Shown: positions 1 through 64,000 of the stretch, one piece after another | Layout: every line of letters begins with the position of its first letter | Numbering within the stretch: the first letter of the stretch is position 1 | Assembly (NCBI GenBank): GCA_008632985.1 | Contig: QPGO01000036.1 | Span: 334,182 to 398,181 of the forward strand | DNA: 64,000 nucleotides | Direction of reading: 5' to 3' | DNA from: Psammoneis japonica | Lineage: Eukaryota | The notes under the pieces: generated by a model | What the model was told of the DNA's origin: nothing | Seen by the model: only the letters and a program-made list of their open reading frames with translations | Database searches by the model: none | Program-made: the position numbers and the translations under genes

Positions 1-354
1 GACACCCATTGCAAACCAGTCGATGAGCTTTTGCAGGAATGCAGTGGTCGCAAGGAATCTGAAGCCAAGCCAGCAGCCGCTGCGAAAGCGGAGACGGATC
101 TTCCGATGGGGTGTCGTGATGACGAGATAGATCAATTTTATGATGCAAGGGATTGCTGGTCGCAGCACAGCGGAAAAGGATGGTCCGATGGGGTGTCTTG
201 TTGACGAGGAGGAGATGGATCCATGTTGTGATGCAGGGGGTCAGTCGCAGCAAGGTGGAAGAACGGCAGAGAAATTGGGTGTCGGTGGACAGCGTAAATT
301 GTTCAAACAAGGTGCGGTGAAATCGCAACTGCGGCAGTGCCGTTTTAACAGCAC

Positions 355-2345
355 CGACATGCGCCACACCCACAGCCACTGATGCTGCAACTTGCAGCTT
401 GACACAAAGAGCTTGTGGTGATTTCCAGATTCCTTTCCACGAAGCTGACGATCAAACATTTCTAGATTGGTGAGACCGCCAAAGCTTGCTGTTTCATTGA
501 TCGCTGTCTGGCCACAACAGCAACAGGCATCCACAACGAAGAGACTAAAGGCAACCCGTCCCATGGCAACTGCGTCGCGGCGATGCAATTCATAAAACTC
601 ACTGTGGAACTCTCTTTGAAGTCGATCAAATCACGGGCAATGGGACAAATTGAGTGTGAGACAGTGAATTGCGCAACAATGTGGTTGACAAACACGTTCT
701 CCGTTTCCTGTTCTTGCCGCAGTGCTTTCAATGCAACAGTTTCGTTGATTGCACCCACGACGACTTGCCACACATCTCTGAACCAACCCATTTCTCATGC
801 AGCTGACAGAATCTTCAAAGTCTGCATTTGTTCCTGAGTTGCGACCGGTGGCTTGCAACTCCAATTCATGCAACGCATTGCAATTAGGAAATGACAACGT
901 TGCCATTGTGAAGGGCAGACACATTTTTTGTCTTGACGATGGTCCGCAGTGAAGACATCTTGGTGCATTGCAACCTCACCTGCGGTGGTGCGTGCAGTGT
1001 CAAGTCGTCCTCGAGCAGACGTGGATGAAATTCTCTGTCGAAGCCACACGGCGTTCGTCCAAGAATGCCAGACGAGGTGCAGCAGCTTCACCCTTCAGTT
1101 CCTTGTTCGTTGTTGCATCTGTGGATGCGTCGCGCAATGACGAGTCAACGGGAGACTCTTCTGGTGCAGTGGCGGTGTCGTTGCGAACGTCGTGTTCTTG
1201 ATGTTTGGAAATGTGAAGTGCAAAGGACAGCGCAGCAAACAAAATAGAAACAAACGCCAGCACTCCAAAAACAGGTCGCATTTCTCCGGCGTTTAAAAGA
1301 ATGATGGACGAGATTTACGACGGGTTCCAGTCCCAGGTGGGACTTTTTGTGACATTGGGCCCGCAGAATTCTACGTGCGAGCTCCGCAGTAAAATTGTCA
1401 AGCAATGGATGTGTGAATGATCGCCAACAGAAAAAGAGGCAATTTTGCGAATGCATCTCCTCCTCCACACTTGAAGTGCATTCTTTGCAGCATGCCCGGG
1501 TGTGTTCTTTAGACATTGAAGAATGCACCCAGTGCATTTTTATTGACACAAGTGCAGACAACAGAAAGCCTTTGGCTTCGCAAAACAGGCAGTGTGGAAC
1601 AATTTTTTACAATGGAACACGTAGAAATGCACGTGCGAAACATGCGACGGATGACAAAAAATGATTGTGTCACAGTTCAGCAGTGTGAGGTCCCACCCAG
1701 AGCTGGAACATGTCTTGCGCATGGGTGATGGAGTCAAGGAAAGTGCTTGCCTTGCAGTGTCAAAGGCATCACTTTGTGATCGCCGATGCCGAACATGAAA
1801 TCTGCCACATCTGCCCGGGGGGAGCTTGTCTGTGCACTCACTGTTGGGAGAAACAACTGAGAGACACTGTGGCGTTGAAAAACGAGGAATCTCCAACGAT
1901 GCAGGACACCTTTCTGCAACACTAGAAAGTGGTCCGGAACTTCTGCTCTAGTCTCTTCTTCTGTTTTCGGCCTTTCTGTCATGGACAGGAGGCGGACAGC
2001 GAAGTCACACCTTGCTTTCTCGATCTTGGATGGAACATTGTGAATGACGCATGAGGCAGAAAGAGACTCTCTTGAAAATGCGAGGTGTCGCGGCACAAGT
2101 GCTCCCCAGTCTTGTTTGCGCTGAGTTGCACTTCGTGGCAATGCATCGGCATGTTTGAAAGCAAGTCCATCCTGTGAATTCCTCAAAGCTCTTCCTCCCA
2201 TTTTCCCAAACATTTTGCAAACTCGGATGACGATGCCGGCACTGCAGTCTCTCTCCAACGAGGATGATTCAGTCGCAAGACGATTTTCCCTCCATCATTG
2301 GTGAAAACCACCGTTGGCAGCGGCATCGAATTTCTGAAACGCTCA
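355..2345 (-). pseudogene. Degenerate copy of the membrane protein-kinase locus (homologous to ~31045-32680), including intron and upstream region; interrupted by a MITE
   Basis: Colinear with 31045-32680 (e.g. AINETASFGGLTNLEMFDRQLRGKES; SFPNCNALHELELQATGRN). It has frameshifts, the splice donor GTAAG is changed to GCAAG, and TA->TG/CA changes run throughout. Confidence 0.93.
1319..1714. mobile_element. MITE-like insertion (~396 bp) with ~25-bp imperfect TIRs and a 4-bp TSD (TTAC / TTGC)
   Basis: Left end GACGGGTTCCAGTCCCAGGTGGGAC vs reverse complement of right end GACATGTTCCAGCTCTGGGTGGGAC. The empty site GAGATTTACGCATGGG is present in the sister copy at ~6511, and a matching empty site is in the intact gene at ~31996. 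Confidence 0.85.
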
Positions 2346-3550
2346 CGAGTCAAGCTCCATTCGCCCGGACCGTCATGGGCGCTGCCCTTGAAGGAGGCGT
2401 TGTTGAGTGCCACTGCACTCACAATTCAGCATCCAGTGATCACATGCGTCCTGCCAGCACATTCGGTTTGGTGGCAGCATCGCCCACCCGAGTCCAGTCA
2501 TCTGAAACAATGCGAAAACAGTCATGGCCCGAACGACACCTCAGAGAGGAGAAGCCAAACCTTCTGAACAATGTTTCCGACTTGCTCATGTCGGCATTAA
2601 ATGGCTTCCACCTCTTCGTCAGAGGTCTCTGACCCCACTCTGGTTCCCGATTCTGTGTCGTCAGAATCCTTTTCATCAACGACGCAATTCAGATGACCTG
2701 TGCCATCGTCCTTCCATTTCCGGATCTTCATCATAGTTCGCATTGCCGTGACCAGAGCTCTCCACCAACCTGCCAGCATGCCAGCAAGAGAATGAGTGGA
2801 CTTTTCTTCTTCCGAGTCCATTCCGACTTCTTCATCGAACTAAAAAAAGAAAGAAAGCAGACGAGTCAGAAAAGCTTGACACGAGAAAACCTCAAACGAA
2901 CCTGGCCTCCACATCTTGTTTTCAAAACATTTGCTGCAAAGTGACGCATGAGACGTGACGCACTTCTTCAAAGGTTGCAGCAATGCGATGCACGAGATGT
3001 GATGCAAGGATGCAAGACACAAGGGCGCAAACAAGAATGGAAGACCAAAGAGCAACACTCGCCGCTTGCAACCAAGTCTGGGGCCCTGCAAGGAAGCAAC
3101 AACGACCGCTTTTGTAAGAATTGTGTTGGTTCTCGCAGCGCACTGCTCGTGTGCACTTCCAACTCTACAGTGTAGAGAGCGTGCAGCTGTCCTCAGCACA
3201 GCACCATTTAGGAACACGTTCTGGTTTCCATTGTCATGATGTCGAGTGAATCTCACAATTGCGCTGGCATGATCGTGTGGGTCTGAGTTTCCACCAATGA
3301 CACACACCCCATCAATGTCCTTGAGCTTTTCTCGAAATGCCTTTTCCGGTTTGAAATCGGAATTTCACCAAGCCTCGAACTTGGGACCGGCATTCATGGA
3401 CGTAATCACCTTTTGACAGAACATGCAGAGAATGACAGGCATTTGCCCACGCAGTGAAAAGACTGAAACAAACTGCGTCGACTGGAGGCTCACATTTGAA
3501 ATGTGGCCACAAAAGTGCTCACCTTGAAATCTAAGCAGCCACCACACACA
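1715..3550. repeat. Segmental duplicate, copy 1 (pairs with ~6515-8340)
   Basis: Near-identical colinear sequence for ~1.8 kb; differences are mostly transitions at TA/TG/CA/CG dinucleotides. Confidence 0.95.
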
Positions 3551-3554
3551 ATGA

Positions 3555-4090
3555 GTGTCAGACACACAGCAGTGGATTCCTTGTCATCTGCATCAACTTC
3601 ATTGACTCTGGTTCCCCATTCTGTGCCGTCAGAATCCTCTTCATTGGTGACGTCATCCAGACAAACCGCCCATCCTTCCATTTCCGGATCTTCTTCATCA
3701 CAGCTCGCATTGCCGTGACCAGAGCTCTCCACCAACCTGGAGCATGCAAATGTGAGAATGAGCGAACTTTCTTCTTCCAAATGCACTCCGACTTGTTCAC
3801 TGACTAAAAACAAAGCAAGAACACAGCAGACGATTCAGAAAAGCTTGACACGAGAAAATCTGAAACGACCCCACAGTGCCCTCCACGTCTCGTTCAAAAC
3901 CTTTGCTGTGAAGCGACGCATGAGATGTGGCACACTTCTCCAAATGTTGCAGCAACGCGACGCACGAGATGTGAGACAAGGATGCAAGACAGAAGGGGCA
4001 AACAAGAAGGGAAGACCAAAGAGTGACACTCACCGCTTGCAACCAAGCCTGCAAGGAAGCAACAACGAACGCTTTTGTAAGAATTGTGAT
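3555..4090. repeat. Diverged third copy of the ~2620-3125 segment
   Basis: Shared blocks such as CCTTCCATTTCCGGATCTTC, GACCAGAGCTCTCCACCAACC, CAGAAAAGCTTGACACGAGAAAA and GCAAGGAAGCAACAACG. Confidence 0.85.
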
Positions 4091-4255
4091 GATCATCGCA
4101 GCAGCATCGCCAACGAAACAAACGCATGAGTGACTTGAGTGAGTTGTTGAGTTGTTGGTTGTTGATGCTGTTTCGGCACGCTTTTGTGGCTGTGCCAGAC
4201 AGCCCGTGGCATTCCACCACTGCAATCTTGCCGAAATCGAACGAAAGTTCAAAAA

Positions 4256-4552
4256 GTGGTCGACCTTTTTTTGAATTTTTTCACAAGAGGTCGACCCTTT
4301 TTCAAAAAAAAAGAATCGAACCTCCAAAATTACAAAGAACCTCCAAAATCACAAGAAGAGGTTGACCCTTTTTAGATTGCCGGCAGTGGTCGACCTTTTT
4401 TTGAATTTTTTCATAAGAGGTCGACCCTTTTTCAAAAAAAAGAATCGAACCTCCAAAATTACAAAGAACCTCCAAAATCACAAGAAGAGGTTGACCCTTT
4501 TTAGATTTTTTCACAAAATGCTGCATGTCGTCGACCCTTTTTGAAAAAAAAT
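4256..4552. repeat. Tandem duplication of a ~131-bp unit built from GTCGACC(C)TTTT and GAACCTCCAAAAT motifs
   Basis: 4256-4378 is near-identical to 4387-4508, with a further partial motif at ~4530. Confidence 0.9.
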
Positions 4553-5802
4553 TTAACGCGTGCACGTGCTGCACAGGCCACTCTAGCTAGAGCAGCTGGT
4601 GGAGAGAGTGCCGGCACACGCAGTGACGCACCATGCTGTAGAGTGGGACTGGATGGATCCAGGATGATTGATTCTTCATTCGATCGCGGGTCGCGGTCGC
4701 TTGTGTTCTTGATTTACGAGCACATTCATCATTCATCGACGGTGCTTTTGAGCATTCCGTCGAGACTCAAGCTGTCGAGGCATCAAGAAGAAGCGACAAA
4801 ACAAAGGAAAGAATCGTGGTGTTCAGGACATTTAAGAACTCTGCAAGGTGGTGGAACCTGCGGCACATCGGAGCCATTTTGAGAGAGATGATGAAATCGA
4901 AAATGCAGGAGCAGTTTTGCAGATTCCACGAGCAGAGGCAGCCGCTTGTCGAATTGCCAAGCAAGAGCTGGACCCACATTTTTGATTCACATTCCAGCAG
5001 CTCTTTTGTTTTCTCATGATTTGCAAGAATGGCTGAACAAAACGAGTGGCAGCGCAACGAAGAAACAACATGCACGTCCTTTTCCGAACGCGCAGCCTTG
5101 AGCCTTTGTGGAGTGCGTCGGTCCCAAGAGCACGCCATTTCGCAACAAACTGAATCCATGCACTGCTTGGATGGATGGAATGGCAAAATTTCGAAATGAG
5201 TTTTGGTGTTTAGAGCCATGGGGGAGAGTGCCTGAAGACCAGTGTCTGTCCGTGCATGTGTTGGAAGCCGTGGTTCTTCCCATGCATGTTGACATGACAC
5301 ACTCCAAGGGCAAAACGGTAGACTGGAGCCATTTGGGATTAGCCAGAAGCAAAAGTTGCAATCTCATGCGGCTGATTTGCTTTTTCGACATGCCAAACTT
5401 GCACATGCCGGCACAAGAATCATTGAGCGGGGCAACTCGGAGAGAGAAGGACTGCACAGCACTTGGATCAACCTCCCAAAACAATGCATTGTCACTCTAG
5501 ACGACGAGACTCGACACGACGAAAACATGACTCGTCCCGGTCTTCCTGACATCCTGGTGCATGTAGACTTGGAACCCCAGAACTTGATTTTTCTCGTAAA
5601 GTTGGTGCAGCATCAAGTCACGCCGTTTCTATGCTGGATTGGGAGGAAGCTGCTTGTGCAGATCCACAATTTGAATTGTTGATGCTGTGTCGCAGGGTTT
5701 GCGCCAGTGATGATCAAGCCACTCATCTTTTGGGATTTTTGCTCTAGGAACCAAATTGTCCCGCTGGAATGTTGGAGAACAAGGCATTCATTGCTGGCAT
5801 CC

Positions 5803-7152
5803 CTGAACCGTGTCCGGCTAAAGCTCAAAGCGATTCACAGCTTGTGCACGTCACTGATGCAGGGTGTGGATCTGTTGGGGTGGGGTGGCAGGAGAAACCC
5901 ATGGCAAACCAAGCCAGACTTGCTGGTCAAGATTCAAAGTGAATGGAAACGATTGTACAATGTGGGTTGGGGGTTTTACAGAGCTGCCAGAGATTGAAGT
6001 GTTGCCAGTCATTGTGCGATGTTGCCATTTCTGGATGCTTCATCGTCAAATCCATGAGCGCTTCCAGCAAAACTGAGGCAATGTCCTCGGCAGAAGTGCG
6101 TTTGTGTGGATCCAAGACAAACCAAGTACGATCGGATCGTCTGAATTGATGTGCATTTTGTGGAGTGCAGGTGGTTGTCCATTCGCCACTTCGAAACGGA
6201 CCACATCAATTTGCCTCTTCTTGTTCATTTTCTCACGGGGTGAATGGGATGTCAATGCAGGTGTTGCGTCAGCACCACATGCTTGATGAACATGCGCCAT
6301 GCCCACACAAACTGACGCTGCAACTTGCAGCTTGACAAAAAGAGCTTGATGTGATTCCTTTCCACGAAGCTGACGATCAAACATTTCTAGATTGGTGAGA
6401 CCACCAAAGCTTGCTGTTTCATTGATCACTGACTTGGAAACAAACACCAGTGCTCCAAAAACAGGTTGCATTTCTCCGGCGTTCAAAAGAAAAATGACCC
6501 ACTGATGGACGAGATTTACGCATGGGTGATGGAGTCAAGGACAGTGCTCGCCTTGTAGTGTCCAAGGCATCACTTTGTGATCGCCGATGCCGAACGTGAA
6601 ATCTGCCACATCTGCCCGGGGGGAGCTTGTCCGTGTGCTCAGTGCCCGAGAGAAACGACTGAGAGACACCATGGCGTTGAAAAACGCGGAATCTCCAACG
6701 ATGCAGGATGCCTTTCTGCAACACTGGAAAGCAGTCCGGAACTTCTGCTCTAGTCTCTTCTTCTGTTTTCGGCCTTTCTGTCATGGACAGGAGGCGGACA
6801 GCGAAGTCACACCTTGCTTTCTCGATCTTGGATGGAACATTGTGAATGACGCATGAGGCAGAAAGAGACTCTCTTGAAAATGCGAGGTGTCGCGGCACAA
6901 GTGCTCCCCAGTCTTGTTTGCGCTGAGTTGCACTTCATGGCGATGCATCGGCATGTTTGAAAGCAAGTCCATCCTGTGAATTCCTCAAAGCTCTTCCTCC
7001 CATTTTCCCAAACATTTTGCAAACTCGGACAACAATGCCGGTGCTGCAGTCTCTCTCCAACGAGGATGATTCAGTCGCAAGACGATTTTCCCTCCATCAT
7101 TGGTGAAAACCACCGTTGGCAGCGGCATCAAATTTCTGAAATGCTCACTAGT
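5803..7152 (-). pseudogene. Second degenerate, internally deleted copy of the kinase locus (homologous to ~30290-32670)
   Basis: Starts CTGAACCGTGTCCGGCTAAAGCTC as at 30290 and encodes remnants such as VRFEVANGQPPALHKMHINSDDPIV (parent ...KMYINSDDPIV). Several internal deletions join distant parts of the parent. Confidence 0.92.
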
Positions 7153-8340
7153 CAAGCTCCATTCGCCCGGACCGTCATGGGCGCTGCCCTTGAAGGAGGC
7201 ATTGTTGAATGCCGTTGCACTCACAATTCAGCATCCAGTGATCACGTGCGTCCTGCCAGCACAGCAGTGTCGCCCACCCGAGTCTGGTCATCTGAAACGA
7301 TGCAAAAACAGTCATGGCCCAAACGACACCTCAGAGAGGAGAAGCCAATCCTTCCAAACAACATTTCTGACTTGCTCATGTCGGCATCAAACAGCTTCCA
7401 CCTCTTCGTCAGAGGTCTCCAACCCTGCTCTGGTTCCCGATTCTGTGTCGTCAGAATCCTGTTCATCGACGACGCAATTCAGATGACCCGTGCCATCGTC
7501 CTTCCATTTCCGGATCTTCATCACAGTTCGCATTGCCGTGACCAGAGCTCTCCACCAACCCACTGGTGTGCCAGCAAGAGAATGAGCGAACTTTTCTTCT
7601 TCCGAATCCATTCCGACTTCTTCATCGAACTAAAGAAAGAAAGAAAGCAGACAAGTCAGAAAAGCTTGACACGAGAAAACCTCAAACGAACCTGGCCTCC
7701 ACGTCTCGTTTTCAAAACATTTGCTGCAAAGTGATGCACGAGACGTGATGCACTTCTTCAAAGGTTGCAGCAACGTGACGCACGAGATGTGATGCAAGGA
7801 TGCAAGACACAAGGGCGCAAACAAGAATGGAAGACCAAAGAGTGACACTCACCACTTGCAACCAAGTCTGGGGCCCTGCTGCAAGGAAGCAACAACGACC
7901 GCTTTTGCAAGAATTGTGTTGGTTCTCGCAGCGTGCTGCTCGTGTGCACTTCCAACTCTGCAGCGCAGAGAGTGCACAGCTGTCCTCAGTGCAGCACCAT
8001 TTGGGAACACGTTCTGGTTTCCATTGTCATGATGTCGAGTGAATCTCACAATTGCACTGGCATGATCGTGCAGGTCTGAGTTTCCACCAATGACACACAT
8101 CCCATCAATGTCCTTGAGCTTTTCTTGAAATGCCTTTTCCGGTTTGAAATTGGAATTTAACCAAGCCTCGAACTTGGGACCGGCATTCATGGACGCAATC
8201 ACCTTTCAACAGAACATGCAGAGAATGATGGGCATTTGCCTGCGCAGTGAAAAGACTGAAACAAACTGCGTTGACTGGAGGCGCACATTTGAAATGTGGC
8301 CACAAAAGTGCTCACCTTGAAATCTAAGCAGCCACCACAC
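6515..8340. repeat. Segmental duplicate, copy 2 (pairs with 1715-3550)
   Basis: Direct colinear match; lacks the MITE. Confidence 0.95.
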
Positions 8341-8522
8341 ACAACGCGATCCATCTTGAGGAACCCGCCAGTGCTCTTGATGTCATCCAGCACACTGTCC
8401 AACACTTGCTGAGCTTCGACTGGTGATTCCTTGTTGTTGTCTGCAGACCATTTACAATGCCATTCGCGTGCAACTGTGTCAAAATCGACACCAGGTGCAA
8501 TTGTGGCGAATTGTCTTTGCAT
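8075..8522 (-). pseudogene. Pseudogene of a small conserved algal protein of unknown function (FDTVAREW.CKWS.DN ... RVVCGGCLDFKV ... F.PEK.F.EKLK); partial second copy at ~3270-3550
   Basis: Motifs recognisable in ORFs 8199-8522 and 7849-8202, separated by a probable decayed intron; TA-depleted. Family recognised from memory, not searched. Confidence 0.7.
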
Positions 8523-9548
8523 GTGAGATTTGTGAAACTGAAAGACTCGAAACAGATGGGGAGAAACAAGTCAAACATGAAGAGTTTCGAGACGCCACCG
8601 TTGTTGACATCGATGATGAATGACGACTTGGAAGTTGAACGTAGCGAGCGAGACAAGCTTCTCAAGACGAGGGCGACTGCTCTGAAATGTGCTTCCATCT
8701 TTCCCAGAAAGAACGAGCCTTGGGTTGTGCCAAGCCACCCATGAGAGAGAGAGACCTTTCCTTCCATTTCAATTGTCTGAGAATGTCCCCATGATTGTTT
8801 GCTCAACGCAAGACAGATGGAATTACATGCTGTGCTTCTGGTCAAAGCAAGGGGTGCGTGACGAAACAAATCTCAACTCACTCTGCGCCTCGAGTCATGC
8901 CGCGACTGCGGACATTTCGGGCAAGGGATGAAGACAACGTTTGAACGCAGAAAGAAGCATCTTGAGCCGATGACGAGAGCGCCGCAGCCAAGCAAGGCAA
9001 GAAAATAATGACGCGAGTATCCGGAGCTACGAGCTGTGCCGCACTTGACGCAACCAAGGGACAAGCTAGGGCTGTCGTCATTTAGCACGAGGCAACCCCA
9101 AACCTGAAGCCTAAAAAGCCGCATCCATCGCATCCGGACTTGAAAAAAAGATACAAGATACCATGATCCGAAAGAATAGAAAGCTTCGTGTACTAAGAAA
9201 AATAATAGTTGCATCAAAGACGATACTGTAGTGAGCATAATCATTCTTCTCCTTTCTTCATAGTGACGTATTGGCTTGTCTACTATCTTGAAGACTCTAT
9301 GAAAAATTTGGATTCAAGTTGGATATACAAAAAAATTCGTATACATATAAATAATAATAACGTTCAACGCATCTCCCGCCAAAAACGGGCGGAAATGATG
9401 ATAACATTTTGGTTTCTTCGTCTTCAGTCAGAATCCAGCCATGAGCTCCCTTCAACCTGCGTTGTGTCGCCGTCTTTCTTGAAATTGTTGAATAACAAGG
9501 CGACTATTGAGTCGTCATCGGCTCAATAGAGAGCGATAAGAGTAGACA

Positions 9549-10124
9549 ATGACTGCTAATTCGATTTTTCAGATTGATTATGCGCTTGCGAACCGAGGAA
9601 GGAAAAATTGTGAGGCTCGACGCGTAGTTCATTGGAGATACGGATATTCTTGTGACGAAACGAATGAAACCAATGAAGTCGAAGTTGTTTTTACCTGGTG
9701 GCTGTCTTCAGGTAAACAACTTATTGAAGTCAATGGACAGGAGCAGTTTTCCGGCAAAAATGCTTCAGCCAGCGTCTTTGATCACAAGTTCAAGGCGCAA
9801 AACGGACACGAACTTCAAATTGTTGCAACTAGGACCCCTCCAAACAACGTGAGTGCTCAGTTTCGAAGTTTTGAGCTGCTCGTGTTTGGAAAATCATTTT
9901 TTACCTACCCTCTGCTGGGAGAAGCAATGACCGAACGGAACGAATATGTATCCACCAGCGACAGCGGCGCGTCTTCGATTTTGGATATTCTTTATCCGGA
10001 GAAATCTGCTTTCGAAGAAAAAGAAGAGTATGTGGTGATCTTTGAACCCTCAAGCCCTTCACGTGCTGTATATCAAGAAGACAATCATGGAGGACGAGGA
10101 GCAGGACCAGACTTGTTGCTTTGA
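9549..10124 (+). CDS. Conserved hypothetical protein, 191 aa (diatom-type RRVxWRxG ... WxLxSGK ... FRxFELxVxGxSFF family)
   Basis: Clean ATG-to-stop ORF with normal Tyr content and natural composition, in a TA-normal island. Confidence 0.8.
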   Translation: MTANSIFQIDYALANRGRKNCEARRVVHWRYGYSCDETNETNEVEVVFTWWLSSGKQLIEVNGQEQFSGKNASASVFDHKFKAQNGHELQIVATRTPPNNVSAQFRSFELLVFGKSFFTYPLLGEAMTERNEYVSTSDSGASSILDILYPEKSAFEEKEEYVVIFEPSSPSRAVYQEDNHGGRGAGPDLLL

Positions 10125-10699
10125 GCGAGACGAAATGACGACATTGGTAAAGGAGGACCAAGTTGAGCTGCTGGTCTTCTTGCGAGAGAACGCCAGTAAA
10201 CTTGTACAACACACGATAGGTGTTTTACGGTAGCTTGTTTGCATTTTATAAAGAAAAACTTTAACTACATTAGCTGTCTCAATTTACCATATCCCCCCAT
10301 GTGGCTAGCGACCGTGACTGACTGTGGTCAGGGTTAGGCGTTCACAACACTGTGTGTGCACGGTAATGTACAGTATTTGCCATCATGCATTTCGCTGTTG
10401 GTCAGCTTTCATATGCAACTATCTGCATTCCTCGTGCTGTAATAGACTCAACTGCGAACTCTCCAGTCATGGATCTGACCAGAATCATTTCTCTATTGGC
10501 GGGCAGGTCGCAATCCCCAGCATTGTTCTCTGCCTGCACAACAACAAAATGAAACTACAAACACTCGCTTTTAATGCATGTAAGAAGTAAAGTACAGCAG
10601 TGTGTTTCCTTAGTCATCGTGAGACCTGCCGACCTTCAGCTTGTCTTACCCAGCCTTTGGTAGCCGTTCTGGACAATGTGGCTATTGGTCGGCACTGCC

Positions 10700-11823
10700 T
10701 AGAAAGTTCATGGTTCCCTTTCCCGTGCCATTGGGTTGTCCTTGATTTTCCAAACACGTTTCAACTGCATAAATGAGAAAACCGTACATGCATCAGCATG
10801 TTCGAGGAGGAAATTTTGAGGGAAGAAGCGGTACAAAGGAGGGTGCATACCTTGTATGCTCCTGGAACCAAAGCATCGAAAGCATTAAGAAATCGCTTCG
10901 GGTGATGCTTAACAACGTAGTCTCGGGTGCTCTGATCAGTGTAGAACCTATATATCCATCCAGAAGTCTCCCACGTGTTCTTCAACTGCGCAAGATCGGG
11001 ATATCGGTCGGACGTGATTTCATCCCACCACGTCTGATGGACAATTCTTGGTATTCTTCCATGTCGTTGGATTCTATCATTGAGAGCTTTCTGTGGTGGC
11101 GGTCTTGAAACTGAAACCTCTACCTGTCCGTGTCAAGAATTGTCGAAAACAATTCCGCGGGAGAGGTCGTGTTCTTTAATCCCTTGATGTCGCGCATCAA
11201 AGACTTCACGTATTAATGGCGAGGAGAAACCGCAAACAGACAAAAGTCCAATTATCCTTGCCTGTTTTGGTTTGTTTCGAAGCTAGTTGCGAAGTGGACT
11301 GCGCGAATACCACCGCACCTCGAGCTATACATGGTTTGCTCTCTCTTCAAGCAAGATATGGCTGAGTTTTCATCTTCCGTTTCAGAGATATGAGTAAGAT
11401 ATCATACATGGTCTGCGACAAAACAGCCTCCGAACTGATACAGGCTGCAAAGGGCCCAAATAGATTCTATCTGAGTTTGAGGCGGATCTGTAGGCTTCAT
11501 CAAGACTTCTACCGAAGTGCGAAACCGTCCTCTGCATATCTTCCTTATCAAAGAGAATCACTTTACCAGATATCCCTCGCATTGGCTTGATCCACTCTGT
11601 AGGCTGGAGAATCACGTTCGGGATTCTGGATGGAAGTTTCAGCATAGGCCCCGAGTTGCGCGTGTTGTTGCGCCAGAGTGAGCACGATTCCTCCCACTCG
11701 TTAGCTTGGTATGTTAGATCATGCAGTGAATGTTCTCCTTGAGCAGCTTTTGTGAGTGTCTGTACTCTAGTGCCCCGTGCGAGAGACTATGACTCGACAT
11801 CAGAATCCCCAACGCTTGCCATC
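10700..11823 (-). pseudogene. Glycosyltransferase family 32 (OCH1-like, DXD sugar-binding) gene remnant or disrupted gene
   Basis: Translation around 11050-10850 gives IPRIVHQTWWDEITSDRYPDLAQLKNTWETSGWIYRFYTDQ...AFDALVPGAYK, followed by a GT..AG intron. The expected ADLFRY/DXD part does not follow, and the upstream frame MASVGDSDVES* has an early TAG. Confidence 0.6.
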
Positions 11824-12157
11824 GTGACTGTACAGTAGCTGTAGCTTTAGCAGCGTTTCGTCATAAACGCGAGAACGAACTTTCGAGTCCCCATATTCCA
11901 AACCGTCCACCTCGAAAAGGAATAAGGGGATCCAAATAATGTCCGATGATAAGCCAAGTATGAGAACGCAGAGGAACAGAAAGCGCGCAGGCGTTGTTTT
12001 CGAGAAGACCAGCGAAGCGAGAAAACCGAATCAGCAAAAAATGAGACAGACCACGGAATGATTTCCAATGTTGCTTCGCTTCCCTTCTCCGTTTGAACCG
12101 TCCGGTCGTTTTTTCATCTCATCGTCCTGTGTGTTTTCGAGCTACAGTATTTCCAAA

Positions 12158-12506
12158 TATGACATTTTAGAATGACTGTGGACATTTCAAGACGTAAACT
12201 CTTAGAATTTCTACAGGCTGAGAGTCAGACATCAGAAAGTTTCATGCAAGTGTCGAACCTCCACCGTGAACCTTAGTACAAATCTACGAGAGAGACATTC
12301 GAAGAGTGTCTATTTTCTTACGTGGTCCAGAAGGCATTGAGATCACTTCTCACGCAGATCACTTTTAGATTAGTTCAGCTCATAATTTCAACTAAGCACG
12401 AGTTAGTAAGACAACTCATTGCTGTTTTACTGGCTTTTAGTACCTTGTGCTGATTGTCAGCACTGCATTCTACAGACAGGACTTGTTTCCCAGGCAGAAT
12501 CCCACA
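12158..12506 (+). repeat. 5' LTR
   Basis: TATGACATTTTAGAATGACTGTGG...AGAATCCCACA; aligns with 26327-26688. Confidence 0.93.
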
Positions 12507-12521
12507 GGCGCTTCCTCTGCG
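12507..12521 (+). promoter_or_regulatory. Putative primer-binding site GGCGCTTCCTCTGCG
   Basis: Directly abuts the 5' LTR; its complement CGCAGAGGAAGCGCC resembles the D-arm of eukaryotic initiator tRNA-Met. Confidence 0.5.
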
Positions 12522-12579
12522 ACCTGCTTCGCAACTTCAGTTTCAAGTCAGCCATTGATCGAAACCAAGCCCTCTGACG

Positions 12580-14100
12580 ATGGTCAACACATGCACTTCC
12601 ATTGCATCATTGACATCTCCTGGGACTTCAGGAGCTCCAAAGACTGCTGGCATGACTGCTGGCTCTCCTGATGCTCCAGCTCCTGTCGGAGCTGCTGCTG
12701 CTCCAGCTCAAGCAGCCGCGCCGGCTCCACCGGTCCCACCAGCTCCTCCCGCAGGTGGTGGCGGAGGCAGTGGTGGAGGAGGTCCTGCAGGTGGTGGTGG
12801 CGGCACTCCACCAGTGCCTCCCATGCCTCCTGCTGCACCTGCTGCAGGACCAATCTTCGCACTGACCCCCCAGGCCAACACCGTCCTGATGATTGGATCG
12901 ACCAAGGTCTCAAATTGTGGCACGCGGCTGCTGCACCACTGCCCCACAAGTTCAACAGAGACTCTGAAGGTCTCAACAAGTTCTGTGAAGTTCTCAACAA
13001 ACAAGCAGCAGAGTCAGGATGGAAGTCGGGAATGGGAAACATCACTTTAATCCCAGACAGCAACGGCGCCAATCGTGACCCAATCACTGAGCATGGAAGA
13101 CTCTTGCCATTCAGAACATCTGGGATCATGCAACCGGATGCATGGGTGTCCAGTCCAGGCAAGCTCAGAACCAAGTCCAAATGGCTGAAGCGATCTCTCA
13201 TGTGCTCACTGCAGAAGCCAGAGACAAGATCATCGCCAAAAGCAAGCAATGCAAGATCAATGGCGCACAAGTTGGCACCCTGTTTTTCAAGCTGCTTGCC
13301 AGCTGCTTACCCAGAAGACCATTGTGGACACTTGTTTGACTGCAAACTGCTTCAAAAAGAACCTCTCTAGTCTGGACTCATGCATTCCAACCTGCAACTC
13401 CAACATCGAAGAGTTCAACAAGTGTGTCAAGCTCAACTGGGACAGTCTCAGAGCCAGGGGAGAAGGTTGCGATGACCTTGTTGTGAACTTGCTCAAGGGA
13501 TGCATTGCTGCTGGTGACCAAGCCCATGTCAAGTGCATGGCTGACATCAAGCAAAAGTGTGATGATGGTGAGGATTGCACCCCGGAGTGAGTCATGAAAC
13601 TGGCACTGGACAAGTGCACTAACCTGGATCGAGCGGCAAGTGGGGAGCTCTGTCACCCAAAGAAGAGAAGATCATCACTCTCTCCTCTGAGGTTGAGACC
13701 ATCAAGGATCCCAATCTCAAGCTCTCCAAGGCTCTCAAGAGTGGTCCCAACAAGTCCAAGGGAGGTGGTGGCAAGCAGAACTCCAAGAACAAGAGCAAGA
13801 ATCCAAAGCGTGCCAAGAAACAGGACGAAGCCTGGAAAAAGACTCCGCCAAAGGACGGTGACCCCACAAAGACTGTCAATGGACACAAGTGTCATCACAA
13901 GAGTCAAAAAGGACGTGACTGCTGTTGGTGCAAGCACCACTCCACTTGGGCAGCTCACTCACCAGACGATCCAGGAGAGACAAAGGCTGTGGACTGCACA
14001 AAGCTCAAGAATCCGAGAGTGGGTCATCCAACCCCAACAAGAAGGTGTCCCACGCCAATGCTCTGGCATCTGTCATTGAAGACCTCGAGTCCAAGGAATG
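12580..14100 (+). pseudogene. Copia gag remnant
   Basis: Pro/Gly/Ala-rich N-terminus, then DDLVVNLLKGCIAAGDQ...KQKCDDGED (CoDi-type gag with Y->C changes); frameshifted. Confidence 0.75.
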
Positions 14101-14449
14101 ACCAGTCTGGGAAGCTTTCCAGACACGGGCTTTCTGCATGAAGGTGGTCCTCATGACGCTCACAATTGCCCCAGTCATCACGAGCTTCATGGATGCTGTG
14201 GCTCCACTGCTGTCGATCACAATGTTCAATTCACTCAACCTGCAGGAGAAGAAGTGGAAACACACATCTAAGTCAACAATGATGTTGGGCGAGTGGATCA
14301 TTTTGCAAATCCCAGCTGATGGTGTGACTGGCAGACACAAACCATGATGGAACAAGAGTCAGCACTCACCGAGATGTGTCACTCCCAAGAAGAAGGGCCA
14401 TCCTTCTTGAGCAGCCTGCAAGAAGGCTCAACGCAAGATCACCTTTCAC

Positions 14450-16532
14450 AAGATGGTCTGCACCAATGCCTTTGCCATCACAATGCCATTCAAACAAGAG
14501 CCAAGAATGGAGCCAGCATCCTGCGACTCTGACTCCTTCATCATTGGTGTCAACAACCACGCAACCTGCACAATGTCAAATGACAGATCACATTTTGTTG
14601 GCAACCCACGTCCCACAAACAAGCAGATCAAAGGAGCAGGTGGATGGTTGGACACAGAAGAAGAAGGTGCTCTCAAGTGGTGCATTGAGGATGACAATGG
14701 GGACAGATGCATGCCATCACAACATGCAACGCATTGTGCATCCCGCACTTGCTGATTTGCCTGCTCTGCCCCCAGCAGTGGAGTCAGCAAGCACAGAATC
14801 ATCATCCTGAACCACACGGGATGACTTCCTGGAACCAAGACGACGGTCTCCAGCTCATGTGGGATCAAAGGAAGTGCAAAAGGCTGGTCCCTTGGACCAA
14901 CAACTCCAGCATTGCATGCTTCCATTCCGCACCCGGTGCCACCAACTGTCAGGCATTCGCCGCCACAGTTGATGCTGAAGACAACATCAAAACTGTCGAG
15001 CACACAGCCTTGCAAGATGCACGTGACACCTCCAGACAACAAAGTGACTCAGAGTCCTTGGACACTGTGAATGAGAAAGACACCTTCACAAGTCCTGACA
15101 AGACAGGCACTGACGAGACCCCAGGTGCATGCAACAATGTTGATGAGGATGTGCCACCATTGTTCAAACCAACAGATGTTGCACACAGATCCGACTCACC
15201 TGTTGAGAACCTCAAGGATCTGGCAACCCCAGATGTCCAATGTTAGATCAAAGATCCCATCAACATTGTCCCTGTCAATGAAGCCCTTGCGGCCACTGAC
15301 AACCAAGGTGAATTGTTGCATTGTGGCACTGTTGCCTTGGACACCAATCGCTCAAAATGATCAAGCTCCTGGCTGCCTTGGGTGTCCTTCTGAGACGCCT
15401 CCCAAAGGTGAAAGACCCAAAATGTGCCAGCTGCCTCTGCGGCACCATGACCAAATGCCCTTGGCATGCCAAGTCCAAATGCAAGTCAAACACACATGTC
15501 ACTGCAAAGACAGGGGAGGTTGTCTCTGTGGATCAGCTTGAAAGCTCAACTCCAGGATTCATCCCACAACTCAAAGGGAGACCTGCCAAACAGAGATGCA
15601 GAACAGCAACAGTGTTTGTGGATCACCACTTGAAACTGGGACATGTGTTCCTGCAATGTTCACTCACCTCCAACGAAACCCTGAAGGCCAAGCATGCATT
15701 CAAGGCCTTTGCGAGACAACATCATGTGCAAATCAAACACTGCCATGCTGACAATGGCCAATTTGCAGACAACGCTTTCATGCAAGATGTTGAAAGACAA
15801 GGTCAGACTGTGTCACATTGCAGCATCAATGCCCACTTCCAAAACAGCATTGCAGAAAAACGAATCTGAGACCTGCAAGAACAGACACACAAGCAGCTGC
15901 TGCATGTGAAAGCAAGATGGCCAATGGCTGTTGAGATCAATCTCTGGCCAAGTGTGTCACACAACTCCAACAAGATCAAGAACAACTCACCTGGTGACCA
16001 ACCCAGTGGCAGGTCTCCAATTGAACGATTTGCCTCCATCAAGGTTGCTCCCAATCTCAAGCAAAACCACACTTTTGGATGCCCCATCTGCATGCTGGAC
16101 AACCAGCTGCAGAGTGGACAGAGAGTGCCTGAGTGGTGGTCAAGAGCAAGGTCAGAAATCAACTTGGGACCATCACCAAGACAAGCTGGTTCAGTGAACC
16201 CAGCACTCAACCTCAAGACTGGACTCACCTCACCACAGCTCCACGTTCAATTTGACAACTTCTTCAAAATGGCACACCCTTCAGCAGGGAATCCTGCTTT
16301 CTTGCAATGGCAAACTGCGCCAGGCCTGAAGAAGCAAAAGGGTTTGAGATTCAACACATTCAAGCCCCAAAGGGAGGCAAGGGAGCCTTGCTCTGCTGCG
16401 CCGGTGCAGAACACTTCAGCACCGGAACCTGACGTTCCAAGACAACTCAAAGACGAAAATTTTCCAACTGCAGACAATGAAACGTTTGAGCCAGTGGAAG
16501 ATGTGCCTGCTCAAGACACTCAAGAGGCAACA
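14450..16532 (+). pseudogene. Copia protease/integrase remnant
   Basis: WHCCLGH and CASC zinc finger, VSVDQLESSTPG, FVDHH, HCHADNGQFADNAF (canonical HYHADNGRF), AHFQNSIAEKRI, HTFGCP. Confidence 0.92.
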
Positions 16533-18866
16533 CATCAGAGCATGCAATGCAGTGATCAGACCGACTTTCTTACAGCAAATTTTTTAATCTGTCACAGTTA
16601 AAAATTTTGTGGTTTCAAACCTCATCAGTTGTGCATGTGGTGACAATTCATTGACTGCGAAAGACAAACTTTGTTGCTGTGGAGCCCACAACTGTCCTGT
16701 GAGGCAACACCATTCACTGTGAGACATCCAACCATTTTCCCTGTGAGAGTGCCTGCCCTCCATTCCCACAAAACCTGCAATTTAAAATCATTTGCATTGT
16801 GCACATTCCACTTTGTTGTTTGCATTTGATTTGAATGATGCAGATGGAGACAACACCATGATGCCCAAGGCTTGCCATCCAGAGACACAAGCCCAGTGGA
16901 GATGCCACTGACAGCACTCCAGTCGGCACCAGCGTGGGAGTTAAATGGCATCACTGCCCTCCACGGTCCACCAAGGCTTGCACTCGTGGACGCAGGTCAA
17001 CATGTGCACCCAGCACCGCTGATTCTGGAACAGGCATGTCAGCAGCAGGAGCTGCTGCTGTTTTGTTGTTTGAAGTGCCATTGCTCCACTCTGCCTCATT
17101 CATTGCCAAAAAGAGCAAAACACATTGTGAGAGCATTGCACAGATGAACCAACATAACCCACAGGAATGGCAACATGGACACACCAGTGCATCTGACGCC
17201 GCTGACTCTGGAGCAGGCAAGTTTGCAGCAGAAGTGCTGTTGCTCCTCTGATCCACCTCATCCATTGCCAAAAAGTGCAGAGCACATTGTGAGAGCACAA
17301 TGTAGATGAACTAACATGCACCACAACACACACTTGCCGGTGTGTCAGTGCATCTGGCGCCGCTGATTCTGGATCAACACAGATGCCAGTGTGCGGTGTG
17401 AGACGTGGAGCCCCCAGCTCCACCCCTGCAACTCAAAGAAAACACAGAAAGAAAGCATGTGAGCAAACAAAAAAATCTCAAGTGCCACAGAACACACTCA
17501 CTGGAACAGCTGTGGGAACAAGCACTGCCTGCATGTGCGCCACACTGCACAAGGCGCTGCACCAACAACAAAGTCATGCAGCAATGACTGAGTTTGCCCC
17601 GCACCTCCCATGCTGCAGATGGTTCATCAATGGCATGTTTAGAGCATGGACCACAAACAGCAGAAAGACTTGGGAAGACTTCAAAAATGAGCCCAACAAC
17701 TCAGGCAACCTCCAATGGGTTGCCTCCCCACTCTCTGCCTCTGCAGTCTTTCTGGATCTGGACACAGAAATTGGAGAAGACGGATGTGAAGCAAGTGAAC
17801 ACATCAAAAACAAATGAAGCTCTTTTTGTGCATGCCTTTTTTGAAGAGTGTCACATGTGGCAAAGAACTTTTCATGCATGTCATTCTGAGAGCTGCAGGA
17901 ACAAGCACCGCCTGCAGTCTTTCTGGATCTGGGTGCAGAAATTGGAGAAGACAGATGTGTTGCCAGCGAATGTGTCAAAAACCAATGAACCTCTTTTTGC
18001 ACATGCCTTGTTTGAACAGTGTAATTTGTGGCAACTCATGACAATTCTGGGTGCAAAACTCTGACACACGCGATCATGCCAACACTGCAGAAAAGCAAGT
18101 TTGTGATGCACATGCACACAACACACAACAACACGCCAGCAGCTCAGCATTCTGGACGCAGCAGATTTGTGACAGCACACTCGCGATCATGAAATTCAAG
18201 CTGCACCCCCAAAAAAAAAATCCCATCTTGACCAACCAGAAGGACAGCAGGTTTCACCATGCATTGAGCTGCTGTCATCGGCCAATGGGGCAAAGTCTTT
18301 CACCGCCATGGCCAGTTGTTGATTTGCAGATTTGCGACCACACGCAGGATCCACGTGAATCACAACAGTGCATGCTCTTGTTTTTCAAACTTTGGGGAGA
18401 GGGTGTGCTGTCACAATGTGTGCAGAAAATTGCACATTTAAAAAATGTGCTGAAAATGCCGTGTGTCAATGGGCTGTGCAAATCTGGGAAACATGAAGAA
18501 AAATGAAGGTGGGTCAAGTGTGTGCATGAAGTGCTGCAGACTGCACACTGCAAAGACACATGCACGTGAGTGAGGAGGACAACATCAAAGCCAAGTTCAA
18601 ATTGATGATGTGGCAAAGTGTGCAGAAAATTGCGCATGCAAAACACACACTGAAAACACCGTAGACCAACAGGCTGCACAAATCTGGGAAACATGAAGAA
18701 AAATGAAGGTGGGTCACGTGCGTGCGTGAAGTGCTGCAGACTGCACACACGTGCAAAGACACACACACGTGAGTGAGGAGGACAAAGTTAAAACCAAGTT
18801 CAAATTGGCTGCGATTTAAAGGAAACTAAACCATGCATCACAAAAATGGATTTTGACCCCAATTAA
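16533..18866 (+). mobile_element. Non-autonomous TIR element family 'CATCAGAG', copy A (right end missing)
   Basis: Begins CATCAGAGCATGCAATGCAGTG; colinear with 22240-24461 and 59875-62186; breaks off at CCCAATTAA. Confidence 0.88.
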
Positions 18867-19993
18867 GGCACAACAACAGCCCCTTACTTTCCCAACATTC
18901 CCATTTGCCCCTTTCCCCTTTCATCCCGCAATTCCCGGGTGCACCCGTGGATCCCGTGTTAATACATGAATAAAAAATAATACATTGGAAATTCCCCGTG
19001 CTTCCCCTCTCGTACATTTCTACGCGTTCTCTACGTATGAGCTAGACAATCGACCGACCGCAACAAAAATGGGCAACACGCCATGGCGCGTTCGCATCCC
19101 ATTTATGACGGCTGTTGTCTATCAATCACGACACCGTTCAATGTATTCGATAATATCGATTGAACGGGATCTATAGCATAAAATATAAGATGAAATATGA
19201 TTGCACATGTGCAGAACACCAGTGCAATTGATCGTTGGGCGTCAGTTGTTTTTTTGTTGTGCAATCACAAATGTAAGCCATAAAGCGTACAGTAAAGGCC
19301 AAGGCAAAAGTAGAACCACATATAGCTAATAATAATAATGTGGCGGATTGAATAGTCACCCTCATTCTTCCAATATACACATCTTATGTGCAGAATGAAG
19401 GGGATCGTTTAGATCACTCTTTTGTCGTCCATTCCAGAAAGGCAAGCCATGAGGCGTCTAGTGTGAAGGATAAGGCAAAAGTAGAATCGCATATGGTTAA
19501 TAAAAATATGGCGGATTGATTGATAATGTTTCTTCTTCCCTTTGACCTATCTGATGTACAGAATACGGTGTATCATTTATTCCTTCTTGTGTCGTGTGGT
19601 CACAAATGCAAACCACAACGGCTCTAGAGCAAAGGCTAAGGCAAAAATAGAGCCACATGTGAGCAATGTTAATATGTATGATTTAATGGTAAAGTTTATT
19701 CTTCCCTTACTCTACCATAAGGGGCCGCTTTGTGTCGATTTGCATCCGTCATGGTCGTGCATCGTTTTTTCCGCGCGCCGGTCGCCATGAGAATAAAAGC
19801 ACACCCGCCTGTCTATAATTACCGTACATTACCGCATTCCATTCGTTTTTTGTTCCCCTCCCCTGAGCCCTTTTAGTCGTTCCTTCCCGCTAAATTACCC
19901 TCATTTCCCGGGCATTCCCCAAAAGGGCAAGGTAATTCCCCCTTACCCTTGCCATTTTGGGGAATCCCCAAACGGATAAAACCAAACTGAGCC
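18867..19993. mobile_element. TA-intact 1.1-kb insertion, probably a younger non-autonomous element, with three ~170-bp diverged internal repeats
   Basis: Abrupt return of TA dinucleotides. AAGGCAAAAGTAGAA-type repeats at ~19300, 19472 and 19638. Ends (AA)GGCACA ... TGAGCC(TT) form a short imperfect inverted pair. Confidence 0.55.
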
Positions 19994-20004
19994 TTGCAAC
20001 GCTC

Positions 20005-20520
20005 AACCGCCATTTTCAAAGTGTCCCTGGGATTCCTCCAAAAGCTCTCAATGCCCTCAGCATGCAGCTGTTGTGATGGTTGATTGCACGAGGGTGTCCT
20101 TTCACTCTGGAGGAGTTGGGTGCCTCCTCAGCTCTCAATCTTCTGGTGTGGACAAGTGACTGGGGGCCACAGCGGCACAAGAGTGGCCATTCTCAAAGCA
20201 GTGTTCCCTGGGTTCCATCAAAGACCCTCAATGCCATCAGCCTGGGGTTGTTGTTTTGGTTGGAGGCATCAGGGTGTCCTTTCACTCTGGAGTTGGGGGC
20301 CTCAGCACTCACTCTTCTGGTGGTGACAAAGTGACTGCTGGCCACAAATGTGCCAGATGACCCTTGCAACACTCCTCAGCTGCAGCTGTCACAGCATTGC
20401 CATGAGGTTTTGCCAGAGACCCTCAATGCCCTGCTTGGCCCACAGTTGTTGCACACACATTGGTTGGCTGCATCAGGGTGTTCTTTGTTCACTCTGGAGT
20501 GTGCCCTCTGGCACCATGGC
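20005..20520. repeat. 2-3 diverged ~180-bp tandem units, distantly similar to the 42.5-46.9 kb satellite
   Basis: Repeated TCAAAG..GT(G)TCCCTGGG..CC..AAAG..CTCAATGCC...GGGTGTCCTTTCACTCTGGAG(GAG)TTGGG...AAGTGACTG. Confidence 0.7.
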
Positions 20521-20599
20521 TGTTTTGCACAGAAGTCTGTGCAGAAATGTTTTTTGCACATGCAGAAACATGCTGGAATCTGCAAGAGCACCAGAGCAC

Positions 20600-21345
20600 A
20601 TCACTCACATGCAACTCCTCTGGTGGAGCTCATGCAGGGTGATGCGGGTGTCAGTCTCACATTGGATGCAGCCTCTCTGCTGAGGGGTGTGCAAACTCAT
20701 CTTGCCATGTCAGAAAGTGCGTTCATGGAATGACATGCTCAAAGCATTTGACGCTGAAGTTGTTTTGGCTCTGGCACCCAAGGGCATGGGCTGTGTGATT
20801 GGCAAGGCAGAAGCAATGATCAGGAGCCTTGGAGACAGCAATGATGGCTTTTTGCTTCAGCAACTCAATCACCCAAACAATCCAAAGAAAGGAAAGGTCC
20901 ATCGGGAAACAATTGGTCCTGAAATTTGGGAGTGTGCAGATGGCAAGGCAGGTGTTTTGGTGGTTTTTTTCAGCAAAAGAGGAGCTTCTGTTGTGGGGTG
21001 CAGTCAGCGCTTGAAGCCACTCAACCCGGCTCTTCAAATTGCAGCTGTGGAGCCAATGAAGTCAGCTGTTCTCAGCCATGGCAAGCCCAGCCCACACAAG
21101 ATTCAAGGTGCAGTCATCCAAGTGTTGGACAAAGGTGCTGCAGCCATGGCCAGGATGCTGGCCACCAATGAGGGACTCTTTTGTTGAATTCCCAGTGAAG
21201 TGGCTGCAAGCAACAGCAGCCACTGATGTTGCCAAGCATCCTGAAAACAAGGGGAAGAGTGTGATTGTGGTGATTCCCATTTTTAGAGAATGCCACCTCA
21301 GCATGGCTCTGTTTCACAATGTGTGGGATGAAGCTGTGTTGCACT
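20600..21345 (+). pseudogene. cysK: Cysteine synthase (O-acetylserine thiol-lyase) pseudogene
   Basis: LKAFDAEVVL, LLQQLNHPNNPK..VHRETIGPEIW, AVEPMKSAVLSHGKPSPHKIQG, AMARMLATNEGLF, AKHPENKGKSVIVVIPIFRECHLSMALF; frameshifts and a deletion. Confidence 0.9.
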
Positions 21346-22239
21346 CAAGGCAGGCATTTCTTGTGCACACCAGCGGCAGTCCAGATTGAACTGGTCATTG
21401 CAAGCTGCCACAAGCAAAAGGATGAGAAACATGAGACCACCCTGGTGTTCACCAGCAGTGATCCCCTGGCATCTCATCTCTTGAGCATCTTCCAACAGCA
21501 TTGCCTTGTTTTCCAGGCCTCAAAGCCATTTGCTGGTTGGAGATTGCAACAGTCAAGAAGATTAAAATTGACAATGGTTCTCATGGCCAGACACAAGACA
21601 CTTCTTGCAAATGTCAGCACTTGGGGAACTCAACATGCGTGAAGGATGCTTCATCTGTGAACAAAGAGGAACCAAATCTCAACCTTTGACAATGGAGGTC
21701 ATCATGAATTGCTGTCACAAATGGAGCAATGATGCCACACCCTTGGAGCAAATCTCCAACGGCAAAGATTTGCTCCCAACAAGTGAATGCACGTGGCATG
21801 CTTCGCGCAGATTGCACGTGACACATGACATTTTCATGCTGTGTTGATTGCATTGTCATGAAGGTGCATGAGATTTGCTCCCCTGGTGGTTGAAGGATTG
21901 ACAGCAACAAAAATTTCAGCTTGCATCTTCTCCCAAAAACTTTGTTTTCCATCACCTCTTTCTTCCCACAATTTTTCATTGTTGCAACAGCTGCTGATCC
22001 ATGATGAACAAATTTGGAGTCACCACAGCTCCCCTTTGGTGGACCCAGCCACCAGCAGTGTTTCTGTTCATTCCTTTGCTCCTTTGCTTGGCTTGTGGTG
22101 TGCTCTAGAAACTTTTGGTTTCTGACATCCAAGTCTTCTCCAGAGTTTTTGCAGAACCCTGCTTTGAACATTGAATGTTCTCAAATCAGCAACTCACTTG
22201 TGGAGCAACTGCTGCGATGGCATGGATTCACCGCCGGTG

Positions 22240-24461
22240 CATCAGAGCATGCATTGCAGTGATCCAGACCACCTTTCTCATGGTGATTTTTTAATCTGTC
22301 ACAGTGCAAAATTCTGTGGTTTCAAACCTTGACAGTTGTGCAGCTGGCAATGACATGTCAACTGTGGCAGATTAACATTTTCATGCTGTGAGATCAGACC
22401 CCCCCTCCCCATGACAAAAATTGTTTCACCATGAAACAGGGACACTTTTTCCCTGTGAGAGTGCCCACCCTCCATCCCCACAAAACCTGTAAATTAAAAT
22501 CATTTGCACTGCACCATGAACATTCTATTTTGTTGTTTGCATCTAAACCAAATGATGCCAATGGAGACAACACCCTAGAGTCTGCAGCAGCAGTTGCAGC
22601 TCACTTTCTTTAAGTGCCGCTGCTGGCAACCACCTTGTTCATTGCCAAAAAAGTGCAGAATGTGTTGTGAGAGTGCAGTGTGGATGAGCCAACACCGCCA
22701 ACAGGAGTGGCAACATGGACTTGCCGGCGCATCCAGCACTGCTGATTCTGGAACAGGCGAGTTTGCAGCAGGAGCTGCTGCTCCATTGTTTGAAGTGCTG
22801 CTGCTCTGTTCTGCCTCATTCATTGCCAAAAAGAGCAAAACACATTGTGAGAGTGTTGCATGGATGAACCAACACAACCCATGGGAACGGCAACATGGAC
22901 GTGCCAGTGCATCTGACACCACTGATTCTGGAGCAGGCAAGTTTGCAGCAGAAGTGCTGTTGCTCCTCTGGCACTGATCCACCTTGTTCATTGCTGAAAA
23001 GCACAGAGCACATTGTGAGAGCATGATGCAGATGACCTAACATGATCCACAACACACACTTGCCGGTGCATTGGTGCATCTGGCACAGCTGATTCAGGAG
23101 CAACGTAGATGCCGGTGTGCAGTGTGAGATGTGGAGCCCCCAGCTCCACCCCTGCAACTCAAAGAAAACACAGAAAGAAAGCATGTGAGCAAGTGAAAAA
23201 CCTCCTGTGCTGCGGACGGTGCGTTGATGACATGTTTAGAGCACAGACCAGAAACAGCAGAGAGACTTGGGAAGCCTTTAAAAATGAGCCCAACAACTCA
23301 GGCAACCTTCGATGGGTTGCCTCCCCACTCTCCACCTCTGCAGTCTTTCTGGATCCAGACACAGAAATTGGAGAAGATGGGTGCAACGCAAGTGAACACG
23401 TCAAAAACAAATGAAGCTCTTTTTGTGCATGCCTTTTTTGAAGAGTGCCAATTGTGGTGTTGCAATGAACTTTTCATGTGTGTGATTCTGAGAGCTGCAG
23501 GAACAAGCACCGCCTGCAGTCTTTCTGGATCTGGGTGCAGAAATTGGAGAAGATGGATGTGTTGTTGGCAAATGCATCAAAAACCAATGAACCTCTTTTT
23601 GCACATGCCTTGTTTGAACAGCGCAATTCATGACAACTTGTGATGATTCTGGACGCAAAACTCTGACATGCGTGATTGTGCCAACACTGCAGAAAAGCAA
23701 GTTTGTGATGTGTGTGCACACAACACACAACAACACACCAGCAGCTCAGCACTCTGGATGCGGCAGATTTGTGACAGCACACTCGCAATCACGAAATTCA
23801 AGCTGTGCCCAAATAAAACCCCATCTTGACAAACACCAGAAGGACAGCAGGTTTCACCACATGTTAAGCTGCTGTCATTGGCCAATGGGGCAAAGTCTTT
23901 CACCGCCATGGCCAGTTGTCAATTTGCAGATTTGTGACCACATGCAGGATCCACGTGAATCACAACAGTGCACGCTCTCATTTTTCAAGCTTTGGGGAGA
24001 GGGTGTGCTGTGGCAAAGTGTGCAGAAAATTGCACATGCAAAACACACACTGAAAACACCGTAGACCAACAGGCTGCGTAAATCTGGGAAACATGAAGAA
24101 AAATGAAGGTGGGTCAAGTGTGTGCGTGAAGTGCTGCAGACTGCACACTGCAAAGACACATGCACGTGAGTGAGGAGGACAACATTGAAACCAAGTTCAA
24201 ATTGATCATGACCAAAAGGAAACTAAACCATGCATCACAAAAAATGGATTTTGATCTCAACTGAATTAAACATTGCATGCATTTGATTGAAGCTTGTGCA
24301 AGAAAAATTAATGAGACATCAGATGAAATGCAAAAACAGCTTCATTTTGTTGAGCACTTTTGCTGGCATTTTTTAAATTCTGCTTTTGTTGACAATTTTG
24401 ACAGTGCACATTAAAAATTTTACAATGGAAAGTGGAAAGCACCACATTGCCACCTCTGATG
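22240..24461 (+). mobile_element. Non-autonomous TIR element family 'CATCAGAG', copy B (complete)
   Basis: TG|CATCAGAGCATGCATTGCAGTG ... CACATTGCCACCTCTGATG|CA; the flanks fit a mutated TA TSD. Confidence 0.9.
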
Positions 24462-26283
24462 CATCAGAGCAGCCAAGTGTTGCCAGTGGTGGCAGGGCTG
24501 GCAGAGTGCACAAACCGATGCAACGCATGGTTGAAAGCCAGCAACAACGAGCCGCCGGCATCGTGTCGCATCACACAAATTACAGCGAGCACTGCGATGC
24601 CATGCCTGAAGATGACTGCAAGCTGCAAGACAACATGGACTCACCTTTTGCCTTCTTGGCCAAAACAGACCCTGACACCATGCATTTTGACCAAGCCATG
24701 AAAGAACCAGACCAAGACGAGTTCATCAAGGCTTGCATCAAGGAGGCAAATGACCACATTGAGTGCAAACACTGGGTGCTCATGCCCATTAAAGAGGCCC
24801 CAGAGGGTGTGGACATGCTCCCTGTGATCTGGTCTGTGAAGAGAAAGAGAGACACATCAAGACAAGAAAGGTGTGCAAGTGCAAGTCCAGGCTCAACGTG
24901 CATGGTGGTGAGCAAGAATTGGCTGTCAACTGTTTTCAAACTTGCGCCATGGTCGTCAACTGGAACACTGTCTGCTTCCTGCTCATCCCATCCATCCTGA
25001 ATGGGTGGCACACTCGCCAAGTCAATTTTGTGCTGGCTCATGCTCACACCAATGTCAAGTGTGACATGCACATGGAACTTCCAAAAGGTGTTGAAACCAA
25101 ATGTGGCAACGGCAAGACTCATGTTTTGAAATTGTTGAAGAGCCTGTGTGGACAGAAACAAGCAGGCAGAATTTAGGGCAAGCACTTGAGACAAGGTCTG
25201 GAGAAAATTGGTTTCAAGCAATCATAAGCTGATGAGCATCTCCACCACAGAGGAAATGTTGTTTTCACACACTGCACCGATGATGGCATTTTTGCCTCAC
25301 CAGATGAGGCTGCTGTCGACCAAGCTGTCACGGACATGTGCAATGAGAACTTTGATGTTGATGATCAAGGGAGCATTGACGATTGTCTTGGTGTCAATGT
25401 CGAGACTCTCCCTGATGGACGCACAAAACTTGTGCAACTGCATGTGATCAATCAGATGCTGAAAATGGCGAACTCACCTCAATGTGCACCAGACAAGCAA
25501 ACTCCAGCTCCAGCATCCAAAATGCTGCACAGACACAAAAATGAAGAGCCTTTTGATGGTTCCATTGACTGCAGAGTTGTGGCTGGTGAACTCAACTTCC
25601 TTGAAAAGTGCACCAGACTGGACACAGCTTGTGCAACACATCAGATTGTGCATGATTTTCGAGCAACCCCAAGCAATTGCACAACAAGGCAATGCCATGG
25701 CCATGTGAGCACCTGCACACAACCAGACACAAAGGCATCATGCTTGATCCAGATGAGGACAAGTCATTGGAAGTCCACGCAGACGTGGACTTTGCAGGCA
25801 ATTGAAACAAGCTGACTGCCCCATGTGATGTCAGCACCTCAAAGTCACAAACTGGATGTGTCATCTCACCTGTGCCAATTGTCCTGTGGTTTGGACATCC
25901 AAGCTGCAGGCACAAATTGCACTCAGTGCAACAGAGACCAAATGTGCTGCACTGTCTGAGAGCCTCCAAAGTGCCACACCGTTTGTCAATTTGACACACG
26001 AGTTCCAAGAACATGGACACAAGGTGCCATCAGAAACTCCTTTGGTCCACTGCAAGGCTTTTGAGGACAACTCTGGTGCCCTGGAGATTGCAAGATTGCC
26101 CAAGATTTGCCCAAGAACCAAGCACTTCAACACTTCACTCCATCATTTCAAAGAACATGTTGGGAATGGCGTCATCTCCATTTTTTTTTCATTGACACCA
26201 CTGAACAAATTGCAGACATGGCAACCAAGCCAAATCCTCAGAATTTGTTTGTGAAGCTGCACAAGAAGCTGCTCAAGTGGTGA
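24462..26283 (+). pseudogene. Copia reverse transcriptase / RNase H remnant
   Basis: DPDTMHFDQAMKEPD, WSVKRKR, HMELPKG, LKSLCGQKQAGR (canonical LYGxKQ), CTDD at ~25272 (YxDD), IALSATETKC, FEDNSGALEIARLPK.PRTKH. Confidence 0.95.
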
Positions 26284-26326
26284 TTTAGATTCAAGTCACA
26301 GCTGCGCCCAACACTTTCAAAGGGAG

Positions 26327-26688
26327 TGTGACATTTTAGAATGACTGTGGACATTTCAAGACATCCAAAATCTCAGAATTTCTGCACGGCTGAGTCAGAC
26401 ATCAGAAAGTTTCAGTGCAAGTGTTGAATCTCTGCCCTGAACCTCAGCACAGGATCTGCAAGAGAGACATTCAAAGAGTGTCTGTTTTCTTGTGTGGCAC
26501 ATGTCCAGAAGGCATTGAGATTGCTTCTCATGCAGATCACTTTTAGATCAGCTTGACTCACAATTTCAACTGAGCACAAGTTGGCAGTGCAACTCATTGC
26601 TGTTTTGCTGGCTTTTGGTGCCTTGCACTGGCTGATTGTCAGCATTGCATTCTGCAGATGGGACCTGTTTGCTGGGTAGAATCCCACA
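26327..26688 (+). repeat. 3' LTR
   Basis: TGTGACATTTTAGAATGACTGTGG...AGAATCCCACA; preceded by the PPT and followed by TSD CCAAA. Confidence 0.93.
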
Positions 26689-26699
26689 CCAAATTGTTG

Positions 26700-28650
26700 T
26701 TCCGTGCGTGGTCCAGGTTGGTGGTTGACGGTGTTGATTGTGTGGGATGACAAAGGTTCAATGCAGGGCCCTGCCGGTGGTCACAATGTGGTGGTGGAGT
26801 GATGAACTTGTTTGCTGGCTTAGCGAAACTCAAGGGACCACCAAGGCACGCATTTTCAATGTGCGTGCACTGCTTGAGCAACTTGATCTTGCCAATCTCC
26901 ATTGGAATGGAATTCAGAAGTAGCTCCTGCTGATTCTCAGATCTCTAGAATGTGCAATCCCTGCAATGCAGTTCCTTTCAACTTTCCCAAGCAGCCAAAA
27001 TTCAAAATGTCCAGGACAAGAAGATCTGTCAGCTTGGCAAACTGGAGAGGGGTGCCTTCATGGATGAAGTCATTTGAGCCAATGTTCAAGCAACACAGGT
27101 CACTCAACTCTTTGAAGAAAGCACGCCATTTGTCTCTGGTGCAAAAGCACATTTTTTTGCATTCGATGGCCATTTGTGTGCTGAAATCCAGGCACAAGAA
27201 TTTTCCGCATGTGACTCTTCCACTCTAGAGTGTCTTTCATGGAGAGCAATGCATGTCATCAGGATCCTTGTTGCCAGAGGGCATGTGTCAGGGAGGCTGG
27301 CATCCCAGCACTCATTGCTGCAGCGATGCTTCTTCTTGATCATTGCGCCTGGTGAAGGTGCTCATCATGACCATTGAAGCATCAACAAGTTTGGGTCAGA
27401 AGCAATGACTGAGCTGGTTGAATCATTGGAGGATCCCAAACTCTTTGAACCACACCAAAAAGTCATTGGAGGGAATTGCCTTTGCATGTGTGTGCACCGG
27501 CATGGGACTTGGTGATGGACATGAGGCAGCATGGTGCTTGGCGCAATTGCATTTTCATGCCAAGGCAGTCTTGTTTGTGACTGATGCAGCTGATGCATGG
27601 CAACTGGATGAAGTGGAGCACAAACTGGATGGATGGATTAAACAACAAGAGATTTTTTAGACAATTTGCCAGTTGCGCGTTGCGCTGCTGCTCAACAAGT
27701 GTGGTTTAGAACAAGCCAAATCATCAGAAAAAATGTTGAAACGATTCAATGTCAAGAACTGACTCTAAAAGGACAATGACATCAAGAAGCATTTTAGTGG
27801 GTTTCATCATTTTTCTGAGCAAAGGAAATGATCAATTGTTGATCTTCTTTGGGCTTGCTGCAGATGCCTGTCTAACGAGACATCGAGCATTGAGCCAGAA
27901 CAATGACTTTGGAAGATGCTCTAGCCTGTCCTCAATCACACACCATGCAACATGCTGCAGACAAACAGCGTCATTCCATTTGGCCCTTGCTGCAAAGTTG
28001 CTGAGTGCTTTGGCCTTTGGAGCATCTTGGGATTTCTGGGTCAAAGCAAAAAACCCTTCTGCCAGCAATGTGTTTGCACGCTGCCATTTGTCTGTGATGA
28101 AGCGCGCATTGCGTGCCCACACCCTTTCATCTCATCTTGGGAAATGATTGAGTGCAGGTGCAAGAGCTGCAGGCAAGCAATCTTAGATCAATGCTTCCTT
28201 AAAATTTGGTTGTCAGTTGAAGTGGCAATCCATTGTCTTGCAAGTTCCCAAGGTTTCGCCGTGCAAGCACACTGCACTTTGAAGTGGCTCCCACTCGTGC
28301 AAGACACAGGGATGAGGCCACTTTTACCAGAGTGTGAGAGTGCCACTCATGCACTTCAAAACCAATCTGATTAAAATTCGTTGCAACCGGAAATTGACAC
28401 TTCAGCATCGCGGTGCATTAGATTTGGAGAACAGTGCTCTTGCGCGCCAGCCACTCTCTCGGTGTTGAAAAATTTAGATCCTTCAAGAGCAAGAGCAGTT
28501 GGTTGTGACAATGGGCACATGGCTTTGCAATCGATGTGAAGATCAATGGCACCGCGAGATGTGAATGAAGCAATTCATTGGATTTCAGGACATGACTCTC
28601 ACGGACCAACCAAGAGCAGAAGTTGAAAAAGGAAAGTTCTGGGAAAAGCG
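26700..28650 (-). pseudogene. TA-depleted degenerate coding-like sequence, product not recognised
   Basis: Protein-like fragments on the minus strand (e.g. 26937-27197, 27832-28122) without Tyr; no motif I can assign. Confidence 0.35.
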
Positions 28651-29402
28651 GAGTGGACTGCTCTCTAGCCGCTAGAGCTGCTCTAGCAGAGCAGCCACTG
28701 CTCTCTACTCTACCGGCAGTAGAGCAGAGCACAGCAGAGTGGGACTTGCACTCTGGCTGCTCTAGAGAGCTGTCTAGCTCTAGCTAGCTAGAGGGAGCCA
28801 TGGTCGGTCGTAACGCACCGGTGCGTGCCGGCCCCGGCAAGGACAGACGTCTGCTCATCGTAACGGTCGAATGAAGAAATCTTCGTGCGCACCGCAAAAA
28901 GATTCACGATCAAGGACCAACTCCCGCGCGGGAGCACTTTCTTCCATGTATTTTACCATGGTCTCTGATCCACTTTGATCCATTCATCGGAGTCGAGCTC
29001 TCTACACAATTTTATGTACATTAGACAAACACAGAGGCAATGACTAACACAAAGATGGTCATTCAACGCGCTCTAAAAGAGTTTCCAGTACAAACTTTAC
29101 ATGAAGCTACCTGAAGCAACTCCCGCACGGGACCCTGACTAGCTCACAATTTCCTAAACAAAGTGGTCGCACGGGAGTAGAATGATGGACCAAAATGGAT
29201 GAGTACCGGAGTTTTTTAACGTGCTCGTCTACGGAGGCAAATCTTAAAATGTACCAGGCGCCGTTAACTTTCTACACGGTCTTTTTGAGGAGGACCAAAA
29301 CGCGATCACTTCGAGAGCACTTCACTTTTTCCCATCTCGACGCTCTCACAATCCGAGAAACTCGCAAACTTTCACTCACTCAAACTTCCTCAAGCATTTA
29401 CC

Positions 29403-29894
29403 ATGAAGCTCTCTACCATCTTCTCCATCGCCGCCCTTGCCTTGGCTACTCCCAACGCCGTCTCGGCCAACTTCGCCATGTACGAGGGAAGCATCTTCAT
29501 GGTCAGCGAGACCGATGCGGAACTCACCGCCTCTGACACCCTCTACCTCGACATGATCGTCAAGGACGCCTACAACGAGGCTCATACCGGCGGTGACTTT
29601 ACCGCCGAGGTTGCTGTGGTGAGCGACCTTGATCTCGTTAGCCGCCGTGCTCTCAACGAGAATGGAGAGCGCAAGCTTCCTAACAGTGGAGGCTGGGCCG
29701 GTGTCGTTCAGGTCGGAGGACAATGCTACTTGTGTGGTGGGGGTCGCCGTGGCCTCAAGGGAGGAGAAGAGCAGCGCCGTCAGCTCGACGATGCCGTGGT
29801 GGCAGCGCTCTTGTGCAACAAGCTCGCCACGGGCTCCAACAGCAAGTTTCATGGCGTATCTGACTGCCAGGTCAGCCTCATCCTTGTCGAGTAA
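29403..29894 (+). CDS. Secreted protein of unknown function, 163 aa
   Basis: Signal peptide MKLSTIFSIAALALATPNAVSA; strong C-ending codon bias; CYLC motif; clean start and stop. Confidence 0.88.
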   Translation: MKLSTIFSIAALALATPNAVSANFAMYEGSIFMVSETDAELTASDTLYLDMIVKDAYNEAHTGGDFTAEVAVVSDLDLVSRRALNENGERKLPNSGGWAGVVQVGGQCYLCGGGRRGLKGGEEQRRQLDDAVVAALLCNKLATGSNSKFHGVSDCQVSLILVE

Positions 29895-30484
29895 GCGCCG
29901 CCTCTTCGCTTAGCGGGAGCTCAGGACCTTCTACGGATATGGATATAAGCACGATCGATCCTCGAGATCTTGTCCGGAGATTGATGTCCCTTTAGAAGTA
30001 TTCGTTGAGTCTTATCGGACCTGCCAACGATGTACGAGGAGTCGGTAGGATTTCGTTGGTGTGGCATAACTTTTAGTGACATGGATATATGTGAGCCTTG
30101 TCGAGTACAGTGTAGTGTTGTTCGTACTCTGCTGTTAACACTTCTGTAGTCGACTGGCCTTTCACCTTGCTCAAGAAGGGGTGCGTTCTCAATTCTGCTT
30201 TCGTTCGAGTTGAAGGAATCGTTTCATCGCCGCGTGCGAATTGTCGCTGCTGGAATGTTGGAGAATAAGGCATTTATTGTTGGTATCTCTGAACCGTGTC
30301 CGGCTAAAGCTCGAAACGATTTATAGCTTGTGCACGTTACTGATGTAGGGCATGAATTTGTTGGGCGGTGGGAGAAATCTATGGGAAACCAAGCCAGACT
30401 TGCTACTCAAGAATCAACGTGAATGGAAACGATTGTACAATACGGGCTAAGGATTTTGCAGAACTGCTAGAGATTGACGCGTTG

Positions 30485-32359
30485 TTACTCATTATGAGAT
30501 GTTGCTATTTCTGGATGCTTCGTCTTTAAATCCAGGAGCGCTTCCAGCAAAACTGAGGCAACCTCCTTGGCGGAAGCGCGTTTACGTGGATCCAAAACAA
30601 AACAGAGTTTCATTGCTTTCTTAATTGCAAGCACGATCGGATCATCTGAATTGATGTACATTTTGTGGAGTGCAGGTGGTTGTCCGTTCGCCACTTCGAA
30701 ACGGACAATATCTAGTCGCTTCTGCTTATTCATTTTTCCACGGGGTGAATGGGATGTCAATACATGATAGAGTAAGTTGCCCAAGCTGTAGACATCCGCC
30801 TTTTCGTTTACGAGGCGAAGTTCACCGGGTTTCGGTATCACGACCTCTTCCGGTGCGCGCCACCAAGGCTCGTGCAAACGAGAAGGAAAGCCGCAGGTTT
30901 CGTTTGTCTTGGGATTGATCCGTAAAAACTCTGCAGTGTTGAAATCATTCAACTTTGGTTTACCGTTCTTCACAATAGCAATGTTGCGAGGGTTTAAGTC
31001 GTAATGCACCATTGCAGGTATTGCGTCAGCACCATTTACTTGATGGACGTGCGCTACGCCCACAGCAACTGACGCTGCAACTTGCAGCTTGACAAAAAGA
31101 GCTTGTGGTGATTCCTTTCCACGAAGCTGACGATCAAACAATTCTAGATTGGTGAGACCGCCGTGGCCAAAGCTTGCGATTTCATTGATCGCTGACTGGC
31201 CACAGTACCCATAGATATCCATTACGAAGGGGCTAAAGGTAAGCCGTTCCATAGCAACAGCATCGCGGCGATGCAATTCGTAAAACTCGCTGTAGAACTC
31301 TCGTTCAAGTCTATCAAATGACGGGCGGTAGGATAAATTGAGTTTGAGATAAATTAGGCAACAATAATGTTGACAAACATGTTCTCCTGTTTGATCTTAC
31401 CGTAGCGTTTTCAATACGACAGTTTCGTTGTTTGCACCCAAGTTGACTTGCCACGCATCTCTGAACCATCCATTTCCCATGTGGCTAACGGAATCTTCAA
31501 AGTCTGCATTCTTTCCAGCGTTGCGACCGGCGGCTTGCAACTCTAATTCATGCAACATGTTACAATTAGGAAATGACGACGTTTGCCATTCTGAAAGGTA
31601 GACACAGTTTTCGTCGTGATGGTCCGCAGTGAAGCCGTCTTGGGGCATTGCTTCCTCACCCGGTGGTGCGTGTAGTGTCAAGTCGTCCTCGAGCGGACGT
31701 GGATGAAATTCCCCGTCAAAGCCATGGCGTTCGTCAAAGTATACTAGACGCGGTGCAGAAGCTTCACCCTTCCGTTCCTTGTTCGTCGTTGCCTCTGTGG
31801 ATACGTTGCGTAACAATGAGTCAACGGAGCTCTCTTCAGGTACTGTAGCGGGGTCGTTATGAAAGTCTTGTTCTTGATGTTTGAAAAGATAAAGTGCAAA
31901 GGATAGCGTAGCAAACGAAATGGAAACAAACACCAGTATTCCAAAACAGGTCGTATTTCTCCGGCGTTTCAAAGAAAAATGACCCACTGATGGACGAGAT
32001 TTACGTATCGGTGATGGAGTCAAGGATAGGGCTCGTCTTGCAGTGTCCAAGTCATCACTTTGTGATCGACGATGCCGAATGTGAAATCTACCGCATCTGC
32101 CTGGGGGGAGCTTGGCCGTACTCACTGTCGGAGAAAAGCGACTGAGAGACACTGGCGTCGCCAAACGAGGAATTTCCAATGATGCAGGATAGCTTTCTTC
32201 AACACTATAAAGTGGTCCAGAACTTCTATTATTCTCTTCTTCTTTCATTGCAGATGACACGGGTGATGCGAATTCGGAATCAACGGTGTTTTTTGCGGCC
32301 TTTCTGTCATGGACAGGAGGCGGAGACATGTGCTGCTTTCTCGTGCTTGAATGGAACAT
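30485..32359 (-). CDS. Type II membrane protein kinase, paralog 1 (exons 32359-31401 and 31310-30485)
   Basis: TM helix followed by a kinase domain: GNGWFR loop, VVLK, HYDLNPRN, LNDFN, WRAPEE, DVYSLG. GT-AG intron 31400-31311 restores the frame (KTLR/LEREFY). The start may be the second Met. Confidence 0.92.
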
Positions 32360-32963
32360 TATGAATGACGCACGTAGAAGAAAGAAAATCTCTCGAAAAT
32401 GTGAGATGTCCTGCTACAAGTCTCCAAGTACTCCCAAGTTGCTTGTGCTGAATTTCGCTTTGTAGCGATGTGTCGGTATGTTTGAAAGCTAGTCCGTCCT
32501 GTGAATTCCTCAAAGCTCTTCTCCTATTTTCCCAATCTTTTTGTAAACTCAGATAACGATACCCGTACTGTAGTCCCTCTCCAACGAAGATGATTCAGTC
32601 GCACGACGACTTTCCCTCCATCATTGGCGAAAACCACCGTTGGGGAGCGGCATCGAATTTTTGAATCGCTCGCTCACGAGTCGTCGTCAAGAACCCGACC
32701 GGCGTGTTTGTCCGTTGAGTCTTACGAAAATTACAGTATGACATTTGTGTGAAATCGACAGAATCAGTGCACACCAATGATCAGACTTTGTTGAGTGTGC
32801 TTCCCGAATTGATGTGTCACAACATTACAAGCATGTAGTTAGATGCCGGCAGTAAGCACTGAAGTCTGAAGTTGCATGAAGTGAGTGATCAACTAGAGTA
32901 GAGAGTACTCTCTCTCTCTGCTGTGGCTGGAATTGATTTTTAGAAATTTGGAGTAGATTTCTA

Positions 32964-34685
32964 CGTGATTGGTGCAACACGTCACCAAGTTGAAGTTCAT
33001 TTTGTTGGAGGGAAAACAAAAAGCACGAGAATCATCACGTGCCCGGTCGCTCGACGATGATGCTCACAGCTTCTTGAAAATCCATGGCTTTTAGCACTAC
33101 CGACCTATGCCCACCTTGCCAACCCACCTGTGAAGCTCCCTGAGGGCCGAAGTGCAAAAACCCATCATGTCTGATGTCCGAAAATCGCTTGCATCAAAAC
33201 ACATGCATCGGCTGTTCTTGGATTCTCGCGTTCAGAATCAATGGATGCCAGTGGACCTGTGGGCAGAGTGCTGCAATACAAAAGTCAACATCAATGATGA
33301 GAGAGTCAAAAATGGGGGCAGACAATTGAAGAAGCCGTGTGGCAGCATCAGCGGGGTGTTTCGAGTTTGACGGAAGAGAACAACATTGTTGCTGACGGGG
33401 TGAATTTGTACGAAACGGAATGCCAACATGGCAGTCAAGCCCAACCCCTTTCCCGACTTTACAAATTGCTTGAAGCAACTCAAGGACAAAAACAAAGCCC
33501 GTGCATCCCGGTTCTGCACCGACCTGCAAGACGTTTTAAGGACTGCAAACTCCCGAACCTCTGTTTGGACACGAGAATTTCAATCACTTTGTCGGATCCA
33601 AGTCTTTGGCAAAAAACATTGACATTTGTCATGATCTTGCAAACCGAAGTCGATCTTTGCCACTGAGCATCAGCAAGGGCATCGTGGGAGCACTTTCAAT
33701 GGGTGCAATTTAGGACAAGACGATTTTGAGGACATTGCAGCTTTCTGTCAATCAATTGACATCATGCTTTTGAACCGCCAATGACGATGGCTCGTTGTCA
33801 CACTGCCGGAGGCTTGTCTGCACTGCCGTCTGCTTGCTTTAAGAACGAATTGGCCACTTGCGCCTTCTCCACCAACAGATGTGTGTTTGGTTTGAGCAGC
33901 AGGTGGATGGGAACGGGTGCAAGTTTCGTCTCTGAATGCACACCCCAAACAACACTGCCAAACCAATCAAAGGAGTGCAAGCACTGCCATCACAGCTCTA
34001 GAACAGTTTGTTTACATTCAAGAACGAACAGGTCTAGGCCCCACCCGCCCACGTGGTGTCGGTAGAAGAGAGCAAAGCCAAGGGTGGCATCAAGCGACGA
34101 CGGCATCAGAGGCACCAGCAACTGGCAACAATCATTTCACAATTCAAAATGTGGCAGTGCTTCATTGCACACTCTTCCTGTGGAGACACTTGCCTCTTGT
34201 GTAGACATCTCGAAAGGAACTGCGCCACTTCAGCATCACGCACATCGCATGGGAGCACGCGTGGTCTTGACTCCAAAATGTCATTCTGAACTGGCATGGG
34301 AATGCACAGAATGTCTTTGGGCTTGTGCAAAAGGTGAGCATCGAAACCTTTTCCTGTCACAGAAAATGGGAAAAGAGAATTTCAAGAAATCTGTCAGGCA
34401 CTGCTTGTTGGATGAGGTGTTGTCAAGCGCACACGCAAGTTTGCAAAGAGAGCACCACGGCACACTCAGGCTTGCCATGCAACTGATGATGGATGTGTTG
34501 AGGACACAAAGAGGGTCCATGAATTTGGACCCACTCCCAACTGGAAGGTCTGTATTATTTGGACCCGTTGCACTCGACAAGACGCACCGGTGTACTGTTG
34601 CTTTTGCTTTCAAGTTTGCATCAACAGCGTCGCCGAAGGCGATGTTGTGATGCTTCGAAGCGTTGCATGAATTTTCGAAATCACG
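32964..34685 (+). mobile_element. Internally deleted DNA transposon remnant (Tc1/mariner-like DDE transposase C-terminus)
   Basis: TPKCHSELAWECTECLWACAKGEHR matches the diatom transposase motif TPKCHxELAGEGIEYSWxxAKxxYR (from memory). Ends TA|CGTGATT ... AATCACG|TA. Interior TA-depleted. Confidence 0.7.
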
Positions 34686-34934
34686 TAGCCGCTGTAGAAT
34701 TTGTACGGGGACAAAGATATAACGGTTGATCTTGCTCACTATCAATATTTGAGAGCTAATTACATTTTATACTAGATTACGTAGAATCCTACTCCACATA
34801 GCGACAGCAAAATTCCAGCCATAGAGAGGCGGCTCACACGGATGCCAATGTATAAAAGATGTGGTCGTTAGAAGTCTTTTTCATACGTAAACAAGTACTC
34901 TCGCTAGAAGGAGCTACTGTACCCTGCACAGAAT

Positions 34935-36802
34935 TTACTTTCTCGTGAACTTGGTTCTAGCTGGATCATTCTTTCGAATATCCATGAGTGCCTCGAGCAA
35001 TATGTCTGCAACTTGTGTAGCTGACGCTCTCTTTTTCGGGTCAACTTTATGGCATAACTTCATTGCCTTGACCATTGCAACAATGGCAGGATCCTTGGAT
35101 TTCGTGTAGTAGTCAGTCAATACAGGCGGTTTACCTACAGCCACCTCCCTCCGAATAAATTCCATTCGCTCTTTTTTCATTTTGCCTCGGGGAGAATGAG
35201 TCGTCAAAATATGATACAATATGCTTCCCAAGCTGTAGACATCTACCTTTTCATCCACAAGACGAGTATCAGGTTTCGGTAGCTTGATGACTTCTTCGGG
35301 TGCACGCCACCACGGCTCATGCAAACGAGAAGGGAAACCGCACGTTTCATTTGTCTTGGGATTGATGCGTAGAAACTCGGCAGTGTTAAAGTCATTCAAT
35401 TTGGGTTTACCGCCCTTCACAATAGCAATGTTGCGTGGATTCAAATCGTAATGCACCATGGCGGGTCGAGCGTCGGCGCCATTGACTTGGTGGACATGCG
35501 CCACTCCGACTGCAACAGATGTTGCAATTTGCAGCTTGATAAAGTAGGCTTGCTTAGATTCTTTGCCACGCAATTCCCGGTCAAACTTTTCCAAACTGGT
35601 GAGGCCACCATGGCCAAAGGATGCCATTTCGTTGATTGCGGATTGGCCGCAAAAACCATAAATGTCCATGACAAATGGACTAAAGGTGAGTCGCTCCATG
35701 GCAACCGCATCGCGACGATGCAATTCATAATATTCGCTGTAAAACTCTCGCTCGGACCTAAATGGACAATGCGACAAGAGAAGAAGAGATATCAGTTGCG
35801 CGTGGGCACCATAAAATACAAGTATACAGCGAATGATCCTTACCGCAGTGTCTTGAGAACGACCGTTTCATTAAGAGCATCGAGATCGACTTGCCATGCC
35901 GCTCGAAACCACCCTCGACCCATGTACATGATGTTGTCTTCAAAGCCAACATTAGCACTGTGCTTGTTGCCAACGTCTTGTCCCGCGGCTCGCAGCTCCA
36001 ACTCGTGCAGCATGTTGCAATTGGGAAAGGACGACGTTTGCCATTCGGATTGAGGAACACAATCCGTGTCTCTGTGCTTCTTTTCATGATAATCGTCCTG
36101 CTCGACAGCCTCGAGTCCCGGTGGGGCAGCGGGTTCCGCATCCAAGGTACGAGTGTACACGGCGTTCTGCTTGAAACCGTGGTTGGCGTCGTCCCAATAG
36201 ACGGTACGAGGCTTGCTATCCTTGTAGTAGTGTCTATTGGCGTCAACGGGCTGGATTGGTGCTTCAGCAGGCAGGGAGACACGATTTCTGTGCCCGTCTT
36301 GGACTAGCGGTACTTGATTGAGCAAGTAAAAGGAAAACGATAAGGTCACAACAATAGACACCCCAAGCAGTAACAGGACAAGCAGGGGCAGTCTTCTTCG
36401 ACGAAAGGGTCCTCCTTTGGGCGATGACGAAGGTGACTTGGTTGGTGATATCATCTTGATAGTAGGAGAAGGCGTCCCAATGCTATTTGCTTGCTGAGGA
36501 CTTAATTGCTTATCGGGCGATCGTCGGTGTCGACAGTAAAGCCCATCACCGCTTGCAACAGAATTATTGGACGGTGACGAGTACTGATGGTGATGCGTCG
36601 GTGAGGTCGATGGTGATACTACTGCTGCGTGAAGCGGGAGATGATGTGATGGAGTTGAGATTACAAGGTGCTGAGCAGATTTGCAATGACTGCTGCCGCC
36701 GTTCATCACTTGCTGTTGCTGTACTGCAGACGACTCGGGGGGCACTTCAGTGGCAGTAGTGGGCGGTGTAGTCTTCTTTGCTTTCGTCTTGACGATTGAC
36801 AT
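34935..36802 (-). CDS. Type II membrane protein kinase, paralog 2 (exons 36802-35844 and 35757-34935)
   Basis: Same motifs and same intron position as paralog 1 (KTLR/SEREFY); TM segment follows RRRR. Confidence 0.93.
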
Positions 36803-37412
36803 TACGGTCTTTTAGATAATTCCAGACAACAGAGACAACTCAGTTCACAAATAAAGGAGCGTTCACTGCCATCTGAATTATGCGCTTGCTTGATATACTC
36901 TGCACCGTCTCTAACAGGGATTCCGAAGGAGGGGAGCAACTCAAACGGGTGAGACTCACTCTCCTTTTCAAACTTATGTGACTTGTGTATGTGTTTAGAT
37001 CAACTCCAGTTGGTTCCCGCGAGTACGAGACGCCGATTTTTGTGTCATGCTGCGATGCTCTCCTTCAACGCGTGTTTTTCTTTTCACGCGAGGAGTAAAA
37101 AATCAAATTAAATGTCGTTAAAAATTGCGAACACCGAATCCATTTTTATTATGACTTTATAAAGTGTATTAGCACTATTCTGTGATAGTCTACAATACTC
37201 AACGGCACTGCGCACCCGGTCGCACAGCAGACGGACGGCGATGAGAAGCCCGCCCGTCCGCCCGCCCCGCCAGCTTGGGGACTTGGGGAACGAAAAAAAG
37301 CGAAGCCATGAGATTGCAACCGTCTCGGCATCAACTTGCATCCACGCTGCCGACGATACAGTACAGTACACAAGCCAAGCCATCCAATAGAAGCATACTT
37401 TAAGCAGCCATC

Positions 37413-38425
37413 ATGTCGGTCAATCGCAGTGTCGCTCGTCTTGTGTCTAATAGAGGACGATTACAGCATGTAGTTCGAGGTTCATCACTGTTTTCTGTGA
37501 AACGGTACTTTTCTGCAACGACGCAAAACGCAAAGGGTCGACACGACGATTTTGAAGAGCAAATGATGGAGTTACAAGAAGAACGAGAAGCCCTTTTTGG
37601 GTTTACCGACAAGGAAAAAGAAGCGTGGAGTCAAAGAGGACCGAGCAATAACAACAATTCAGAGACGGTGGGTTCGTTTATTGAGCAACATCAACATTTA
37701 CTCCATGTCGACCATGACGATGAAGATGGTTCCAATCTAGACACTCATGAGAATAGTCAGAGACTGACGCACTTGTCAAGAGATCAAAAGACCGTATCCA
37801 TGGTCAATGTGGGAAACAAGTTGGCAACCCAGCGCATGGCAAGAGCTCAATCAAAAGTTGTATTTCCTCCCGAGGTGATGCATGCATTTCAACAACACGA
37901 GTCTTCCGACGAACTGGTTGGGCCAAAGGGACCCATTTTTGCAACCGCCAAACTTGCCGGAATCATGGCAGCCAAGTAAGAGCTTTGTTGCGGTAGTTGT
38001 TGAGCGCGTTGACCCTCCTTAACTCAATCTCACGATTCTTCTCGTGTGTGACTTCTTGATACCGTAGGCGCACAAGTGATTTGATTCCCTTGTGTCATCC
38101 TCTTCCGTTAGAAAAGGTGGACTTGGATATTAGATTGGAAGGCAACGAGGCTGTAATTGAATGCGAATGCCACGTCACGCACAAGACGGGTGTGGAAATG
38201 GAGGTAGGCAGGGCTCATGCTGAATGCATTATTCCTGTGATTACCATTGCTCACACTTGACGCATTAAATTGATCATAAAGGCACTCACTGGCGCGTCGG
38301 TGGCTGCATTAACTATCTATGACATGGTCAAGGCCATCAGTCATCGGGTTTCGATTGAAGAAACAATACTGTTGAGAAAAACGGGAGGAAAGCGGAATGT
38401 CGGTAACGAAGACGAGGAGGAATAA
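37413..38425 (+). CDS. moaC: Cyclic pyranopterin monophosphate synthase (MoaC/CNX3); exons 37413-37975, 38068-38203, 38282-38425
   Basis: LTH...[54 protein letters not shown]; two GT-AG introns; N-terminus resembles a mitochondrial presequence. Confidence 0.96.
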
Positions 38426-38697
38426 ATAGAACTGACTGTGAATTTTTAAAGTAACGCACTGTTTTGTACATTGACAGTAGATTGATTGTAATAAACCAGA
38501 AAAATCTAAGTTTGTAGCTAGACTATTGACTCTACCGGTAGAGTGGTCTAGCTAGCTAGAGTGCAAAGGTCAAAATTCACCAGACAGGTTACCTGCGCAT
38601 CTACTTGAACTTGCAACCGAAACCGCTAACGCCCGTGAGTTTGAAAATGGGATAGAACTCTTTCGTAGACTTAGGCAAATGAGAACACCCGTTTAGG

Positions 38698-40349
38698 CTA
38701 AGGTCGATCTTCCATCAATGCAACTTCCTGCGTCGCAAAAATTGTCAGCACCAGATACATCAAAGCGGCGGACTTTAAGGAATCGTACAAAATGTCCATG
38801 CGCAGCTTCTCCATGCTGGAAACACCAAGATTCACCATTTGTTTATTTCCGTCGCCATCTTCACAGATTCGTTTCAAGCTTTCCAGGCCACTCACGATTT
38901 GACCGAGAATTCTTGGGACTATGGAGTAATGCAAATCGTGAACCAATCGTGGCGTGGACGAACGCTGTTGAACTCATACACTTCGCACGGCGACAGCATT
39001 GCGGTCTCTACAGTAAGGTGGATCAGGCTGCTTCCGACACAATGCTCACCTTCTCCTGAACCCTGGCTAGAATCTGTCGCATTACGTTGTAGGTACGTAG
39101 CGATTGCTGGACGCGATGCATTCCTGGGCCTGTATCTTTGAGGGCATAAGTTACAGTCTCACTGAAGCTGTCTCCTTCCGATATACGCCACAACCAAAAC
39201 ACGTCGTCAATGATATCCCTCCACAGTATGAGACTCTGTAGAGCCAACGGGTATCGACGATCGTGGCTGTGTGAAAGTCGAGCCCCATCCTTGGCGCTAA
39301 CAATACTCAAAGAGTAGCCCTCCTTGATCTCTTCTGGTCGGAAGAGCTTTTTCAGATATAACCAATAACCTTATCGATTGGGACTCTGGCGTTCAAGAAC
39401 AAAACAAAAAAGAAATGAGACACGTTGCGTTTTTGGTGAACGATACCACAATGCAAACATTGCAGGTTACGAGTCCAAGTCACTGCGACGCACCGGTCAG
39501 AGTTCAAAAACGAAATGTTATCACTAAAGGTGCGATAGGAGAAGGCGACATTAATAATGAGAAAGAGATCAGATGCCAAAACTAAGAGGTAGAGTGCGAC
39601 CCTGCATCGTACCATATCGAGCAGACGGAGATGAATGTCGTCGGAGCTAAGCTTGCTGGAGCGGCACTTTTGAGTGGCACCGCCGCTTTTCCATTGCGAC
39701 GAATCTCGTTATTGAACTTTGCTCATGTCTTTTTCTCTGCCAAGATGTCTTCCGTGGCAATCTCAATGAGTTTGTCGTCCAAGAGATTTAGCCCTCCTCT
39801 TGCCCTAAAGAGATGCAAACGGATAGATTCGAAAGGTGAGAGTGCATTAGACACGCTACTTCTGGTTTGAGAGGTTTCCAAAACACACCTTGACAGAACC
39901 CCCCAAGAGAATCTTGAAGAAGTTAGACTCCAGGTTCATAATCGTGTGGCGTCTTGTAATCTAAACATTGGTTGGAGCTAACGCATCGTACTGGGCAAAG
40001 TTGTACACAGAACAGTGGAGGCGAAAGAATGTTAACTCCCGAAGCGATTTCCATCTCGTTCTCAAGTCTTCGTGGACTTAAGCAATCTTCAAATCCTCTC
40101 GAGCTCCTACGGTAGCTACTCCTCCTCTTTCGAAGCCAATGTAGTATCCTTGGCCCGTAGGGCTTCCACCTGCCATTTGTCTGCATGCACATTCGTCGGC
40201 GCTGCATGCATACCAGGAGCACGGCCAACAGGGGACACTGCAACAGTGCCCGACCGATCGATCCATGAAAGACCCATGAGAACATGCCGCGGTCTCGATG
40301 CAGGAGGTGGTGTCGCCATTACTGGAGAATGAGTGGAGTCATCACTCAT
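38698..40349 (-). pseudogene. Possible decayed membrane-protein gene (unassigned), TA content normal
   Basis: Chain of protein-like fragments including a hydrophobic helix (VALYLLVLASDLFLIINVAFSY), broken by stops; no family recognised. Confidence 0.3.
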
Positions 40350-42509
40350 GCACTGGCACTATTCTGGGCGTCTGAGTTTTCCGTGATGGATCCAATTTTA
40401 CCCGAGAACCTGCTACTTATGTAAAGGTAGGGCCTACAATAATTGATGCGACAATGGCGTGGGTGACGTTCAACAGCAAGAAGCTCCTCTAACCAGCGAA
40501 ATTAACTCACCATTCGATTTTCTAGTGCTTTGGTCGGAGAATCTTTTAAAGCTAGAATTGTCTTAGAAGGTGAATCTTCCGCGCTTCGTAGGTTTCATAT
40601 TCTCCTCGTCACGGGACGTTCAGCACCCTGTAAGCTGCCGTTGCACGCCTTCTCATGAGCTCACCCGGTCCCACCAACGTTCTCTAGGAGACAATTTCAA
40701 TACAGAGTGGCAAACAAACTAGGCAGGGGAAAGAAATTATTCATGAATTGCTCCCACATTTTGCTGCGCAACCCTACGTTGTAGGGTCTAACAGCAATGC
40801 TTATACATGAAAGCGTCTACTAAGACGGTGAGTCCTCGCCAAAGATCGTCCCGCGACTTCTTCCCTGCAAAGGGCTCGAGCATGTCCCAGGCCAATTCTT
40901 TTGATTTTTCCGTTCACACAAAAAAAAAAAAAACGGATCTGTAAACATTGTAGACAGGATCAAGCATAGTTTAGGAATATGCATCAAGTTTGTAAAATAG
41001 AATACAACAGAGTTAATGCGTAGTACTCACAAACAAAAACATCGCGCATGGCTTATTGGGCGGTGCGTCTTGAGATATACTGTACAAGTAGCGTGGAGGT
41101 GCGTCTTAATTCCTTGAACGCACTGGCAGCTCGTCACCGCAAATTATGGACGAGACAACGACCCAAAAGCTAATAAGCCACGAGTCGTCTGTCGTCTCTG
41201 GCCTCCTTTGCAGATCAGAAGGCAATTGCAAGGAAAACTTAAGACACCGCCTTGATGGGAAGGATAGAGACGGGGAGAATTGAAATTGTTAGTTAATAAA
41301 TCCTCATACCGTTCTTTGGTAAACAGCCTTAAGGAGTTACCTGCACGACATTCCAACCTCGTCGCATTCCAATCGCATCCTGAGTGTCGAATCGTGGTAT
41401 GTCAATGCAAAATCCTTGTTTAATCTTAAAATTGACCGATTACCCTCAAAGCACATCACAAGTTGTTTCTATACCGGTATGATAGAAAAGCCACTCCGAG
41501 TAGCGCTCCATTCTTAGTAAAGAAAAATGGTCGTAGACCGAGAATCTCAAAACCACACCCAAGTGTATTATTCAGTATCGCCGCTGACGAATGATCCGAA
41601 CGCTTCCAAACCTCCTTGTACTGGAAACCCGCCCAAAAGGAGTGTACCCTCTGAACTGAGACCGAATGAACCGGTAGAGTCCCCGGAAATCTATTACGAG
41701 CAACATGGCAGGAAATTCCATCTTTGGTGAGAACCATTGCACCAGCAAAAAATCAAAAAACGTAAAAAGCACAAGACTTAGTATCTTTACCGACACCACA
41801 GCGTCATACACTGCAACCAATGAGGATTCTGTATTCTGCCATTTCCCACGTGTTACTCTCGACTTTATTAGACTGCCATCAAGGATCGCAACCTCGTCAT
41901 GTGCGGATTCTGTCGAGTTGACTGGTTCATGGTGTATGGTATGCTGAAAAGTTGGACAGCAAAATCAAAATACACCACAGGGAGAGCTGAGAGCTCTCGT
42001 TGCGCCGCTATCTGGTCCCACCATCCAGGGTGTGTTTTAGGGCCCTAGTGTGCAAAAAGTCATAGTCATTTTTGAACAGACTTTTTAGGCTGACTTTGTC
42101 TGTTCACAGCTGAGGATGACCACAAGTCAACTAAAAGTCAAAGTCAGTCATGTCTCATGGTGTTTCGTCAGCAAACTGACTGACATGCATCACTTTTCAG
42201 TGCCATCTGAAACTTGTTTCTGCTCTTCACTAGAGCGAATCTGAGCAATTTGCTGCACCCCAAAACTTCCACACATGCTGTCTGGCAATTGTGCTGGCCT
42301 TTGCCCACCAGGGTTGTTGCCTCAAGGTCAAACTCAAAACAACCTTGCCAGCCCGGCTCTTTCTTTGTTGAAGATCTGGCACATTTGCAGATGGTGGCAC
42401 CCTCATTTTCTTTGTTTTGTTTTCAAAATCTTGTTCACAATTGACTCACTTGTTTCAAAGCTGGCTCACTTGGCAGCTCTCTCAGCCACAGCTTGCAAAG
42501 AATTGTCCG

Positions 42510-45500
42510 GGGTTTCACCACGGTGGCTTTGCAGCTCCCAACCATTTTGCTCAAAGCGCTGCCTGGGACCAACAGAAGACATTCAATGATGTTTGACAGC
42601 TGATCTTGTCAGGGTGGTGGGTGCGCCAATGGTGCTGCTTCACTTCAAAAATTTGAGCTCAAGTCTCACCCTGACAATTGTGCGAAGTGAGACGCAGCCA
42701 GAGTTGCGCAATGGTTGCTTTGCAGCTCCCAACCATGGCTCTTAAAGTGTCACCTGGGGTCCACAAAAGCCATTCATTGGTGTTTGACAACAGTCGTTGG
42801 GTGGGTTGGTGCACTCATGGTGTTGTTTCACTTCAGAAATTGGGCTCAAGTCTCACGCTGACAATTGTGGGAAGTGAGGTGGAGCAACAGGTGCACCATG
42901 GTGGCTTTGCGGTGGCCTTGCGACTCCCAACCATGGCCATCAAAGTTTCCCCTTGGGTCCCCCAAAGACATTCAGCGGCATTTGACAACAGTTGTTGGGT
43001 GGCCAGGTGCACTCACAGCATTGTTTCACTTCAGAAAAATTGGGGTTCAAGTCTCATGGTGTGAAGTGACACAGAGCCAGAGTTGCACCACGCACCACGG
43101 TGGCTTTGATGCCCCTGACCATGGCTCTTAAAGTGTCACCTGGAGTCCACTGAAGACCTTCGGTGGTGTTTGACAACAGCTGTTTGGTTGGTGGGTGCAC
43201 ACTTGGTGCTGTTTCACTTTTGAATTTTGCAATCAAATCTCACCCTGGCAGTGGTGTGAAGTGACACGGGCTGCAGCACAGCCATGGTGGCTTTTCAACT
43301 CCTGACCATGGCTCTCAAAGCATCACCTGGGGTCCACTGAAGACATTCAAAGGTGTTTGACAACAGTTGTTGGGTGGGTGGGTGCACACATGGTGCTGCA
43401 GTTTCACTTCAGAAGTTGGGAGAATCCAGTCTCACCCTGGAAGTCATGTGAAGTGACATGGGATGCAGCTGAGCCAATGTGGCTTTGAAACTCCCCACCA
43501 TGGCTCTCAAAGCATCACCTGGGGTCCAGGGAAGACGTTCAATGGTGTTTGACAACAGTTGTTTGGTGGGCAGGCACGTTCATGATGTTGTCTCACATCA
43601 GAAGTTGGGGTTCAAGTCTCGCCCTGACATGTGAAGTGATGCAGAGCCAGAGTTGTGCCATGGTGGCTTTGCAGCTCCCCGCCGTTGCTTTTGAAGTGTT
43701 GCCCAGGGCCCACTGAAGACATTCAAATGGTGTTCAACAACAGCTGTTGGGTGGGTGACTGCACAAATGGTGCTGTTTCATTTTGTTGGGAGTCAAGTCT
43801 CTCACCCTGACATTTTGTGAAGTGATGTGGGCTGGAGCTGAGCCAGGGTGGCTTTGCAAATCCTGGCCATGGCTGTTGAAGTGTCGCGTGGGGTCCAGGG
43901 AACACATCCAATGGTGCTTGACAACAGCTGTTTTGTGGGTTGGTGTGTTCATGATGTTGTTTCACTTTAGAAGTTGGGGCTCAAGTCTCACCCTGACATT
44001 TTGTCAAGTGACATGGGCCAGAGCTGAGCCAGGGTGGCTTTGCAACTCCAGGTCATGGCTGTCAAGTGTTCCCTGAGGTTGGCTGAAGGAGACATTCAAT
44101 GGTGTTTGACAACAGTTGTTTGGTGGGTTGGTGCGTTCATGATGTTGTTTCGCTTTTGAATTTGGGGTTCAAGTCCCTCACCCTGACATTTTGTGAAGTG
44201 ACATGGGCCACAGCTGAGCCAGGGTGGCTTTGCAACTCCCTGCCATGGCTGTCAAAGTGTCCCCTGGGGTCCGCTGAACACATTCAATGGTGTTTGACAA
44301 CAGTTGTTTGGCGGTTGGTGGGTGGGTGCATGCGCGGTGCTGTCTTGCTTCAGAAGTTGGCAATCAAGTCTCACCCTGACATTTTGTTGAGTGACATGGG
44401 CCAGAGCTGAGCCAGGGTGGCTTTGCAACTCCTGGCCATGGCTGTTGAAGTGTCACCTGGGGTCTGCAGAAGACATTCAGTGGTGTTTGACATCAGTTGT
44501 TTGGTGGGCGGGTGCACTCATGGTGCTGTTTCACTTCAGAAGTTGGCAACCAAGTCTCACCCTGACATTTTGTCAAGTGACGTGGGCCAAAGCTGAGCCA
44601 GGGTGGCTTTGCAACTCCAGGTCATGGCTGTCACCTGGGGTCCACTGAAGACATTCAATGGTGTTTGACAACAGTGTTTGGTGGGTTGGTGCTTTCATGA
44701 TGTTGTTCCTTTTTTGAATTGGGGGTTCAAGTCTCTCACCCTGACATTTTGTGAAGTGACATGGGCCACAGCTGAGCCAGGGTGGCTTTGCAACTCCAGG
44801 TCATGGCTGTCACCTGGGGTCCACTGAAGACATTCAATGGCATTTGACAACAGTGTTTGGTGGGTTGGTGCTTTCATGATGTTGTTCGTTTTTTGAATTT
44901 GGGGTTCAAGTCTCTCACCCTGACATTTTGTGAAGTGACATGGGCCACAGCTGAGCCAGGGTGGCTTTGCAACTCCCTGTCATGGCTCTTGAAGGGTCTC
45001 CTGGGGTCCATGGAAGACATTCAATGGTGTTTGACAACAGTTGTTTGGTGTGTGGGTGCACACATGGTGCAGTTTCACTTCAGAAGTTGGCAATCAAGTC
45101 TCACCCTGACATTTTGTCACGTGACATGGGCCAGAGCTGAGCCAGGGTGGCTTTGCAACTCCAGGTCATGGCTGTCAAAGTGTTGCCTGGAGTCCACTGA
45201 AGACATTCAATGGTGTTTGACAACAGTTGTTGGGTGGGTGGGTGCACACATGGTGCAGTTTCACTTCAGAAGTTGACGATCCAGCCTCACCCAGGCAGTC
45301 ATGTGAAGTGACATGGGATGCAGCTGAGCCAATGTGGCTTTGAAGCTCCCCACCATGGCTCTCAAAGCGTCACCTGGGGTCCACTGAAGACATTCAAAGG
45401 TGTTTAACAACAGTTGTTGGGTGGGTGGGTGCACACATGGCGCAGTTTCACTTCAGAAGTTGGGAAGCCAGCCTCACCCCTGGCAGTCATGTGAAGTGAC

Positions 45501-46925
45501 ATTGGATGCAGCTGAGCCAATGTGGCTTTGAATCTCCCCACCATGGCTCTTAAAGCGTCCCCTGGGGTCCACTGAAGACATTCAATGGTGTTTGACAACA
45601 GTTGTTGGGTGGGTGGGTGCACACGTGGTGCAGCTTCACTTCAGAAGTTGGGAATCCAGCCCCTCACCCTGGCAGTCATGTGAAGTGACATGGGATGCAG
45701 CTGAGCCAACGTGGCTTTGAAACTCCCCACCATGGCTCTTAAAGCGTCACCTGGGGTCCACTGAAGACATTCAATGGTGTTTGACAACAGTTGTTGGGTG
45801 GGTGGGTGCACACGTGGTGCAGCTTCACTTCAGAAGTTGGGAATCCAGCCCCTCACCCTGGCAGTCATGTGAAGTGACATGGGATGCAGCTGAGCCAACG
45901 TGGCTTTGAAACTCCCCACCATGGCTCTTAAAGTGTCACCTGGGGTCCACTGAAGACATTCAACAGTGTTTGACAACAGTTGTTGGGTGGGTGGGTGCAC
46001 ACATGGTGCAGCTTCACTTCAGAAGTTGGGAATCCAGCCCCTCACCCTGGCAGTCATGTGAAGTGACATGGGATGCAGCTGAGCCAACGTGGCTTTGAAA
46101 CTCCCCACCATGGCTCTTAAAGTGTCACCTGGGGTCCACTGAAGACATTCAACAGTGTTTGACAACAGTTGTTGGGTGGGTGGGTGCACACATGGTGCAG
46201 CTTCACTTCAGAAGTTGGGAATCCAGCCCTCACCCTGGCAGTCATGTGAAGTGACATGGGATGCAGCTGAGCCAACGTGGCTTTGAAACTCCCCACCATG
46301 GCTCTTAAAGCATCACCTGGGGTCCACTGAAGACATTCAAAGGTGTTCAACAACAGTTGTTGGGTGGGTGGGTGCACACATGGCGCAGTTTCACTTCAGA
46401 AGTTGGGAATCCAGCCTCACCCAGGCAGTCATGTGAAGTGACATGGGATGCAGCTGAGCCAATGTGGCTTTGAAACTCCCCACCATGGCTCTTAAAGCAT
46501 CACCTGAGGTCCACTGAAGACATTCAATGGTGTTTGACAACAGTTGTTGGGTGGGTGGTGCACACATGGTGCAGTTTCACTTCAGAAGTTGGGAATCCAG
46601 CCTAACCCTGGCAGTTATGTGAAGTGACATGGGATGCAGCTGAGCCAATGTGGCTTTGAAACTCCCCATCATGGCTCTTAAAGCGTCACCTGGGGTCTGC
46701 AGAAGACATTTGATGGTGTTTGACAACAGTTGTTGGGTGGGTGGGTGCACACATGGTGCTGTTTCACTTCAGAAGTTGGCAATCAAGTCTCACCCTGACA
46801 TTTTGTCAAGTGACATTGGCCAGAGCTGAGCCAGGGTGGCTTTGAAGCTCCTGACCATGGCTCTTAAAGTGTCACCTGGGGTCCACTGAAGACCTTCAGT
46901 GGTGTTTGACAACAGTTGTTTGATG
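42510..46925. repeat. Satellite array, ~189-bp unit, roughly 23 copies, two subfamilies
   Basis: CCATGGCTCT recurs at 45541, 45730 and 45919 (189-bp spacing); core CACCTGGGGTCCACTGAAGACATTCAATGGTGTTTGACAACAGTTG. Confidence 0.97.
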
Positions 46926-47890
46926 GGTGTGTGCTCTTTGGATGCGGACGAATGTCGGTTAGCATTCATGGGGCATGCGATTTTTGGATCTGAAATGCAT
47001 TGGCTTCCAGGACCTTATCTCTCAAAGTGGTGGTCATATCGATTCGGGAATAATTCATTTTCTTCTTTATGGGAGCGCTTGTCTCCTAATCATGCTTCTT
47101 GGTGTCCACGCTTCAATACAAGTCGACCATACAACAAGCAAGATCACATCGACCTGTGCAGAAATTGCTCCATGCCGCTGCAAAGGCACGCGGACGCCAG
47201 AGAGCAACTCAATCGCTTTCTCACTTACTACCCAGCAATGATCAATCTATTATCACTTCGTGGGCTCCAATTTACGCATCTCTTCCCGTTCTCAGAGTAA
47301 CTCTTGTCCGAGATCCGTTTTCTTGGTTAGCGTCCAAGTTCTTCTGGCATCGCAAAGACAAAATTGAACAAGAGAAAAGGTGTGATAATAGAGCGTTTGG
47401 TGTTCAAACGGAGATACACGTCCCCACAAACAAATCTGCAATGGGTAGCGTTGGACCGGGATGGATCAACCGCATGTCACTCGGGTACATTATGTTTCTT
47501 TGTGGGGAAGACTGCATTGTTCGGTATGATACGGGCACTGCCACGTTGGAGGACTTGGAGTTGCAGGCCGAGAGCAATTTGCGTCAGGGATTTGCAGTAG
47601 TGGGTGTGCTGGAAGATGGCGATCATGTGTTTTATGACATGTTGTCGGCACGAGTACGCTACATTGACACATCGCTCAATCCTCATGTCCAAGGAAAGAG
47701 GCATTCGACTGGAACAAGAGAGGAAGTGCTAGATTGCCAGAGTCGCTTCCAGGACCCAGCCTTTCAAACGCAATTAATGAAGGAGTCGCGCGAACTAAGA
47801 GTTCTCAATCGACTGTATCTAGTCGCAAAAGAAGTCAATGAGTTTCAACGAAAGGAACTGGAGGAGTGTTCTGGGAAATCATTTGGGTAA
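46925..47890 (+). pseudogene. 5'-truncated, frameshifted sulfotransferase paralog of 48395-49981
   Basis: VCSLDADECRL..GH.IFG.EMHWLPGPYLSKWWS matches the neighbour. The frame switches near 47195 into TLVRDP...NLRQGFAVVGVLE. The N-terminal HIGKAGG half is absent. Confidence 0.88.
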
Positions 47891-48394
47891 TAGATAGTCG
47901 AAAGGAGTGATTCATGACCAACTAGGCGAGCGCGAACCTATACACACTAAAGATCCATACATCTTTGATAAGCTAGCTTTTTTCTGGTAGGAGTGTGCTT
48001 CTTGTTTCAGCTAGAGGACATGATCCAATGCTTAACGGTACACACGATCTACGACTAGGAGGTACCAAATGGCGAGCAACACCCAACGTGACGAAGTTTC
48101 TCCTGGTTTCTTCTACCTCACGATTCGGTCTTTTTTGATTTCTTCTGTAGCCAGCACTTGCAGTGTAAGCTGTAGAGTCAACACGATGATTATCCAATGA
48201 CTTACAGCGAGACTCGGATTGTAGGTTCTGCGCACCAGGTACTTGCTCTGTACTTGCTCAGAAACCCATTCAAAGCAAGAGATTGAGCCGTGCTGCACTC
48301 TAATTTGTTATCGTGAATTCCTTTTCTTGTGAATTGTCTACTGTGGCGGCGCATCAGGAAGACTGTGTGAATCAGGGAATCCGCATCATTTCCA

Positions 48395-49981
48395 TTAGCT
48401 TTCGGAGAAAGCATTTCCTGGACATTTCTCTAGCTCATGCTTTTGAAATTCATTGACTTCCTTTGCAACTTTGTACAGTCGAGTCAGAGCCTCAAAATCG
48501 GGTGCCCTAGCAAACAGCTCCTTTTGAAACGCCGGATCCTCAAACCGCTTGCGACAGACACTCATCTCTGGACTTCCCTGAGTTGAATGCCGCATACCCA
48601 CTATCTGTTGGTTGAGCGATGTATCAATGTATTCAACTCGCTTTGAAATCATTTCGAAAAACACGTCAACGCCATCCTCAAGCACACCCACAACAGCAAA
48701 TCCTTGTCTTAGGTTGCCTTCTGCCTGCCTTTCGAGATCCTCCAAGGTGGCTGTTCCTGCAGCATATCGCGAAATACAGTCCTCCCCACACAACTGCATA
48801 ATGTATCCGAGTGACATGCGAATGAGCCAACCCGGCGCGCTGCTGTCCATGCCGCTTTGGTTTTCCGGTATTACAATGCCTTGTTGGACCGCAAGATCTA
48901 TATCGTCACACTTGTCGTACATTTCAACGTTTCTTTGTTTGCGATGCCACAAGAATTTGGAGAGTATCCAGTCAAGTGGGTCTCTAACCAAGGTTGCTCT
49001 GAGAACTGGCATGGATGAGTATACTGGAGCCCATGATGAAATTTCGGATTGGCCATTATTCGCCATCAACTGAGAAAGGGATTTTATTGCTTGTTTGTCC
49101 GCCGATTTTTGCAGTGGGATAGAGCACCGTTGATACTTCTCCTTGTAGTCATATCTGGTGTCTGGTCGATCCTTGTTTATATAAAAACACCAATGGTTCT
49201 TTGGGTGCAGTAAATCAAAAAGTGGAGTCATCGGATTGTTGCCCCACTGCGAGGACCACCATTTTGATAGGTAAGGCCCCGGAAGCCAGTGCATCTCGGC
49301 GCCGAAAATATTATGACCAAAGTAAACGAGTCGACACTCATCGCTATCTAGTGCACACACATCCGCCACTCCACCAAGCTCTTGTGTATATTGCTCAGTA
49401 GCTTCAGGGCATCCAATGGCTCTACCCAACGGGGTTTTAGCTTGGCAAAGTCGTGTTCCCTCGTACGCAAATTCCTTTGTTGGGCGTCGGTGTAAGAAAC
49501 AGCTATTGCAGGAACGAGCCACCGTTTCGTTGCTACCTCCAATTGGATAAAATGACATGTCCCTTTCCAATGGTCTTGTTCGTGTATAGTTGAGACTGCT
49601 GGCTGCTAATCTCGCTCGTACGCTCCCCCCGCCAGCCTTTCCAATGTGCACAAAGATGAACGGTGTCTCTGTTCTGCCGCATCCCCATTTACGGATCTTT
49701 TTGCTATCTGCGGGTTGAAATTCCCACTCTGTATCCTTCTCTACCGTCGATGATGAGGCAAAAGCATTCGAAGTTGATACATTGAAATGTCTGGTTGGTT
49801 TTATATCATCGGTTTGCGGTGGCGTTTCGACAATTGGTTGGTGGAATGTTTCTTTTTGCCAGTTTGTGCTTTCTTTTGAGCTTGTCGATACCAGGAGCAA
49901 CCGCAACTGTATGCCTCCATGGATTGTGAAAAAGACAAGAACTAGTGCCGTTCGGATAGGCACAATATTCTTTATTTTCAT
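48395..49981 (-). CDS. Golgi-type (type II membrane) sulfotransferase family protein
   Basis: N-terminal TM; 5'-PSB motif FVHIGKAGGGS; 3'-PB motif TLVRDPLDWILS; intronless ORF of ~528 aa from the first ATG. Confidence 0.88.
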   Translation of the reverse strand: MKIKNIVPIRTALVLVFFTIHGGIQLRLLLVSTSSKESTNWQKETFHQPIVETPPQTDDIKPTRHFNVSTSNAFASSSTVEKDTEWEFQPADSKKIRKWGCGRTETPFIFVHIGKAGGGSVRARLAASSLNYTRTRPLERDMSFYPIGGSNETVARSCNSCFLHRRPTKEFAYEGTRLCQAKTPLGRAIGCPEATEQYTQELGGVADVCALDSDECRLVYFGHNIFGAEMHWLPGPYLSKWWSSQWGNNPMTPLFDLLHPKNHWCFYINKDRPDTRYDYKEKYQRCSIPLQKSADKQAIKSLSQLMANNGQSEISSWAPVYSSMPVLRATLVRDPLDWILSKFLWHRKQRNVEMYDKCDDIDLAVQQGIVIPENQSGMDSSAPGWLIRMSLGYIMQLCGEDCISRYAAGTATLEDLERQAEGNLRQGFAVVGVLEDGVDVFFEMISKRVEYIDTSLNQQIVGMRHSTQGSPEMSVCRKRFEDPAFQKELFARAPDFEALTRLYKVAKEVNEFQKHELEKCPGNAFSES

Positions 49982-50249
49982 TGCGCTGTTCACCGTCAAA
50001 TTGTGAGCCGAGACGCGAAGTCATAGATGCAAATACCATGTTATTAGAAGCCGAATAGATTTTAATTCAAGTGAGGGGCATAAGAAAATGTCTTTTTCTG
50101 TCTTGTCTCCCACGCTTCCAACGTGACTCGTTCGATTGACGGCTCGAACTTTGGCTTCTCTTGCTGTGGTTTGCTGTGACTTGTCTTATCCTTTTACTGG
50201 CTTTTACAAGGTCACCGGATCATCCGATGAACAGATTTTGCAGTGCCTT

Positions 50250-53200
50250 TCGTACGCCATGAATGACGGAAGAGAAAGGGCAGAGGAGACGGAAATTGAC
50301 AATGGCCCCACTGTCCAAAATTGAGGATTTGGTCGTGGAGAATTTTGCATTGCAAGATGCCCTGCAGCCTTGCCAGTGCCTTGTGCTTTGATGTCCTTTC
50401 CAGGTCACGAATGGACAACATTTACAGAGAACGCTCACACAGGATGATGAAGAGCATGACCTTGTGTTCCTTTCGTCCGTTGGTTTCTGTCGTGCCGCTG
50501 TGGACTCGCAACAGTTGGCAGCCCAATTGTGTCACCAAGCCCCGCATCACTCATGGAATCTTGCTGTCAAAGTGGGCTTTGCTTGTCGACGGTGTTGGTC
50601 AGCTTCTGTTGATTGCCGAGATGCATGCACTGCATTGAATCTAAATCCGATGCACAATGACGAAATGCACCCTGCTGAGGGACTGGATCAGCGAGTCTTT
50701 CTCTTGCTCACATTTTGCGTTCGACAAAAAGTTCTTCTATAAAAATTCTTGCTTCTTGCACACTGTGCAGAATTGTGAGAGTCAACGTTTTCATTTGGGA
50801 CTTGTGCTCTGTGTGATGAAAGTTCTCTCCTCTGCTGTTTGCCCACGATGCATGCACAATGACTTGCTCAATCCTTTTTACCGACATTTCAGATGCATGC
50901 ATGACCATGGATTGAAACAGAGTTCCGGCAGTGTTGCACAGTTCGCATTCACGGTTCTTTCCACTGCTCACAGCGCAGCATTTTGCAGCTGCCATCAAGG
51001 ACTGCATGATGAGTCAGCAGGTGCAAAAACCTGGAGACAGATTGCGTGGGAAAGAGGAAACACCATGTTCGAATTATTTGGCGGATGATGGATCTTTAAG
51101 AGGCTTGTTTGCATGTCTCACCACGTTCATTGTGCCTCTGGAAAAAATCACGGAGGTGATGGTGATCAACTGTTGGAGAAAGGTGACTCAAAGCTGTGTC
51201 AATGCCCTGGTGCACTTTCAATCTCAGGCATTGTTTTAAAATGCGAGTCGCAATCGGCTGTCTTTTTATCCATTTCCGGTCACTTGAAGCCAGAACGCCA
51301 GTCGGAGCCGCATCTTGGGTCCACACGAAGCAATTGTCAGATGCCTTACAAGATGAGAGCACTTGAGGCGCACTGCAAGCATCCAACCTTCAAAATGGCC
51401 TTTTCACTTGCCGTCTGTCTTGCTGAATCGATGAAGCTGTGATGCAGATGCTTCAGCTTGTGCTCTCAAGAAACTTGAGTGATTTGAGTGAAAGGTGCTT
51501 GGTGGAGCTTTTGGAAAGGTACAAGCTTCCAACGATCGCATTTGTCTGTCAATCTTTGAGCAATGTTCGCTCAATCAATGTCCCACAAGTGTCGCTGATC
51601 TGACACCGGAGCAACGGAGACTTTTAGAGTGCAGGTCATCCTTGCACCAATGCTTTGCGAGCAACACAGGTGGTCGAAGCTTGGAATGCCATCATTGCTG
51701 CGACCAACCAAGCAGCGGATCCTTGAGACAGTGTTTCGGATTGCATCGCTTTGTGAGCAGTGCGGTGCTGGATGGGGCTGGAACTTGCAATGCACAGCTG
51801 TCGCCACATCTTGGTCAGCATTGAAACAGTTCATCAAAGCTGCAGCAGCTTTCTTCTTTCTGGAGACAGCTGGCCTTGTCGGGTTTGATTAATCTTGAAT
51901 GCAGATTGGGCGCTTGATCTCAACACTCTCTCAGTGAAGTGGACTGCGGAACCTTGGAGCACTCGTGCAGTTTAACAACAGAGGATTGAAGTTTTGCATC
52001 AGTGTTTTCACCTCAGCTTTGTGTTTGCTGAATGATCCTGAATGTCTTGTGATGCAGACACCTGTCAGAGGTCACGGGTGCCATTCCGACGGAACACGGG
52101 AGACCGTTGAAATGCCCACAGCGCTGCATCCTTTAACTCGTTCGACTCGACAGAGCTTGAGCAGTGACAAAAGTTCTTGTTGCATGATGAACCACTTGGA
52201 AGACTCTGATTTATTTCTTGGGGTGGGGACTTGGGAAGACCGGCGTGCGAACGCAACGAGGACGATGGTGCATCGACCCTCGTCAAACGTCAAAGCCTTG
52301 CGTCCCAATTGTGGTTGGATGCCTTGTGAACTGGCTTGTGCAACTGACCAAGATCATGTCTGAGAGCACACAAATGTGGCACTTAGATTCAGATGGCTTG
52401 AACGGCATCCATGACACGGAGCATCGTGCCTTGCTCTTTTGGGGACTAAAGCGACAACAAGAGCAACACCATCGCCAACATGAACCAGCTGTTGATGACC
52501 TGTCAACACACAGCTCCTCCTTCTTGCACATCTCCATTCATGTTGTCTGTCCCAACAGAAATCAAATCTGAAAAAAGAGTGTGAGTTGTGAAGCATAACT
52601 CAGCGAGACGGTCACAATCGCAAACGCAACAAAACAGATCTTCAAACGCTGTGGGACGTGGAGAACACAGCTGACACAATGGGCTGGCGACCCACAGGAG
52701 TGTCAAACCTGCGGGGGCACAGACATGAGATGCTCAATGAGCAACTCAAGTGGTCTGAACCACCTCACAACCTTCACGAAAAAGGCTGCCCTTCGGGGTT
52801 GTCAAGCACACTGTCTTAGTCCACGACATCTGCAGGCGTTCAGCGTGCGTTCAAAAAGAAAGCAGAGGCTGGCCTTCACATGGTTCCTGCTTGAACAACC
52901 GTTGCACTAAAAAGTGCATTGGTTGGCACTGGGTTGCTGCCGCATTGGACGTTTATGAGCATTCAGCACACACGCACGAAGCAAGTTTGCTGGCAATCGT
53001 GGTGTGTCTCCGTCAGAACCACGGGCTGCTTTGACAGGCAATCGTCATTTTGCCTCGAACCGACTTCCAAAGACACACGCAATCAAATGCACAGAGGAAA
53101 ACCGTCAAGGACCCAAGCCTTCAGGTCTGCGTGGCAATCGTGTGCGGATGGCATTCAATGACTTAACTCCAGCAGATCTAACTCGCAACGAGAACGAGAT

Positions 53201-53300
53201 GGTCGACTCACCTTCAGCAGAGTCATGATGCAAAAGGTCGAATGGCGATTTTTGTGTGCTTCGTGCAACAATGAGCAAAGTGATTCGGATTTCACGTGTC
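50250..53300 (+). pseudogene. TA-depleted decayed gene, possibly of the diatom family with repeated GxxCxxC zinc-binding modules
   Basis: Fragments VKVGFACRRC and LECHHCCDQP; many stops and frameshifts. Cys counts are inflated by Y->C, so the assignment is weak. Confidence 0.35.
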
Positions 53301-55779
53301 CCGGGTCTGCCGTTTCAAAATTTTTGAAAATGTGGCGGGAAACCAACGGTGTTTTCACTATCACATTTTGTGTACTGTTGGGCGAACCCTGTGACGTCAT
53401 TGAACGAGCTCCAAGGTCCAAGAAGATTTCCTGCTTCCGCCCGGCCGCCCGAGCATAAACACACCGTAATGACGCATGGCAGATTGTCGCAGCGCATCTT
53501 CTCCCATTTCGTTCGCAGCACTGTTCATAGTTCATACACACCATCTCACGACGAGGAGGAATCTTTAGGTTTCGAGATATGGATGGAAATGGCGGTGCCT
53601 TTTTCGCGTCATCGTCAGATTCAGGAGCCAACACCAACAACACCGGCAGCTTCTCGCAATAACATCAACTCTCAAAACGGATACAATTTCGCCGTAACGC
53701 CATTACTAAGCCATGCTCACGATCCTGTGCCTGACCAAAAGTGAGTTTGTTGTGTCGTCACGCCTCAACTCCCACGGTAGATGCACTATTTGATTCTGGA
53801 ACTCGGTCCTTCGTTGATTTCTCGCTTCTCCAGAGTCTGCACCAAGTTCTAAGCCTTTCGAACGAACTTTAAAGGTGAGAATTCTTTGATCAGAAATCAC
53901 ACACCGTACAATTTATCACATAACAACTATACCACACTCATTTTCAGCTTGTACGCCAACAGTAATAACGATTGAATTAAGAATGAATTACCAAGTACTT
54001 CATCGCACACCAAGTGAAGACCCATGAACACTCCTTGAGTTCAATATTGTTTGCTAAGGCTGCGGTTGGCTGGAAGAGAATTGATTACCCTCGGTTCGAC
54101 CAAGAAGTTCTTCTCCAGTCACATTGTTTGTTGATACAGGTCTGTGACATGGCTGAGTATGAACTTTGTTGCATAATAGATGAGTCACGGCGAGCGCCAC
54201 GAAGCATGAAACAATAAGTTCATGATCGATTCTCACCCGGTGTCAAATGGAAGGATTTGACCGCTCCAACCGATCCGCAATCACACAAGACCTCCAACCA
54301 ACCATCAGGGGAACAATAAGGTGGGGACGAAGAACTTGTGACCGAAGCAAAAGAACAATCAATCGGAACGGATGGCATCAATTGCAAATTTGAGCGAACC
54401 CAGCGCCCAGCGACAGCTTCAAGATCTGTACTTCTCCGACCTCCCCGCTGACTTGATGCTCGTTTCGCATGCTTAGCTTCTCTCAAGCTCTCCGACTCTT
54501 CTTCTCATCTCTCTCGAACTCTCAAATTCTTCTCTCTCAAGCTCTCTCTCGAACACTCCGACTCTTCTTCTTTTTCTTCCGTAAGGCACTCGAACATTCC
54601 CAATCCACTTCTACCCGCGATTCAAGATTGGTGCCGACCATCGAATAACTCATCCATCAGCGGAAAAAAGATGCACGAGCTGCTATGAACCGAGCCAACA
54701 CAAGCACGGCCATCCGTAATGAGGAATTCCCATGCTTGAACGCGTCCTTCTCCTCCCCGTTCCTCTTAACAACGCGCCAACTACTCCATTGTGCTGGCTT
54801 GTATCGTCAGAAGGGTCATTTGCTCCGGAAGTACCACGGCTAGTGCTGTCTCGTGGATGGGATTGTCGCTATCAGACGCACGGTCATACGTAATGAGGGA
54901 TTCCCGTGTTGGAATGGAACGGAAGCATTATGGAATCAAGCACTTGATCCACAAGTATCACTTTTGGTGTTCCATAAACGGCCGACAGGATTCTTGATCT
55001 ACTTTGCCCCACTCCTTTTGTCGCAAGCCTCGCAAGATTATCAAGCTAAGCAACGTCTTGCCGCTTCCCGGGGAAAGTACTACATGATCCCGCCGATGAT
55101 GATCATGGGCGATTGATTGGGTGCTCTTTCTGACGGGCTGTGGTCTTACGATTATTGTATATCTTGGTGTTGATAGCTTCCTTGACACATTGATGACGTA
55201 CTTGGATTTGTTCTTGCAGCGGGGTGTTGTACCTTTTGCTTGCGATCGTGATCTTGGGCTGCCTCGAATTCCAACAACTCTGACAATGCAGTCGCCCGCA
55301 TGGAACACTACGGATGTGGATTGGGGACACGCCTGATGGAGATGGCACAACTGTTCATCAATTAGATCAAGGCTCTGTTTTGCTCATTGCGATGAAGCAC
55401 CCAACTCGTTGACCAGCACATGCAGCGCCATTGTCGCTCTCCACCCCGACAAAGCTGCAGACACGATGGTTGGTCTGGCTTTGGCGTCGCACCCCTTTGT
55501 AATCGCGCCGTGCTGTGTCTTCGGTGGATAGTTCCCACACGGAAGAAAGATCAACTCCAACGAAATGGTCAGTGCAAAGAGCATTTAATGTTTCGACGTG
55601 TTTGATTGTCAAGTTACGGGGTGCAATCTACCTACTAAACCGAGTACCTAATAGCATCTCTACGAGTAGCCACTATCTAGGAACCAAGCTAGAGAGGGGG
55701 TTTTCTGATTCTTCTTGCCTCTTCTCCAAACCTCGACAAAAGGCAAACTGTTTATATTCGACAAAACTAAAACACCATA

Positions 55780-58150
55780 TTCTCAGAGGGATGAATGAAC
55801 CAACAAACCCAACAAACACATAAACACCTTCGACCTTCACCTCTGGTCTTCGCCTTCAAACTTGGTTTGGACAAACTTGGCTTGTGTCTCATCGAACTTC
55901 TTGACCTTCGAGTTTGTCAGGACATCCTGAAGAATGCAGATTGCAGCTCCAACCACACCCACACCCGAAACATTGGGTCGACTCGCAATTCCCGCAAAGT
56001 TGAGAGCTTTGAGCGATGCAACCAAAATCTTTTCCGATCGCCCCTGTGCAAGAGCCATTCGCTCCAGGGCTTTTTCGTTTCCCAAGGATCAAACTCAAAC
56101 CTTGAGGTTCTTCAACATGTGCAACCTTTTGTGGCAACATGACTGCCGCCTTGATGTTGGCACTCCTTTGGATTGAGACCCGTCGCTTCCAAGAAAATGT
56201 CAAAATTTTTGGCGGCTTCACTCAAGTGACCCTTCTGTGCTCATGTGAAATTTTCAACAGAGGGTTGAGCAAGCATGAAGGACAAAGGCAAATGTGCTGG
56301 GAAATCAAAAGACATTGTTTTCCATCAAGGTTTGCCCCAATTGATTGTCCTTGAAAGTGTGCGTCAAGCATCTTGCCAGTTTTTCTGTCACCAATCAATC
56401 TGCGCCACACACCAAGATGGAATGTGGGTGGCTGATGGCAACTCTTCCATCTCTTGTCAAAGGCTTGCCATCCAATCCAATGGAGGGGGGCAGGTGGCTC
56501 AACAAGCTGTCAGTTTTACACTGTTCTCTCTGCCAAGCTGCAGCTCAACTTGGGTTGTGTGAGTTCCATCTTTGGCTCTGCTGATGTGCCCGTTTGTGAC
56601 ACATTGTGGGAACTTGTCACTGAGTGACACAAAAACAAAATGTGACCTCATGTTTTGTTTTGATTTTTCCCTGATGCACCACCATCCAGCAGGAGAAAGT
56701 CGCCCATTCCCAACAGCACTGGCTGTCAAGAAAAGCTCTGATTTGGCCCCAGCAATGTGCGCTTCAAAGTTTTTGGCATCTCTGTTGGCAAGGTCATTGG
56801 TGCGGGCATCTGTTGGGGGGGCAAGCAGCTTCTGTGGAAAAGTGCTGGTGAGGTTGGCAACACTCTTTGGAGCAGAAGCATTGGTGGCCATCAGAAGTGG
56901 GCCACAGGGTCCTGCCATTGAAAGCACTGATGACTGGCACATGTCACACAAGGCTGTGCTGCTGCCAACCTGAGAAAAGTTGCTGTTTTGTGCCTGTGGT
57001 GGTTGCCACCTTGTGCCCACTGTTTTTCTTTCTTTCATCTCTAACGTGGGTTGAAGATTTTGCTGAGCAAAGATGAGACAGAAGTGCAAAGTGCTCAACT
57101 CTGTGGAGGGCCCTTTGCTGCCAATGAAGTGTGTGCAGCTGCACCCAGCCATGAGGTGAGTGGTGGGCTTGACATTGTCTCAACTTGTTGATGCTCATGC
57201 AAACCAGGCTGACCAAGCTGCCTGCTGGAGACTGCTCTGTGACCACCAACCAGAGCTCCGTGGCACATTGGGGGCCATGGGTGGAGAGTTGTCCATGAAA
57301 GATTGTGCAACTTCAATTGCCATCAATGCCAGAACAAGAAGCTGTGGCACCTGAGCTGCTTGGGAGTTGTTCACCAGTGATTGCCAGTGGGAGAGCTCTC
57401 TGGTGGGTGCTGGGAACCAAGGATGGAGAGTCATCCACACGAAGGACTGAGCAAAAGCTTGGAAGTCACACGACAACAAAAAAATGAAGTTCTTTCTGGA
57501 GTTAACTCCAGTTGATGTGGGTTGGAGTTTTTGCTGCATGAAGACAAAAGACAGAGAAAAGCAAAGGACTCAACTCCATTGAAGGTCTTAAATTGCTGAG
57601 GATGGGTTTGAAGCTGCTTCAACAACCGTCAGTGCTCAAGCAAAGTGGGCCAGTCATGCCACTTGGGGGGCATTGTGTGACTGCCGACTCAAACTCTGCA
57701 GTGCTTTGGGCACCAAGGGTGAAGAGTTGTCCATGAAAGACCAAGTGACTTGTTCAACAGCTGCAGATGCTGCTTGGGGCTTGTTTGTCTAAGGACCTTT
57801 TGCAGCTTGCAGTTTGAATTTAAAAAAAGCAGCACTTTTGAAACTTTCTCCTTGGAGAATCTTGAAGAGTTTTGTCTCACTGTCAATCTGATGCTCTTCC
57901 CTTTCTTTGGTCGGAAGAATGATCTGGAAGGTTCTCTTGCCTCTTCACTTGAGTCAGTCATTCCCGTTGGCCCGAATCATTCTCAGCTGAACCCACTTGC
58001 AGGCTGCATGGCACAGTTGGCAAACATGACACAGGTGGCTTGTGCAAACTCCAATTGCATTCTGATGAATCCATTGAGACGGTCCCAGCTGAAATCGGCA
58101 AATTAGCCTCTCTCTGTCGAATCCCACAGGAAACAAGCTTTCGGGTCGAA
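55780..58150 (-). other. TA-depleted degenerate block (probable TE or pseudogene) with short internal repeats GGACAACTCTCCACCCATGG
   Basis: Near absence of TA; related repeats at ~57280, 57420 and 57720; protein-like minus-strand fragments that I cannot assign. Confidence 0.4.
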
Positions 58151-58531
58151 TTCTTTTTTGAGGTGTTGCAGAGCTTCCTCATCTTGACTTTTTGACTCTA
58201 AGTGACAATTGCTTGATTGGTCCTCTAACTGACTTCTCTCTGGTAACCGAGAACGTTTGCTGCAACTTGACGGGCGGACCACAATCGTCTACCTGGTAGT
58301 TTCAAGAGTGTCCTTAACCCTCTCTGCCACACGACTACCTTCTTGCTTCTTCGTTGAACTCAATGCATACACTACGCATGTTGTGTTAAAAGACGGCATA
58401 TTGTGTTGAAACACAACATGGCTTTTTCTATAACCCTTGGTGGTGTACTAAAAAGACTTTCACGAAACAATCCCAATGCCCCTCACATTCGAAACTTTCA
58501 TTTTCAAGTCGCAACTTTCAGTCTAATCAGA

Positions 58532-59341
58532 TTACAGACCAACCACGGATCGAACAGCAGCGACAAGCGCTGCTTGCATTTGCGCAATATCCATTTGTCT
58601 CACTTGATCAGCCCACTGTTGTAAATCAAAGTCGGCCATGGCCTTCTGCAACTCGACAAGGTCAATACGATCGGTAATCGCAAAGGCGGCATCCGCCAAG
58701 GGTCCAACACCAGCCGCATACAAAACAAGTTTGGCTTGAAGCTTGACGAGAAAGAGAGTCGCGTAATTCCGTTTCATCAAGAACCACTGCGCTTTGCTCG
58801 AATCCTTGGGTAACCACTCGGTCGGCCACGCGAAAAAGATAAAGACCGCACCAACAAAGGCCGCTCCAGCTACGCACCACGCAAATCCGATTGCCAACAA
58901 GACCAATCCCGATACCCACAGAGGAGACGTGAGCAACACCAGTGGCAACCAGAAGGGACACGTCATGAGCCCAACGGGAACCCATACGGGAGACGTTAAG
59001 AGACCAATCAACGCAAGCATACAGACGGCACCTGTCGCTGTCAAACCAACGCCCACAACAACCGCAACGCCGGCAAGAAATATAGTCTTTCGATTCAAAT
59101 GCTGCACAAAGAATCCATTCCAATTGTTTGAAGAAGAAGAATCGCTTGTTCTTGCGACAGAGTTCTTGTTGTTTGTTTCAATAATCTGTGAATCATACTC
59201 GTTCTTGTCGTCAGCCGTCAGAAGCAACGTTTCTGTTTCTGACACGCTTCTTGGAGACCTTCTCGAGTTGTTTCTGGACAACGCTCCACCCTTGTGGGCA
59301 TCAATATGAATCTCATCGTTGCTACTTTGATCAGTCTTCAT
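58532..59341 (-). CDS. Membrane/lipid-droplet-like protein, 269 aa, with a long hydrophobic tract and proline-knot-like repeats
   Basis: Clean ORF; ~85-aa uncharged tract containing LLTSPVWVP-VGLMTCPFWLP-LVLLTSPLWV. Confidence 0.85.
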   Translation of the reverse strand: MKTDQSSNDEIHIDAHKGGALSRNNSRRSPRSVSETETLLLTADDKNEYDSQIIETNNKNSVARTSDSSSSNNWNGFFVQHLNRKTIFLAGVAVVVGVGLTATGAVCMLALIGLLTSPVWVPVGLMTCPFWLPLVLLTSPLWVSGLVLLAIGFAWCVAGAAFVGAVFIFFAWPTEWLPKDSSKAQWFLMKRNYATLFLVKLQAKLVLYAAGVGPLADAAFAITDRIDLVELQKAMADFDLQQWADQVRQMDIAQMQAALVAAVRSVVGL

Positions 59342-59874
59342 GGTTTGGCGGCCTTACCGTATTACAGTTTACAGTATGCGGAAGAAGTAGCCCAGCCGTG
59401 ACAACATCGTGATGATGCCATGATCCATGATGCAAGTCCAATGACAGAAGAAAATCCTGCGGCTCGAGCTATTTTGAGCTTTTTGGGAAGACAAAAAGCT
59501 CGAGAGCGCACTTCAACTTCGCTTGACGTGCATTTTCTGGATTCAGCGTTCGCATTGTCATCCATCATTCTGGATTCCTCTCTCATCACTCAAATCGTTC
59601 ACGTCAACGCAGCATGCAACCACACAGGCTTTATCGATCGAACAGTGGCTGTCGTTCAGGACGACTTTGCTTGGCAGTGACACACCCCTGCAGTCAGAAT
59701 GAATTGGAAAGCATGAGAAAGTGATGCTCATCAGCTCGAGGAAGCTCTGAAAGCTTTCGCGATCTGTGAGCAGAAGAAAGAGGAAAACGATGCCAAGAAA
59801 TGGGCGAAGAACCGGTGCAGAGATTTAGCGAAATGTGCCAATGTTGATTCCATTGCAAAACTGTCCGTGGCTTG

Positions 59875-62186
59875 CATCAGAGCGCGCAATGCAGTGATCA
59901 TCACACATCTTTTCATTGTGATTTTTGTTCCTTTCACAGACAAATTTTTTGTGGTTTCAAACCTCATCAGTTTTGCAGCTGGCAATGACATGCAAACTGT
60001 GACAGATTGACATTTTTATGCTGTGGGATCAGACCCCCCCTCCCCATGAGAAAAAATGTTTCACCATGAAACAGGGGCACGTTTTCCCTGTGAGAGTGCC
60101 CACCCTCTGTCCCTGCAAAACCTGCAAATTAAAATTGTTTGCATTGTGCCATGAACGTTCTATTTTGTTGTTTACATTTAAATTAAATGACGCCAACGGA
60201 GACAACACCCTAGAGTCTGCAGCAGTTGCAGCTCACTTTCTTTGAGTGCCGCTGCTTGCAGCCACCTTGTTCATTGCCAAAAAAGTGCAGAATGCGTTGT
60301 GAGAGTGCAATGTGGATGAACTGACACCACCAACAGGAACAGCAACATGGACTTGCCGGTGCATCCGGCACCGCCGATTCTGGAGCAGGTGAGTTTGCAG
60401 CAGCTGCTGCAGTTCTCTTTCTTGAAGAGCCACTGCCAGCACTGGCAGCCACCTTGTTCATTGTCGAACGGTGTGGAAAATGTTGTGAGAGTGTGACAAA
60501 GATGAACCAACCACAACCAATGGAGACGTCAATGTGTGGACTTGCCTGTGCATCCAGCGCCACTGATTCCAGACCAGGTGAAGTGACACTGCTCTGATCC
60601 ACCTTGTTCATTGCAAAGAAGTGCAAAATGCTTTGTGAGAGTGTGTGGGACAACAACAGCAACCAATTGAAACCGCAACATGGACTCACTGGTGCATCCG
60701 CCGTGGCCAATTTGGTTGCTTCTGCCACCGGTTCCCGACCCCGCGAAGCCGATTCAGGACCATGTGAAGCAACATTGCTCTGATCCACCTTGTTCATTGC
60801 AAAGAAATGCAAAACACTTTGTGAGAGTGTGCGGGACAACAACAGCAACCAATTGAAACCTCAACGTAGACTTGCAGGTGCATCCGCTGCCGCCGCCAAT
60901 TCGGGAGCTTCTGCTGCCGGTTCCCGACCCATCGACATGGAATTGGCAGCTGCTGCGGTTGTTGCAGTCGACCCCCCCTGCTGCTCTTGACCACAAACAG
61001 CGGAGAGACTTGGGAAGCCTTTAAAAATGAGCCCAACAACTCAGGCAACCTCCAATGGGTTGCCTCCCCACTCTCCACCTCTGCAGTCTTTCTGGATCTG
61101 GACATGGAAATTGGAGAAGACGGATGCAACACAAGTGAACACATCAAAAACAAATGAAGCTCTTTTTGTGCATGCCTTTTTTGAAGAGTGTCACATGTGG
61201 CAAAGAACTTTTCACATGTGTGATTCTGAGAGCTGCAGGAACAAGCACCGCCTGCAGTCTTTCTGGGTCTGGACACAGAAATTGGAGAAGACGGATGTGT
61301 TGTCAGCGAATGTGTCAAAAACCAACGAACCTCTTTTTGCACATGCCTTGTTTGGACAGTGCAATTCATGGCAACTGATGATGTTTCTGGATGCAAAACT
61401 CTGACATGCACGATTACAACAACACTGCAGAAAAGTGAGTTTATGACATGCGTGCACACAACACACAACAACACGCCAGCAGCTCAGCATTCTGGATGTG
61501 GCAGATTGTGACAGCACACTCGCGATCACAAAATTCAAGCTGCGCCCGAATAAAACCCCATCTTGACCAACCAGAAGGATGGCAGGTGTCACCACACGTT
61601 GAGCCACTGTCATTGGCCAATGGGGTGAAGTCTTTCACCGCCATGGCCAGTCATTGATTTGCAGATTTGCGACCACATGTAGGATCCACGTGAATCATGA
61701 CAGCACGCGCTCTCATTTTTCAAACTTTGGGGAGAGGGTGTGCTGTTGTGAAATGTGTAGAAAATTGCGCATGTAAAACACATGCTAAAAATGCCGTAGA
61801 CCAACGGGCTGTGCAAAAGTGAAGAAAAATGAAGGTGGGTCACGTGCGTGCGTGAAGTGCTGCAGACTGCACACGTGCAAAGACACACACACGTGAGTGA
61901 GGAGGACAAAGTTAAAACCAAGTTCAAATTGATTACGATCAAAAGGAAACCAAACCATGCACAACAAAAAATAGATTTTGATCCCAATTGATTGAACATT
62001 GCATGCATTTGATTGAAGCTTGTGCAAGAAAAGTTAGTGAGACATCAGACAAAATGCAAAAAACAGCTTCATTTTGTCAAGCACTTTTGCTGGCATTTTT
62101 CAAGTTCTGCTTGTTGACAATTTTGACAATGCACACTCAAAATTTTACAAAGGAAAGTGGAAACCACTGTGTTGCCGCCTCTGATG
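59875..62186 (+). mobile_element. Non-autonomous TIR element family 'CATCAGAG', copy C (complete)
   Basis: TG|CATCAGAGCGCGCAATGCAGTG ... CACTGTGTTGCCGCCTCTGATG|TG; ~22-bp imperfect TIR; identical 2-bp flanks. Confidence 0.92.
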
Positions 62187-63300
62187 TGCCGCAAAGAAGG
62201 AAAAGACAACGTCAATGAGAACCTGCCTGATGGACATCGGCTGTCCAAAGACACCTTTGACGGTCTGCCAAAGTTCTTGCCTGGACCAGATCAAGCAGAA
62301 TGCCTCAGGATTGCCAAGAAAGCCGTTCACCGAGTTGTGCGAGAAGAAGAAAAGGGCACAAAGATTGACACAGTTACAGTTTGTAGACATGGTCCAAAAT
62401 GAGGCTTCATGGGAAAACAAAAGTTCAACGTTGACGGGGAAATGTTTGTGGGTTGCTCTGGATTCATTCAACACGTTCAAGCCACAGCCTTGAATGAAGA
62501 AATCAGAAGTGAGAAAATCACTTTGCAGACAAGTGACCAAGACTGCATGAGAGCCAAGGACTGTTTTGACCATTTCAGCAAAATGAGTGAGACAGAGCGG
62601 GGGGCTGGTTGTGACTGGGGACAGACACGTGACATCAGGATGGCAGTTCCAGGCAATGTTCTTGTGTGCAGGGTCAAAGGAAGTGCCGCTGGTGGAGCAG
62701 AGTGTGCAAAGGTCAAGGATGACATGTTGGAAGAGGGACTTGAGGAATTGCTCACAAGAGTCAAAACTTCAGAGCTGCATGACGAAGACAATGCCAACGA
62801 CAGCGAGGACGATGGGGGCGAATGCGCAGTCCACAGCAAAACAAGCTGTTGCCAAAAAGCCGAAAGTTTTGACAAGGACATTTTGAAAGAAACTTGAGAA
62901 GCTCAAAATCCTCAAAATTGACAACCTCCAGCAGCTGAGAGTGAAAATGAAAGATGGAAAGCTCAGCAAGGAATTGAAAGACGTCTTGCTGTTGGAAGAG
63001 GACAGCAGAATCAAGGAGACCCTCAATTCAAACCAATCCAGCCCAACACTGGCCATGTTGTTTTTGTTGCCAGGCTTGCAGAATCCATGAAAGGCCAACA
63101 ATGGTGTGTTCCTGTGTGCCAGTCTGCAGGTCATGGCCACAAGATTGAGGACCCCAAAAGCAGGAAAGTGCTTGGGCATCACAAAGGAGTTGAGCACCAC
63201 ACAAAGTCATTTTGGAAGCAGAATGATGGAACTTGGGTCAAGAAGGGCGGCGGGGACACTCGAGGACATTCTGAAATCACAGCAGGTTGCCTGATGTCCT
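62187..63300 (+). pseudogene. Degenerate ORF of unknown identity, probably continuous with ~59420-59874 before copy C inserted
   Basis: Lys/Glu-rich protein-like fragments on both sides of the insertion; TA-depleted. Confidence 0.4.
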
Positions 63301-64000
63301 GAGCCGGTTGCAGTGGCCAGCTTCTACACAGGAACATGTGGGCGCAGCACAGCAGATGTGAATGAAGGGAAAGACAATGCCACATGGTGAACATGGTCAT
63401 GTTGCAGCAGTTTGCTGCTCTGCATGGCCAGCTCAGGGCCAGAGTGCAAGTCATTGGGGGCTTCTGTTCAGCCAAGCTCTCCTTGTGGCGACCACAAAGC
63501 ATTCGGCAGCTTGCATTGAATGATCACTCAAGTTGTGGAAATGCCTTTACCCCTCACCCACAATCAAACAAAGATTCAAGACTCACCACTGTCAGGGTCA
63601 GGTGCAAGCCCCTCTGCTGATGCAGGATGAAAACCACAGTCATTGTCTTCTGTGCAGTGCTGCTCGATGAGGACATGGTGGTTAAAGTTTGAGCCATTCT
63701 ACACTGCCGCTCGTCTTCAACAGTGAAGCTTCATCCACTCTTGGTCAGGGCCATCTGAACAACATGTTCACCCATGTGGTGCAAGGCCCACACACACACT
63801 CCTGGGCTGTGATTCTGATGTTTGACTCCAATGAAAAACAAGCCAATGTTGCATGGGCTGCAAAGACAGTGTTGACAACATCTTTCACCTCTTTTTCTTT
63901 TTGAGAAGTCAACCAGTTGTTGCCACACACATTGCTCTCATTCAGCAGTCAGAGTGAGGTCAAATCCAAGCTTCTTTGGGGTTTTAGCAATGACGATTGG

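Follow-up and report, generated by a model that had tools for sequence, protein, structure and literature searches.

The window, by which we mean the whole 64,000-nt stretch of Psammoneis japonica DNA analysed here, carries two TA-normal kinase genes, decayed kinase-gene copies, a cysteine-synthase pseudogene fragment, copia-type relics, a satellite and copies of an unclassified repeat family (Table 1). The motifs in which the original prediction had read conserved tyrosines as replaced were located, including ECLW at 34309-34320(+) and the change from MYIN in the intact kinase gene (30650-30661(-)) to MHIN in a pseudogene (6145-6156(-)). Its element labels stood for the copia-type parts, which match gag_pre-integrs and RVT_2 in Pfam, but a Pfam search of the window at E<=0.1 gave no support for a 'Penelope-like RT' or a 'transposase'. 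No CDA-fold deaminase (HxE...PCxxC) was found within the window.

Table 1. Features of the window (obs/exp, observed over expected dinucleotide frequency)
Feature	Positions	Strand	Remarks
Depleted block 1	9-8971		TA obs/exp 0.11, CG obs/exp 0.78; local repeats and two kinase copies
Two decayed kinase-gene copies, block 1	~356-2351, ~5754-8344		DNA-level copies
TA-normal repeat copy	12160-12506		82% identical to depleted copy at 26329-26688
Depleted block 2	12483-18788		TA obs/exp 0.05, CG obs/exp 0.31
copia-type relic, block 2	15312-15866	+	gag_pre-integrs (Pfam); HCHADNG at 15738-15758
Unclassified repeat family, copy 1, block 2	16533-18862
TA-normal insert between depleted DNA	18789-19977		TA obs/exp 0.81; non-coding
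Depleted block 3	19988-28664		TA obs/exp 0.08, CG obs/exp 0.24
Cysteine-synthase (PALP) pseudogene fragment, block 3	20684-21184	+	Pfam
Repeat family, copy 2, block 3	22240-24260		RCVDD at 23217-23231(+)
copia RVT_2 relic, block 3	24793-25173 and 25228-25812	+	Pfam
Intact TA-normal kinase gene	30239-32682	-	one intron, ~85 bp
Depleted block 4	33108-34551		TA obs/exp 0.12; unclassified 1.4-kb insert between the two kinase genes
Second TA-normal kinase paralogue	34935-36811	-	73% identical to first over 887 aligned columns
Depleted block 5	42138-47015		TA obs/exp 0.06, CG obs/exp 0.17; satellite, 186-bp unit, ~24 units
Depleted block 6	50089-53355		TA obs/exp 0.13, CG obs/exp 0.70; unclassified
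Depleted block 7	55829-58197		TA obs/exp 0.04, CG obs/exp 0.26; unclassified
Depleted block 8	59399-63998		TA obs/exp 0.10, CG obs/exp 0.46; unclassified DNA besides the repeat copy
Repeat family, copy 3, block 8	59873-62186

TA-depleted blocks and TA-normal islands

Over the entire window TA obs/exp is 0.29. In 1-kb bins it is 0.00-0.23 within the blocks that the original prediction had named and approximately 0.4-0.86 between them. A two-state HMM on P(A|T) delimited eight depleted (D) blocks, summing to 40,504 bp (63% of the window) with TA obs/exp of 0.04-0.13 each, and seven normal (N) blocks of 23,395 bp in all with values of 0.50-0.81; its edges agree with the block coordinates proposed earlier to within ~0.3 kb. 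The claim that TA is nearly absent from transposon, satellite and pseudogene blocks and normal in the gene islands is thus borne out, and the genes do not share the loss. Base composition predicts 2612 TA in the D blocks and the N rate predicts 1636, but only 226 are present; T is followed by A in 226 of 9895 cases in D versus 1033 of 6247 in N (Fisher p=2.6e-237). On six-frame translation, 0.13% of residues are tyrosine in D versus 2.36% in N, GC rises from 0.467 in N to 0.490 in D, and TAA and TAG are gone from D.

Genes, introns and intergenic DNA adjoining the D blocks retain normal TA, and the process is limited to discrete blocks of transposon relics, satellite and gene duplicates turned pseudogenes. 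The borders are sharp at 150-bp bins, with no gradient, N sequence within 150 bp of D having a TA obs/exp of 0.64 (0.61 farther off) and D sequence within 150 bp of N one of 0.08 (0.09 in the block interior), in a test that is partly circular because the D edges come from the TA-based HMM itself. The TA-normal insert lying between blocks 2 and 3 comprises three internal repeats of ~168 bp each and is a high-copy sequence, with a summed word depth of 1964-2789 versus ~60-70 for single-copy DNA in a public run, corresponding to ~30-40 copies; it is a repeat that escaped mutation.

Direction, context and mass balance of the change

The direction of change was read from six D-N paralogue pairs, two of them non-independent, the intact kinase gene being the reference copy for changes in block 1 and the two TA-normal kinase genes providing an N-N control pair. 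The 133 TA of the N copies appear in the D copies as 53 TG, 53 CA, 12 TA and 15 others, such that 106 of 133 have become TG or CA, as originally proposed, and dinucleotides other than TA are kept at 55-83%. The TA-normal repeat copy at 12160-12506 alone contributes 18 TA, of which 10 are TG and 6 CA in its depleted counterpart. Between the two N copies of the control pair, 30 of 67 TA are conserved, comparable to other dinucleotides (0.43-0.60). The polarised spectrum of the four independent pairs shows A>G concentrated at TpA: 90/213 adenines changed after T, versus 25/422 after A, 38/335 after C and 21/353 after G (84/1110 elsewhere taken together), a 9-fold enrichment (odds ratio 8.9, p=3e-33). 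The change is an A:T>G:C transition of the TpA adenine, whichever strand carries it, yielding TG and CA equally (53:53).

It depends further on the neighbouring bases. NTAN frequencies in D relative to N range from 0.61 (TTAA) down to 0 (ATAT), and a four-parameter per-strand model fits them (G=7.99, df 6, p=0.24), with per-strand TA survival of 0.77, 0.44, 0.20 and 0.086 when the 3' neighbour is A, G, C and T, respectively. Each strand of a TA is therefore hit independently of the other, with a rate order of TAT > TAC > TAG >> TAA. That the best 3' neighbour is T speaks against an ADAT-type reading, as no natural tRNA substrate of ADAT is known to have T at position 35.

Per 1000 dinucleotides, D differs from N by -38.6 TA, -27.2 CG and +66.4 TG+CA, so that the losses of TA and CpG together account for the TG+CA surplus. 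Applying only TA and CG decay to N sequence gives the D composition, with the RMSD falling from 17.3 to 2.7 per mille (r=0.994). In the four independent pairs C>T occurred at 47 of 257 CpG, versus 0.04-0.055 in other contexts, and CG obs/exp varies across the D blocks from 0.17 to 0.78. Ordinary CpG decay (CG>TG/CA) is hence a second, separate process in these blocks, varying in degree; per adenine, the TpA process has run at ~3 times the rate of C>T at CpG in the same DNA. Deamination of 5-methylcytosine in methylated repeats likewise produces TG and CA, and operates in these very blocks, but is unable to remove TA. The original prediction was right to set it aside as the cause of TA loss, as the CG loss of 27.2 is less than half of the TG+CA gain of 66.4. 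Unlike under plain CpG decay, blocks with near-normal CpG (obs/exp 0.70-0.78) are still TA-depleted (0.11-0.13).

Long-running mutation of DNA in place

The kinase pseudogene retains its intron, in which 9 of 10 TA are now TG or CA (GTAAG>GCAAG). In a D-D duplicate pair that is 93.9% identical, transitions account for 103 of the 112 differences, and CA faces TG in 24 of the 26 double mismatches; such differences between local duplicates point to change after duplication. A three-way comparison over 22 N-copy TA sites found one common derived state at 11, CA versus TG at 3, TA versus TG at 2 and other states at 6, and in a single column of the satellite alignment 9 units have TA, 7 have CA and 4 have TG. 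Mutation has thus taken place in situ at the DNA level, on both strands, before as well as after local duplications, and over a long period.

Precedents, targeting and candidate agents

The original prediction knew of no description of such a system, but one exists: a preprint from 2026 on the alga Bigelowiella natans (bioRxiv 10.64898/2026.01.13.699255, Mettrop et al.), so far the sole report of the signature. In the mutation accumulation experiment described there, only TpA was mutated, to TpG and CpA, in integrated viral DNA, with 230 of 231 mutations in two hypermutable viral regions being A>G or T>C, all on TpA, at a rate, measured live, of ~6e-7 per site per generation (~1000-fold elevated). 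Its authors propose an ADAT2-like deaminase, as yet a proposal. The window resembles that case in the exclusive A:T>G:C change at TpA in both orientations, in confinement to local stretches of DNA that is foreign or silent, with the remaining sequence normal (here within the window, 8 D versus 7 N blocks), in clustered 1-kb windows poor in TpA and rich in CpA+TpG, and in TE-type coding sequences nearly devoid of TpA, which in B. natans show an excess of DDE and RT domains. It differs in that the signature has reached saturation, with TA obs/exp of 0.04-0.13 across 63% of the window, whereas the main B. natans targets, an NCLDV insert present in single copy and a virophage, are reported as still TA-rich (Rho 0.45; 3.3% and 9.2% TpA). 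The signature here also covers satellite and host-gene pseudogenes. The 3'-neighbour order, the strand independence and the sharp borders are absent from the abstract, Results and Discussion of the preprint. By its dinucleotide signature, the window would be a saturated case of the same kind. None of three complete ORFs of the window occurs in the protein collection searched, and the clusters nearest to a homologue consist mostly of diatom sequences, a weak pointer to a diatom-like organism that is probably distinct from B. natans.

Fungal RIP, too, is a form of hypermutation that places heritable transitions locally in repeated or mobile DNA, within a dinucleotide context, and leaves compositionally distinct blocks next to normal genes. 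Unlike here, it changes C>T at CpA, thereby creating TpA, turning DNA AT-rich and adding stop codons, and it hits both copies of a duplicate, whereas here the intact kinase copy is spared. The RIP indices of D are inverted (TpA/ApT 0.10, (CpA+TpG)/(ApC+GpT) 1.75), and lie outside the RIP thresholds as quoted in PMC7884421. With TpA destroyed and GC raised, the description of the process as the opposite of RIP is apt. The polynucleotide deaminases (APOBEC3, ADAR, TadA/ADAT2-3 and TadA-derived adenine base editors) share with it a short, neighbour-defined single-strand motif and include hypermutation systems directed against mobile elements. The APOBEC3, ADAR and TadA-type systems act on cDNA, RNA or tRNA, in a strand-asymmetric or non-heritable manner, whereas here resident chromosomal DNA is altered on both strands. 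According to a review (PMC13109818), a TadA-8e variant edits A within YAC.

We consider it probable, taken as a whole, that silenced DNA has undergone in-place TpA hypermutation of the B. natans kind through an adenine deaminase directed by chromatin or small RNA. The agent would be a polynucleotide adenine deaminase that reads a short single-strand motif, T-A-Y, and converts A to inosine, which is then read as G; a TadA/ADAT-type deaminase is a candidate. Targeting may be to silenced, methylated DNA through its chromatin state or small RNA rather than through the sensing of duplication, since CpG decay co-occurs and homology triggering fails. The outcome would be permanent inactivation, with every Tyr codon, the YxDD motif and GTAAG splice donors destroyed and, presumably, TATA and AATAAA signals as well.

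It is conceivable, if rather unlikely, that the primary lesion is instead on thymine, the T of R-T-A being modified, for example by hydroxylation to 5-hydroxymethyluracil or a derivative, and mispairing or being misrepaired to give T>C. Because A>G at TpA, read from the opposite strand, is exactly T>C at TpA, thymine chemistry is equally allowed and all of the sequence evidence fits it equally; the context would then read ATA > GTA > CTA >> TTA. Dinoflagellate DNA carries 5-hydroxymethyluracil preferentially at TpA and TpC. Against this, nothing in the present data favours such a base or enzyme, and the sole worked precedent, the B. natans preprint, proposes adenine deamination, itself a proposal.

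The notion of a true 'reverse RIP', in which duplicated DNA is recognised by its homology and every copy is mutated, as in RIP, appears improbable, even though each depleted block consists of repeat, satellite or duplicated-gene DNA and has sharp borders. The intact kinase gene keeps normal TA despite being 77-82% identical over 0.5-1 kb to mutated copies, its 73% paralogue is likewise TA-normal, and so is the ~30-40-copy insert between blocks 2 and 3. Conversely, the D sequence at 25.3-28.7 kb is depleted and yet single-copy at >=90% likeness (depth 70-90), though it may be an old repeat relic, and the NCLDV target in B. natans is reported to be single-copy (10.64898/2026.01.13.699255). Selection on the intact kinase gene, or relic age, could explain part of this evidence, but the unmutated kinase gene and high-copy repeat leave the repeat-induced element of the original prediction unsupported.

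Editing of RNA or cDNA by an ADAR-like or APOBEC-like enzyme during retrotransposition, with copies arriving already mutated, is highly improbable and already largely refuted. There are copia-type retroelements among the targets, and ADARs favour a 5' U, but the satellite, the intron-retaining gene duplicate and the cysteine-synthase fragment are equally depleted, the outcome is strand-symmetric, and the CA-versus-TG differences between local duplicates arose after duplication. Polymerase eta (WA>WG), brought to heterochromatin for error-prone repair, was another agent put forward originally; it can be practically dismissed despite TA being its strongest hotspot, for A>G is no more frequent at ApA than at GpA (both 0.059), and the strong 3'-neighbour effect and near-total TA loss are unlike a WA pattern.

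Equally little credence attaches to artefact or a non-mutational cause, such as faulty assembly or polishing, a modified base called as G, or selection on transposons to avoid TA; nothing was found in favour of any of these. Logan contigs of public run X1, with a single-copy depth of 56-70 and built independently of the assembly, match D sequence over 781, 1386 and 936 bp with no differences and over 1915 bp with 4, reproducing the TG and CA bases in a check that is less than fully independent, as X1 may be the assembly's own source sample. Were an I:T mark the cause, each site would show a TG/CA bubble. Of the 14 N-copy TA sites at which both duplicates read TG or CA, 11 have a common derived state. 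Selection for TA avoidance could not shape dead pseudogenes and satellite, and the intact paralogue carries TA at the same sites.

A high-copy TA-depleted family is also present, with a depth of 1000-3300 at >=90% likeness, implying that already-mutated DNA went on being copied, which is at odds with a fully effective defence.

Blocks of TA depletion and what they contain

The window has a GC content of 48% and an overall TA observed/expected ratio of 0.29. In 1-kb bins this ratio is 0.00-0.23 in the blocks named by the original prediction and about 0.4-0.86 in between. Segmentation with a two-state HMM on P(A|T) yielded eight TA-depleted (D) and seven TA-normal (N) blocks, and the HMM edges agree with the coordinates that the original prediction had proposed. 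The D blocks total 40,504 bp with TA observed/expected ratios of 0.04-0.13, and the N blocks 23,395 bp with ratios of 0.50-0.81; it is in the latter that the genes lie. Only 226 TA dinucleotides, spread evenly through the blocks, remain in D, whereas base composition would predict 2612 and the N rate 1636; correspondingly, P(A|T) has values of 0.023 (D) and 0.165 (N) (Fisher p=2.6e-237). The borders are sharp and show no gradient: the ratio is 0.64 in N within 150 bp of D versus 0.61 farther off, and 0.08 in D within 150 bp of N versus 0.09 in the interior, a test that is partly circular because the borders themselves came from the HMM.

Tyrosine makes up 0.13% of six-frame translations in D versus 2.36% in N, and the quoted peptide motifs in which Cys or His had been read at conserved Tyr positions are all found in the window. 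In the D blocks both strands are also full of long stop-to-stop ORFs that overlap one another; 76 of these ORFs reach at least 125 aa. These are spurious products of the loss of TAA and TAG, and gene callers would over-predict in such blocks. Pfam searches of 56 of them gave almost no credible match (E<=0.1), and the labels "Penelope-like RT" and "transposase" of the original prediction find no support there.

Within the satellite array the right-hand units are younger and more uniform, and strong skews (T>A, G>C) accompany the depletion of both TA and CG. The tandem duplicate in the first D block consists of a 129-bp unit at 98% identity; it is very recent, and a few TA are still present in it.

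Features of the window and of two microbial-mat loci (L021, L022)
Feature	Position	Strand	Remarks
D block	9-8971		HMM
D block	12483-18788		HMM
D block	19988-28664		HMM
D block	33108-34551		HMM
D block	42138-47015		HMM
D block	50089-53355		HMM
D block	55829-58197		HMM
D block	59399-63998		HMM
Copia-type relic, gag_pre-integrs	15312-15866		Pfam
Copia-type relic, RVT_2	24793-25173 and 25228-25812		Pfam
Unclassified repeat family, three copies	16.5-18.9, 22.2-24.3 and 59.9-62.2 kb		TA-depleted
Cysteine-synthase pseudogene fragment			in D; E=1e-25 to PDB 4aec
Decayed kinase-gene copies (two)			in D; similarity to intact gene
186-bp satellite, about 24 units	42522-46934		in D
D-D duplicate	1715-3551 and 6516-8344		in D
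Tandem duplicate	4255-4507		in D
TA-normal insert	18789-19977		non-coding
Inverted repeat of insert, 23 nt	19910-19969		near right end of insert
Kinase paralogue 1	30239-32682	-	TA-normal; membrane-anchored
Kinase paralogue 2	34935-36811	-	TA-normal; membrane-anchored; tandem with paralogue 1
MoaC gene			in N
DUF2009 gene			in N
Sulfotransferase-like ORF, 528 aa			in N
L021 TA-depleted blocks	457-1413 and 3431-4217		
L022 TA-depleted blocks	894-1850 and 4262-4881		

Direction and sequence context of the substitutions

Hypermutation in the D blocks is TpA-specific (A:T>G:C), affects both strands alike and favours T-A-Y; it acted in place on DNA, and only on silenced TE, satellite and pseudogene sequences. 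Its direction can be read from six D-N copy pairs, two of which are not independent of each other. The 133 TA of the N copies correspond in the D copies to 53 TG, 53 CA, 12 TA and 15 other dinucleotides, so that the yields of TG and CA are equal, and the remaining dinucleotides are kept at 55-83%. In a control pair of two N paralogues TA is kept at 30/67 sites, and other dinucleotides at 0.43-0.60, so that TA is not singled out there. Across the four independent pairs A>G is seen at 90/213 sites after T, 38/335 after C, 25/422 after A and 21/353 after G; the odds ratio for TpA versus other contexts is 8.9 (p=3e-33), the opposite of the lack of TpA enrichment that had been named as evidence against a TpA-directed process. 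The same counts bear on mutagenesis by polymerase eta, a candidate of the original prediction that converts A to G after either A or T, most strongly at TA. This explanation is disfavoured, as the ApA rate does not exceed that at GpA.

A second process, CpG decay, has affected the same DNA, as follows from the excess of C>T at CpG (47/257, versus 0.04-0.055 in other contexts). Relative to N, D has lost 38.6 TA and 27.2 CG per 1000 dinucleotides and gained 66.4 TG+CA. When TA and CG decay alone are applied to N, all 16 dinucleotide frequencies of D are recovered (r=0.994), the RMSD shrinking from 17.3 to 2.7 per mille, and a small AT>GC shift remains. The frequency ratios imply that an adenine in TpA underwent A>G about three times as fast as a cytosine in CpG underwent C>T. 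Blocks with near-normal CpG observed/expected ratios of 0.70-0.78 are already TA-depleted (0.11-0.13), and the lowest-CpG blocks are also the lowest-TA blocks; the TpA process coexists with CpG decay and does not depend on it.

The bases flanking TA strongly affect its survival. The D/N survival of NTAN is highest for TTAA (0.61), 0.004 for ATAC/GTAT and 0 for ATAT. A model that treats the A of each strand as an independent target, with a rate depending on its 3' neighbour, agrees with all ten classes (G=7.99, df 6, p=0.24) and gives TpA survivals of 0.77, 0.44, 0.20 and 0.086 for a 3' A, G, C and T, respectively. This factorisation between strands argues that a short motif, T-A-Y, is probably recognised on single strands, rather than the palindrome as a duplex.

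Timing, targeting and chemistry

The two segments of the D-D duplicate are 93.9% identical; transitions account for 103 of their 112 differences, and 24 of 26 double mismatches set CA against TG. Such mismatches are expected when a single ancestral dinucleotide has taken separate routes in the two copies. With the intact kinase gene (paralogue 1) as outgroup, 22 ancestral TA sites could be followed: 11 carry a shared derived state, three are CA versus TG, two are TA versus TG and six fall into none of these classes. Mutation was thus active before the duplication as well as after it. One column of the satellite, which reads TA in nine units, CA in seven and TG in four, points to the same timing.

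That the change took place at the DNA level is apparent from a kinase pseudogene which has kept its intron. In that stretch nine of ten TA are now TG or CA, and its splice donor has gone from GTAAG to GCAAG; thus the copy is the product of a duplication of DNA, and its mutations were made in the DNA itself. Editing of RNA or cDNA is disfavoured, since this intron-retaining pseudogene and the satellite are mutated too.

Copy number was assessed from X1, one of two public sequencing runs (X1 and X2) of a single coded sample, in which single-copy words have a depth of about 56-70. The TA-normal insert has a summed X1 depth of 1964-2789 and a TA observed/expected ratio of 0.81, and is therefore a repeat of about 30-40 copies that has not been depleted. 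Conversely, the depleted D DNA at 25.3-28.7 kb has a depth of 70-90 and is therefore single-copy at a likeness of at least 90%, while the intact kinase gene is spared although it is 77-82% identical to mutated copies. On these three observations a homology trigger of the RIP type, a "reverse RIP" in the strict sense, is unsupported and disfavoured; targeting by silencing state would fit the sequence better. The insert, which is nested inside TA-depleted DNA and contains, besides its inverted repeat, three internal copies of a repeat of about 168 bp, is probably a young non-autonomous mobile element. The depleted repeat family at 16.7-18.7 and 21.3-24.7 kb has a summed X1 depth of 1000-3300 at a likeness of at least 90%. 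Many genomic copies hence carry the already-mutated sequence, which suggests that the family kept multiplying in its mutated form, either through segmental duplication or because it was still mobile.

X1 contigs, built with a different assembler, match D at single-copy depth over 781, 1386 and 936 bp with no differences and over 1915 bp with four, which disfavours an artefact. With an unrepaired I:T mark, or with bases called at random, contigs of this kind would be interrupted at each site. As X1 possibly comes from the source sample, the match rules out a fault of assembly or polishing, whereas an effect peculiar to that sample would have gone unnoticed. No clear TA pattern was seen among 40 of the 288 "other letters" in this comparison. 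X2 covered five of 30 bins in window positions 12001-32000 and differs there at several sites; the covered bins, chiefly the gene at 29.0-30.7 kb, all lie outside D or at its edge, and X2 may be transcript-like data or simply of low coverage.

The substitutions probably arise by adenine deamination, the likely agent being a polynucleotide deaminase that chromatin or small RNA would direct to its targets. A thymine-side chemistry would be equally compatible with the same sequence.

Precedent and possible occurrence in other organisms

So far a single report, a 2026 preprint on Bigelowiella natans (Mettrop et al., bioRxiv 10.64898/2026.01.13.699255), describes targeted A:T>G:C hypermutation in chromosomal DNA. 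The original prediction had taken the system to be undescribed, a belief out of date since that preprint describes TpA hypermutation; the chemistry it had read agrees with the preprint. According to the preprint, 231 of 302 nuclear mutations in mutation-accumulation lines fell in integrated NCLDV and virophage DNA, and 230 of these 231 were A>G or T>C, all on TpA. It also describes 324 coding sequences nearly devoid of TpA and enriched for DDE and RT domains, and 124 clusters of TpA-poor, CpA+TpG-rich windows, and it proposes an ADAT2-like deaminase. The accessible text of the preprint does not treat neighbours beyond TpA, strand independence, border sharpness, satellites, host pseudogenes or other organisms. 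Beyond this preprint, the literature search on TpA hypermutation returned only papers on classical RIP, which proceeds in the direction opposite to the TA loss of the window; a study of Rhizoctonia (PMC7884421) uses the standard RIP indices only, and PMC10953296 has no bearing on the question, its YAC standing for yeast artificial chromosome. We file the window as a new, saturated case of the kind first reported in B. natans, an end state in which TA is nearly erased from every dead repeat while adjoining genes are intact. It adds testable rules: T-A-Y preference, independent strands, sharp borders, copy-number independence and the coexistence with CpG decay.

A metagenome scan with the single sulfotransferase-like protein found no relative; a scan with an alignment (A2) recovered 37 loci (322 kb) encoding relatives of this ORF. 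In 34 of the 37, TA-depleted blocks of at least 500 bp are absent, and another (L036) was rejected, its TA being low merely because of a GC content of 69%. The two contigs that bear the signature, L021 and L022, come from microbial-mat assemblies and share 99% identity. Their blocks of 0.6-1 kb have observed/expected ratios of 0.11-0.12 for TA, 1.7-1.85 for TG and CA and 0.31-0.58 for CG. In L021 a TA-normal region with a 435-aa ORF (L021:1806-3110) lies between the two blocks, which show no similarity to each other or to the window. This hints at the signature in at least one further uncultured eukaryote.

It is conceivable, although we would lean against it at present, that in this lineage, and perhaps widely in SAR algae, a guided DNA adenine deaminase acting on T-A-Y in each strand independently, and directed by silencing marks or small RNA instead of homology, is the main means of permanent transposon inactivation. 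It would be a functional counterpart of RIP with opposite chemistry, sharply restricted to TEs, satellites and stray gene copies and about three times as fast as methyl-CpG decay; its occurrence in a chlorarachniophyte, this probably diatom-like genome and the mat eukaryote would then mark an old, widespread defence. Were this guided-deaminase reading true, a widespread eukaryotic defence would so far have been overlooked. Independently of that reading, for an organism other than B. natans the process would be more than one alga's curiosity. RIP indices and finders of AT-rich regions overlook a TpA-depletion signature. A natural enzyme editing adenine in DNA would be of interest to base-editing work.

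Rfam and tRNA scans over the window gave no match. An exact look-up of three complete ORFs in the protein collection gave no match. The sulfotransferase-like ORF shares 49-51% identity with its closest relatives, and the nearest Atlas clusters of the best one (P0001) belong most often to Bacillariophyta. A diatom-like alga distinct from the annotated B. natans strain is thus a tentative lead to the source, though B. natans itself may still be the organism. The MoaC and DUF2009 genes have several introns of about 50-100 bp each, and their neighbours are single-exon or have one intron. Both kinases are type-II-membrane-like; their N-terminal halves have no Pfam match, and the kinase domain is C-terminal. 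They have in common the motif WQTSSFPNCNMLHELEL and the catalytic loop HYDLNPRNI, and in both a single GT-AG intron of about 85 bp directly follows an LKTLR motif.

Follow-up and report, generated by a model that had tools for sequence, protein, structure and literature searches.

TpA-specific hypermutation recorded in sharply bounded non-genic blocks of diatom DNA

We show, by comparing duplicated sequences with one another, that the nuclear DNA of a diatom carries a DNA-level, context-specific hypermutation that converts TpA to TpG or CpA (A:T to G:C) and affects both strands equally. This hypermutation is confined to sharply bounded non-genic blocks, where CpG is also converted to TpG or CpA, more slowly, as happens in methylated DNA. 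TpA hypermutation is known from one earlier report, a preprint on the unrelated alga Bigelowiella natans (Mettrop et al., bioRxiv 10.64898/2026.01.13.699255), and if a diatom carries this signature to saturation, the phenomenon would be a general one. A search of PubMed Central open papers and bioRxiv returned this preprint as its one relevant paper and nothing on diatoms and TpA loss. The window, by which we mean the whole 64-kb stretch of DNA analyzed, is a clean internal control: an intact parent gene can be compared, across its intron and both flanks, with two copies that were mutated independently.

Alternation of TpA-stripped and gene-bearing blocks

A two-state segmentation of the window separated eight TA-stripped domains (40,504 bp; TA O/E 0.04-0.13) from seven TA-normal, gene-bearing domains (23,395 bp; TA O/E 0.50-0.81) that alternate with them (Table 1). 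Stripped DNA accounts for 63% of the window (~40.5 kb). The borders are sharp and could be placed to ~50 bp, with intact gene blocks beginning a few tens of bases from stripped DNA. Along with the loss of TpA, CpA/TpG rises to an O/E of 1.68 in stripped DNA, and CG O/E is 0.17-0.78 inside the blocks compared to 0.87-1.05 outside. The blocks hold retroelement remnants (including a Copia-like one), LTR-like repeats, a satellite, and pseudogenes of host genes (kinase and cysteine synthase). A scan of 86 ORFs of the window recognized no viral genes. A preliminary description had reported the mutation of TA in a degenerate copy of a kinase gene. That claim holds but was drawn too narrowly, as the domain with the kinase copies is one of eight. 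Within this domain (9-8971) all sub-segments are depleted, including 4509-5753 (TA O/E 0.17) and 8345-8971 (0.07), both of which are repeat-free within the window and at single-copy depth. Stripped blocks are almost free of TAA and TAG stops and are therefore full of long but empty open frames, which gene finders will miscall.

The stripped sequence was compared over window positions 1-20000 with contigs from a public DNA run (~60x), which may come from the sample behind the assembly, so that its independence is uncertain. Stripped stretches showed 0-4 differences per 600-2,600 bases, with none over 14553-15938 and 12965-13745. In block 9-8971, 20 positions differed: 12 were CG<->TG/CA, six fell in three CA~TG doubles (one with a CG parent, two reflecting the B copy of the kinase aligned on the A copy), and two were of other kinds. 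No single TA/TG or TA/CA differences occurred among these 20 positions, a result that is uninformative on present-day activity. This data set is the single DNA data set that contains the stretch, apart from two small runs made from that sample, and no RNA run is listed as containing it. A run of unrecorded type, X2, matches only 9446-10885, within a TA-normal block; one of its ends is loose and resembles a splice, from which we draw no conclusion.

Table 1. Kinase genes and copies, TA-stripped domains, and other repeats and pseudogenes in the window.
Feature	Position	Strand	Basis or remark
Parent kinase gene, intact; two exons, ~90-nt intron near 31307-31396	30485..32413	-	open frames 32413..31397 and 31396..30485
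Paralog 2, intact kinase gene, control	34935..36811	-	Pkinase E 5.8e-19
Copy A part 1: exon 2 start, intron, most of exon 1	356..1319	-	82.2% identity to 31046-32005
High-copy short-repeat insertion in copy A	1320..1714	.	missing from parent
Copy A part 2: exon 1 5' end and upstream flank	1715..2351	-	76.5% identity to 32001-32682
Flank common to copies A and B, missing from parent	2352..3551	.	1715-3551 matches 6516-8344, 93.0%
Copy B, three pieces, two internal deletions	5754..7149	-	alignment to parent
B-side counterpart of shared flank	7150..8344	.	match of 1715-3551 to 6516-8344
TA-depleted domain with kinase pseudogene copies A and B	9..8971	.	TA O/E 0.11, CG O/E 0.78; two-state segmentation
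TA- and CG-depleted domain with Copia-like remnant	12483..18788	.	TA 0.05, CG 0.31; segmentation
TA- and CG-depleted domain with cysteine synthase pseudogene and LTR-like copy S	19988..28664	.	TA 0.08, CG 0.24
TA-depleted block between both intact kinase genes	33108..34551	.	TA 0.12; segmentation
TA- and CG-depleted satellite domain	42138..47015	.	TA 0.06, CG 0.17; segmentation
TA-depleted domain	50089..53355	.	TA 0.13, CG 0.70; segmentation
TA- and CG-depleted domain	55829..58197	.	TA 0.04, CG 0.26; segmentation
TA-depleted domain with third retroelement-like repeat copy	59399..63998	.	TA 0.10, CG 0.46; segmentation
Cysteine synthase pseudogene	20693-21335	+	inside domain 19988..28664
LTR-like repeat Q, TG...CA ends, at edge of normal domain	12160..12506	+	82.3% identity to S
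LTR-like copy S	26329-26688		inside stripped domain 19988..28664

TpA loss in kinase pseudogenes and other repeats

The intact parent kinase (Pkinase PF00069, E 1.5e-17) has a TA O/E of 0.49-0.73 across its exons, intron, and flanks, and its intact paralog 2, used as a control, is 73% identical to it over 30726-31594. Copies A (356-2351) and B (5754-7149) are DNA copies of the parent that include the intron; the first part of A aligns to the parent in a single gap-tolerant alignment running through the intron. The insertion in A belongs to high-copy DNA (summed contig depth 51,672 in the bin 1335-2001 compared to ~60 for single-copy DNA), and the pieces of B at 5754-6259, 6253-6434, and 6435-7149 correspond to parent positions 30239-30764, 31010-31197, and 31921-32674, respectively. 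Because A and B are ordinary DNA-level duplicates inside a stripped block and the parent lies in a gene block, they give a polarized read-out of the mutations.

The five changes from parent to copy A that the preliminary description had listed were all located (31249 to 561, 31290 to 602, 31396 to 713, 31541 to 859, and 31597 to 914). Among 62 aligned parental TA sites, copy A retained six, and 24 had become CA, 23 TG, and nine other dinucleotides; for the 52 aligned sites of copy B, these numbers were five, 22, 20, and five. CA and TG outcomes were thus balanced between strands (24:23 in A and 22:20 in B). Tabulation of TA against other A/T sites, as the preliminary description had proposed, gave transitions at 48/124 TA bases versus 42/702 others in A (Fisher p 3.5e-20) and at 44/106 versus 43/638 in B (Fisher p 1.4e-18), with transition shares of 39-41% for TA bases and 5.6-7.8% for the remaining A/T bases. 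Transitions at TA bases outnumbered transversions by 48 to 9 in A and 44 to 6 in B. The A>G rate was 0.39-0.42 after a 5' T, compared to 0.08-0.10 after C, 0.04-0.07 after A, and 0.04-0.05 after G. The intron (5/6 TA sites mutated), the 5' flank (9/11 per copy), and the 3' flank (12/14) were hit as strongly as the exons. The earlier contention that the change occurred at the level of DNA is borne out by the mutated intron and flanks, by the equal frequency of TG and CA, and by the independent mutation of A and B after duplication. The intact parent and paralog 2 retain normal TA, in the parent in every part. Strand-coordinated runs of mutations numbered 15 against 22 expected in B (p 0.02) and 21 against 24 in A (p 0.23), too weak a tendency to interpret, and none were seen among the A/B doubles described below.

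CpG was retained at 57/96 sites in A and 40/72 in B. The C>T rate in the copies was 0.156-0.161 at CpG versus 0.028-0.043 at other C (4-5 times higher). This resembles the decay of methylated CpG, which explains the CpG component only and not the loss of TpA. Diatom transposons are methylated, and methylated CpG decays in silenced transposable elements.

The proposed use of paralog 2 as an outgroup could be carried out at 18 sites, where it had TA at four, the state of the copy at six, and another state at eight; at 73% identity it is too diverged to polarize the changes. A kinase-family alignment of 60 homologues did so, and shows that the copies are derived, having lost TA, and that the parent did not gain it. 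Parental Tyr codons agree with the family by 18:0, 47:0, 49:0, and 37:0, and the copies have His or Cys at all four of these positions. In addition, A and B have TG in one and CA in the other at the same ancestral TA. Purifying selection, offered previously as a possible reason for the sparing of the parent, fails as an explanation because the intron and flanks of the parent also have normal TA.

Over 1,825 aligned bases, A and B differ by 112 mismatches, 94 of them derived from TA or CG and 18 otherwise; 102 of the 112 are transitions. At sites that could be aligned to the parent, the two copies had the same fate in 11 cases and different fates in four, and two sites were mutated in one copy only. 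The comparison contains 24 CA~TG doubles (CA in one copy, TG in the other), with other divergence at 1.0%. Such doubles made up 24/26, 26/33, 26/34, 22/31, 11/18, 13/30, and 4/11 of the adjacent double mismatches in repeat pairs inside stripped blocks, and 5/7 in the pair of LTR-like repeats Q and S, one copy of which is inside a stripped block, versus 0/40 in the control comparison of the parent with paralog 2. At the A/B split, ~60% of TA sites were still intact and the copy was ~8-9% diverged from the parent elsewhere; thereafter each lineage lost ~88-90% of its fast TA sites, compared to a divergence of 0.5% per lineage at other sites. On these comparisons, A and B lost most of their TA independently and later than their duplication, and we calculate a post-split TA mutation rate in the order of 100-1000 times background per site. 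In younger blocks, TA loss was ~4-7 times faster than CpG loss, as derived from the segmentation.

Other elements of the window carry the same marks. Three retroelement-like copies were mutated independently after copying; two such repeats, at 60989-62186 and 23246-24461, are 87.6% identical. In the Copia-like remnant, ORF 15312-15866(+) matches gag_pre-integrase, and with E values of at most 0.001 it also matches 3,365 proteins of the library searched. Its 185 aa include no Tyr, and the four Tyr positions conserved in the family read TGC, TGC, CAT, and TGC; among the best 150 representatives, only P0246 has His or Cys at three of the four positions, and P0186 has them at two. A word-indexed protein search with ORF 15870-16598 gave no match. 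The cysteine synthase pseudogene was assessed by pairwise alignment alone. Repeat Q retains 18 TA sites versus three in S, and the two differ by 17 TA~TG/CA, seven CG~TG/CA, and five CA~TG changes. Sparing depends on position both for the parent compared to A and B and for Q compared to S. The satellite at 42138-47015 consists of 23 monomers of ~186-190 bp, in which individual columns are mixed (TA/TG/CA 9/4/7, for example, or CG/TG/CA 5/10/4).

Bases flanking TpA strongly affect its survival. The ratio of densities in stripped and normal DNA was 0.000 for ATAT (0 versus 136 counts), 0.004 for ATAC/GTAT, and 0.038 for GTAC, compared to 0.23 for CTAG, 0.30 for CTAA/TTAG, and 0.61 for TTAA. R-T-A-Y sites are thus nearly erased, above all A-T-A-C and ATAT, and TTAA mostly survives. 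At ATAC/GTAT sites the A-T-A-C strand was mutated in 15/17 cases, and the mutated share by 3' base was 41/73 for C, 20/57 for T, 17/59 for G, and 10/41 for A. Surviving TA sites are T-rich at -1/-2 and A-rich at +1/+2. This preference narrows the search for an enzyme. The base pair attacked is ambiguous: what reads as T-A-Y on one strand reads as R-T-A on its complement, and modification of thymine would be equally compatible with the motif.

Possible mechanisms

The account that we favor, and consider probable as a whole, joins the hypermutation to adenine deamination in DNA that is aimed at silenced chromatin as a genome defense. A stramenopile deaminase with a preference for T-A-Y, TadA/ADAT2-like or of another type, would convert adenine in DNA to inosine. 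It would be directed to silenced, CpG-methylated chromatin and not to sequence homology as such, and its function would be genome defense, a mirror image of fungal RIP. We infer both chemistry and targeting from the mutation patterns, the basis for silenced-chromatin targeting being CpG loss and gene content; targeting by chromatin domain, which the preliminary description had proposed as well, may hold. The natural TadA and ADAT2 enzymes act on tRNA; TadA prefers U/T-A-C, as documented in the base-editor literature, and adenine base editors were derived from it. The target in the diatom is similar, an adenine with a 5' T and, for best effect, a 3' C, a likeness that extends to how the enzymes might work and no further.

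Since most TA loss in A and B came after their duplication, the process may instead be triggered by duplication, and the late onset fits such a trigger at least as well as it fits a standing chromatin state. Repeats would be sensed, perhaps only in sex, and TpA would be mutated there and between linked repeats, with the chromatin state a consequence. RIP in Neurospora mutates linked duplicates plus the DNA between them, a pattern that the window resembles, and the 24 CA~TG doubles at 1.0% other divergence, as well as the three retroelement-like copies mutated after copying, speak for this possibility. However, the parent kinase is related to A and B and has been spared throughout, intron and flanks included, Q retains TA although the related S is stripped, and the island at 18789-19977 is multi-copy (summed depth 1,257-1,381 versus ~60) yet has a TA O/E of 0.81. 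Depletion also does not fade with distance from duplicated cores, as the single-copy-depth segments at 8345-8971 and 4509-5753 illustrate. On balance we regard a duplication trigger as unlikely. We give the same low probability to a process with the targeting proposed above and another chemistry, in which a modified base at the palindromic TpA step (5-hydroxymethyluracil from the hydroxylation of thymine, a base-J-like modification, or N6-methyladenine) miscodes or is misrepaired to yield T>C or A>G changes. Like CG, TA is a self-complementary pyrimidine-purine step, and the two become TG/CA in the same blocks; CpG loss through 5-methylcytosine would be a parallel case, 5-hydroxymethyluracil occurs at TpA in dinoflagellates, the strand symmetry is exact, and the motif can equally be read as R-T-A. 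By contrast, a TA loss 4-7 times faster than that of CpG is high for a passive miscoding lesion, and the B. natans precedent proposes adenine deamination instead.

A-to-I editing of RNA by an ADAR-like enzyme, with the edited molecules then reverse-transcribed and integrated, would account for a 5' T, as ADAR prefers a 5' U/T beside the edited A (quoted in bioRxiv 10.64898/2026.01.13.699255), and part of the stripped DNA is indeed retroelement-derived. We find this route barely credible: the intron and both flanks are present and mutated, the strands are affected equally, mutation in place is seen in copies A and B as well as in the satellite and unique spacer DNA, and the 3' preference is for C/T, not G. 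Only marginally better placed, and still very improbable, is the view that the pattern is an artifact or has been read in the wrong direction, through base-calling errors at modified bases, gain of TA in intact genes, or selection or composition. Modified DNA can give systematic long-read errors, and paralog 2 shares the state of the copy at 6/18 sites. Against this view, the ~60x DNA-run contigs, although perhaps not independent, reproduce the stripped sequence, the positions that read His or Cys in the copies are Tyr in the family alignments, non-coding TA in the parent is normal, and A and B differ as TG versus CA at the same ancestral TA.

Deamination of adenine in silenced chromatin can be extended to a more specific proposal, which we put forward tentatively and rate as somewhat less likely than its negation: diatoms, or this lineage at any rate, would possess a natural T-A-Y chromosomal adenine deaminase, aimed at silenced non-genic chromatin and serving as a defense that mirrors RIP. 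As a rhizarian alga shows this TpA signature too, the system may be old in SAR. We know of no natural DNA adenine deaminase established as acting on chromosomes; if the proposal is true, no natural editor of adenine in DNA would precede this enzyme, and it would interest base-editing work. Candidates include a paralogue of ADAT2 and a deaminase, restricted to stramenopiles, that is joined to arrays of Tudor domains (Iyer et al., 2011; PMC3239186).

Relation to known systems and distribution

RIP mutates C to T at CpA, creates TpA, makes DNA AT-rich, and mutates both partners of a duplication; it takes place in the premeiotic sexual phase and requires a RID-type methyltransferase homologue. Like fungal RIP, the process in the diatom ruins duplicated or transposable DNA in place by dinucleotide-specific transitions and leaves a sharp-bordered compositional scar. 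It differs in that TpA is destroyed and the stripped blocks are not AT-rich, and in that the parent kinase and Q are spared, whereas RIP mutates both duplicates; how far this last contrast holds would depend on recognition thresholds and on the divergence between parent and copy at the time of action.

The closest precedent is B. natans, in which the preprint describes TpA-only A:T>G:C hypermutation of integrated giant-virus and virophage DNA at ~6e-7 per site per generation, confined to particular genomic regions and ~1000 times the rate in the rest of the genome (Mettrop et al., bioRxiv 10.64898/2026.01.13.699255). It also describes clusters, poor in TpA and rich in CpA+TpG, where reverse transcriptase and DDE transposase domains are overrepresented, reports de novo events in mutation-accumulation lines, in some lines only, and names ADAT2 as a candidate, with no motif beyond TpA in its main text (bioRxiv 10.64898/2026.01.13.699255). 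As far as that account goes, the two algae share changes that are almost exclusively A:T>G:C, with TpA becoming TpG or CpA according to strand, confinement to regions, and rates orders of magnitude above background. B. natans is a chlorarachniophyte (Rhizaria) with de novo events, whereas the diatom is a stramenopile with a fossil record of mutation. Depletion is deeper in the diatom (TA O/E 0.04-0.13, over 63% of the window) than in the B. natans virus region (0.45), and the targets that could be identified comprise LTR-type repeats, a satellite, and pseudogenes of host genes, with no viral genes recognized. CpG decay in the same blocks and the preference for R-T-A-Y over TTAA are seen in the diatom; on context, the main text of the preprint gives TpA alone.

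No TA-stripped domains were found in 25 metagenome loci of other diatoms with kinase relatives (~230 kb), which are gene-rich and from a type of assembly in which repeats assemble poorly. The sequences at hand suggest that the process may be lineage-restricted, and setting diatom genomes that carry the signature beside those that lack it could point to the gene. One of the other-diatom loci includes a marginal 1.1-kb stretch (L023 781-1864) with a TA O/E of 0.34.

TA and CG loss in broken copies of a kinase gene

The preliminary description reported TA loss from broken copies of an intact kinase gene (the parent) with the parent itself spared, and its five quoted parent-to-copy examples were all exact. 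Among named proteins, the parent kinase is closest to those of diatoms (Bacillariaceae, Mayamaea, Fragilariopsis, Pseudo-nitzschia, and Skeletonema; 54–57% identity), and its best unnamed match has 78% identity. Copies A and B are fragments with internal deletions and are thus pseudogenes; because the first alignment of copy A is continuous across the intron, they are DNA copies rather than retro-copies. The insertion that splits copy A belongs to a short repeat of very high copy number: summed contig depth is 51,672 in bin 1335–2001, 1,606 in 668–1334, and ~60 elsewhere, and several loose ends occur at 1409–1608. The insertion is itself TA-poor, and thus an element low in TA may still be multiplying.

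Features of the window (O/E, observed/expected)
Feature	Position	Strand	TA O/E	CG O/E	Details
Depleted block	9–8971		0.11	0.78	
Depleted block	12483–18788		0.05	0.31	
Depleted block	19988–28664		0.08	0.24	
Depleted block	33108–34551		0.12	0.58	
Depleted block	42138–47015		0.06	0.17	
Depleted block	50089–53355		0.13	0.70	
Depleted block	55829–58197		0.04	0.26	
Depleted block	59399–63998		0.10	0.46	
Parent kinase gene	30485–32413	−			two exons, Pkinase PF00069
Paralog 2, intact kinase gene	34935–36811	−			
Copy A part 1	356–1319				= 31046–32005, 82.2%
Insertion in copy A	1320–1714		0.22		395 bp
Copy A part 2	1715–2351				= 32001–32682, 76.5%
Copy B	5754–6259, 6253–6434, 6435–7149				= 30239–30764, 31010–31197, 31921–32674
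Copia-like integrase remnant	15312–15866				0 Tyr in 185 aa
Non-coding island	18789–19977		0.81		GC 43%, internal repeats ~168 bp
Cysteine synthase (PALP) pseudogene	20693–21335	+			residues 129–353 of 359-aa diatom protein, 53–61% identity
Satellite	42516–46937				23 monomers of 179–198 bp
Weak inverted repeat	47166–47848 / 48443–49126				66.6% over 692 bp

Of 62 parental TA sites aligned in copy A, 6 were kept, 24 had become CA, 23 TG, and 9 another dinucleotide; the corresponding numbers for copy B were 52, 5, 22, 20, and 5. Parental CG sites also decayed, with 57 of 96 kept in copy A (17 CA, 13 TG, 9 other) and 40 of 72 in copy B (12 CA, 12 TG, 8 other). The remaining dinucleotides were kept at 64–88%, the low end being those that overlap TA, such as GT in GTA. 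When TA bases were tabulated against other A/T bases, transitions were in excess at TA in both copies (48/124 versus 42/702 in copy A, Fisher p = 3.5e-20; 44/106 versus 43/638 in copy B, Fisher p = 1.4e-18). The A>G rate was 0.39–0.42 after T, 0.08–0.10 after C, 0.04–0.07 after A, and 0.04–0.05 after G, and the C>T rate was 0.156–0.161 before G and 0.028–0.043 before other bases. Non-coding parts of the copies were mutated like coding parts: 5/6 TA sites in the intron, 9/11 per copy in the 5′ flank, and 12/14 in the 3′ flank were mutated, in a tally whose site map is one site off from that of the dinucleotide fates. These intron, flank, and strand data rule out RNA editing. The earlier claim of DNA-level, TA-specific change that spares the parent is supported.

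The outgroup comparison proposed earlier, with paralog 2, could be run but left polarity undecided, as paralog 2 has only 73% identity to the parent: of 18 sites with TA in the parent and TG or CA in copy A, it shares TA with the parent at 4, agrees with the copy at 6, and differs from both at 8. We therefore judged polarity from an alignment of 60 kinase-family homologues. At parental Tyr codons (TAC/TAT) that are CAC or TGT in the copies, family residues matched parent versus copy 18:0, 47:0, 49:0, and 37:0, and the parental state was favored as ancestral at 9/10 changed TA-containing parental codons in the conserved part. By this alignment, the copies lost TA, and gain of TA by the intact gene did not occur. 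Purifying selection on the parent, an alternative raised earlier, would keep TA in its exons (O/E 0.49–0.60), but TA is normal in the parental intron (0.65) and similarly abundant in the 3′ and 5′ flanks (0.73 and 0.50); thus, protein selection is not what preserves parental TA.

An ancestral TA mutated independently in two copies should become TG in one and CA in the other half the time, creating an adjacent double mismatch. Such CA/TG doubles prevail between repeat copies, indicating that mutation struck in place, after copying. Copies A and B differ at 112 of 1,825 aligned bases, 94 of which fall in CA/TG (24 pairs), CG versus TG/CA (36), or TA versus TG/CA (10) differences, with 18 (1.0%) of any other type. 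Among A/B doubles with an aligned parent, 4/5 derive from TA and 1/5 from CG.

CA/TG doubles among adjacent double mismatches between related sequences
Pair	Positions	CA/TG doubles
A / B	1715–3551 vs 6516–8344	24/26
Repeat	17603–18610 vs 23200–24210	26/33
Repeat	17649–18606 vs 60989–61933	26/34
Repeat	23246–24461 vs 60989–62186	22/31
Repeat	17006–17474 vs 22729–23200	11/18
Repeat	22238–22937 vs 59873–60578	13/30
Repeat	2637–3139 vs 3605–4102	4/11
Q / S (LTR-like; Q outside depleted blocks)	12160–12506 vs 26329–26688	5/7
Control, parent / paralog 2, both intact		0/40

Extent and contents of the depleted blocks

Segmenting the window into two states by P(A after T), with borders resolved to about 50 bp, yielded eight depleted blocks totaling 40,504 bp (TG and CA O/E 1.4–2.1) and seven normal blocks totaling 23,395 bp (TA O/E 0.50–0.81, CG O/E 0.87–1.05). 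The original observation of stripped copies and a spared parent is confirmed and is stronger than first stated, the copies lying in one of the eight blocks. The convincing long ORFs lie in the normal blocks: the two kinases, a MoaC gene, and further ORFs of 541, 273, and 266 aa. Normal block 58199–59388 scarcely exceeds its ORF (58535–59353). The weak inverted repeat lies within a TA-normal block and overlaps ORFs 47090–47887 (+) and 48398–50020 (−), which appear to be a pair of diverged paralogs in facing orientation.

The depleted blocks contain kinase copies A and B, a cysteine synthase pseudogene, a Copia-like remnant, LTR-like repeats, three copies of a retroelement-like repeat, and a satellite. 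The cysteine synthase fragment, for which the best matches are diatom sequences and the window contains no parent gene, has no Tyr in 230 aligned residues and shows Y>H in its ERYLS motif; its frame is interrupted by one stop, and 16 residues are missing from the alignment as a gap. TA O/E in the surrounding block is 0.00–0.03. His+Cys make up 13.5% of the Copia-like remnant versus a family median of 6.1%, and all four family-conserved Tyr positions are changed (TGC, TGC, CAT, TGC). Some satellite monomer columns are mixed (TA 9, TG 4, CA 7 in one; CG 5, TG 10, CA 4 in another) and show mutation caught mid-process. In most eroded TA/CG columns a single derived state is dominant, and thus the array kept expanding after mutation; on the + strand, CA O/E (2.14) exceeds TG O/E (1.62).

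Pfam matches were obtained for 3 of 86 scanned ORFs of at least 130 aa, with 83 unmatched; the scan covered 86 of 90 listed ORFs, the other four being kinase exons that were scanned separately. Because TAA and TAG are lost, most ORFs without Pfam matches are empty frames left open on both strands. Gene finders would call false genes in the stripped blocks, and Tyr-free 'proteins' from such blocks may already be in public protein libraries. Within one stripped block, a 129-bp unit with GGTCGACC palindromes occurs twice at 4255–4507 (98% identity), a recent tandem duplication.

Position, homology, and tempo

Two homologous pairs straddle a block border: the parent (normal) versus A/B (depleted), and Q versus S. 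Q, at a normal-block edge, has 18 TA and S, in a depleted block, has 3; their differences include 17 TA versus TG/CA and 7 CG versus TG/CA. The non-coding island, between two stripped blocks, is multi-copy (summed contig depth 1,257–1,381 versus about 60); TA>TG/CA makes up 4 of the 9 variants observed among its other copies, and it may be a young insertion that is still unmutated. In block 9–8971, stretches with single-copy depth and no repeat in the window are as stripped as duplicated cores. Taken together, the border-straddling pairs, the TA-normal multi-copy island, and the stripped single-copy stretches favor sparing by position rather than homology. We infer chromatin targeting, as we do the chemistry. 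Contigs from a public DNA run (~60x) showed 0 differences from the window over 12965–13745 and 14553–15938 and 1–4 differences over other 600–2,600-base pieces of stripped blocks, support that is perhaps not independent, as the run may represent the sample behind the assembly; even so, the pattern is unlikely to be an artefact of base calling at modified bases. At 849–850, the window has TG, the public-run contig CA, and the parent CG; the two versions are probably alleles, and deamination of this CpG seems to have affected a different strand in each.

Rate and timing are our own calculation from parent-aligned sites and A/B differences. Fates of parent-aligned TA sites in A and B were the same at 11, different at 4, and a hit in one copy alone at 2, indicating that ~60% of TA was still there at the A/B split. 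Since then, ~88–90% of fast TA sites have gone per lineage and other sites have diverged by 0.5%. Judged from these comparisons, the TA loss rate per site is on the order of 100–1000 times background and ~10x that of CpG loss in the same sequences, which amounts to ~21% per lineage. By the time A and B split, the copy already differed from the parent by 8–9% at other flank sites (17/203, 18/200, 16/193), and changes by codon position in A were nearly even (22/22/37 and 6/5/6) compared to the selected paralog 2 (21/10/61), indicating that the copy was long a neutral pseudogene with TA loss that was only moderate. The process then accelerated by at least an order of magnitude around the A/B duplication, and duplication is a possible trigger for TA mutation.

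Neighbor preference and related systems

The density of TA contexts in depleted relative to normal DNA was 0.000 for ATAT (0 versus 136 counts), 0.004 for ATAC/GTAT, 0.038 for GTAC, 0.051 for ATAG/CTAT, 0.077 for ATAA/TTAT, 0.091 for CTAC/GTAG, 0.163 for GTAA/TTAC, 0.226 for CTAG, 0.297 for CTAA/TTAG, and 0.611 for TTAA. R-T-A-Y accounts for 6/226 surviving TA sites versus 284/1,026 in normal DNA, and Y-T-A-R for 130/226 versus 210/1,026; surviving sites are T-rich at −1/−2 and A-rich at +1/+2. With A as the target, hit fractions by 3′ base were 41/73 (C), 20/57 (T), 17/59 (G), and 10/41 (A), and the A-T-A-C strand was the one mutated at 15/17 ATAC/GTAT sites. The same preference becomes R-T-A when T is taken as the target, and sequence alone fits either base. 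TadA natively acts in a U-A-C context, which the T-A-C optimum resembles.

In the open PubMed Central and bioRxiv literature, the only relevant case was Bigelowiella natans (Mettrop et al., 2026; bioRxiv 10.64898/2026.01.13.699255). According to that preprint, an integrated giant virus and a virophage accounted for 231/302 new nuclear mutations in mutation-accumulation lines, all but one of the 231 being A>G or T>C at TpA; the TpA rate was ~6e-7 per site per generation, in some lines only; and the genome has TpA-poor, CpA+TpG-rich clusters, with transposon domains enriched. An ADAT2-like enzyme that deaminates adenine in DNA is its authors' proposal, and its main text treats no diatoms, CpG, or context beyond TpA. 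The window shares the sequence-level features of this hypermutation but differs in lineage, in depth and extent of depletion, in targets (host pseudogenes, satellite, and retroelements, with no viral gene recognized), and in the coupling of CpG decay with TA loss. Compared to fungal RIP, the change is the chemical opposite, and not all copies are mutated. Deaminase clades described in stramenopiles (Iyer et al., 2011; PMC3239186), one of them stramenopile-restricted and one fused to SAM and 1–22 Tudor domains, are enzyme candidates alongside ADAT2.

No stripped domain was found in 25 loci from other diatoms (~230 kb, metagenome contigs); the process may be confined to the P. japonica lineage, or these contigs may simply lack repeats. 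Among the best 150 library representatives of Copia integrase, His/Cys occupies 3/4 conserved Tyr positions in one and 2/4 in another. The former is protein P0246 (174 aa), a relative of Copia integrase in which all three changed positions are Cys, Tyr makes up 0.6% of residues, and His+Cys 12.6%; it may be a hypermutated copy from P. japonica or another organism.

Follow-up and report, generated by a model that had tools for sequence, protein, structure and literature searches.

Parts of the window, by which we mean the whole 64,000-nt stretch of alga-like eukaryotic DNA that was analysed, are almost devoid of TA dinucleotides, and this raises the question of why a small number of TAs have survived there and what their flanks reveal about the activity that removed the others. 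Block calling with a 2-state HMM on TA versus TG/CA divided the window into eight TA-depleted blocks (40,452 bp in total, 223 TA), which alternate with seven normal gene blocks (23,548 bp in total, about 1,040 TA). TA O/E was 0.04-0.12 in the former versus 0.51-0.81 in the latter, and TpA was depleted approximately 10-fold in the affected blocks, where CA/TG were enriched. In the repeat-rich parts nearly all TA had been converted to TG or CA, and in most depleted blocks the TA loss coincided with a loss of CpG (Table 1). Kinases and MoaC sit in normal blocks, whereas a gag_pre-integrase relic and a satellite sit in depleted blocks. Compared with a protein atlas, the MoaC ORF scored at most 0.81, and a diatom-rich cluster ranked third with 0.77. 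A Pfam scan gave matches for 5 of 66 ORFs scanned, with most long ORFs of the depleted blocks having none, and it detected no deaminase domain among these 66 ORFs.

Table 1. Coordinates of TA-depleted blocks, reference sequences and copies in the window
Feature	Position	Strand	TA	CpG	Residual TAs (YTAR/mixed/RTAY)	Remarks
TA-depleted block 1	1..9001		64, O/E 0.11	O/E 0.78, mostly retained	30/32/2	Contains mutated pseudo-copies of the kinase-gene region
Mutated pseudo-copy of 31046-32005	356..1319	+				82% identity; 'after' sequence
Mutated pseudo-copy of 32001-32682	1715..2351	+				Within the duplicate 1715-3551 / 6516-8344 (93% identity)
Mutated pseudo-copies of 30239-30764, 31010-31197 and 31921-32674	5754..7149	+				
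TA- and CpG-depleted block 2	12472..18785		18, O/E 0.05	0.31	12/6/0	CA 801 vs TG 612
gag_pre-integrase domain (block 2)	15312-15869	+				Part of a copia-type retroelement relic
TA- and CpG-depleted block 3	19980..28661			depleted	38/12/0	26329-26688 is a mutated copy; unmutated counterpart 12160-12506
PALP-domain fragment (block 3)	20684-21187					
Normal block with kinase region	28662-33106		O/E 0.61	O/E 1.05		
Protein-kinase gene region	30239..32682					Pkinase, E 1.2e-17; unmutated 'before' reference
Kinase-region ORFs	30485-31396 and 31397-32413	-				
Short TA-depleted block 4	33107..34551		11, O/E 0.12			
TA- and CpG-depleted block 5	42088..47011		17	depleted	YTAR 16 of 17	186-bp satellite
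TA-depleted block 6	50255..53356			partly retained (0.68)	13/10/1	
TA- and CpG-depleted block 7	55823..58195		7	depleted	YTAR 6 of 7	
TA-depleted block 8	59390..64000				11/21/0	Repeat family with further copies at 16533-18610 and 22238-24461

Flank dependence of TA survival

A preliminary description of this DNA had proposed that the surviving TAs are biased to YTAR contexts, and a count of the NTAN tetramers in mutated and gene blocks bore this out. In the depleted blocks, 131 TAs were of the YTAR type, 87 were YTAY or RTAR (mixed) and 5 were RTAY (n=223), whereas the normal blocks contained 212, 540 and 285 TAs of these classes, respectively (n=1,037; chi-square 156, p 1.3e-34). YTAR sites had a per-kb survival ratio of 0.36, mixed sites one of 0.094 and RTAY sites one of 0.010; for single tetramers, the ratios amounted to 0.60 for TTAA, 0.35 for TTAG, 0.26 for CTAA, 0.22 for CTAG and 0 for both ATAT and GTAT. 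All eight depleted blocks contained 0-2 RTAY sites each. The further statement that RTA and TAY contexts are nearly gone proved accurate for RTAY but too broad otherwise, as 42 RTAR and 45 YTAY sites persist, and seven of the eight sites given as examples were placed exactly, the exception being a CTCTAG that lies at 13365 and not at 13366.

Survival was not uniform after correction for composition either: three normalisations were applied and the YTAR bias persisted in all of them, the ancestral counts for composition-based ratios being those of the gene blocks, whose make-up may differ from that of the repeats. A first-order Markov expectation built on the NT and AN frequencies found within the depleted blocks themselves predicted 68.3 YTAR, 110.2 mixed and 44.5 RTAY sites, and the bias normalised in this way was still pronounced (chi-square 97.6, p 6e-22). 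It also persisted when TA was expressed as a fraction of TA+TG+CA in matched flanks. The YTAR bias is a true context dependence of TA loss and not an effect of composition.

The setting of the residual TAs was T-Y-TA-R-A (TCTAGA, TTTAAA, TCTAAA and similar), with an A at +2 in 56% of the survivor strand views versus 30% in gene blocks. Six-letter classes survived at 0.004 to 1.1 per kb or, relative to TG+CA in matched flanks, at 0.003 to 0.61; the survival range across six-letter contexts was approximately 200-fold, T-Y-TA-R-A being almost refractory. Surviving TACG amounted to 18/108, compared to 8/127 for TACC and 3/150 for TACT. Some surviving TACA/TGTA sites may derive from adjacent TATA hits.

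The satellite of block 5 consists of ~23 monomers of 186 bp, and the only TA that recurs in it is the TTAA of CTCTTAAAG. Across 23 monomers, the CTTAAAG column reads TTAA in 10, a TCAA-type sequence in 7 and TTGA in 4, with a deletion in the other 2. The use of monomers as independent trials was dropped, since they have a common higher-order ancestry and nearly all TAs were gone before amplification.

Before-and-after pairs and the choice of strand

The unmutated kinase gene region and its mutated pseudo-copies allowed TA sites to be compared directly before and after mutation, in a small set of 110 sites, drawn from a single gene family and a single block, that overlaps with the CpG-normal blocks from which the TG excess below was derived. 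TAs were kept at 8/24 YTAR, 4/61 mixed and 1/25 RTAY sites (YTAR versus the other 5/86, Fisher p 0.001), and survival was 3/4 at T-Y-TA-R-A versus 0/20 at RTAY without outer T/A. TG or CA had replaced 97 of 111 changed gene TAs, and transversions were rare, an outcome other than TA, TG or CA being found in 14 of 124 strict observations. In 3,795 gene-to-pseudo-copy columns, A:T>G:C changes per A amounted to 117/305 at TA (0.384), 54/682 at AA (0.079), 49/548 at CA (0.089) and 26/529 at GA, and reverse transitions outside CpG occurred at 0.05-0.07. At four sites (31937, 32190, 32554 and 32566), two pseudo-copies differed in the outcome of the same gene TA, with TG in the one and CA in the other, showing that the mutation is real and stochastic. 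Conversely, about six pseudo-copy TAs stand where the gene copy has none, and a minority of the 'survivors' may thus be new.

At YTAY/RTAR sites in direct pairs, the edited A was the one with a 3′ pyrimidine in 40 versus 17 cases (p 0.003), which identifies the base 3′ of the A as the main determinant. Edit events per opportunity were most frequent with C at +1 (42/64), followed by T (22/47), G (17/53) and A (16/56), and at ATAC/GTAT sites in direct pairs the TAC strand was edited 11 times versus twice for the TAT strand. TACG was edited in 14/21, TACC in 8/12, TACT in 12/18 and TAGA in 3/20 cases. Pairs of two mutated copies agreed in direction (33 versus 17), and in such pairs GTAA had changed to GCAA 11 times and never to GTGA, although neither set of counts is independent. 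Depleted blocks with normal CpG had a TG excess of 0.99 per expected ancestral TA with C at +1 and of 0.31-0.35 with the other bases; the TG/CA excess over gene blocks in CpG-poor blocks was left unused, as it is confounded by CpG decay.

Competing-risk models apportioned these effects among the flanking positions. The AIC fell from 646.8 for the null model to 473.9 with -2 only, 424.1 with +1 only, 341.1 with +1/+2, 309.5 with +1/+2/-2 and 304.9 with all four positions, so that the tetranucleotide preference described earlier captures the flank dependence but omits outer positions that matter. Strong effects were added by +2 not being A (equivalently, -3 not being T) and by an A at -2. Since the +1/+2 and +1/-3 models tie (AIC 341.1 versus 340.4), +1 is indistinguishable from -2, and +2 from -3, by survival alone. 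With respect to C versus T at +1, direct events favour C and survival puts T equal to or above C. Neighbouring direct-pair events fell on a common strand in 60 of 101 cases versus 48.9 ± 4.9 expected (p 0.016, uncorrected for context and shared ancestry), and there was no strand coordination when the TG/CA series of the depleted blocks was taken in bulk; we treat the coordination of neighbouring events as weak. The mutation in this window is restricted to TpA, depends on context and follows a choice of strand.

A probable TpA mutator and competing explanations

In our view, a TpA mutator with a flank-dependent rate on each strand probably altered the depleted blocks in situ, acting on the DNA itself. 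Such a mutator would change TpA to TpG or CpA, that is A:T to G:C only where a T precedes the A, at a per-strand rate set by the flanking letters. It would be fastest where a pyrimidine (C/T) and then a non-A follow the A and an A precedes the T (roughly A-T-A-Y-B), and slowest in T-A-R-A. A TA step would persist only when both strands are slow, which would leave YTAR and, more exactly, T-Y-TA-R-A as survivors. We tentatively infer, with somewhat more doubt than confidence, that the chemistry is a hydrolytic adenine deamination in DNA by a deaminase that reads the 5′ T and the 3′ flank, which we see as the likeliest option; the deaminated adenine would be hypoxanthine, which pairs with C. Such a deaminase would have a specificity unlike that of the ADAR, TadA/ABE and ADAT2 activities characterised so far. 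More speculative still is the proposition that it represents a novel DNA adenine deaminase acting on chromatin-silenced duplex with six-letter specificity, as a defence of anti-RIP direction common to distant algal lineages.

The same events can be described on the other strand, because an A>G change at T-A-Y is a T>C change at R-T-A. A thymine-directed activity at TpA, such as an oxidation or modification that makes T pair with G and reads R-T-A, would fit the NTAN, strand-choice and competing-risk counts equally well, and the 'enzyme fingerprint' of the preliminary description consequently holds as a context rule but does not extend to an enzyme class. To our knowledge, however, no T-modifying pathway with near-saturating T>C at one dinucleotide has been reported, and we consider a thymine-directed activity unlikely. 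The sole paper on the TpA signature proposes adenine deamination (10.64898/2026.01.13.699255). Residual TAs could also have arisen later by C>T or G>A at CA/TG, or have been retained by selection, in which case their context would be uninformative on the mutator. Indeed, with ~8,500 CA+TG in the depleted blocks, a back-mutation of a few percent would give the 5.5 TA per kb, and the six pseudo-copy TAs absent from the gene copy point in this direction. Nevertheless, YTAR-type flanks make up 2,040 of ~8,513 TG+CA (24%) but 131 of 223 TAs (59%), 463 ATGT+ACAT stand against 0 ATAT and 670 TTGA+TCAA against 55 TTAA, and the 13 TAs common to gene and pseudo-copy display the same context bias. Even a balance of creation and removal would still imply context-dependent removal, and we regard later origin or selection as very improbable.

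The origins of the changes in error-prone synthesis, in RNA or in the data themselves carry still less weight. Polymerase eta has WA hotspots in somatic hypermutation (PMC7884765), TA being such a hotspot on both strands, and error-prone repair synthesis by a related enzyme would account for A>G with a 5′ W. Yet AA was not hot, with a rate near that of CA, and the changes were almost all transitions; the polymerase eta/SBS9 idea is contradicted by these data, and we give this origin hardly any credence. A-to-I editing of retroelement dsRNA by an ADAR-like enzyme, fixed through reverse transcription, would agree with the 5′ U preference of ADARs (PMC11334849), a resemblance also pointed out for the TpA signature (10.64898/2026.01.13.699255, main text). 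However, the preferred ADAR triplet is 5′-UAG-3′, whereas here 3′ G and A were slow and TAGA was among the slowest contexts, and both strands were mutated within a single copy. Moreover, host-kinase pseudo-copies, the satellite and whole contiguous, sharp-edged blocks were hit, which indicates that the DNA was altered in place and renders the RNA route highly implausible. We also considered that modified TpA in repeats might lead to systematic errors of base calling or assembly, since a single public run contains this stretch, with no RNA run listed for it, and may be the assembly's own sample. Logan contigs of that run contain 0.76 of the words sampled from 20000-28600 and show 0 differences from the depleted sequences 14553-15938 and 25284-26219. 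In addition, one ancestral TA reads TG or CA between copies with like flanks, and indels and ordinary divergence are likewise present in the depleted copies, so an artefact appears extremely unlikely. An alignment of the contigs of two runs to 12472-32471 with 80% likeness, meant to reconstruct ancestral TAs with the help of further repeat copies, gave 2,847 difference rows; their summary (A>G 549, T>C 576, G>A 484 and C>T 481) is without context and adds nothing to the fingerprint.

Relation to known systems and meaning of the fingerprint

RIP, in Neurospora and other ascomycetes, is a dinucleotide-specific transition hypermutation that wrecks repeats, spares adjacent genes and proceeds from CpA to TpA. 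Here, too, repeats were wrecked and neighbouring genes spared, but the chemistry is the reverse (TpA to CpA/TpG) and TpA was not raised. As the functional kinase copy is intact and its pseudo-copies are mutated, a trigger by homology, which would affect every copy, seems unlikely.

A TpA-erasing, repeat-directed mutator is already known from just one 2026 preprint, in which the integrated DNA of giant viruses and virophages in Bigelowiella natans is described as hypermutated at TpA only (Mettrop et al., 10.64898/2026.01.13.699255). According to its main text, the changes are nearly only A>G/T>C, always at TpA, with the strand deciding between TpG and CpA as the product; they occur in local foreign or repeat regions beside normal genes and have been seen to arise de novo in mutation-accumulation lines, where their rate is very high, and an adenine deaminase is proposed. 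The concentration of A>G/T>C on TpA and the alternation of depleted, repeat-bearing blocks with gene blocks are alike in our window. In contrast, the targets here are retroelement relics, satellite and host-gene pseudo-copies in another organism, and the loss is near saturation and mostly joined by CpG loss. The main text of the preprint does not contain the words 'context', 'flanking', 'trinucleotide' or 'tetranucleotide', and our literature search retrieved no description of flank preferences for a TpA>TpG/CpA mutator. The strand-resolved +1/+2/-2 flank fingerprint of such a mutator is new here.

TadA and ABE, which perform A-to-I deamination, prefer U/T before and C after the A, with a UACG/UACGA motif (PMC8052359). 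The likeness to UAC-G that had been suggested for this locus was found in part: T-A-C was the most often edited trinucleotide and C at +1 the best single context in direct pairs, but G at +2 was unfavoured and T at +1 was about as fast as C in the survival data. The fingerprint agrees with the UAC of TadA only at +1. A hairpin-loop setting seems to be unneeded, because ~95% of all TAs were lost. Amphioxus ADAT2, a natural ADAT-family enzyme, is reported to deaminate A and C in DNA in 5′GAA3′ and 5′TCG3′ contexts, respectively (PMC10354150), whereas GA was the least changed A context in our pairs. ADAR (UAG), polymerase eta (WA) and amphioxus ADAT2 (GAA) all have contexts at odds with the fingerprint, which excludes such candidates.

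It was through flanking-base fingerprints that mutation signatures came to be assigned to APOBEC and AID. Likewise, the flank dependence described here means that the mutating activity reads the letters beside TA, and it supplies a fingerprint for the enzyme hunt as well as a quantitative assay target for candidate deaminases, namely T-A-C or T-A-T versus T-A-A-A oligonucleotides. If the novel-deaminase reading is true, the measured fingerprint would suffice to recognise its activity in vitro. The fingerprint can be compared with the 231 de novo mutations of B. natans to ask whether one mechanism operates in two algae, and it explains which TAs, and hence which TAA/TAG stops and TATA-like signals, last in silenced DNA.

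TA-depleted blocks and their surviving sites

The window has a G+C content of 48% and a eukaryotic look. Relative to expectation over its whole length, TA stands at 0.29 and CG at 0.62, with CA at 1.47 and TG at 1.51. The TA depletion is patchy, as counts per kb alternate between 0–12 and 36–69. Segmentation by a two-state HMM that contrasted TA with TG/CA sites yielded eight depleted blocks (40,452 bp in sum, 223 TA, TA O/E 0.04–0.12) and seven normal, gene-containing blocks (23,548 bp, ~1,040 TA, TA O/E 0.51–0.81). Recognisable genes in the normal blocks encode two protein kinases and a protein with a MoaC domain. In the depleted blocks the identifiable elements were a gag_pre-integrase relic of copia type and a fragment with a PALP domain, besides a 186-bp satellite and dispersed repeats. 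CpG was mostly lost as well in five of the eight depleted blocks (O/E 0.17–0.46) and kept in three. The presence of these two classes of rewritten DNA indicates that loss of TA and decay of CpG can be separated, perhaps according to age or methylation state. Two of the blocks have opposite strand asymmetries, for which a strand bias of the mutator or just the composition of the elements may be responsible.

Features of the window (X1 and X2, sequencing runs)
Position	Feature	Observations
1-9001	Depleted block	TA-only loss, CpG O/E 0.58–0.78; mutated pseudo-copies of 30239-32682
4255-4507	129-bp unit, two copies	98% identity; one TA site differs, ATAA vs ACAA (4414/4284)
12160-12506	Unmutated member of second pair	
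12472-18785	Depleted block	CA 801 vs TG 612, A>T skew
12472-28661	TA + CpG loss class	CpG O/E 0.17–0.31
12559-16601	Long open frames	
18786-19979	Stretch with normal TA, 1.2 kb	79 TA, TA O/E 0.81, CpG normal; heavily rewritten repeat blocks on both sides; three internal direct repeats of ~166–171 bp; ends C-rich, partly inverted; X1 contigs stack to ~2,700 summed depth
19980-28661	Depleted block	
20684-21187 (+)	PALP (pyridoxal-phosphate enzyme) ORF	E 1.2e-11; X2 contigs align at lower likeness, with small indels
24377-26254	Long open frames	
26329-26688	Mutated member of second pair	
30239-32682	Kinase-gene region	In normal block
30485-32413 (-), 34935-36811 (-)	Tandem kinase-gene paralogues	~73% DNA identity over 887 bases; both with normal TA
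33107-34551	Depleted block	TA-only loss, CpG O/E 0.58–0.78
42088-47011	Depleted block, satellite	TA + CpG loss, CpG O/E 0.17–0.31; TG 618 vs CA 517, T>A skew
50255-53356	Depleted block	TA-only loss, CpG O/E 0.58–0.78
55823-58195	Depleted block	TA + CpG loss, CpG O/E 0.17–0.31
59390-64000	Depleted block	

From the pile-up of X1 contigs, the stretch at 18786-19979 appears to be a high-copy, probably young insertion spared by the mutator. The PALP ORF lies inside a block depleted of both TA and CpG and thus probably represents a gene fragment that was rewritten; its parent was not found within the window.

The preliminary description had claimed that surviving TAs are biased to YTAR (Y, pyrimidine; R, purine) and had taken this for an enzyme fingerprint; seven of its eight example coordinates were exact and one was off by one base. 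The bias was borne out: the 223 NTAN words of the depleted blocks comprised 131 YTAR, 87 mixed (YTAY or RTAR) and 5 RTAY, against 212, 540 and 285 among the 1,037 of the normal blocks (chi-square 156, p 1e-34), and it was present in all eight depleted blocks. The description that RTA and TAY contexts were almost gone was overstated, as 42 RTAR and 45 YTAY sites persist; it is RTAY that is down to 5/223. Per kb and relative to gene blocks, TTAA was retained at 0.60, TTAG at 0.35, CTAA at 0.26 and CTAG at 0.22, with GTAC at 0.03, ATAC at 0.008 and both ATAT and GTAT at 0. Survival was non-uniform under three normalisations for composition, namely against gene blocks, against a first-order Markov model from the depleted blocks themselves (expected 68/110/44.5 for YTAR/mixed/RTAY, p 6e-22) and as TA/(TA+TG+CA) at identical flanks. 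Retention by class from composition was 0.36 for YTAR, 0.094 for mixed and 0.010 for RTAY sites.

Comparison of mutated and unmutated copies

The kinase-gene region and its pseudo-copies, together with the second pair, allowed a direct before/after comparison. Across 3,795 aligned columns, A:T>G:C at TpA was the sole elevated change (117/305 adenines); elsewhere the same change was found at 54/682 AA, 49/548 CA and 26/529 GA. CpG>TpG/CpA amounted to 68/400, and the remaining reverse transitions to 0.05–0.07. After duplicates among the pseudo-copies, and positions with alignments to two references, had been collapsed, gene TAs contributed 124 observations, in which the site had become TG (49), CA (48) or other (14), or had remained TA (13). 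Survival was 8/24 for YTAR, 4/61 for mixed and 1/25 for RTAY sites (Fisher p 0.001). These fractions are near the composition-based values, and the residual TAs are therefore mostly true survivors. Only six cases had a TA in a pseudo-copy without one in the gene copy. Furthermore, four gene TA sites were TG in one pseudo-copy and CA in another, which indicates that hits were stochastic, independent of one another and possible on either strand, and speaks against an artefact of base calling.

Flanking positions and the edited strand

A preference at +1 (the base 3' of the A) and one at -2 (the base 5' of the T) are complements on opposite strands, and survival by itself is blind to the difference. 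The product, however, reveals the strand, TG arising from a changed top-strand A and CA from a changed bottom-strand A. In the direct pairs, the changed A at YTAY/RTAR sites had a 3' pyrimidine in 40 cases versus a 3' purine in 17 (p 0.003). Events per opportunity by +1 base were 42/64 for C, 22/47 for T, 17/53 for G and 16/56 for A, and at ATAC/GTAT sites the TAC strand was preferred over the TAT strand by 11 to 2. Pairs of mutated copies, whose counts are not independent, pointed in the same direction (33 vs 17), with GTAA changed to GCAA 11 times and never to GTGA. In depleted blocks with normal CpG, the TG excess per expected ancestral TA was 0.99 for +1 C and 0.31–0.35 for the other bases. 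A competing-risk model of survivors and directions gave an AIC of -775 for +1, -723 for -2 and -787, the best, for both; in the latter, A at -2 was about twice as fast as other bases. The main determinant of the fingerprint is thus the base 3' of the A.

The preference extends beyond the tetranucleotide. An A at +2 was found in 56% of survivor strand views vs 30% in gene blocks, and in the direct pairs editing reached 19/64 opportunities with +2 A and 25–28 of 42–58 with other bases. We grouped sites by their number of protective letters, the inner ones being -2 Y and +1 R and the outer ones -3 T and +2 A. Retention per kb climbed from 0.004 with none to 1.1 with all four (T-Y-TA-R-A; 34 sites in depleted DNA vs 18 in gene blocks), and from 0.003 to 0.61 when normalised to TG+CA at the same flanks. 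The top surviving hexamers were TCTAAA, CTTAAA, ATTAAA, TGTAAA, GTTAAA, TTTAAA and TCTAGA. In the direct pairs, T-Y-TA-R-A survived in 3/4 cases and RTAY without outer T/A in 0/20. AIC fell from 646.8 (null) to 424.1 (+1), 341.1 (+1,+2), 309.5 (+1,+2,-2) and 304.9 (all four positions), with +2 and -3 not separable as carriers of the outer effect (+1/-3, 340.4).

Relative rates in the four-position model fit
Position	A	C	G	T
+1	1	4.3	1.75	3.55
+2	1	2.7	1.7	2.35
-2	1	0.48	0.47	0.40
-3	1	0.88	0.99	0.60

Related activities and mechanism

Several known activities were compared with this profile. ADAR is described as preferring 5'-UAG-3' (PMC11334849), whereas 3' G and A are slow contexts in the window. 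Polymerase eta is described as targeting WA (PMC7884765), but AA is at background here. For amphioxus ADAT2 on DNA, the described preference is GAA when A is the target and TCG when it is C (PMC10354150), whereas in the window GA changed least of all contexts. TadA and ABEmax have a described preference for UACG/UACGA (PMC8052359); in the direct pairs T-A-C ranks first among the trinucleotides, but G at +2 brings no advantage and T at +1 does nearly as well as C. On these sequence contexts, the resemblance to TadA is confined to +1. The earlier reading as an enzyme fingerprint is supported in part: the context preference is real and enzyme-like, the 3' neighbour of the A counts most in it, and the comparison with TadA stands at that position only. 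A TpA restriction has been reported for Bigelowiella natans, with 231 de novo TpA mutations recorded in lines of that alga (Mettrop et al., bioRxiv 10.64898/2026.01.13.699255). From the main text of this preprint 'context', 'flanking', 'trinucleotide' and 'tetranucleotide' are all absent, and a literature search for flank preferences of a TpA mutator, or for the phenomenon in diatoms, returned nothing beyond it. The TpA erasure is a variant of a kind known from this one preprint.

Whole chromosomal blocks were rewritten at the DNA level by a TpA-restricted process whose per-strand rate is set by at least three flanking positions. TA persists only where the context is slow on both strands, and the survivors are consequently near-palindromic (T-Y-TA-R-A). 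The simplest reading of the chemistry would be adenine deamination to hypoxanthine, which is also the proposal for the only published case, B. natans (bioRxiv 10.64898/2026.01.13.699255). An activity directed at thymine and reading R-T-A accounts for the duplex data just as well. A rare secondary structure seems not to be required, given that ~95% of TAs were lost. Neighbouring events lay on the same strand in 60/101 cases vs 48.9 expected (p 0.016), a weak indication of strand sharing; no such signal was seen in the bulk sequence. Since the functional kinase copy is intact and its pseudo-copies are rewritten, targeting looks domain- or silencing-based, with homology alone an unlikely trigger.

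Erasure of TAA and TAG has left the rewritten blocks packed with long open frames, which overlap and occur on both strands; a large number measure 150–240 aa and lack a Pfam match. Gene callers would output these frames as spurious genes.

Follow-up and report, generated by a model that had tools for sequence, protein, structure and literature searches.

The degenerate Ty1/copia element at positions 12158-26688 of the window (the whole 64-kb stretch of diatom DNA analysed here) raises the question of why one long terminal repeat (LTR) of a retrotransposon has kept most of its TA dinucleotides while its partner has lost nearly all of them. The element lies on the plus strand and is bounded on both sides by the same 5 bases, CCAAA (12153-12157 on the left and 26689-26693 on the right, directly after the 3′ LTR). 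This common target duplication demonstrates a single insertion event, at which the two LTRs were identical. The 5′ LTR (349 bp, 12158-12506), mostly unedited, is followed by a first internal part extending from the gag to the integrase region (12507-16532; TA obs/exp 0.03, CG obs/exp 0.31), in which a gag_pre-integrs Pfam match was found at 15312-15869 (E 7e-8). A second internal part (24464-26254), with frameshifted reverse transcriptase and RNase H, contains a match to RVT_2, the copia-type reverse transcriptase family, at 24793-25176 (E 9e-10) and is alignable at 24464-26244 to the relative P0121. The integrase region lies 5′ of the reverse transcriptase, which is the Ty1/copia order. A polypurine-tract-like run read from the letters (AAAGGGAG, 26319-26326) abuts the edited 3′ LTR (362 bp, 26327-26688), which has TG..CA ends. 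The two internal parts are split by unrelated material (16533-24461) that includes repeat copy A (16541-18866), a TA/CG-normal patch of ~1.2 kb (18789-19977), a cysteine-synthase fragment (20684-21187) and repeat copy B (22241-24461). No convincing terminal inverted repeats were found flanking the patch, and an Rfam scan of 11500-29500 gave no match. With its frame in many pieces and 7.9 kb of other DNA inserted, the element is a dead copy, a state that leaves its Ty1/copia membership unaffected.

The LTR pair was compared site by site in a global alignment of 12158-12506 with 26328-26688 (the 3′ LTR truly starts at 26327, which leaves the counts unaffected). The result showed 48 mismatches at 346 aligned sites (86% identical), comprising 43 transitions and 5 transversions. 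Sixteen dinucleotides were TA in the 5′ LTR and TG or CA in the 3′ LTR (10 TG, 6 CA), whereas the reverse was seen once, at 12494-95 in the 5′ LTR and 26676-77 in the 3′ LTR. The first dinucleotide of the LTR (TA vs TG) adds a 17th position at which TA is confined to the 5′ copy. Seven sites were CG in the 5′ LTR and TG or CA in the 3′ LTR, with no reverse case, and at one additional site a CG of the 5′ LTR faced CC. At five dinucleotides a CA of the 5′ LTR was matched by TG in its partner, and 14 mismatches fell outside these classes. In total, the 5′ and 3′ LTRs contain 20 and 3 TA (obs/exp 0.66 and 0.11) and 8 and 1 CG (obs/exp 0.55 and 0.06), respectively. Binomial tests gave p=1.4e-4 for TA (17:1), p=0.008 for CG (8:0) and p=8e-7 combined, demonstrating that the pair is asymmetric for TA and CG jointly. 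The flank beyond the 3′ LTR (26689-28665) is about as poor in TA as that LTR (obs/exp 0.12), and the 5′ flank has a value of 0.57. The four pairs of LTR strings quoted in the initial annotation are all present at the coordinates it gave, and its description of a 5′ LTR that keeps most of its TAs except at the inner end, and of a 3′ LTR and flank erased of TA, agrees with these counts. CpG loss, which that annotation did not mention, is as one-sided as the loss of TA.

The last TA of the mostly unedited LTR lies at 12471-72, and the inner 35 bp (12472-12506) are already in the edited state, with 2 CA-vs-TG double differences and 1 CA-vs-TA site. The TA border is a step ~35-50 bp wide, located at 12472, which is 35 bp from the inner end of the 5′ LTR. 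A 127-base short-read contig matched 12411-12537 without differences, crossing from the TA-bearing LTR into the TA-free interior, although its reads may be the assembly's own data. The step sits ~0.4-0.7 kb upstream of a host gene on the minus strand (10764-12030) for an OCH1-like mannosyltransferase, whose 5′ end faces the LTR and which lies in the TA-normal block 9006-12471; the gene island proposed in the initial annotation is therefore present at this border. The gene has 32 relatives, some of them named OCH1-like or carrying PF04488 and one from a named diatom. Residues about 100-700 of the relatives mapped to the minus strand in tblastn, with a C-terminal exon at 10764-11126 and weaker matches to about 11730, and a hydrophobic N-terminal-like open reading frame from the ORF list reaches 12030. 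In the left flank GTAT, a context that is readily edited, survives 9 bp from the insertion.

Blocks nearly free of TA and poor in CG, eight in number, make up 63% of the window (TA obs/exp 0.03-0.12, TG/CA 1.6-2.0), and its TA-normal blocks contain the genes for the kinase, MoaC and the glycosyltransferase. Across the 14 borders in the window, TA obs/exp steps from 0.63 to 0.04, whereas CG falls gradually from 1.0 to 0.34. Of the fading over a few hundred bp that the initial annotation had described, only the CpG part was recovered, over ~0.5-1 kb; TA steps. On the far side of the element, the 3′ flank is edited from its first base (CG obs/exp 0.38) and has no other copy in the window. The edited block there ends ~740 bp short of 29403, the first Met of a plus-strand open reading frame at 29289-29894. 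Pfam searches on the open reading frames of the 3′ flank, the 5′ flank and the other depleted blocks gave no match. The cysteine-synthase fragment inside the edited block, which is of host type, is likewise TA-stripped. The patch at 18789-19977, the left edge of which is within ~20 bp of the end of repeat copy A homology, has normal TA and CG amid an edited block, implying that unedited DNA can persist far from genes.

The direction of change was read from the coding part of the element. At the 29 Tyr positions of its unedited relatives P0121 and P0122, the element has no Tyr, 13 Cys, 11 His and 5 other residues, and the YVDD motif of the relatives reads CTDD. As judged from these codons, the comparison shows a TA-to-TG/CA direction for the coding part. 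In three other repeat comparisons within edited blocks, 24-27 CA-vs-TG double differences were found in each; these double differences between copies support the same direction. TA retention in the three comparisons was 2:4, 4:9 and 1:8, without a skew of the 16:1 type. TA obs/exp is 0.57-0.62 in host DNA, so the 5′ LTR, at 0.66, has no TA excess. Taken together, the Tyr codons, the double differences and the host TA level support the view that the 3′ LTR is the changed copy.

The family of the element was used as a further guide to polarity, taking from read contigs 40 of 140 variant rows, which bear on part of the 16 TA sites. Each of these rows has a non-reference share of at least 0.50, which suggests, without proving it, that the other rows are minority variants. 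Most other family copies among these carry the letter of the 3′ LTR at 12407 (16 contigs, depth 868/1226) and at 12429 (8 contigs, depth 760/1264). The initial annotation had reasoned that TG or CA in the family at such sites means a gain of TA by the 5′ LTR, and by that reasoning the two positions speak for 5′ LTR gains there; the alignment that it had called for gave the 16:1 asymmetry. As LTR ends are TG..CA, the TA that begins the 5′ LTR is a G-to-A gain in that copy, which may have gained TA at 1-3 sites in all. At 12464-65, TA is kept in most of the read depth of family copies. At 12465 most other copies carry A but both LTRs carry G, a common letter that fits shared descent of that stretch in the two LTRs. 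Exact-match scans of metagenomes with conserved LTR words found no family copies. The shared target duplication and the evidence that the 3′ LTR changed bear out the initial annotation on timing, and editing very probably took place in situ after integration.

The speed of TA loss was estimated from a 1.8-kb repeat pair in block 1-9005, which has 17 unexplained mismatches at 1825 sites and is already nearly TA-free. This young pair implies that TpA would be lost at a rate at least ~440 times background, a rough indirect bound. Such fast loss, together with the 8 differences at 179 background sites of the LTR pair (4.5%), implies that the 5′ LTR has long been unedited. The direct repeat 1715-3551/6516-8344 was not taken as a proven LTR pair, as it has no matching target duplication. 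Surviving TAs differ by flank (ATAT 0, ATAC 1, TTAA 55): RTAY is edited and YTAR is resistant. The product also followed the context in the LTRs, where all 6 YTAY sites became TG and both RTAR sites became CA. At Tyr codons, Cys after a preceding pyrimidine was a trend only (9:4 vs 4:7, Fisher p=0.22). In repeat copies A, B and C, RTAR became CA in 10 cases and TG in two, but YTAY went against the rule, with 3 TG and 4 CA.

These results can be brought together in one model, in which insertion was followed by in-place change of TpA and CpG within a silent domain and the gene-proximal 5′ LTR was spared; we put the model as a whole at about even probability. A Ty1/copia element would have inserted at least ~130 bp upstream of the diatom glycosyltransferase coding sequence. 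After insertion, a first, very fast process would convert TpA to TpG or CpA, that is, A to G on either strand, most efficiently where the A precedes a pyrimidine. A second, slower process would be ordinary decay of CpG to TpG or CpA, as expected of methylated DNA. Both would span a silent domain that starts 35 bp inside the 5′ LTR, takes in the element with its nested inserts and continues 2 kb past the 3′ LTR, halting ~0.4-0.7 kb before the start codons of the two flanking genes, which are divergent. The zone next to the gene, presumably active and unmethylated, would contain most of the 5′ LTR, which would be spared, and this would yield the one-sided divergence of the LTRs. The sparing is thereby ascribed, as in the initial annotation, to chromatin or position, the edited domain would be methylated, and an enzyme, perhaps an adenine deaminase or similar, would do the editing. 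Several observations sit badly with this model, namely the unedited patch in mid-block, positions 12407 and 12429, and the first LTR dinucleotide. In addition, the border is only 35 bp from the junction of the LTR with the internal part, which is a coincidence under a chromatin model and is expected if the border reflects a conversion tract or the start of element transcription.

The proximity to this junction is accounted for if both LTRs were edited and a later repair, a non-crossover gene conversion from an unedited LTR, overwrote 12158 to ~12472. The border would then be the end of the conversion tract, with no chromatin border, and it lies 35 bp inside the inner LTR end, where a tract from an LTR-only donor must stop. 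Unedited family copies that might serve as donors exist, as the TA at 12464-65 in most of the depth indicates, and the patch at 18789-19977 is a further instance of newer or unedited DNA within an edited block with its border at a structural junction. However, the 5′ LTR lacks the majority family letters at 12407, 12429, 12463 and 12465, and it shares the G at 12465 with the 3′ LTR. Furthermore, 12164-12406 is recovered as one unbranched contig with a depth of 64.7 against 65.8 for the single-copy flank, depth being distinct from copy number; the equal word depth of the 5′ LTR and the flank means that no near-identical donor is evident. Editing was also active after a much younger duplication, so an old converted LTR would still need protection. 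We regard conversion as an unlikely origin of the spared LTR.

A second alternative ties editing to the transcript. If only the region of the nascent element transcript is edited, from a start near 12472 through read-through into the 3′ flank, no transcript ever covers the U3 of the 5′ LTR, and this part is spared regardless of the neighbouring gene. A single step would then explain why the border falls within the 5′ LTR, why the 3′ LTR is fully edited, and why 2 kb are edited downstream but the upstream flank is not. On the other hand, no strand bias was seen (10 TG and 6 CA in the 3′ LTR; 13 Cys and 11 His at Tyr codons), and R plus U5 would be left with only ~35 bp. Two other direct-repeat pairs, whose status as LTR pairs is unproven, have no spared copy, and the unedited patch falls inside the supposed transcription unit. 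We regard this alternative as rather unlikely.

Improbable, in our judgement, is the lack of any dedicated editor, with TpA lost passively through a TpA-specific lesion or base modification that is ill-repaired in silent chromatin. In its favour, the blocks without TA are also those poor in CpG, and host genes escape the loss, a pattern that is also expected if repair favours active chromatin. Against passive loss stand a rate hundreds of times background, the strict flank preference among survivors (ATAT 0 and ATAC 1 against TTAA 55) and a border that is a step. In addition, the same signature toggles between lines of Bigelowiella, according to the preprint that describes it (bioRxiv 10.64898/2026.01.13.699255).

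It is very improbable that polarity is reversed, that is, that the element was already short of TA and CG on arrival, with subsequent gains of TA, by RIP-like C-to-T change at CpA, and of CG in the 5′ LTR. The 3′ LTR letters in most other copies at 12407 and 12429 and the true TG-to-TA gain at the first LTR dinucleotide fit such gains, of which ~1-2 are expected from background mutation. But 23 of ~76 CA/TG sites would have to change, in two opposite directions, compared with 4.5% elsewhere in the LTRs. The 5′ LTR has TA at the host level, not above it, Tyr codons of the same element became Cys or His, and no such process is seen in the host DNA around the 5′ LTR. Editing of RNA or cDNA before integration was rejected, as both LTRs should then carry the same edits, not a 16:1 asymmetry, and fungal RIP was likewise rejected, as it requires C-to-T at CpA with TpA excess and here TA is lost, not gained.

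The LTR pair amounts to a natural before-and-after experiment, its members having been identical at insertion and now lying on either side of a border that is located to within tens of bases. It indicates that the substrate of TpA erasure would be the integrated chromosomal DNA rather than RNA or cDNA. As both LTRs are equally repetitive, the target would be the domain, not the sequence family, which excludes pure homology-based targeting as in RIP. More broadly, we hold as a tentative reading, somewhat short of even probability, that diatoms have an active genome defence that changes A to G in place at 5′-TAY-3′ on both strands of integrated DNA in silent methylated domains, spreading from a transposon to adjacent DNA and halting at gene-proximal chromatin in a step of <50 bp, and, with the same reserve, that it runs hundreds of times above background mutation. 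If true, dinucleotide content would record chromatin borders, and LTR and repeat dating would be systematically wrong. The Jukes-Cantor distance of the LTR pair falls 3.3-fold, from 0.153 to 0.046, when sites in TA/CG/TG/CA are set aside, in line with the inflated LTR dating foreseen in the initial annotation, and raw-divergence ages of repeats in such genomes are inflated 3- to 4.6-fold. Homology searches for transposon proteins fail because every Tyr becomes Cys or His, and the RTAY/YTAR flank preference could guide the search for the enzyme.

Among known systems, RIP changes CpA to TpA, giving TA-rich DNA, and hits both copies of a duplication. A one-sided LTR pair is not expected from such a process, and in the diatom TA is destroyed. 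The likeness is that RIP, in Neurospora and other fungi, is reported as a genome defence that makes in-place dinucleotide-specific transitions in repeats (PMC7296669), and that divergence between copies is inflated in both. APOBEC/ADAR editing of retroelement cDNA or RNA resembles the diatom case as deaminase-driven hypermutation of LTR elements, as reported (PMC4866542), but differs in context and in the base changed. Any edit that precedes integration ends up in both LTRs, so the 16:1 LTR difference does not fit that route. In the diatom Phaeodactylum, Copia elements are reported to carry DNA methylation and repressive histone marks that genes are without (PMC9998398, PMC4504042). Decay of methylated CpG in diatom transposons as so described would explain the change of CG to TG or CA and a domain border near genes; it leaves TpA untouched and accounts for the CG part only.

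The closest parallel is found in Bigelowiella natans, whose integrated viral DNA undergoes TpA hypermutation (Mettrop et al., bioRxiv 10.64898/2026.01.13.699255). As set out in that preprint, nearly all of the changes turn TpA into TpG or CpA, on both strands; they are limited to foreign or repetitive DNA and arise at a rate ~1000 times background (~1e-7 to 1e-6 new mutations per site and generation). Pfam families of transposons are enriched in TpA-poor coding sequences, and the signature is on in some lines and off in others (bioRxiv 10.64898/2026.01.13.699255). Its main text contains no mention of CpG, LTR, diatom, border or flanking context, and no report of TpA hypermutation in a diatom was found in full-text literature searches outside subscription journals. 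The diatom case shares with the Bigelowiella case so described the replacement of TpA by TpG or CpA on both strands and the hitting of repetitive or foreign DNA with host genes spared, and the rates compare as ~1000 times and, by a rough bound, at least ~440 times background. Unlike the chlorarachniophyte, where the preprint demonstrates the process by mutation accumulation, the host here is a diatom, from a different supergroup branch, and the process is deduced from sequence alone. The present locus thus would extend to a diatom, in which most non-genic DNA of the window is affected, a phenomenon known from one 2026 chlorarachniophyte preprint, and if the reading is true, TpA editing would be a widespread defence of SAR-lineage algae. 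In its diatom form it is saturating, extends over 63% of the window, goes together with CpG loss and prefers RTAY over YTAR.

Two direct repeats on the plus strand, a 5′ LTR at 12158-12506 and a 3′ LTR at 26327-26688 (the latter with TG..CA ends and an adjoining purine run), are the LTR pair of a single Ty1/copia insertion. The 5-base sequence CCAAA is present outside both element ends as a target duplication. Pfam placed gag_pre-integrs at 15312-15869 and RVT_2 at 24793-25176, and two unedited relatives, P0121 and P0122, aligned to the reverse transcriptase and RNase H part at 24464-26244. The element is dead, its frame shattered and other DNA inserted: from ~16533 to 24461 it is broken by material that includes two copies of a ~2.3-kb repeat, a cysteine-synthase fragment and a 1.2-kb patch whose composition is normal. 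The repeat has three copies, A (16541-18866) and B (22241-24461), 5.7 kb apart within the copia element, and C (59872-62186), and Pfam gave no match to it. Raw divergence among the copies is 11-12%, and 2.7-3.7% outside TA/CG/TG/CA sites; CG and TA are better preserved in copy C than in copy B.

The LTRs were aligned with the 3′ copy entered from 26328, one base inside its true start. Among 346 aligned sites there were 48 mismatches, 43 of them transitions. Sorting by dinucleotide showed TA in the 5′ LTR against TG or CA in the 3′ LTR at 16 places and the opposite at one, the TA totals being 20 and 3. CG in the 5′ LTR was opposed to TG or CA at seven places and to CC at one, with no reverse case in the aligned pair (totals 8 and 1). 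At five further dinucleotides one LTR had CA and its partner TG, and 14 mismatches fell outside these classes. The combined one-sidedness of TA and CG is far beyond chance (p=8e-7). The results bear out the asymmetric mutation reported in the initial annotation, whose quoted strings were all found in place in both LTRs, and add a CG asymmetry that is equally clean. The CG part is understandable because diatom transposons are CpG-methylated, with repressive histone marks, according to PMC9998398 and PMC4504042.

A two-state model on TA positions divided the 64,000 bases into eight depleted (edited) blocks, totalling 40,377 bases, with an observed/expected TA of 0.04-0.12, and seven normal blocks with 0.50-0.81. 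Observed/expected CG varies between 0.17 and 0.78 among the depleted blocks, whereas TA is close to zero in all of them. Every host gene (two kinases, MoaC and an OCH1-like glycosyltransferase) lies within normal blocks. The named relatives of one host kinase ORF are all diatoms, which makes the host a diatom rather than Bigelowiella. The membrane-anchored kinase genes at 30485-32413 and 34935-36811 (-) are tandem paralogues (~80% identity over 300 bases), both normal in TA and CG and separated by a 1.4-kb depleted block (33107-34552). One depleted block (TA 0.05, CG 0.17) is filled by a satellite at 42133-46959, ~25 tandem units of ~187 bp; thus the process extends beyond transposons. The cysteine synthase (O-acetylserine sulfhydrylase) fragment at 20684-21187 (E 1e-25 against solved plant enzymes) lies in an edited block, and TA is 0.0 in the 1-kb window around it. 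Host-type DNA in a silent domain is also edited.

Four independent lines, namely tyrosine codons, double differences, host-level TA and edit products that obey a flank rule taken from separate data, say that TA was lost rather than gained. Of 29 tyrosines in the relatives, including that of the YVDD motif of reverse transcriptase, none is conserved in the element (13 Cys as TGY, 11 His as CAY and 5 others). In other repeats in edited blocks, CA-versus-TG double differences predominate (24-27 per comparison, only five in the LTR pair), as expected when a single ancestral TA (or CG) is edited independently on different strands; their remaining TAs are divided 2:4, 4:9 and 1:8, with no skew of the 16:1 type. 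TA in the 5′ LTR is 0.66 against 0.57-0.62 in host DNA, a normal level with no excess. Some evidence points the other way. The 5′ LTR must have gained TA at its first dinucleotide (TA versus TG), and at 12407 and 12429, among the 40 of 140 variant rows listed, the 3′ LTR letter is the one in most other family copies. About one or two gains of this kind are expected from background mutation. Of the 17 sites at which the 5′ LTR alone has TA, 14-16 were therefore taken as losses from the 3′ LTR.

Relative to normal blocks, TA survival in the depleted ones was 62% for TTAA (55 survivors), 30% for CTAA, 23% for CTAG, 15% for GTAA, 9% for CTAC, 7% for ATAA, 5% for ATAG, 3% for GTAC (4 survivors), 0.4% for ATAC (1 survivor) and 0% for ATAT (0 survivors). 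Across all depleted blocks in the window RTAY sites were wiped out and YTAR sites resisted, suggesting that the preferred target on each strand is A followed by a pyrimidine. In the LTR pair YTAY became TG in 6/6 cases and RTAR became CA in 2/2, and the two TAs common to both LTRs are within TTTAGA. In the remaining repeats the products of RTAR were CA in 10 cases and TG in two, but YTAY, against the rule, yielded TG three times and CA four times; the tyrosine codons showed a trend only.

The border described initially as fading over a few hundred bp does lie inside the 5′ LTR, but it is a step. The final TA, at 12471-72, is followed by 500 bases with none, and the inner 35 bp of the LTR hold two double differences and the sole site with TA kept only by the 3′ LTR. 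Three more double differences upstream, at 12262, 12344 and 12376, may reflect either TA editing or loss of CpG. At the 14 borders of the window taken together, TA falls from 0.63 to 0.04, and CG drops gradually from 1.0 to 0.73, 0.62, 0.5 and 0.34 over ~1 kb. In the left flank a GTAT survives only 9 bp away from where the element inserted, and the right flank, as claimed, is erased, without TA from its first base onward for 1977 bp. These flanks were neighbours before insertion. On the simplest reading the edited domain arose once the element was in place and came to include the right flank. The edited block stops ~0.4-0.7 kb short of where coding begins in two divergent genes, the OCH1-like gene on the left (5′ end at or beyond 12030) and an ORF on the right (first Met at 29403).

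In block 1-9005, the 1.8-kb direct repeat pair 1715-3551/6516-8344 differs at 17/1825 sites outside the dinucleotide classes (background divergence <1%), with 24 CA-versus-TG double differences and TA 0.08. If the pair was unedited at duplication, TpA loss is at least about 440 times background. CpG in this nearly TA-free pair is still 0.75, which makes TpA editing the fastest process, followed by CpG decay and then background. Blocks 1-9005 and 50254-53358 are both nearly TA-free, yet have CG of 0.68-0.78; TpA editing thus reaches saturation well ahead of CpG decay. With 8/179 background sites different, the LTR pair is older than the 1.8-kb pair, and its 5′ LTR has remained unedited while editing was active elsewhere.

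The favoured reading, at about even odds, is that the 5′ LTR was protected because it lies beside a gene 5′ end; chromatin would be the cause of the sparing, and a putative enzyme would do the editing. Later gene conversion of the 5′ LTR, and editing confined to the nascent transcript of the element, would each explain better why the border is so near the LTR junction. Conversion is nevertheless unlikely, as the 5′ LTR does not carry the letters of the family majority (among the 40 of 140 variant rows listed), has a derived G in common with the 3′ LTR and is found as an exact sequence at single-copy word depth; family letters and depth come from the short reads of run X1, which may be the assembly's own. 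Nascent-transcript editing, somewhat less probable still, sits poorly with the lack of strand bias and implies a very short R-U5. Homology-based targeting alone is excluded by the equal repetitiveness of both LTRs, and RNA or cDNA editing by the asymmetry, as edits made before integration would be identical in both, in agreement with the proposal that editing followed integration; a chromosomal domain is therefore left.

The patch at 18789-19977 (TA 0.81, CG 0.98) stands amid an edited block of 16 kb, and no gene lies closer to it than 6 kb. The left edge of the patch is within ~20 bp of where the homology of copy A to B and C ends, and it contains three ~170-bp units; Rfam gave no match and clear inverted ends were not found. 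The patch either arrived late or is a protected island, and fits none of the three readings cleanly.

No report of TpA erasure in diatoms was found in the literature searched. The main text of a preprint on TpA hypermutation in Bigelowiella natans (Mettrop et al., bioRxiv 10.64898/2026.01.13.699255) mentions neither CpG, LTRs, borders and flank context nor diatoms. The signature described there is matched by the diatom signature, here read from sequence, and the rate measured there, 1000-fold, is of the same order as the diatom bound of ~440.
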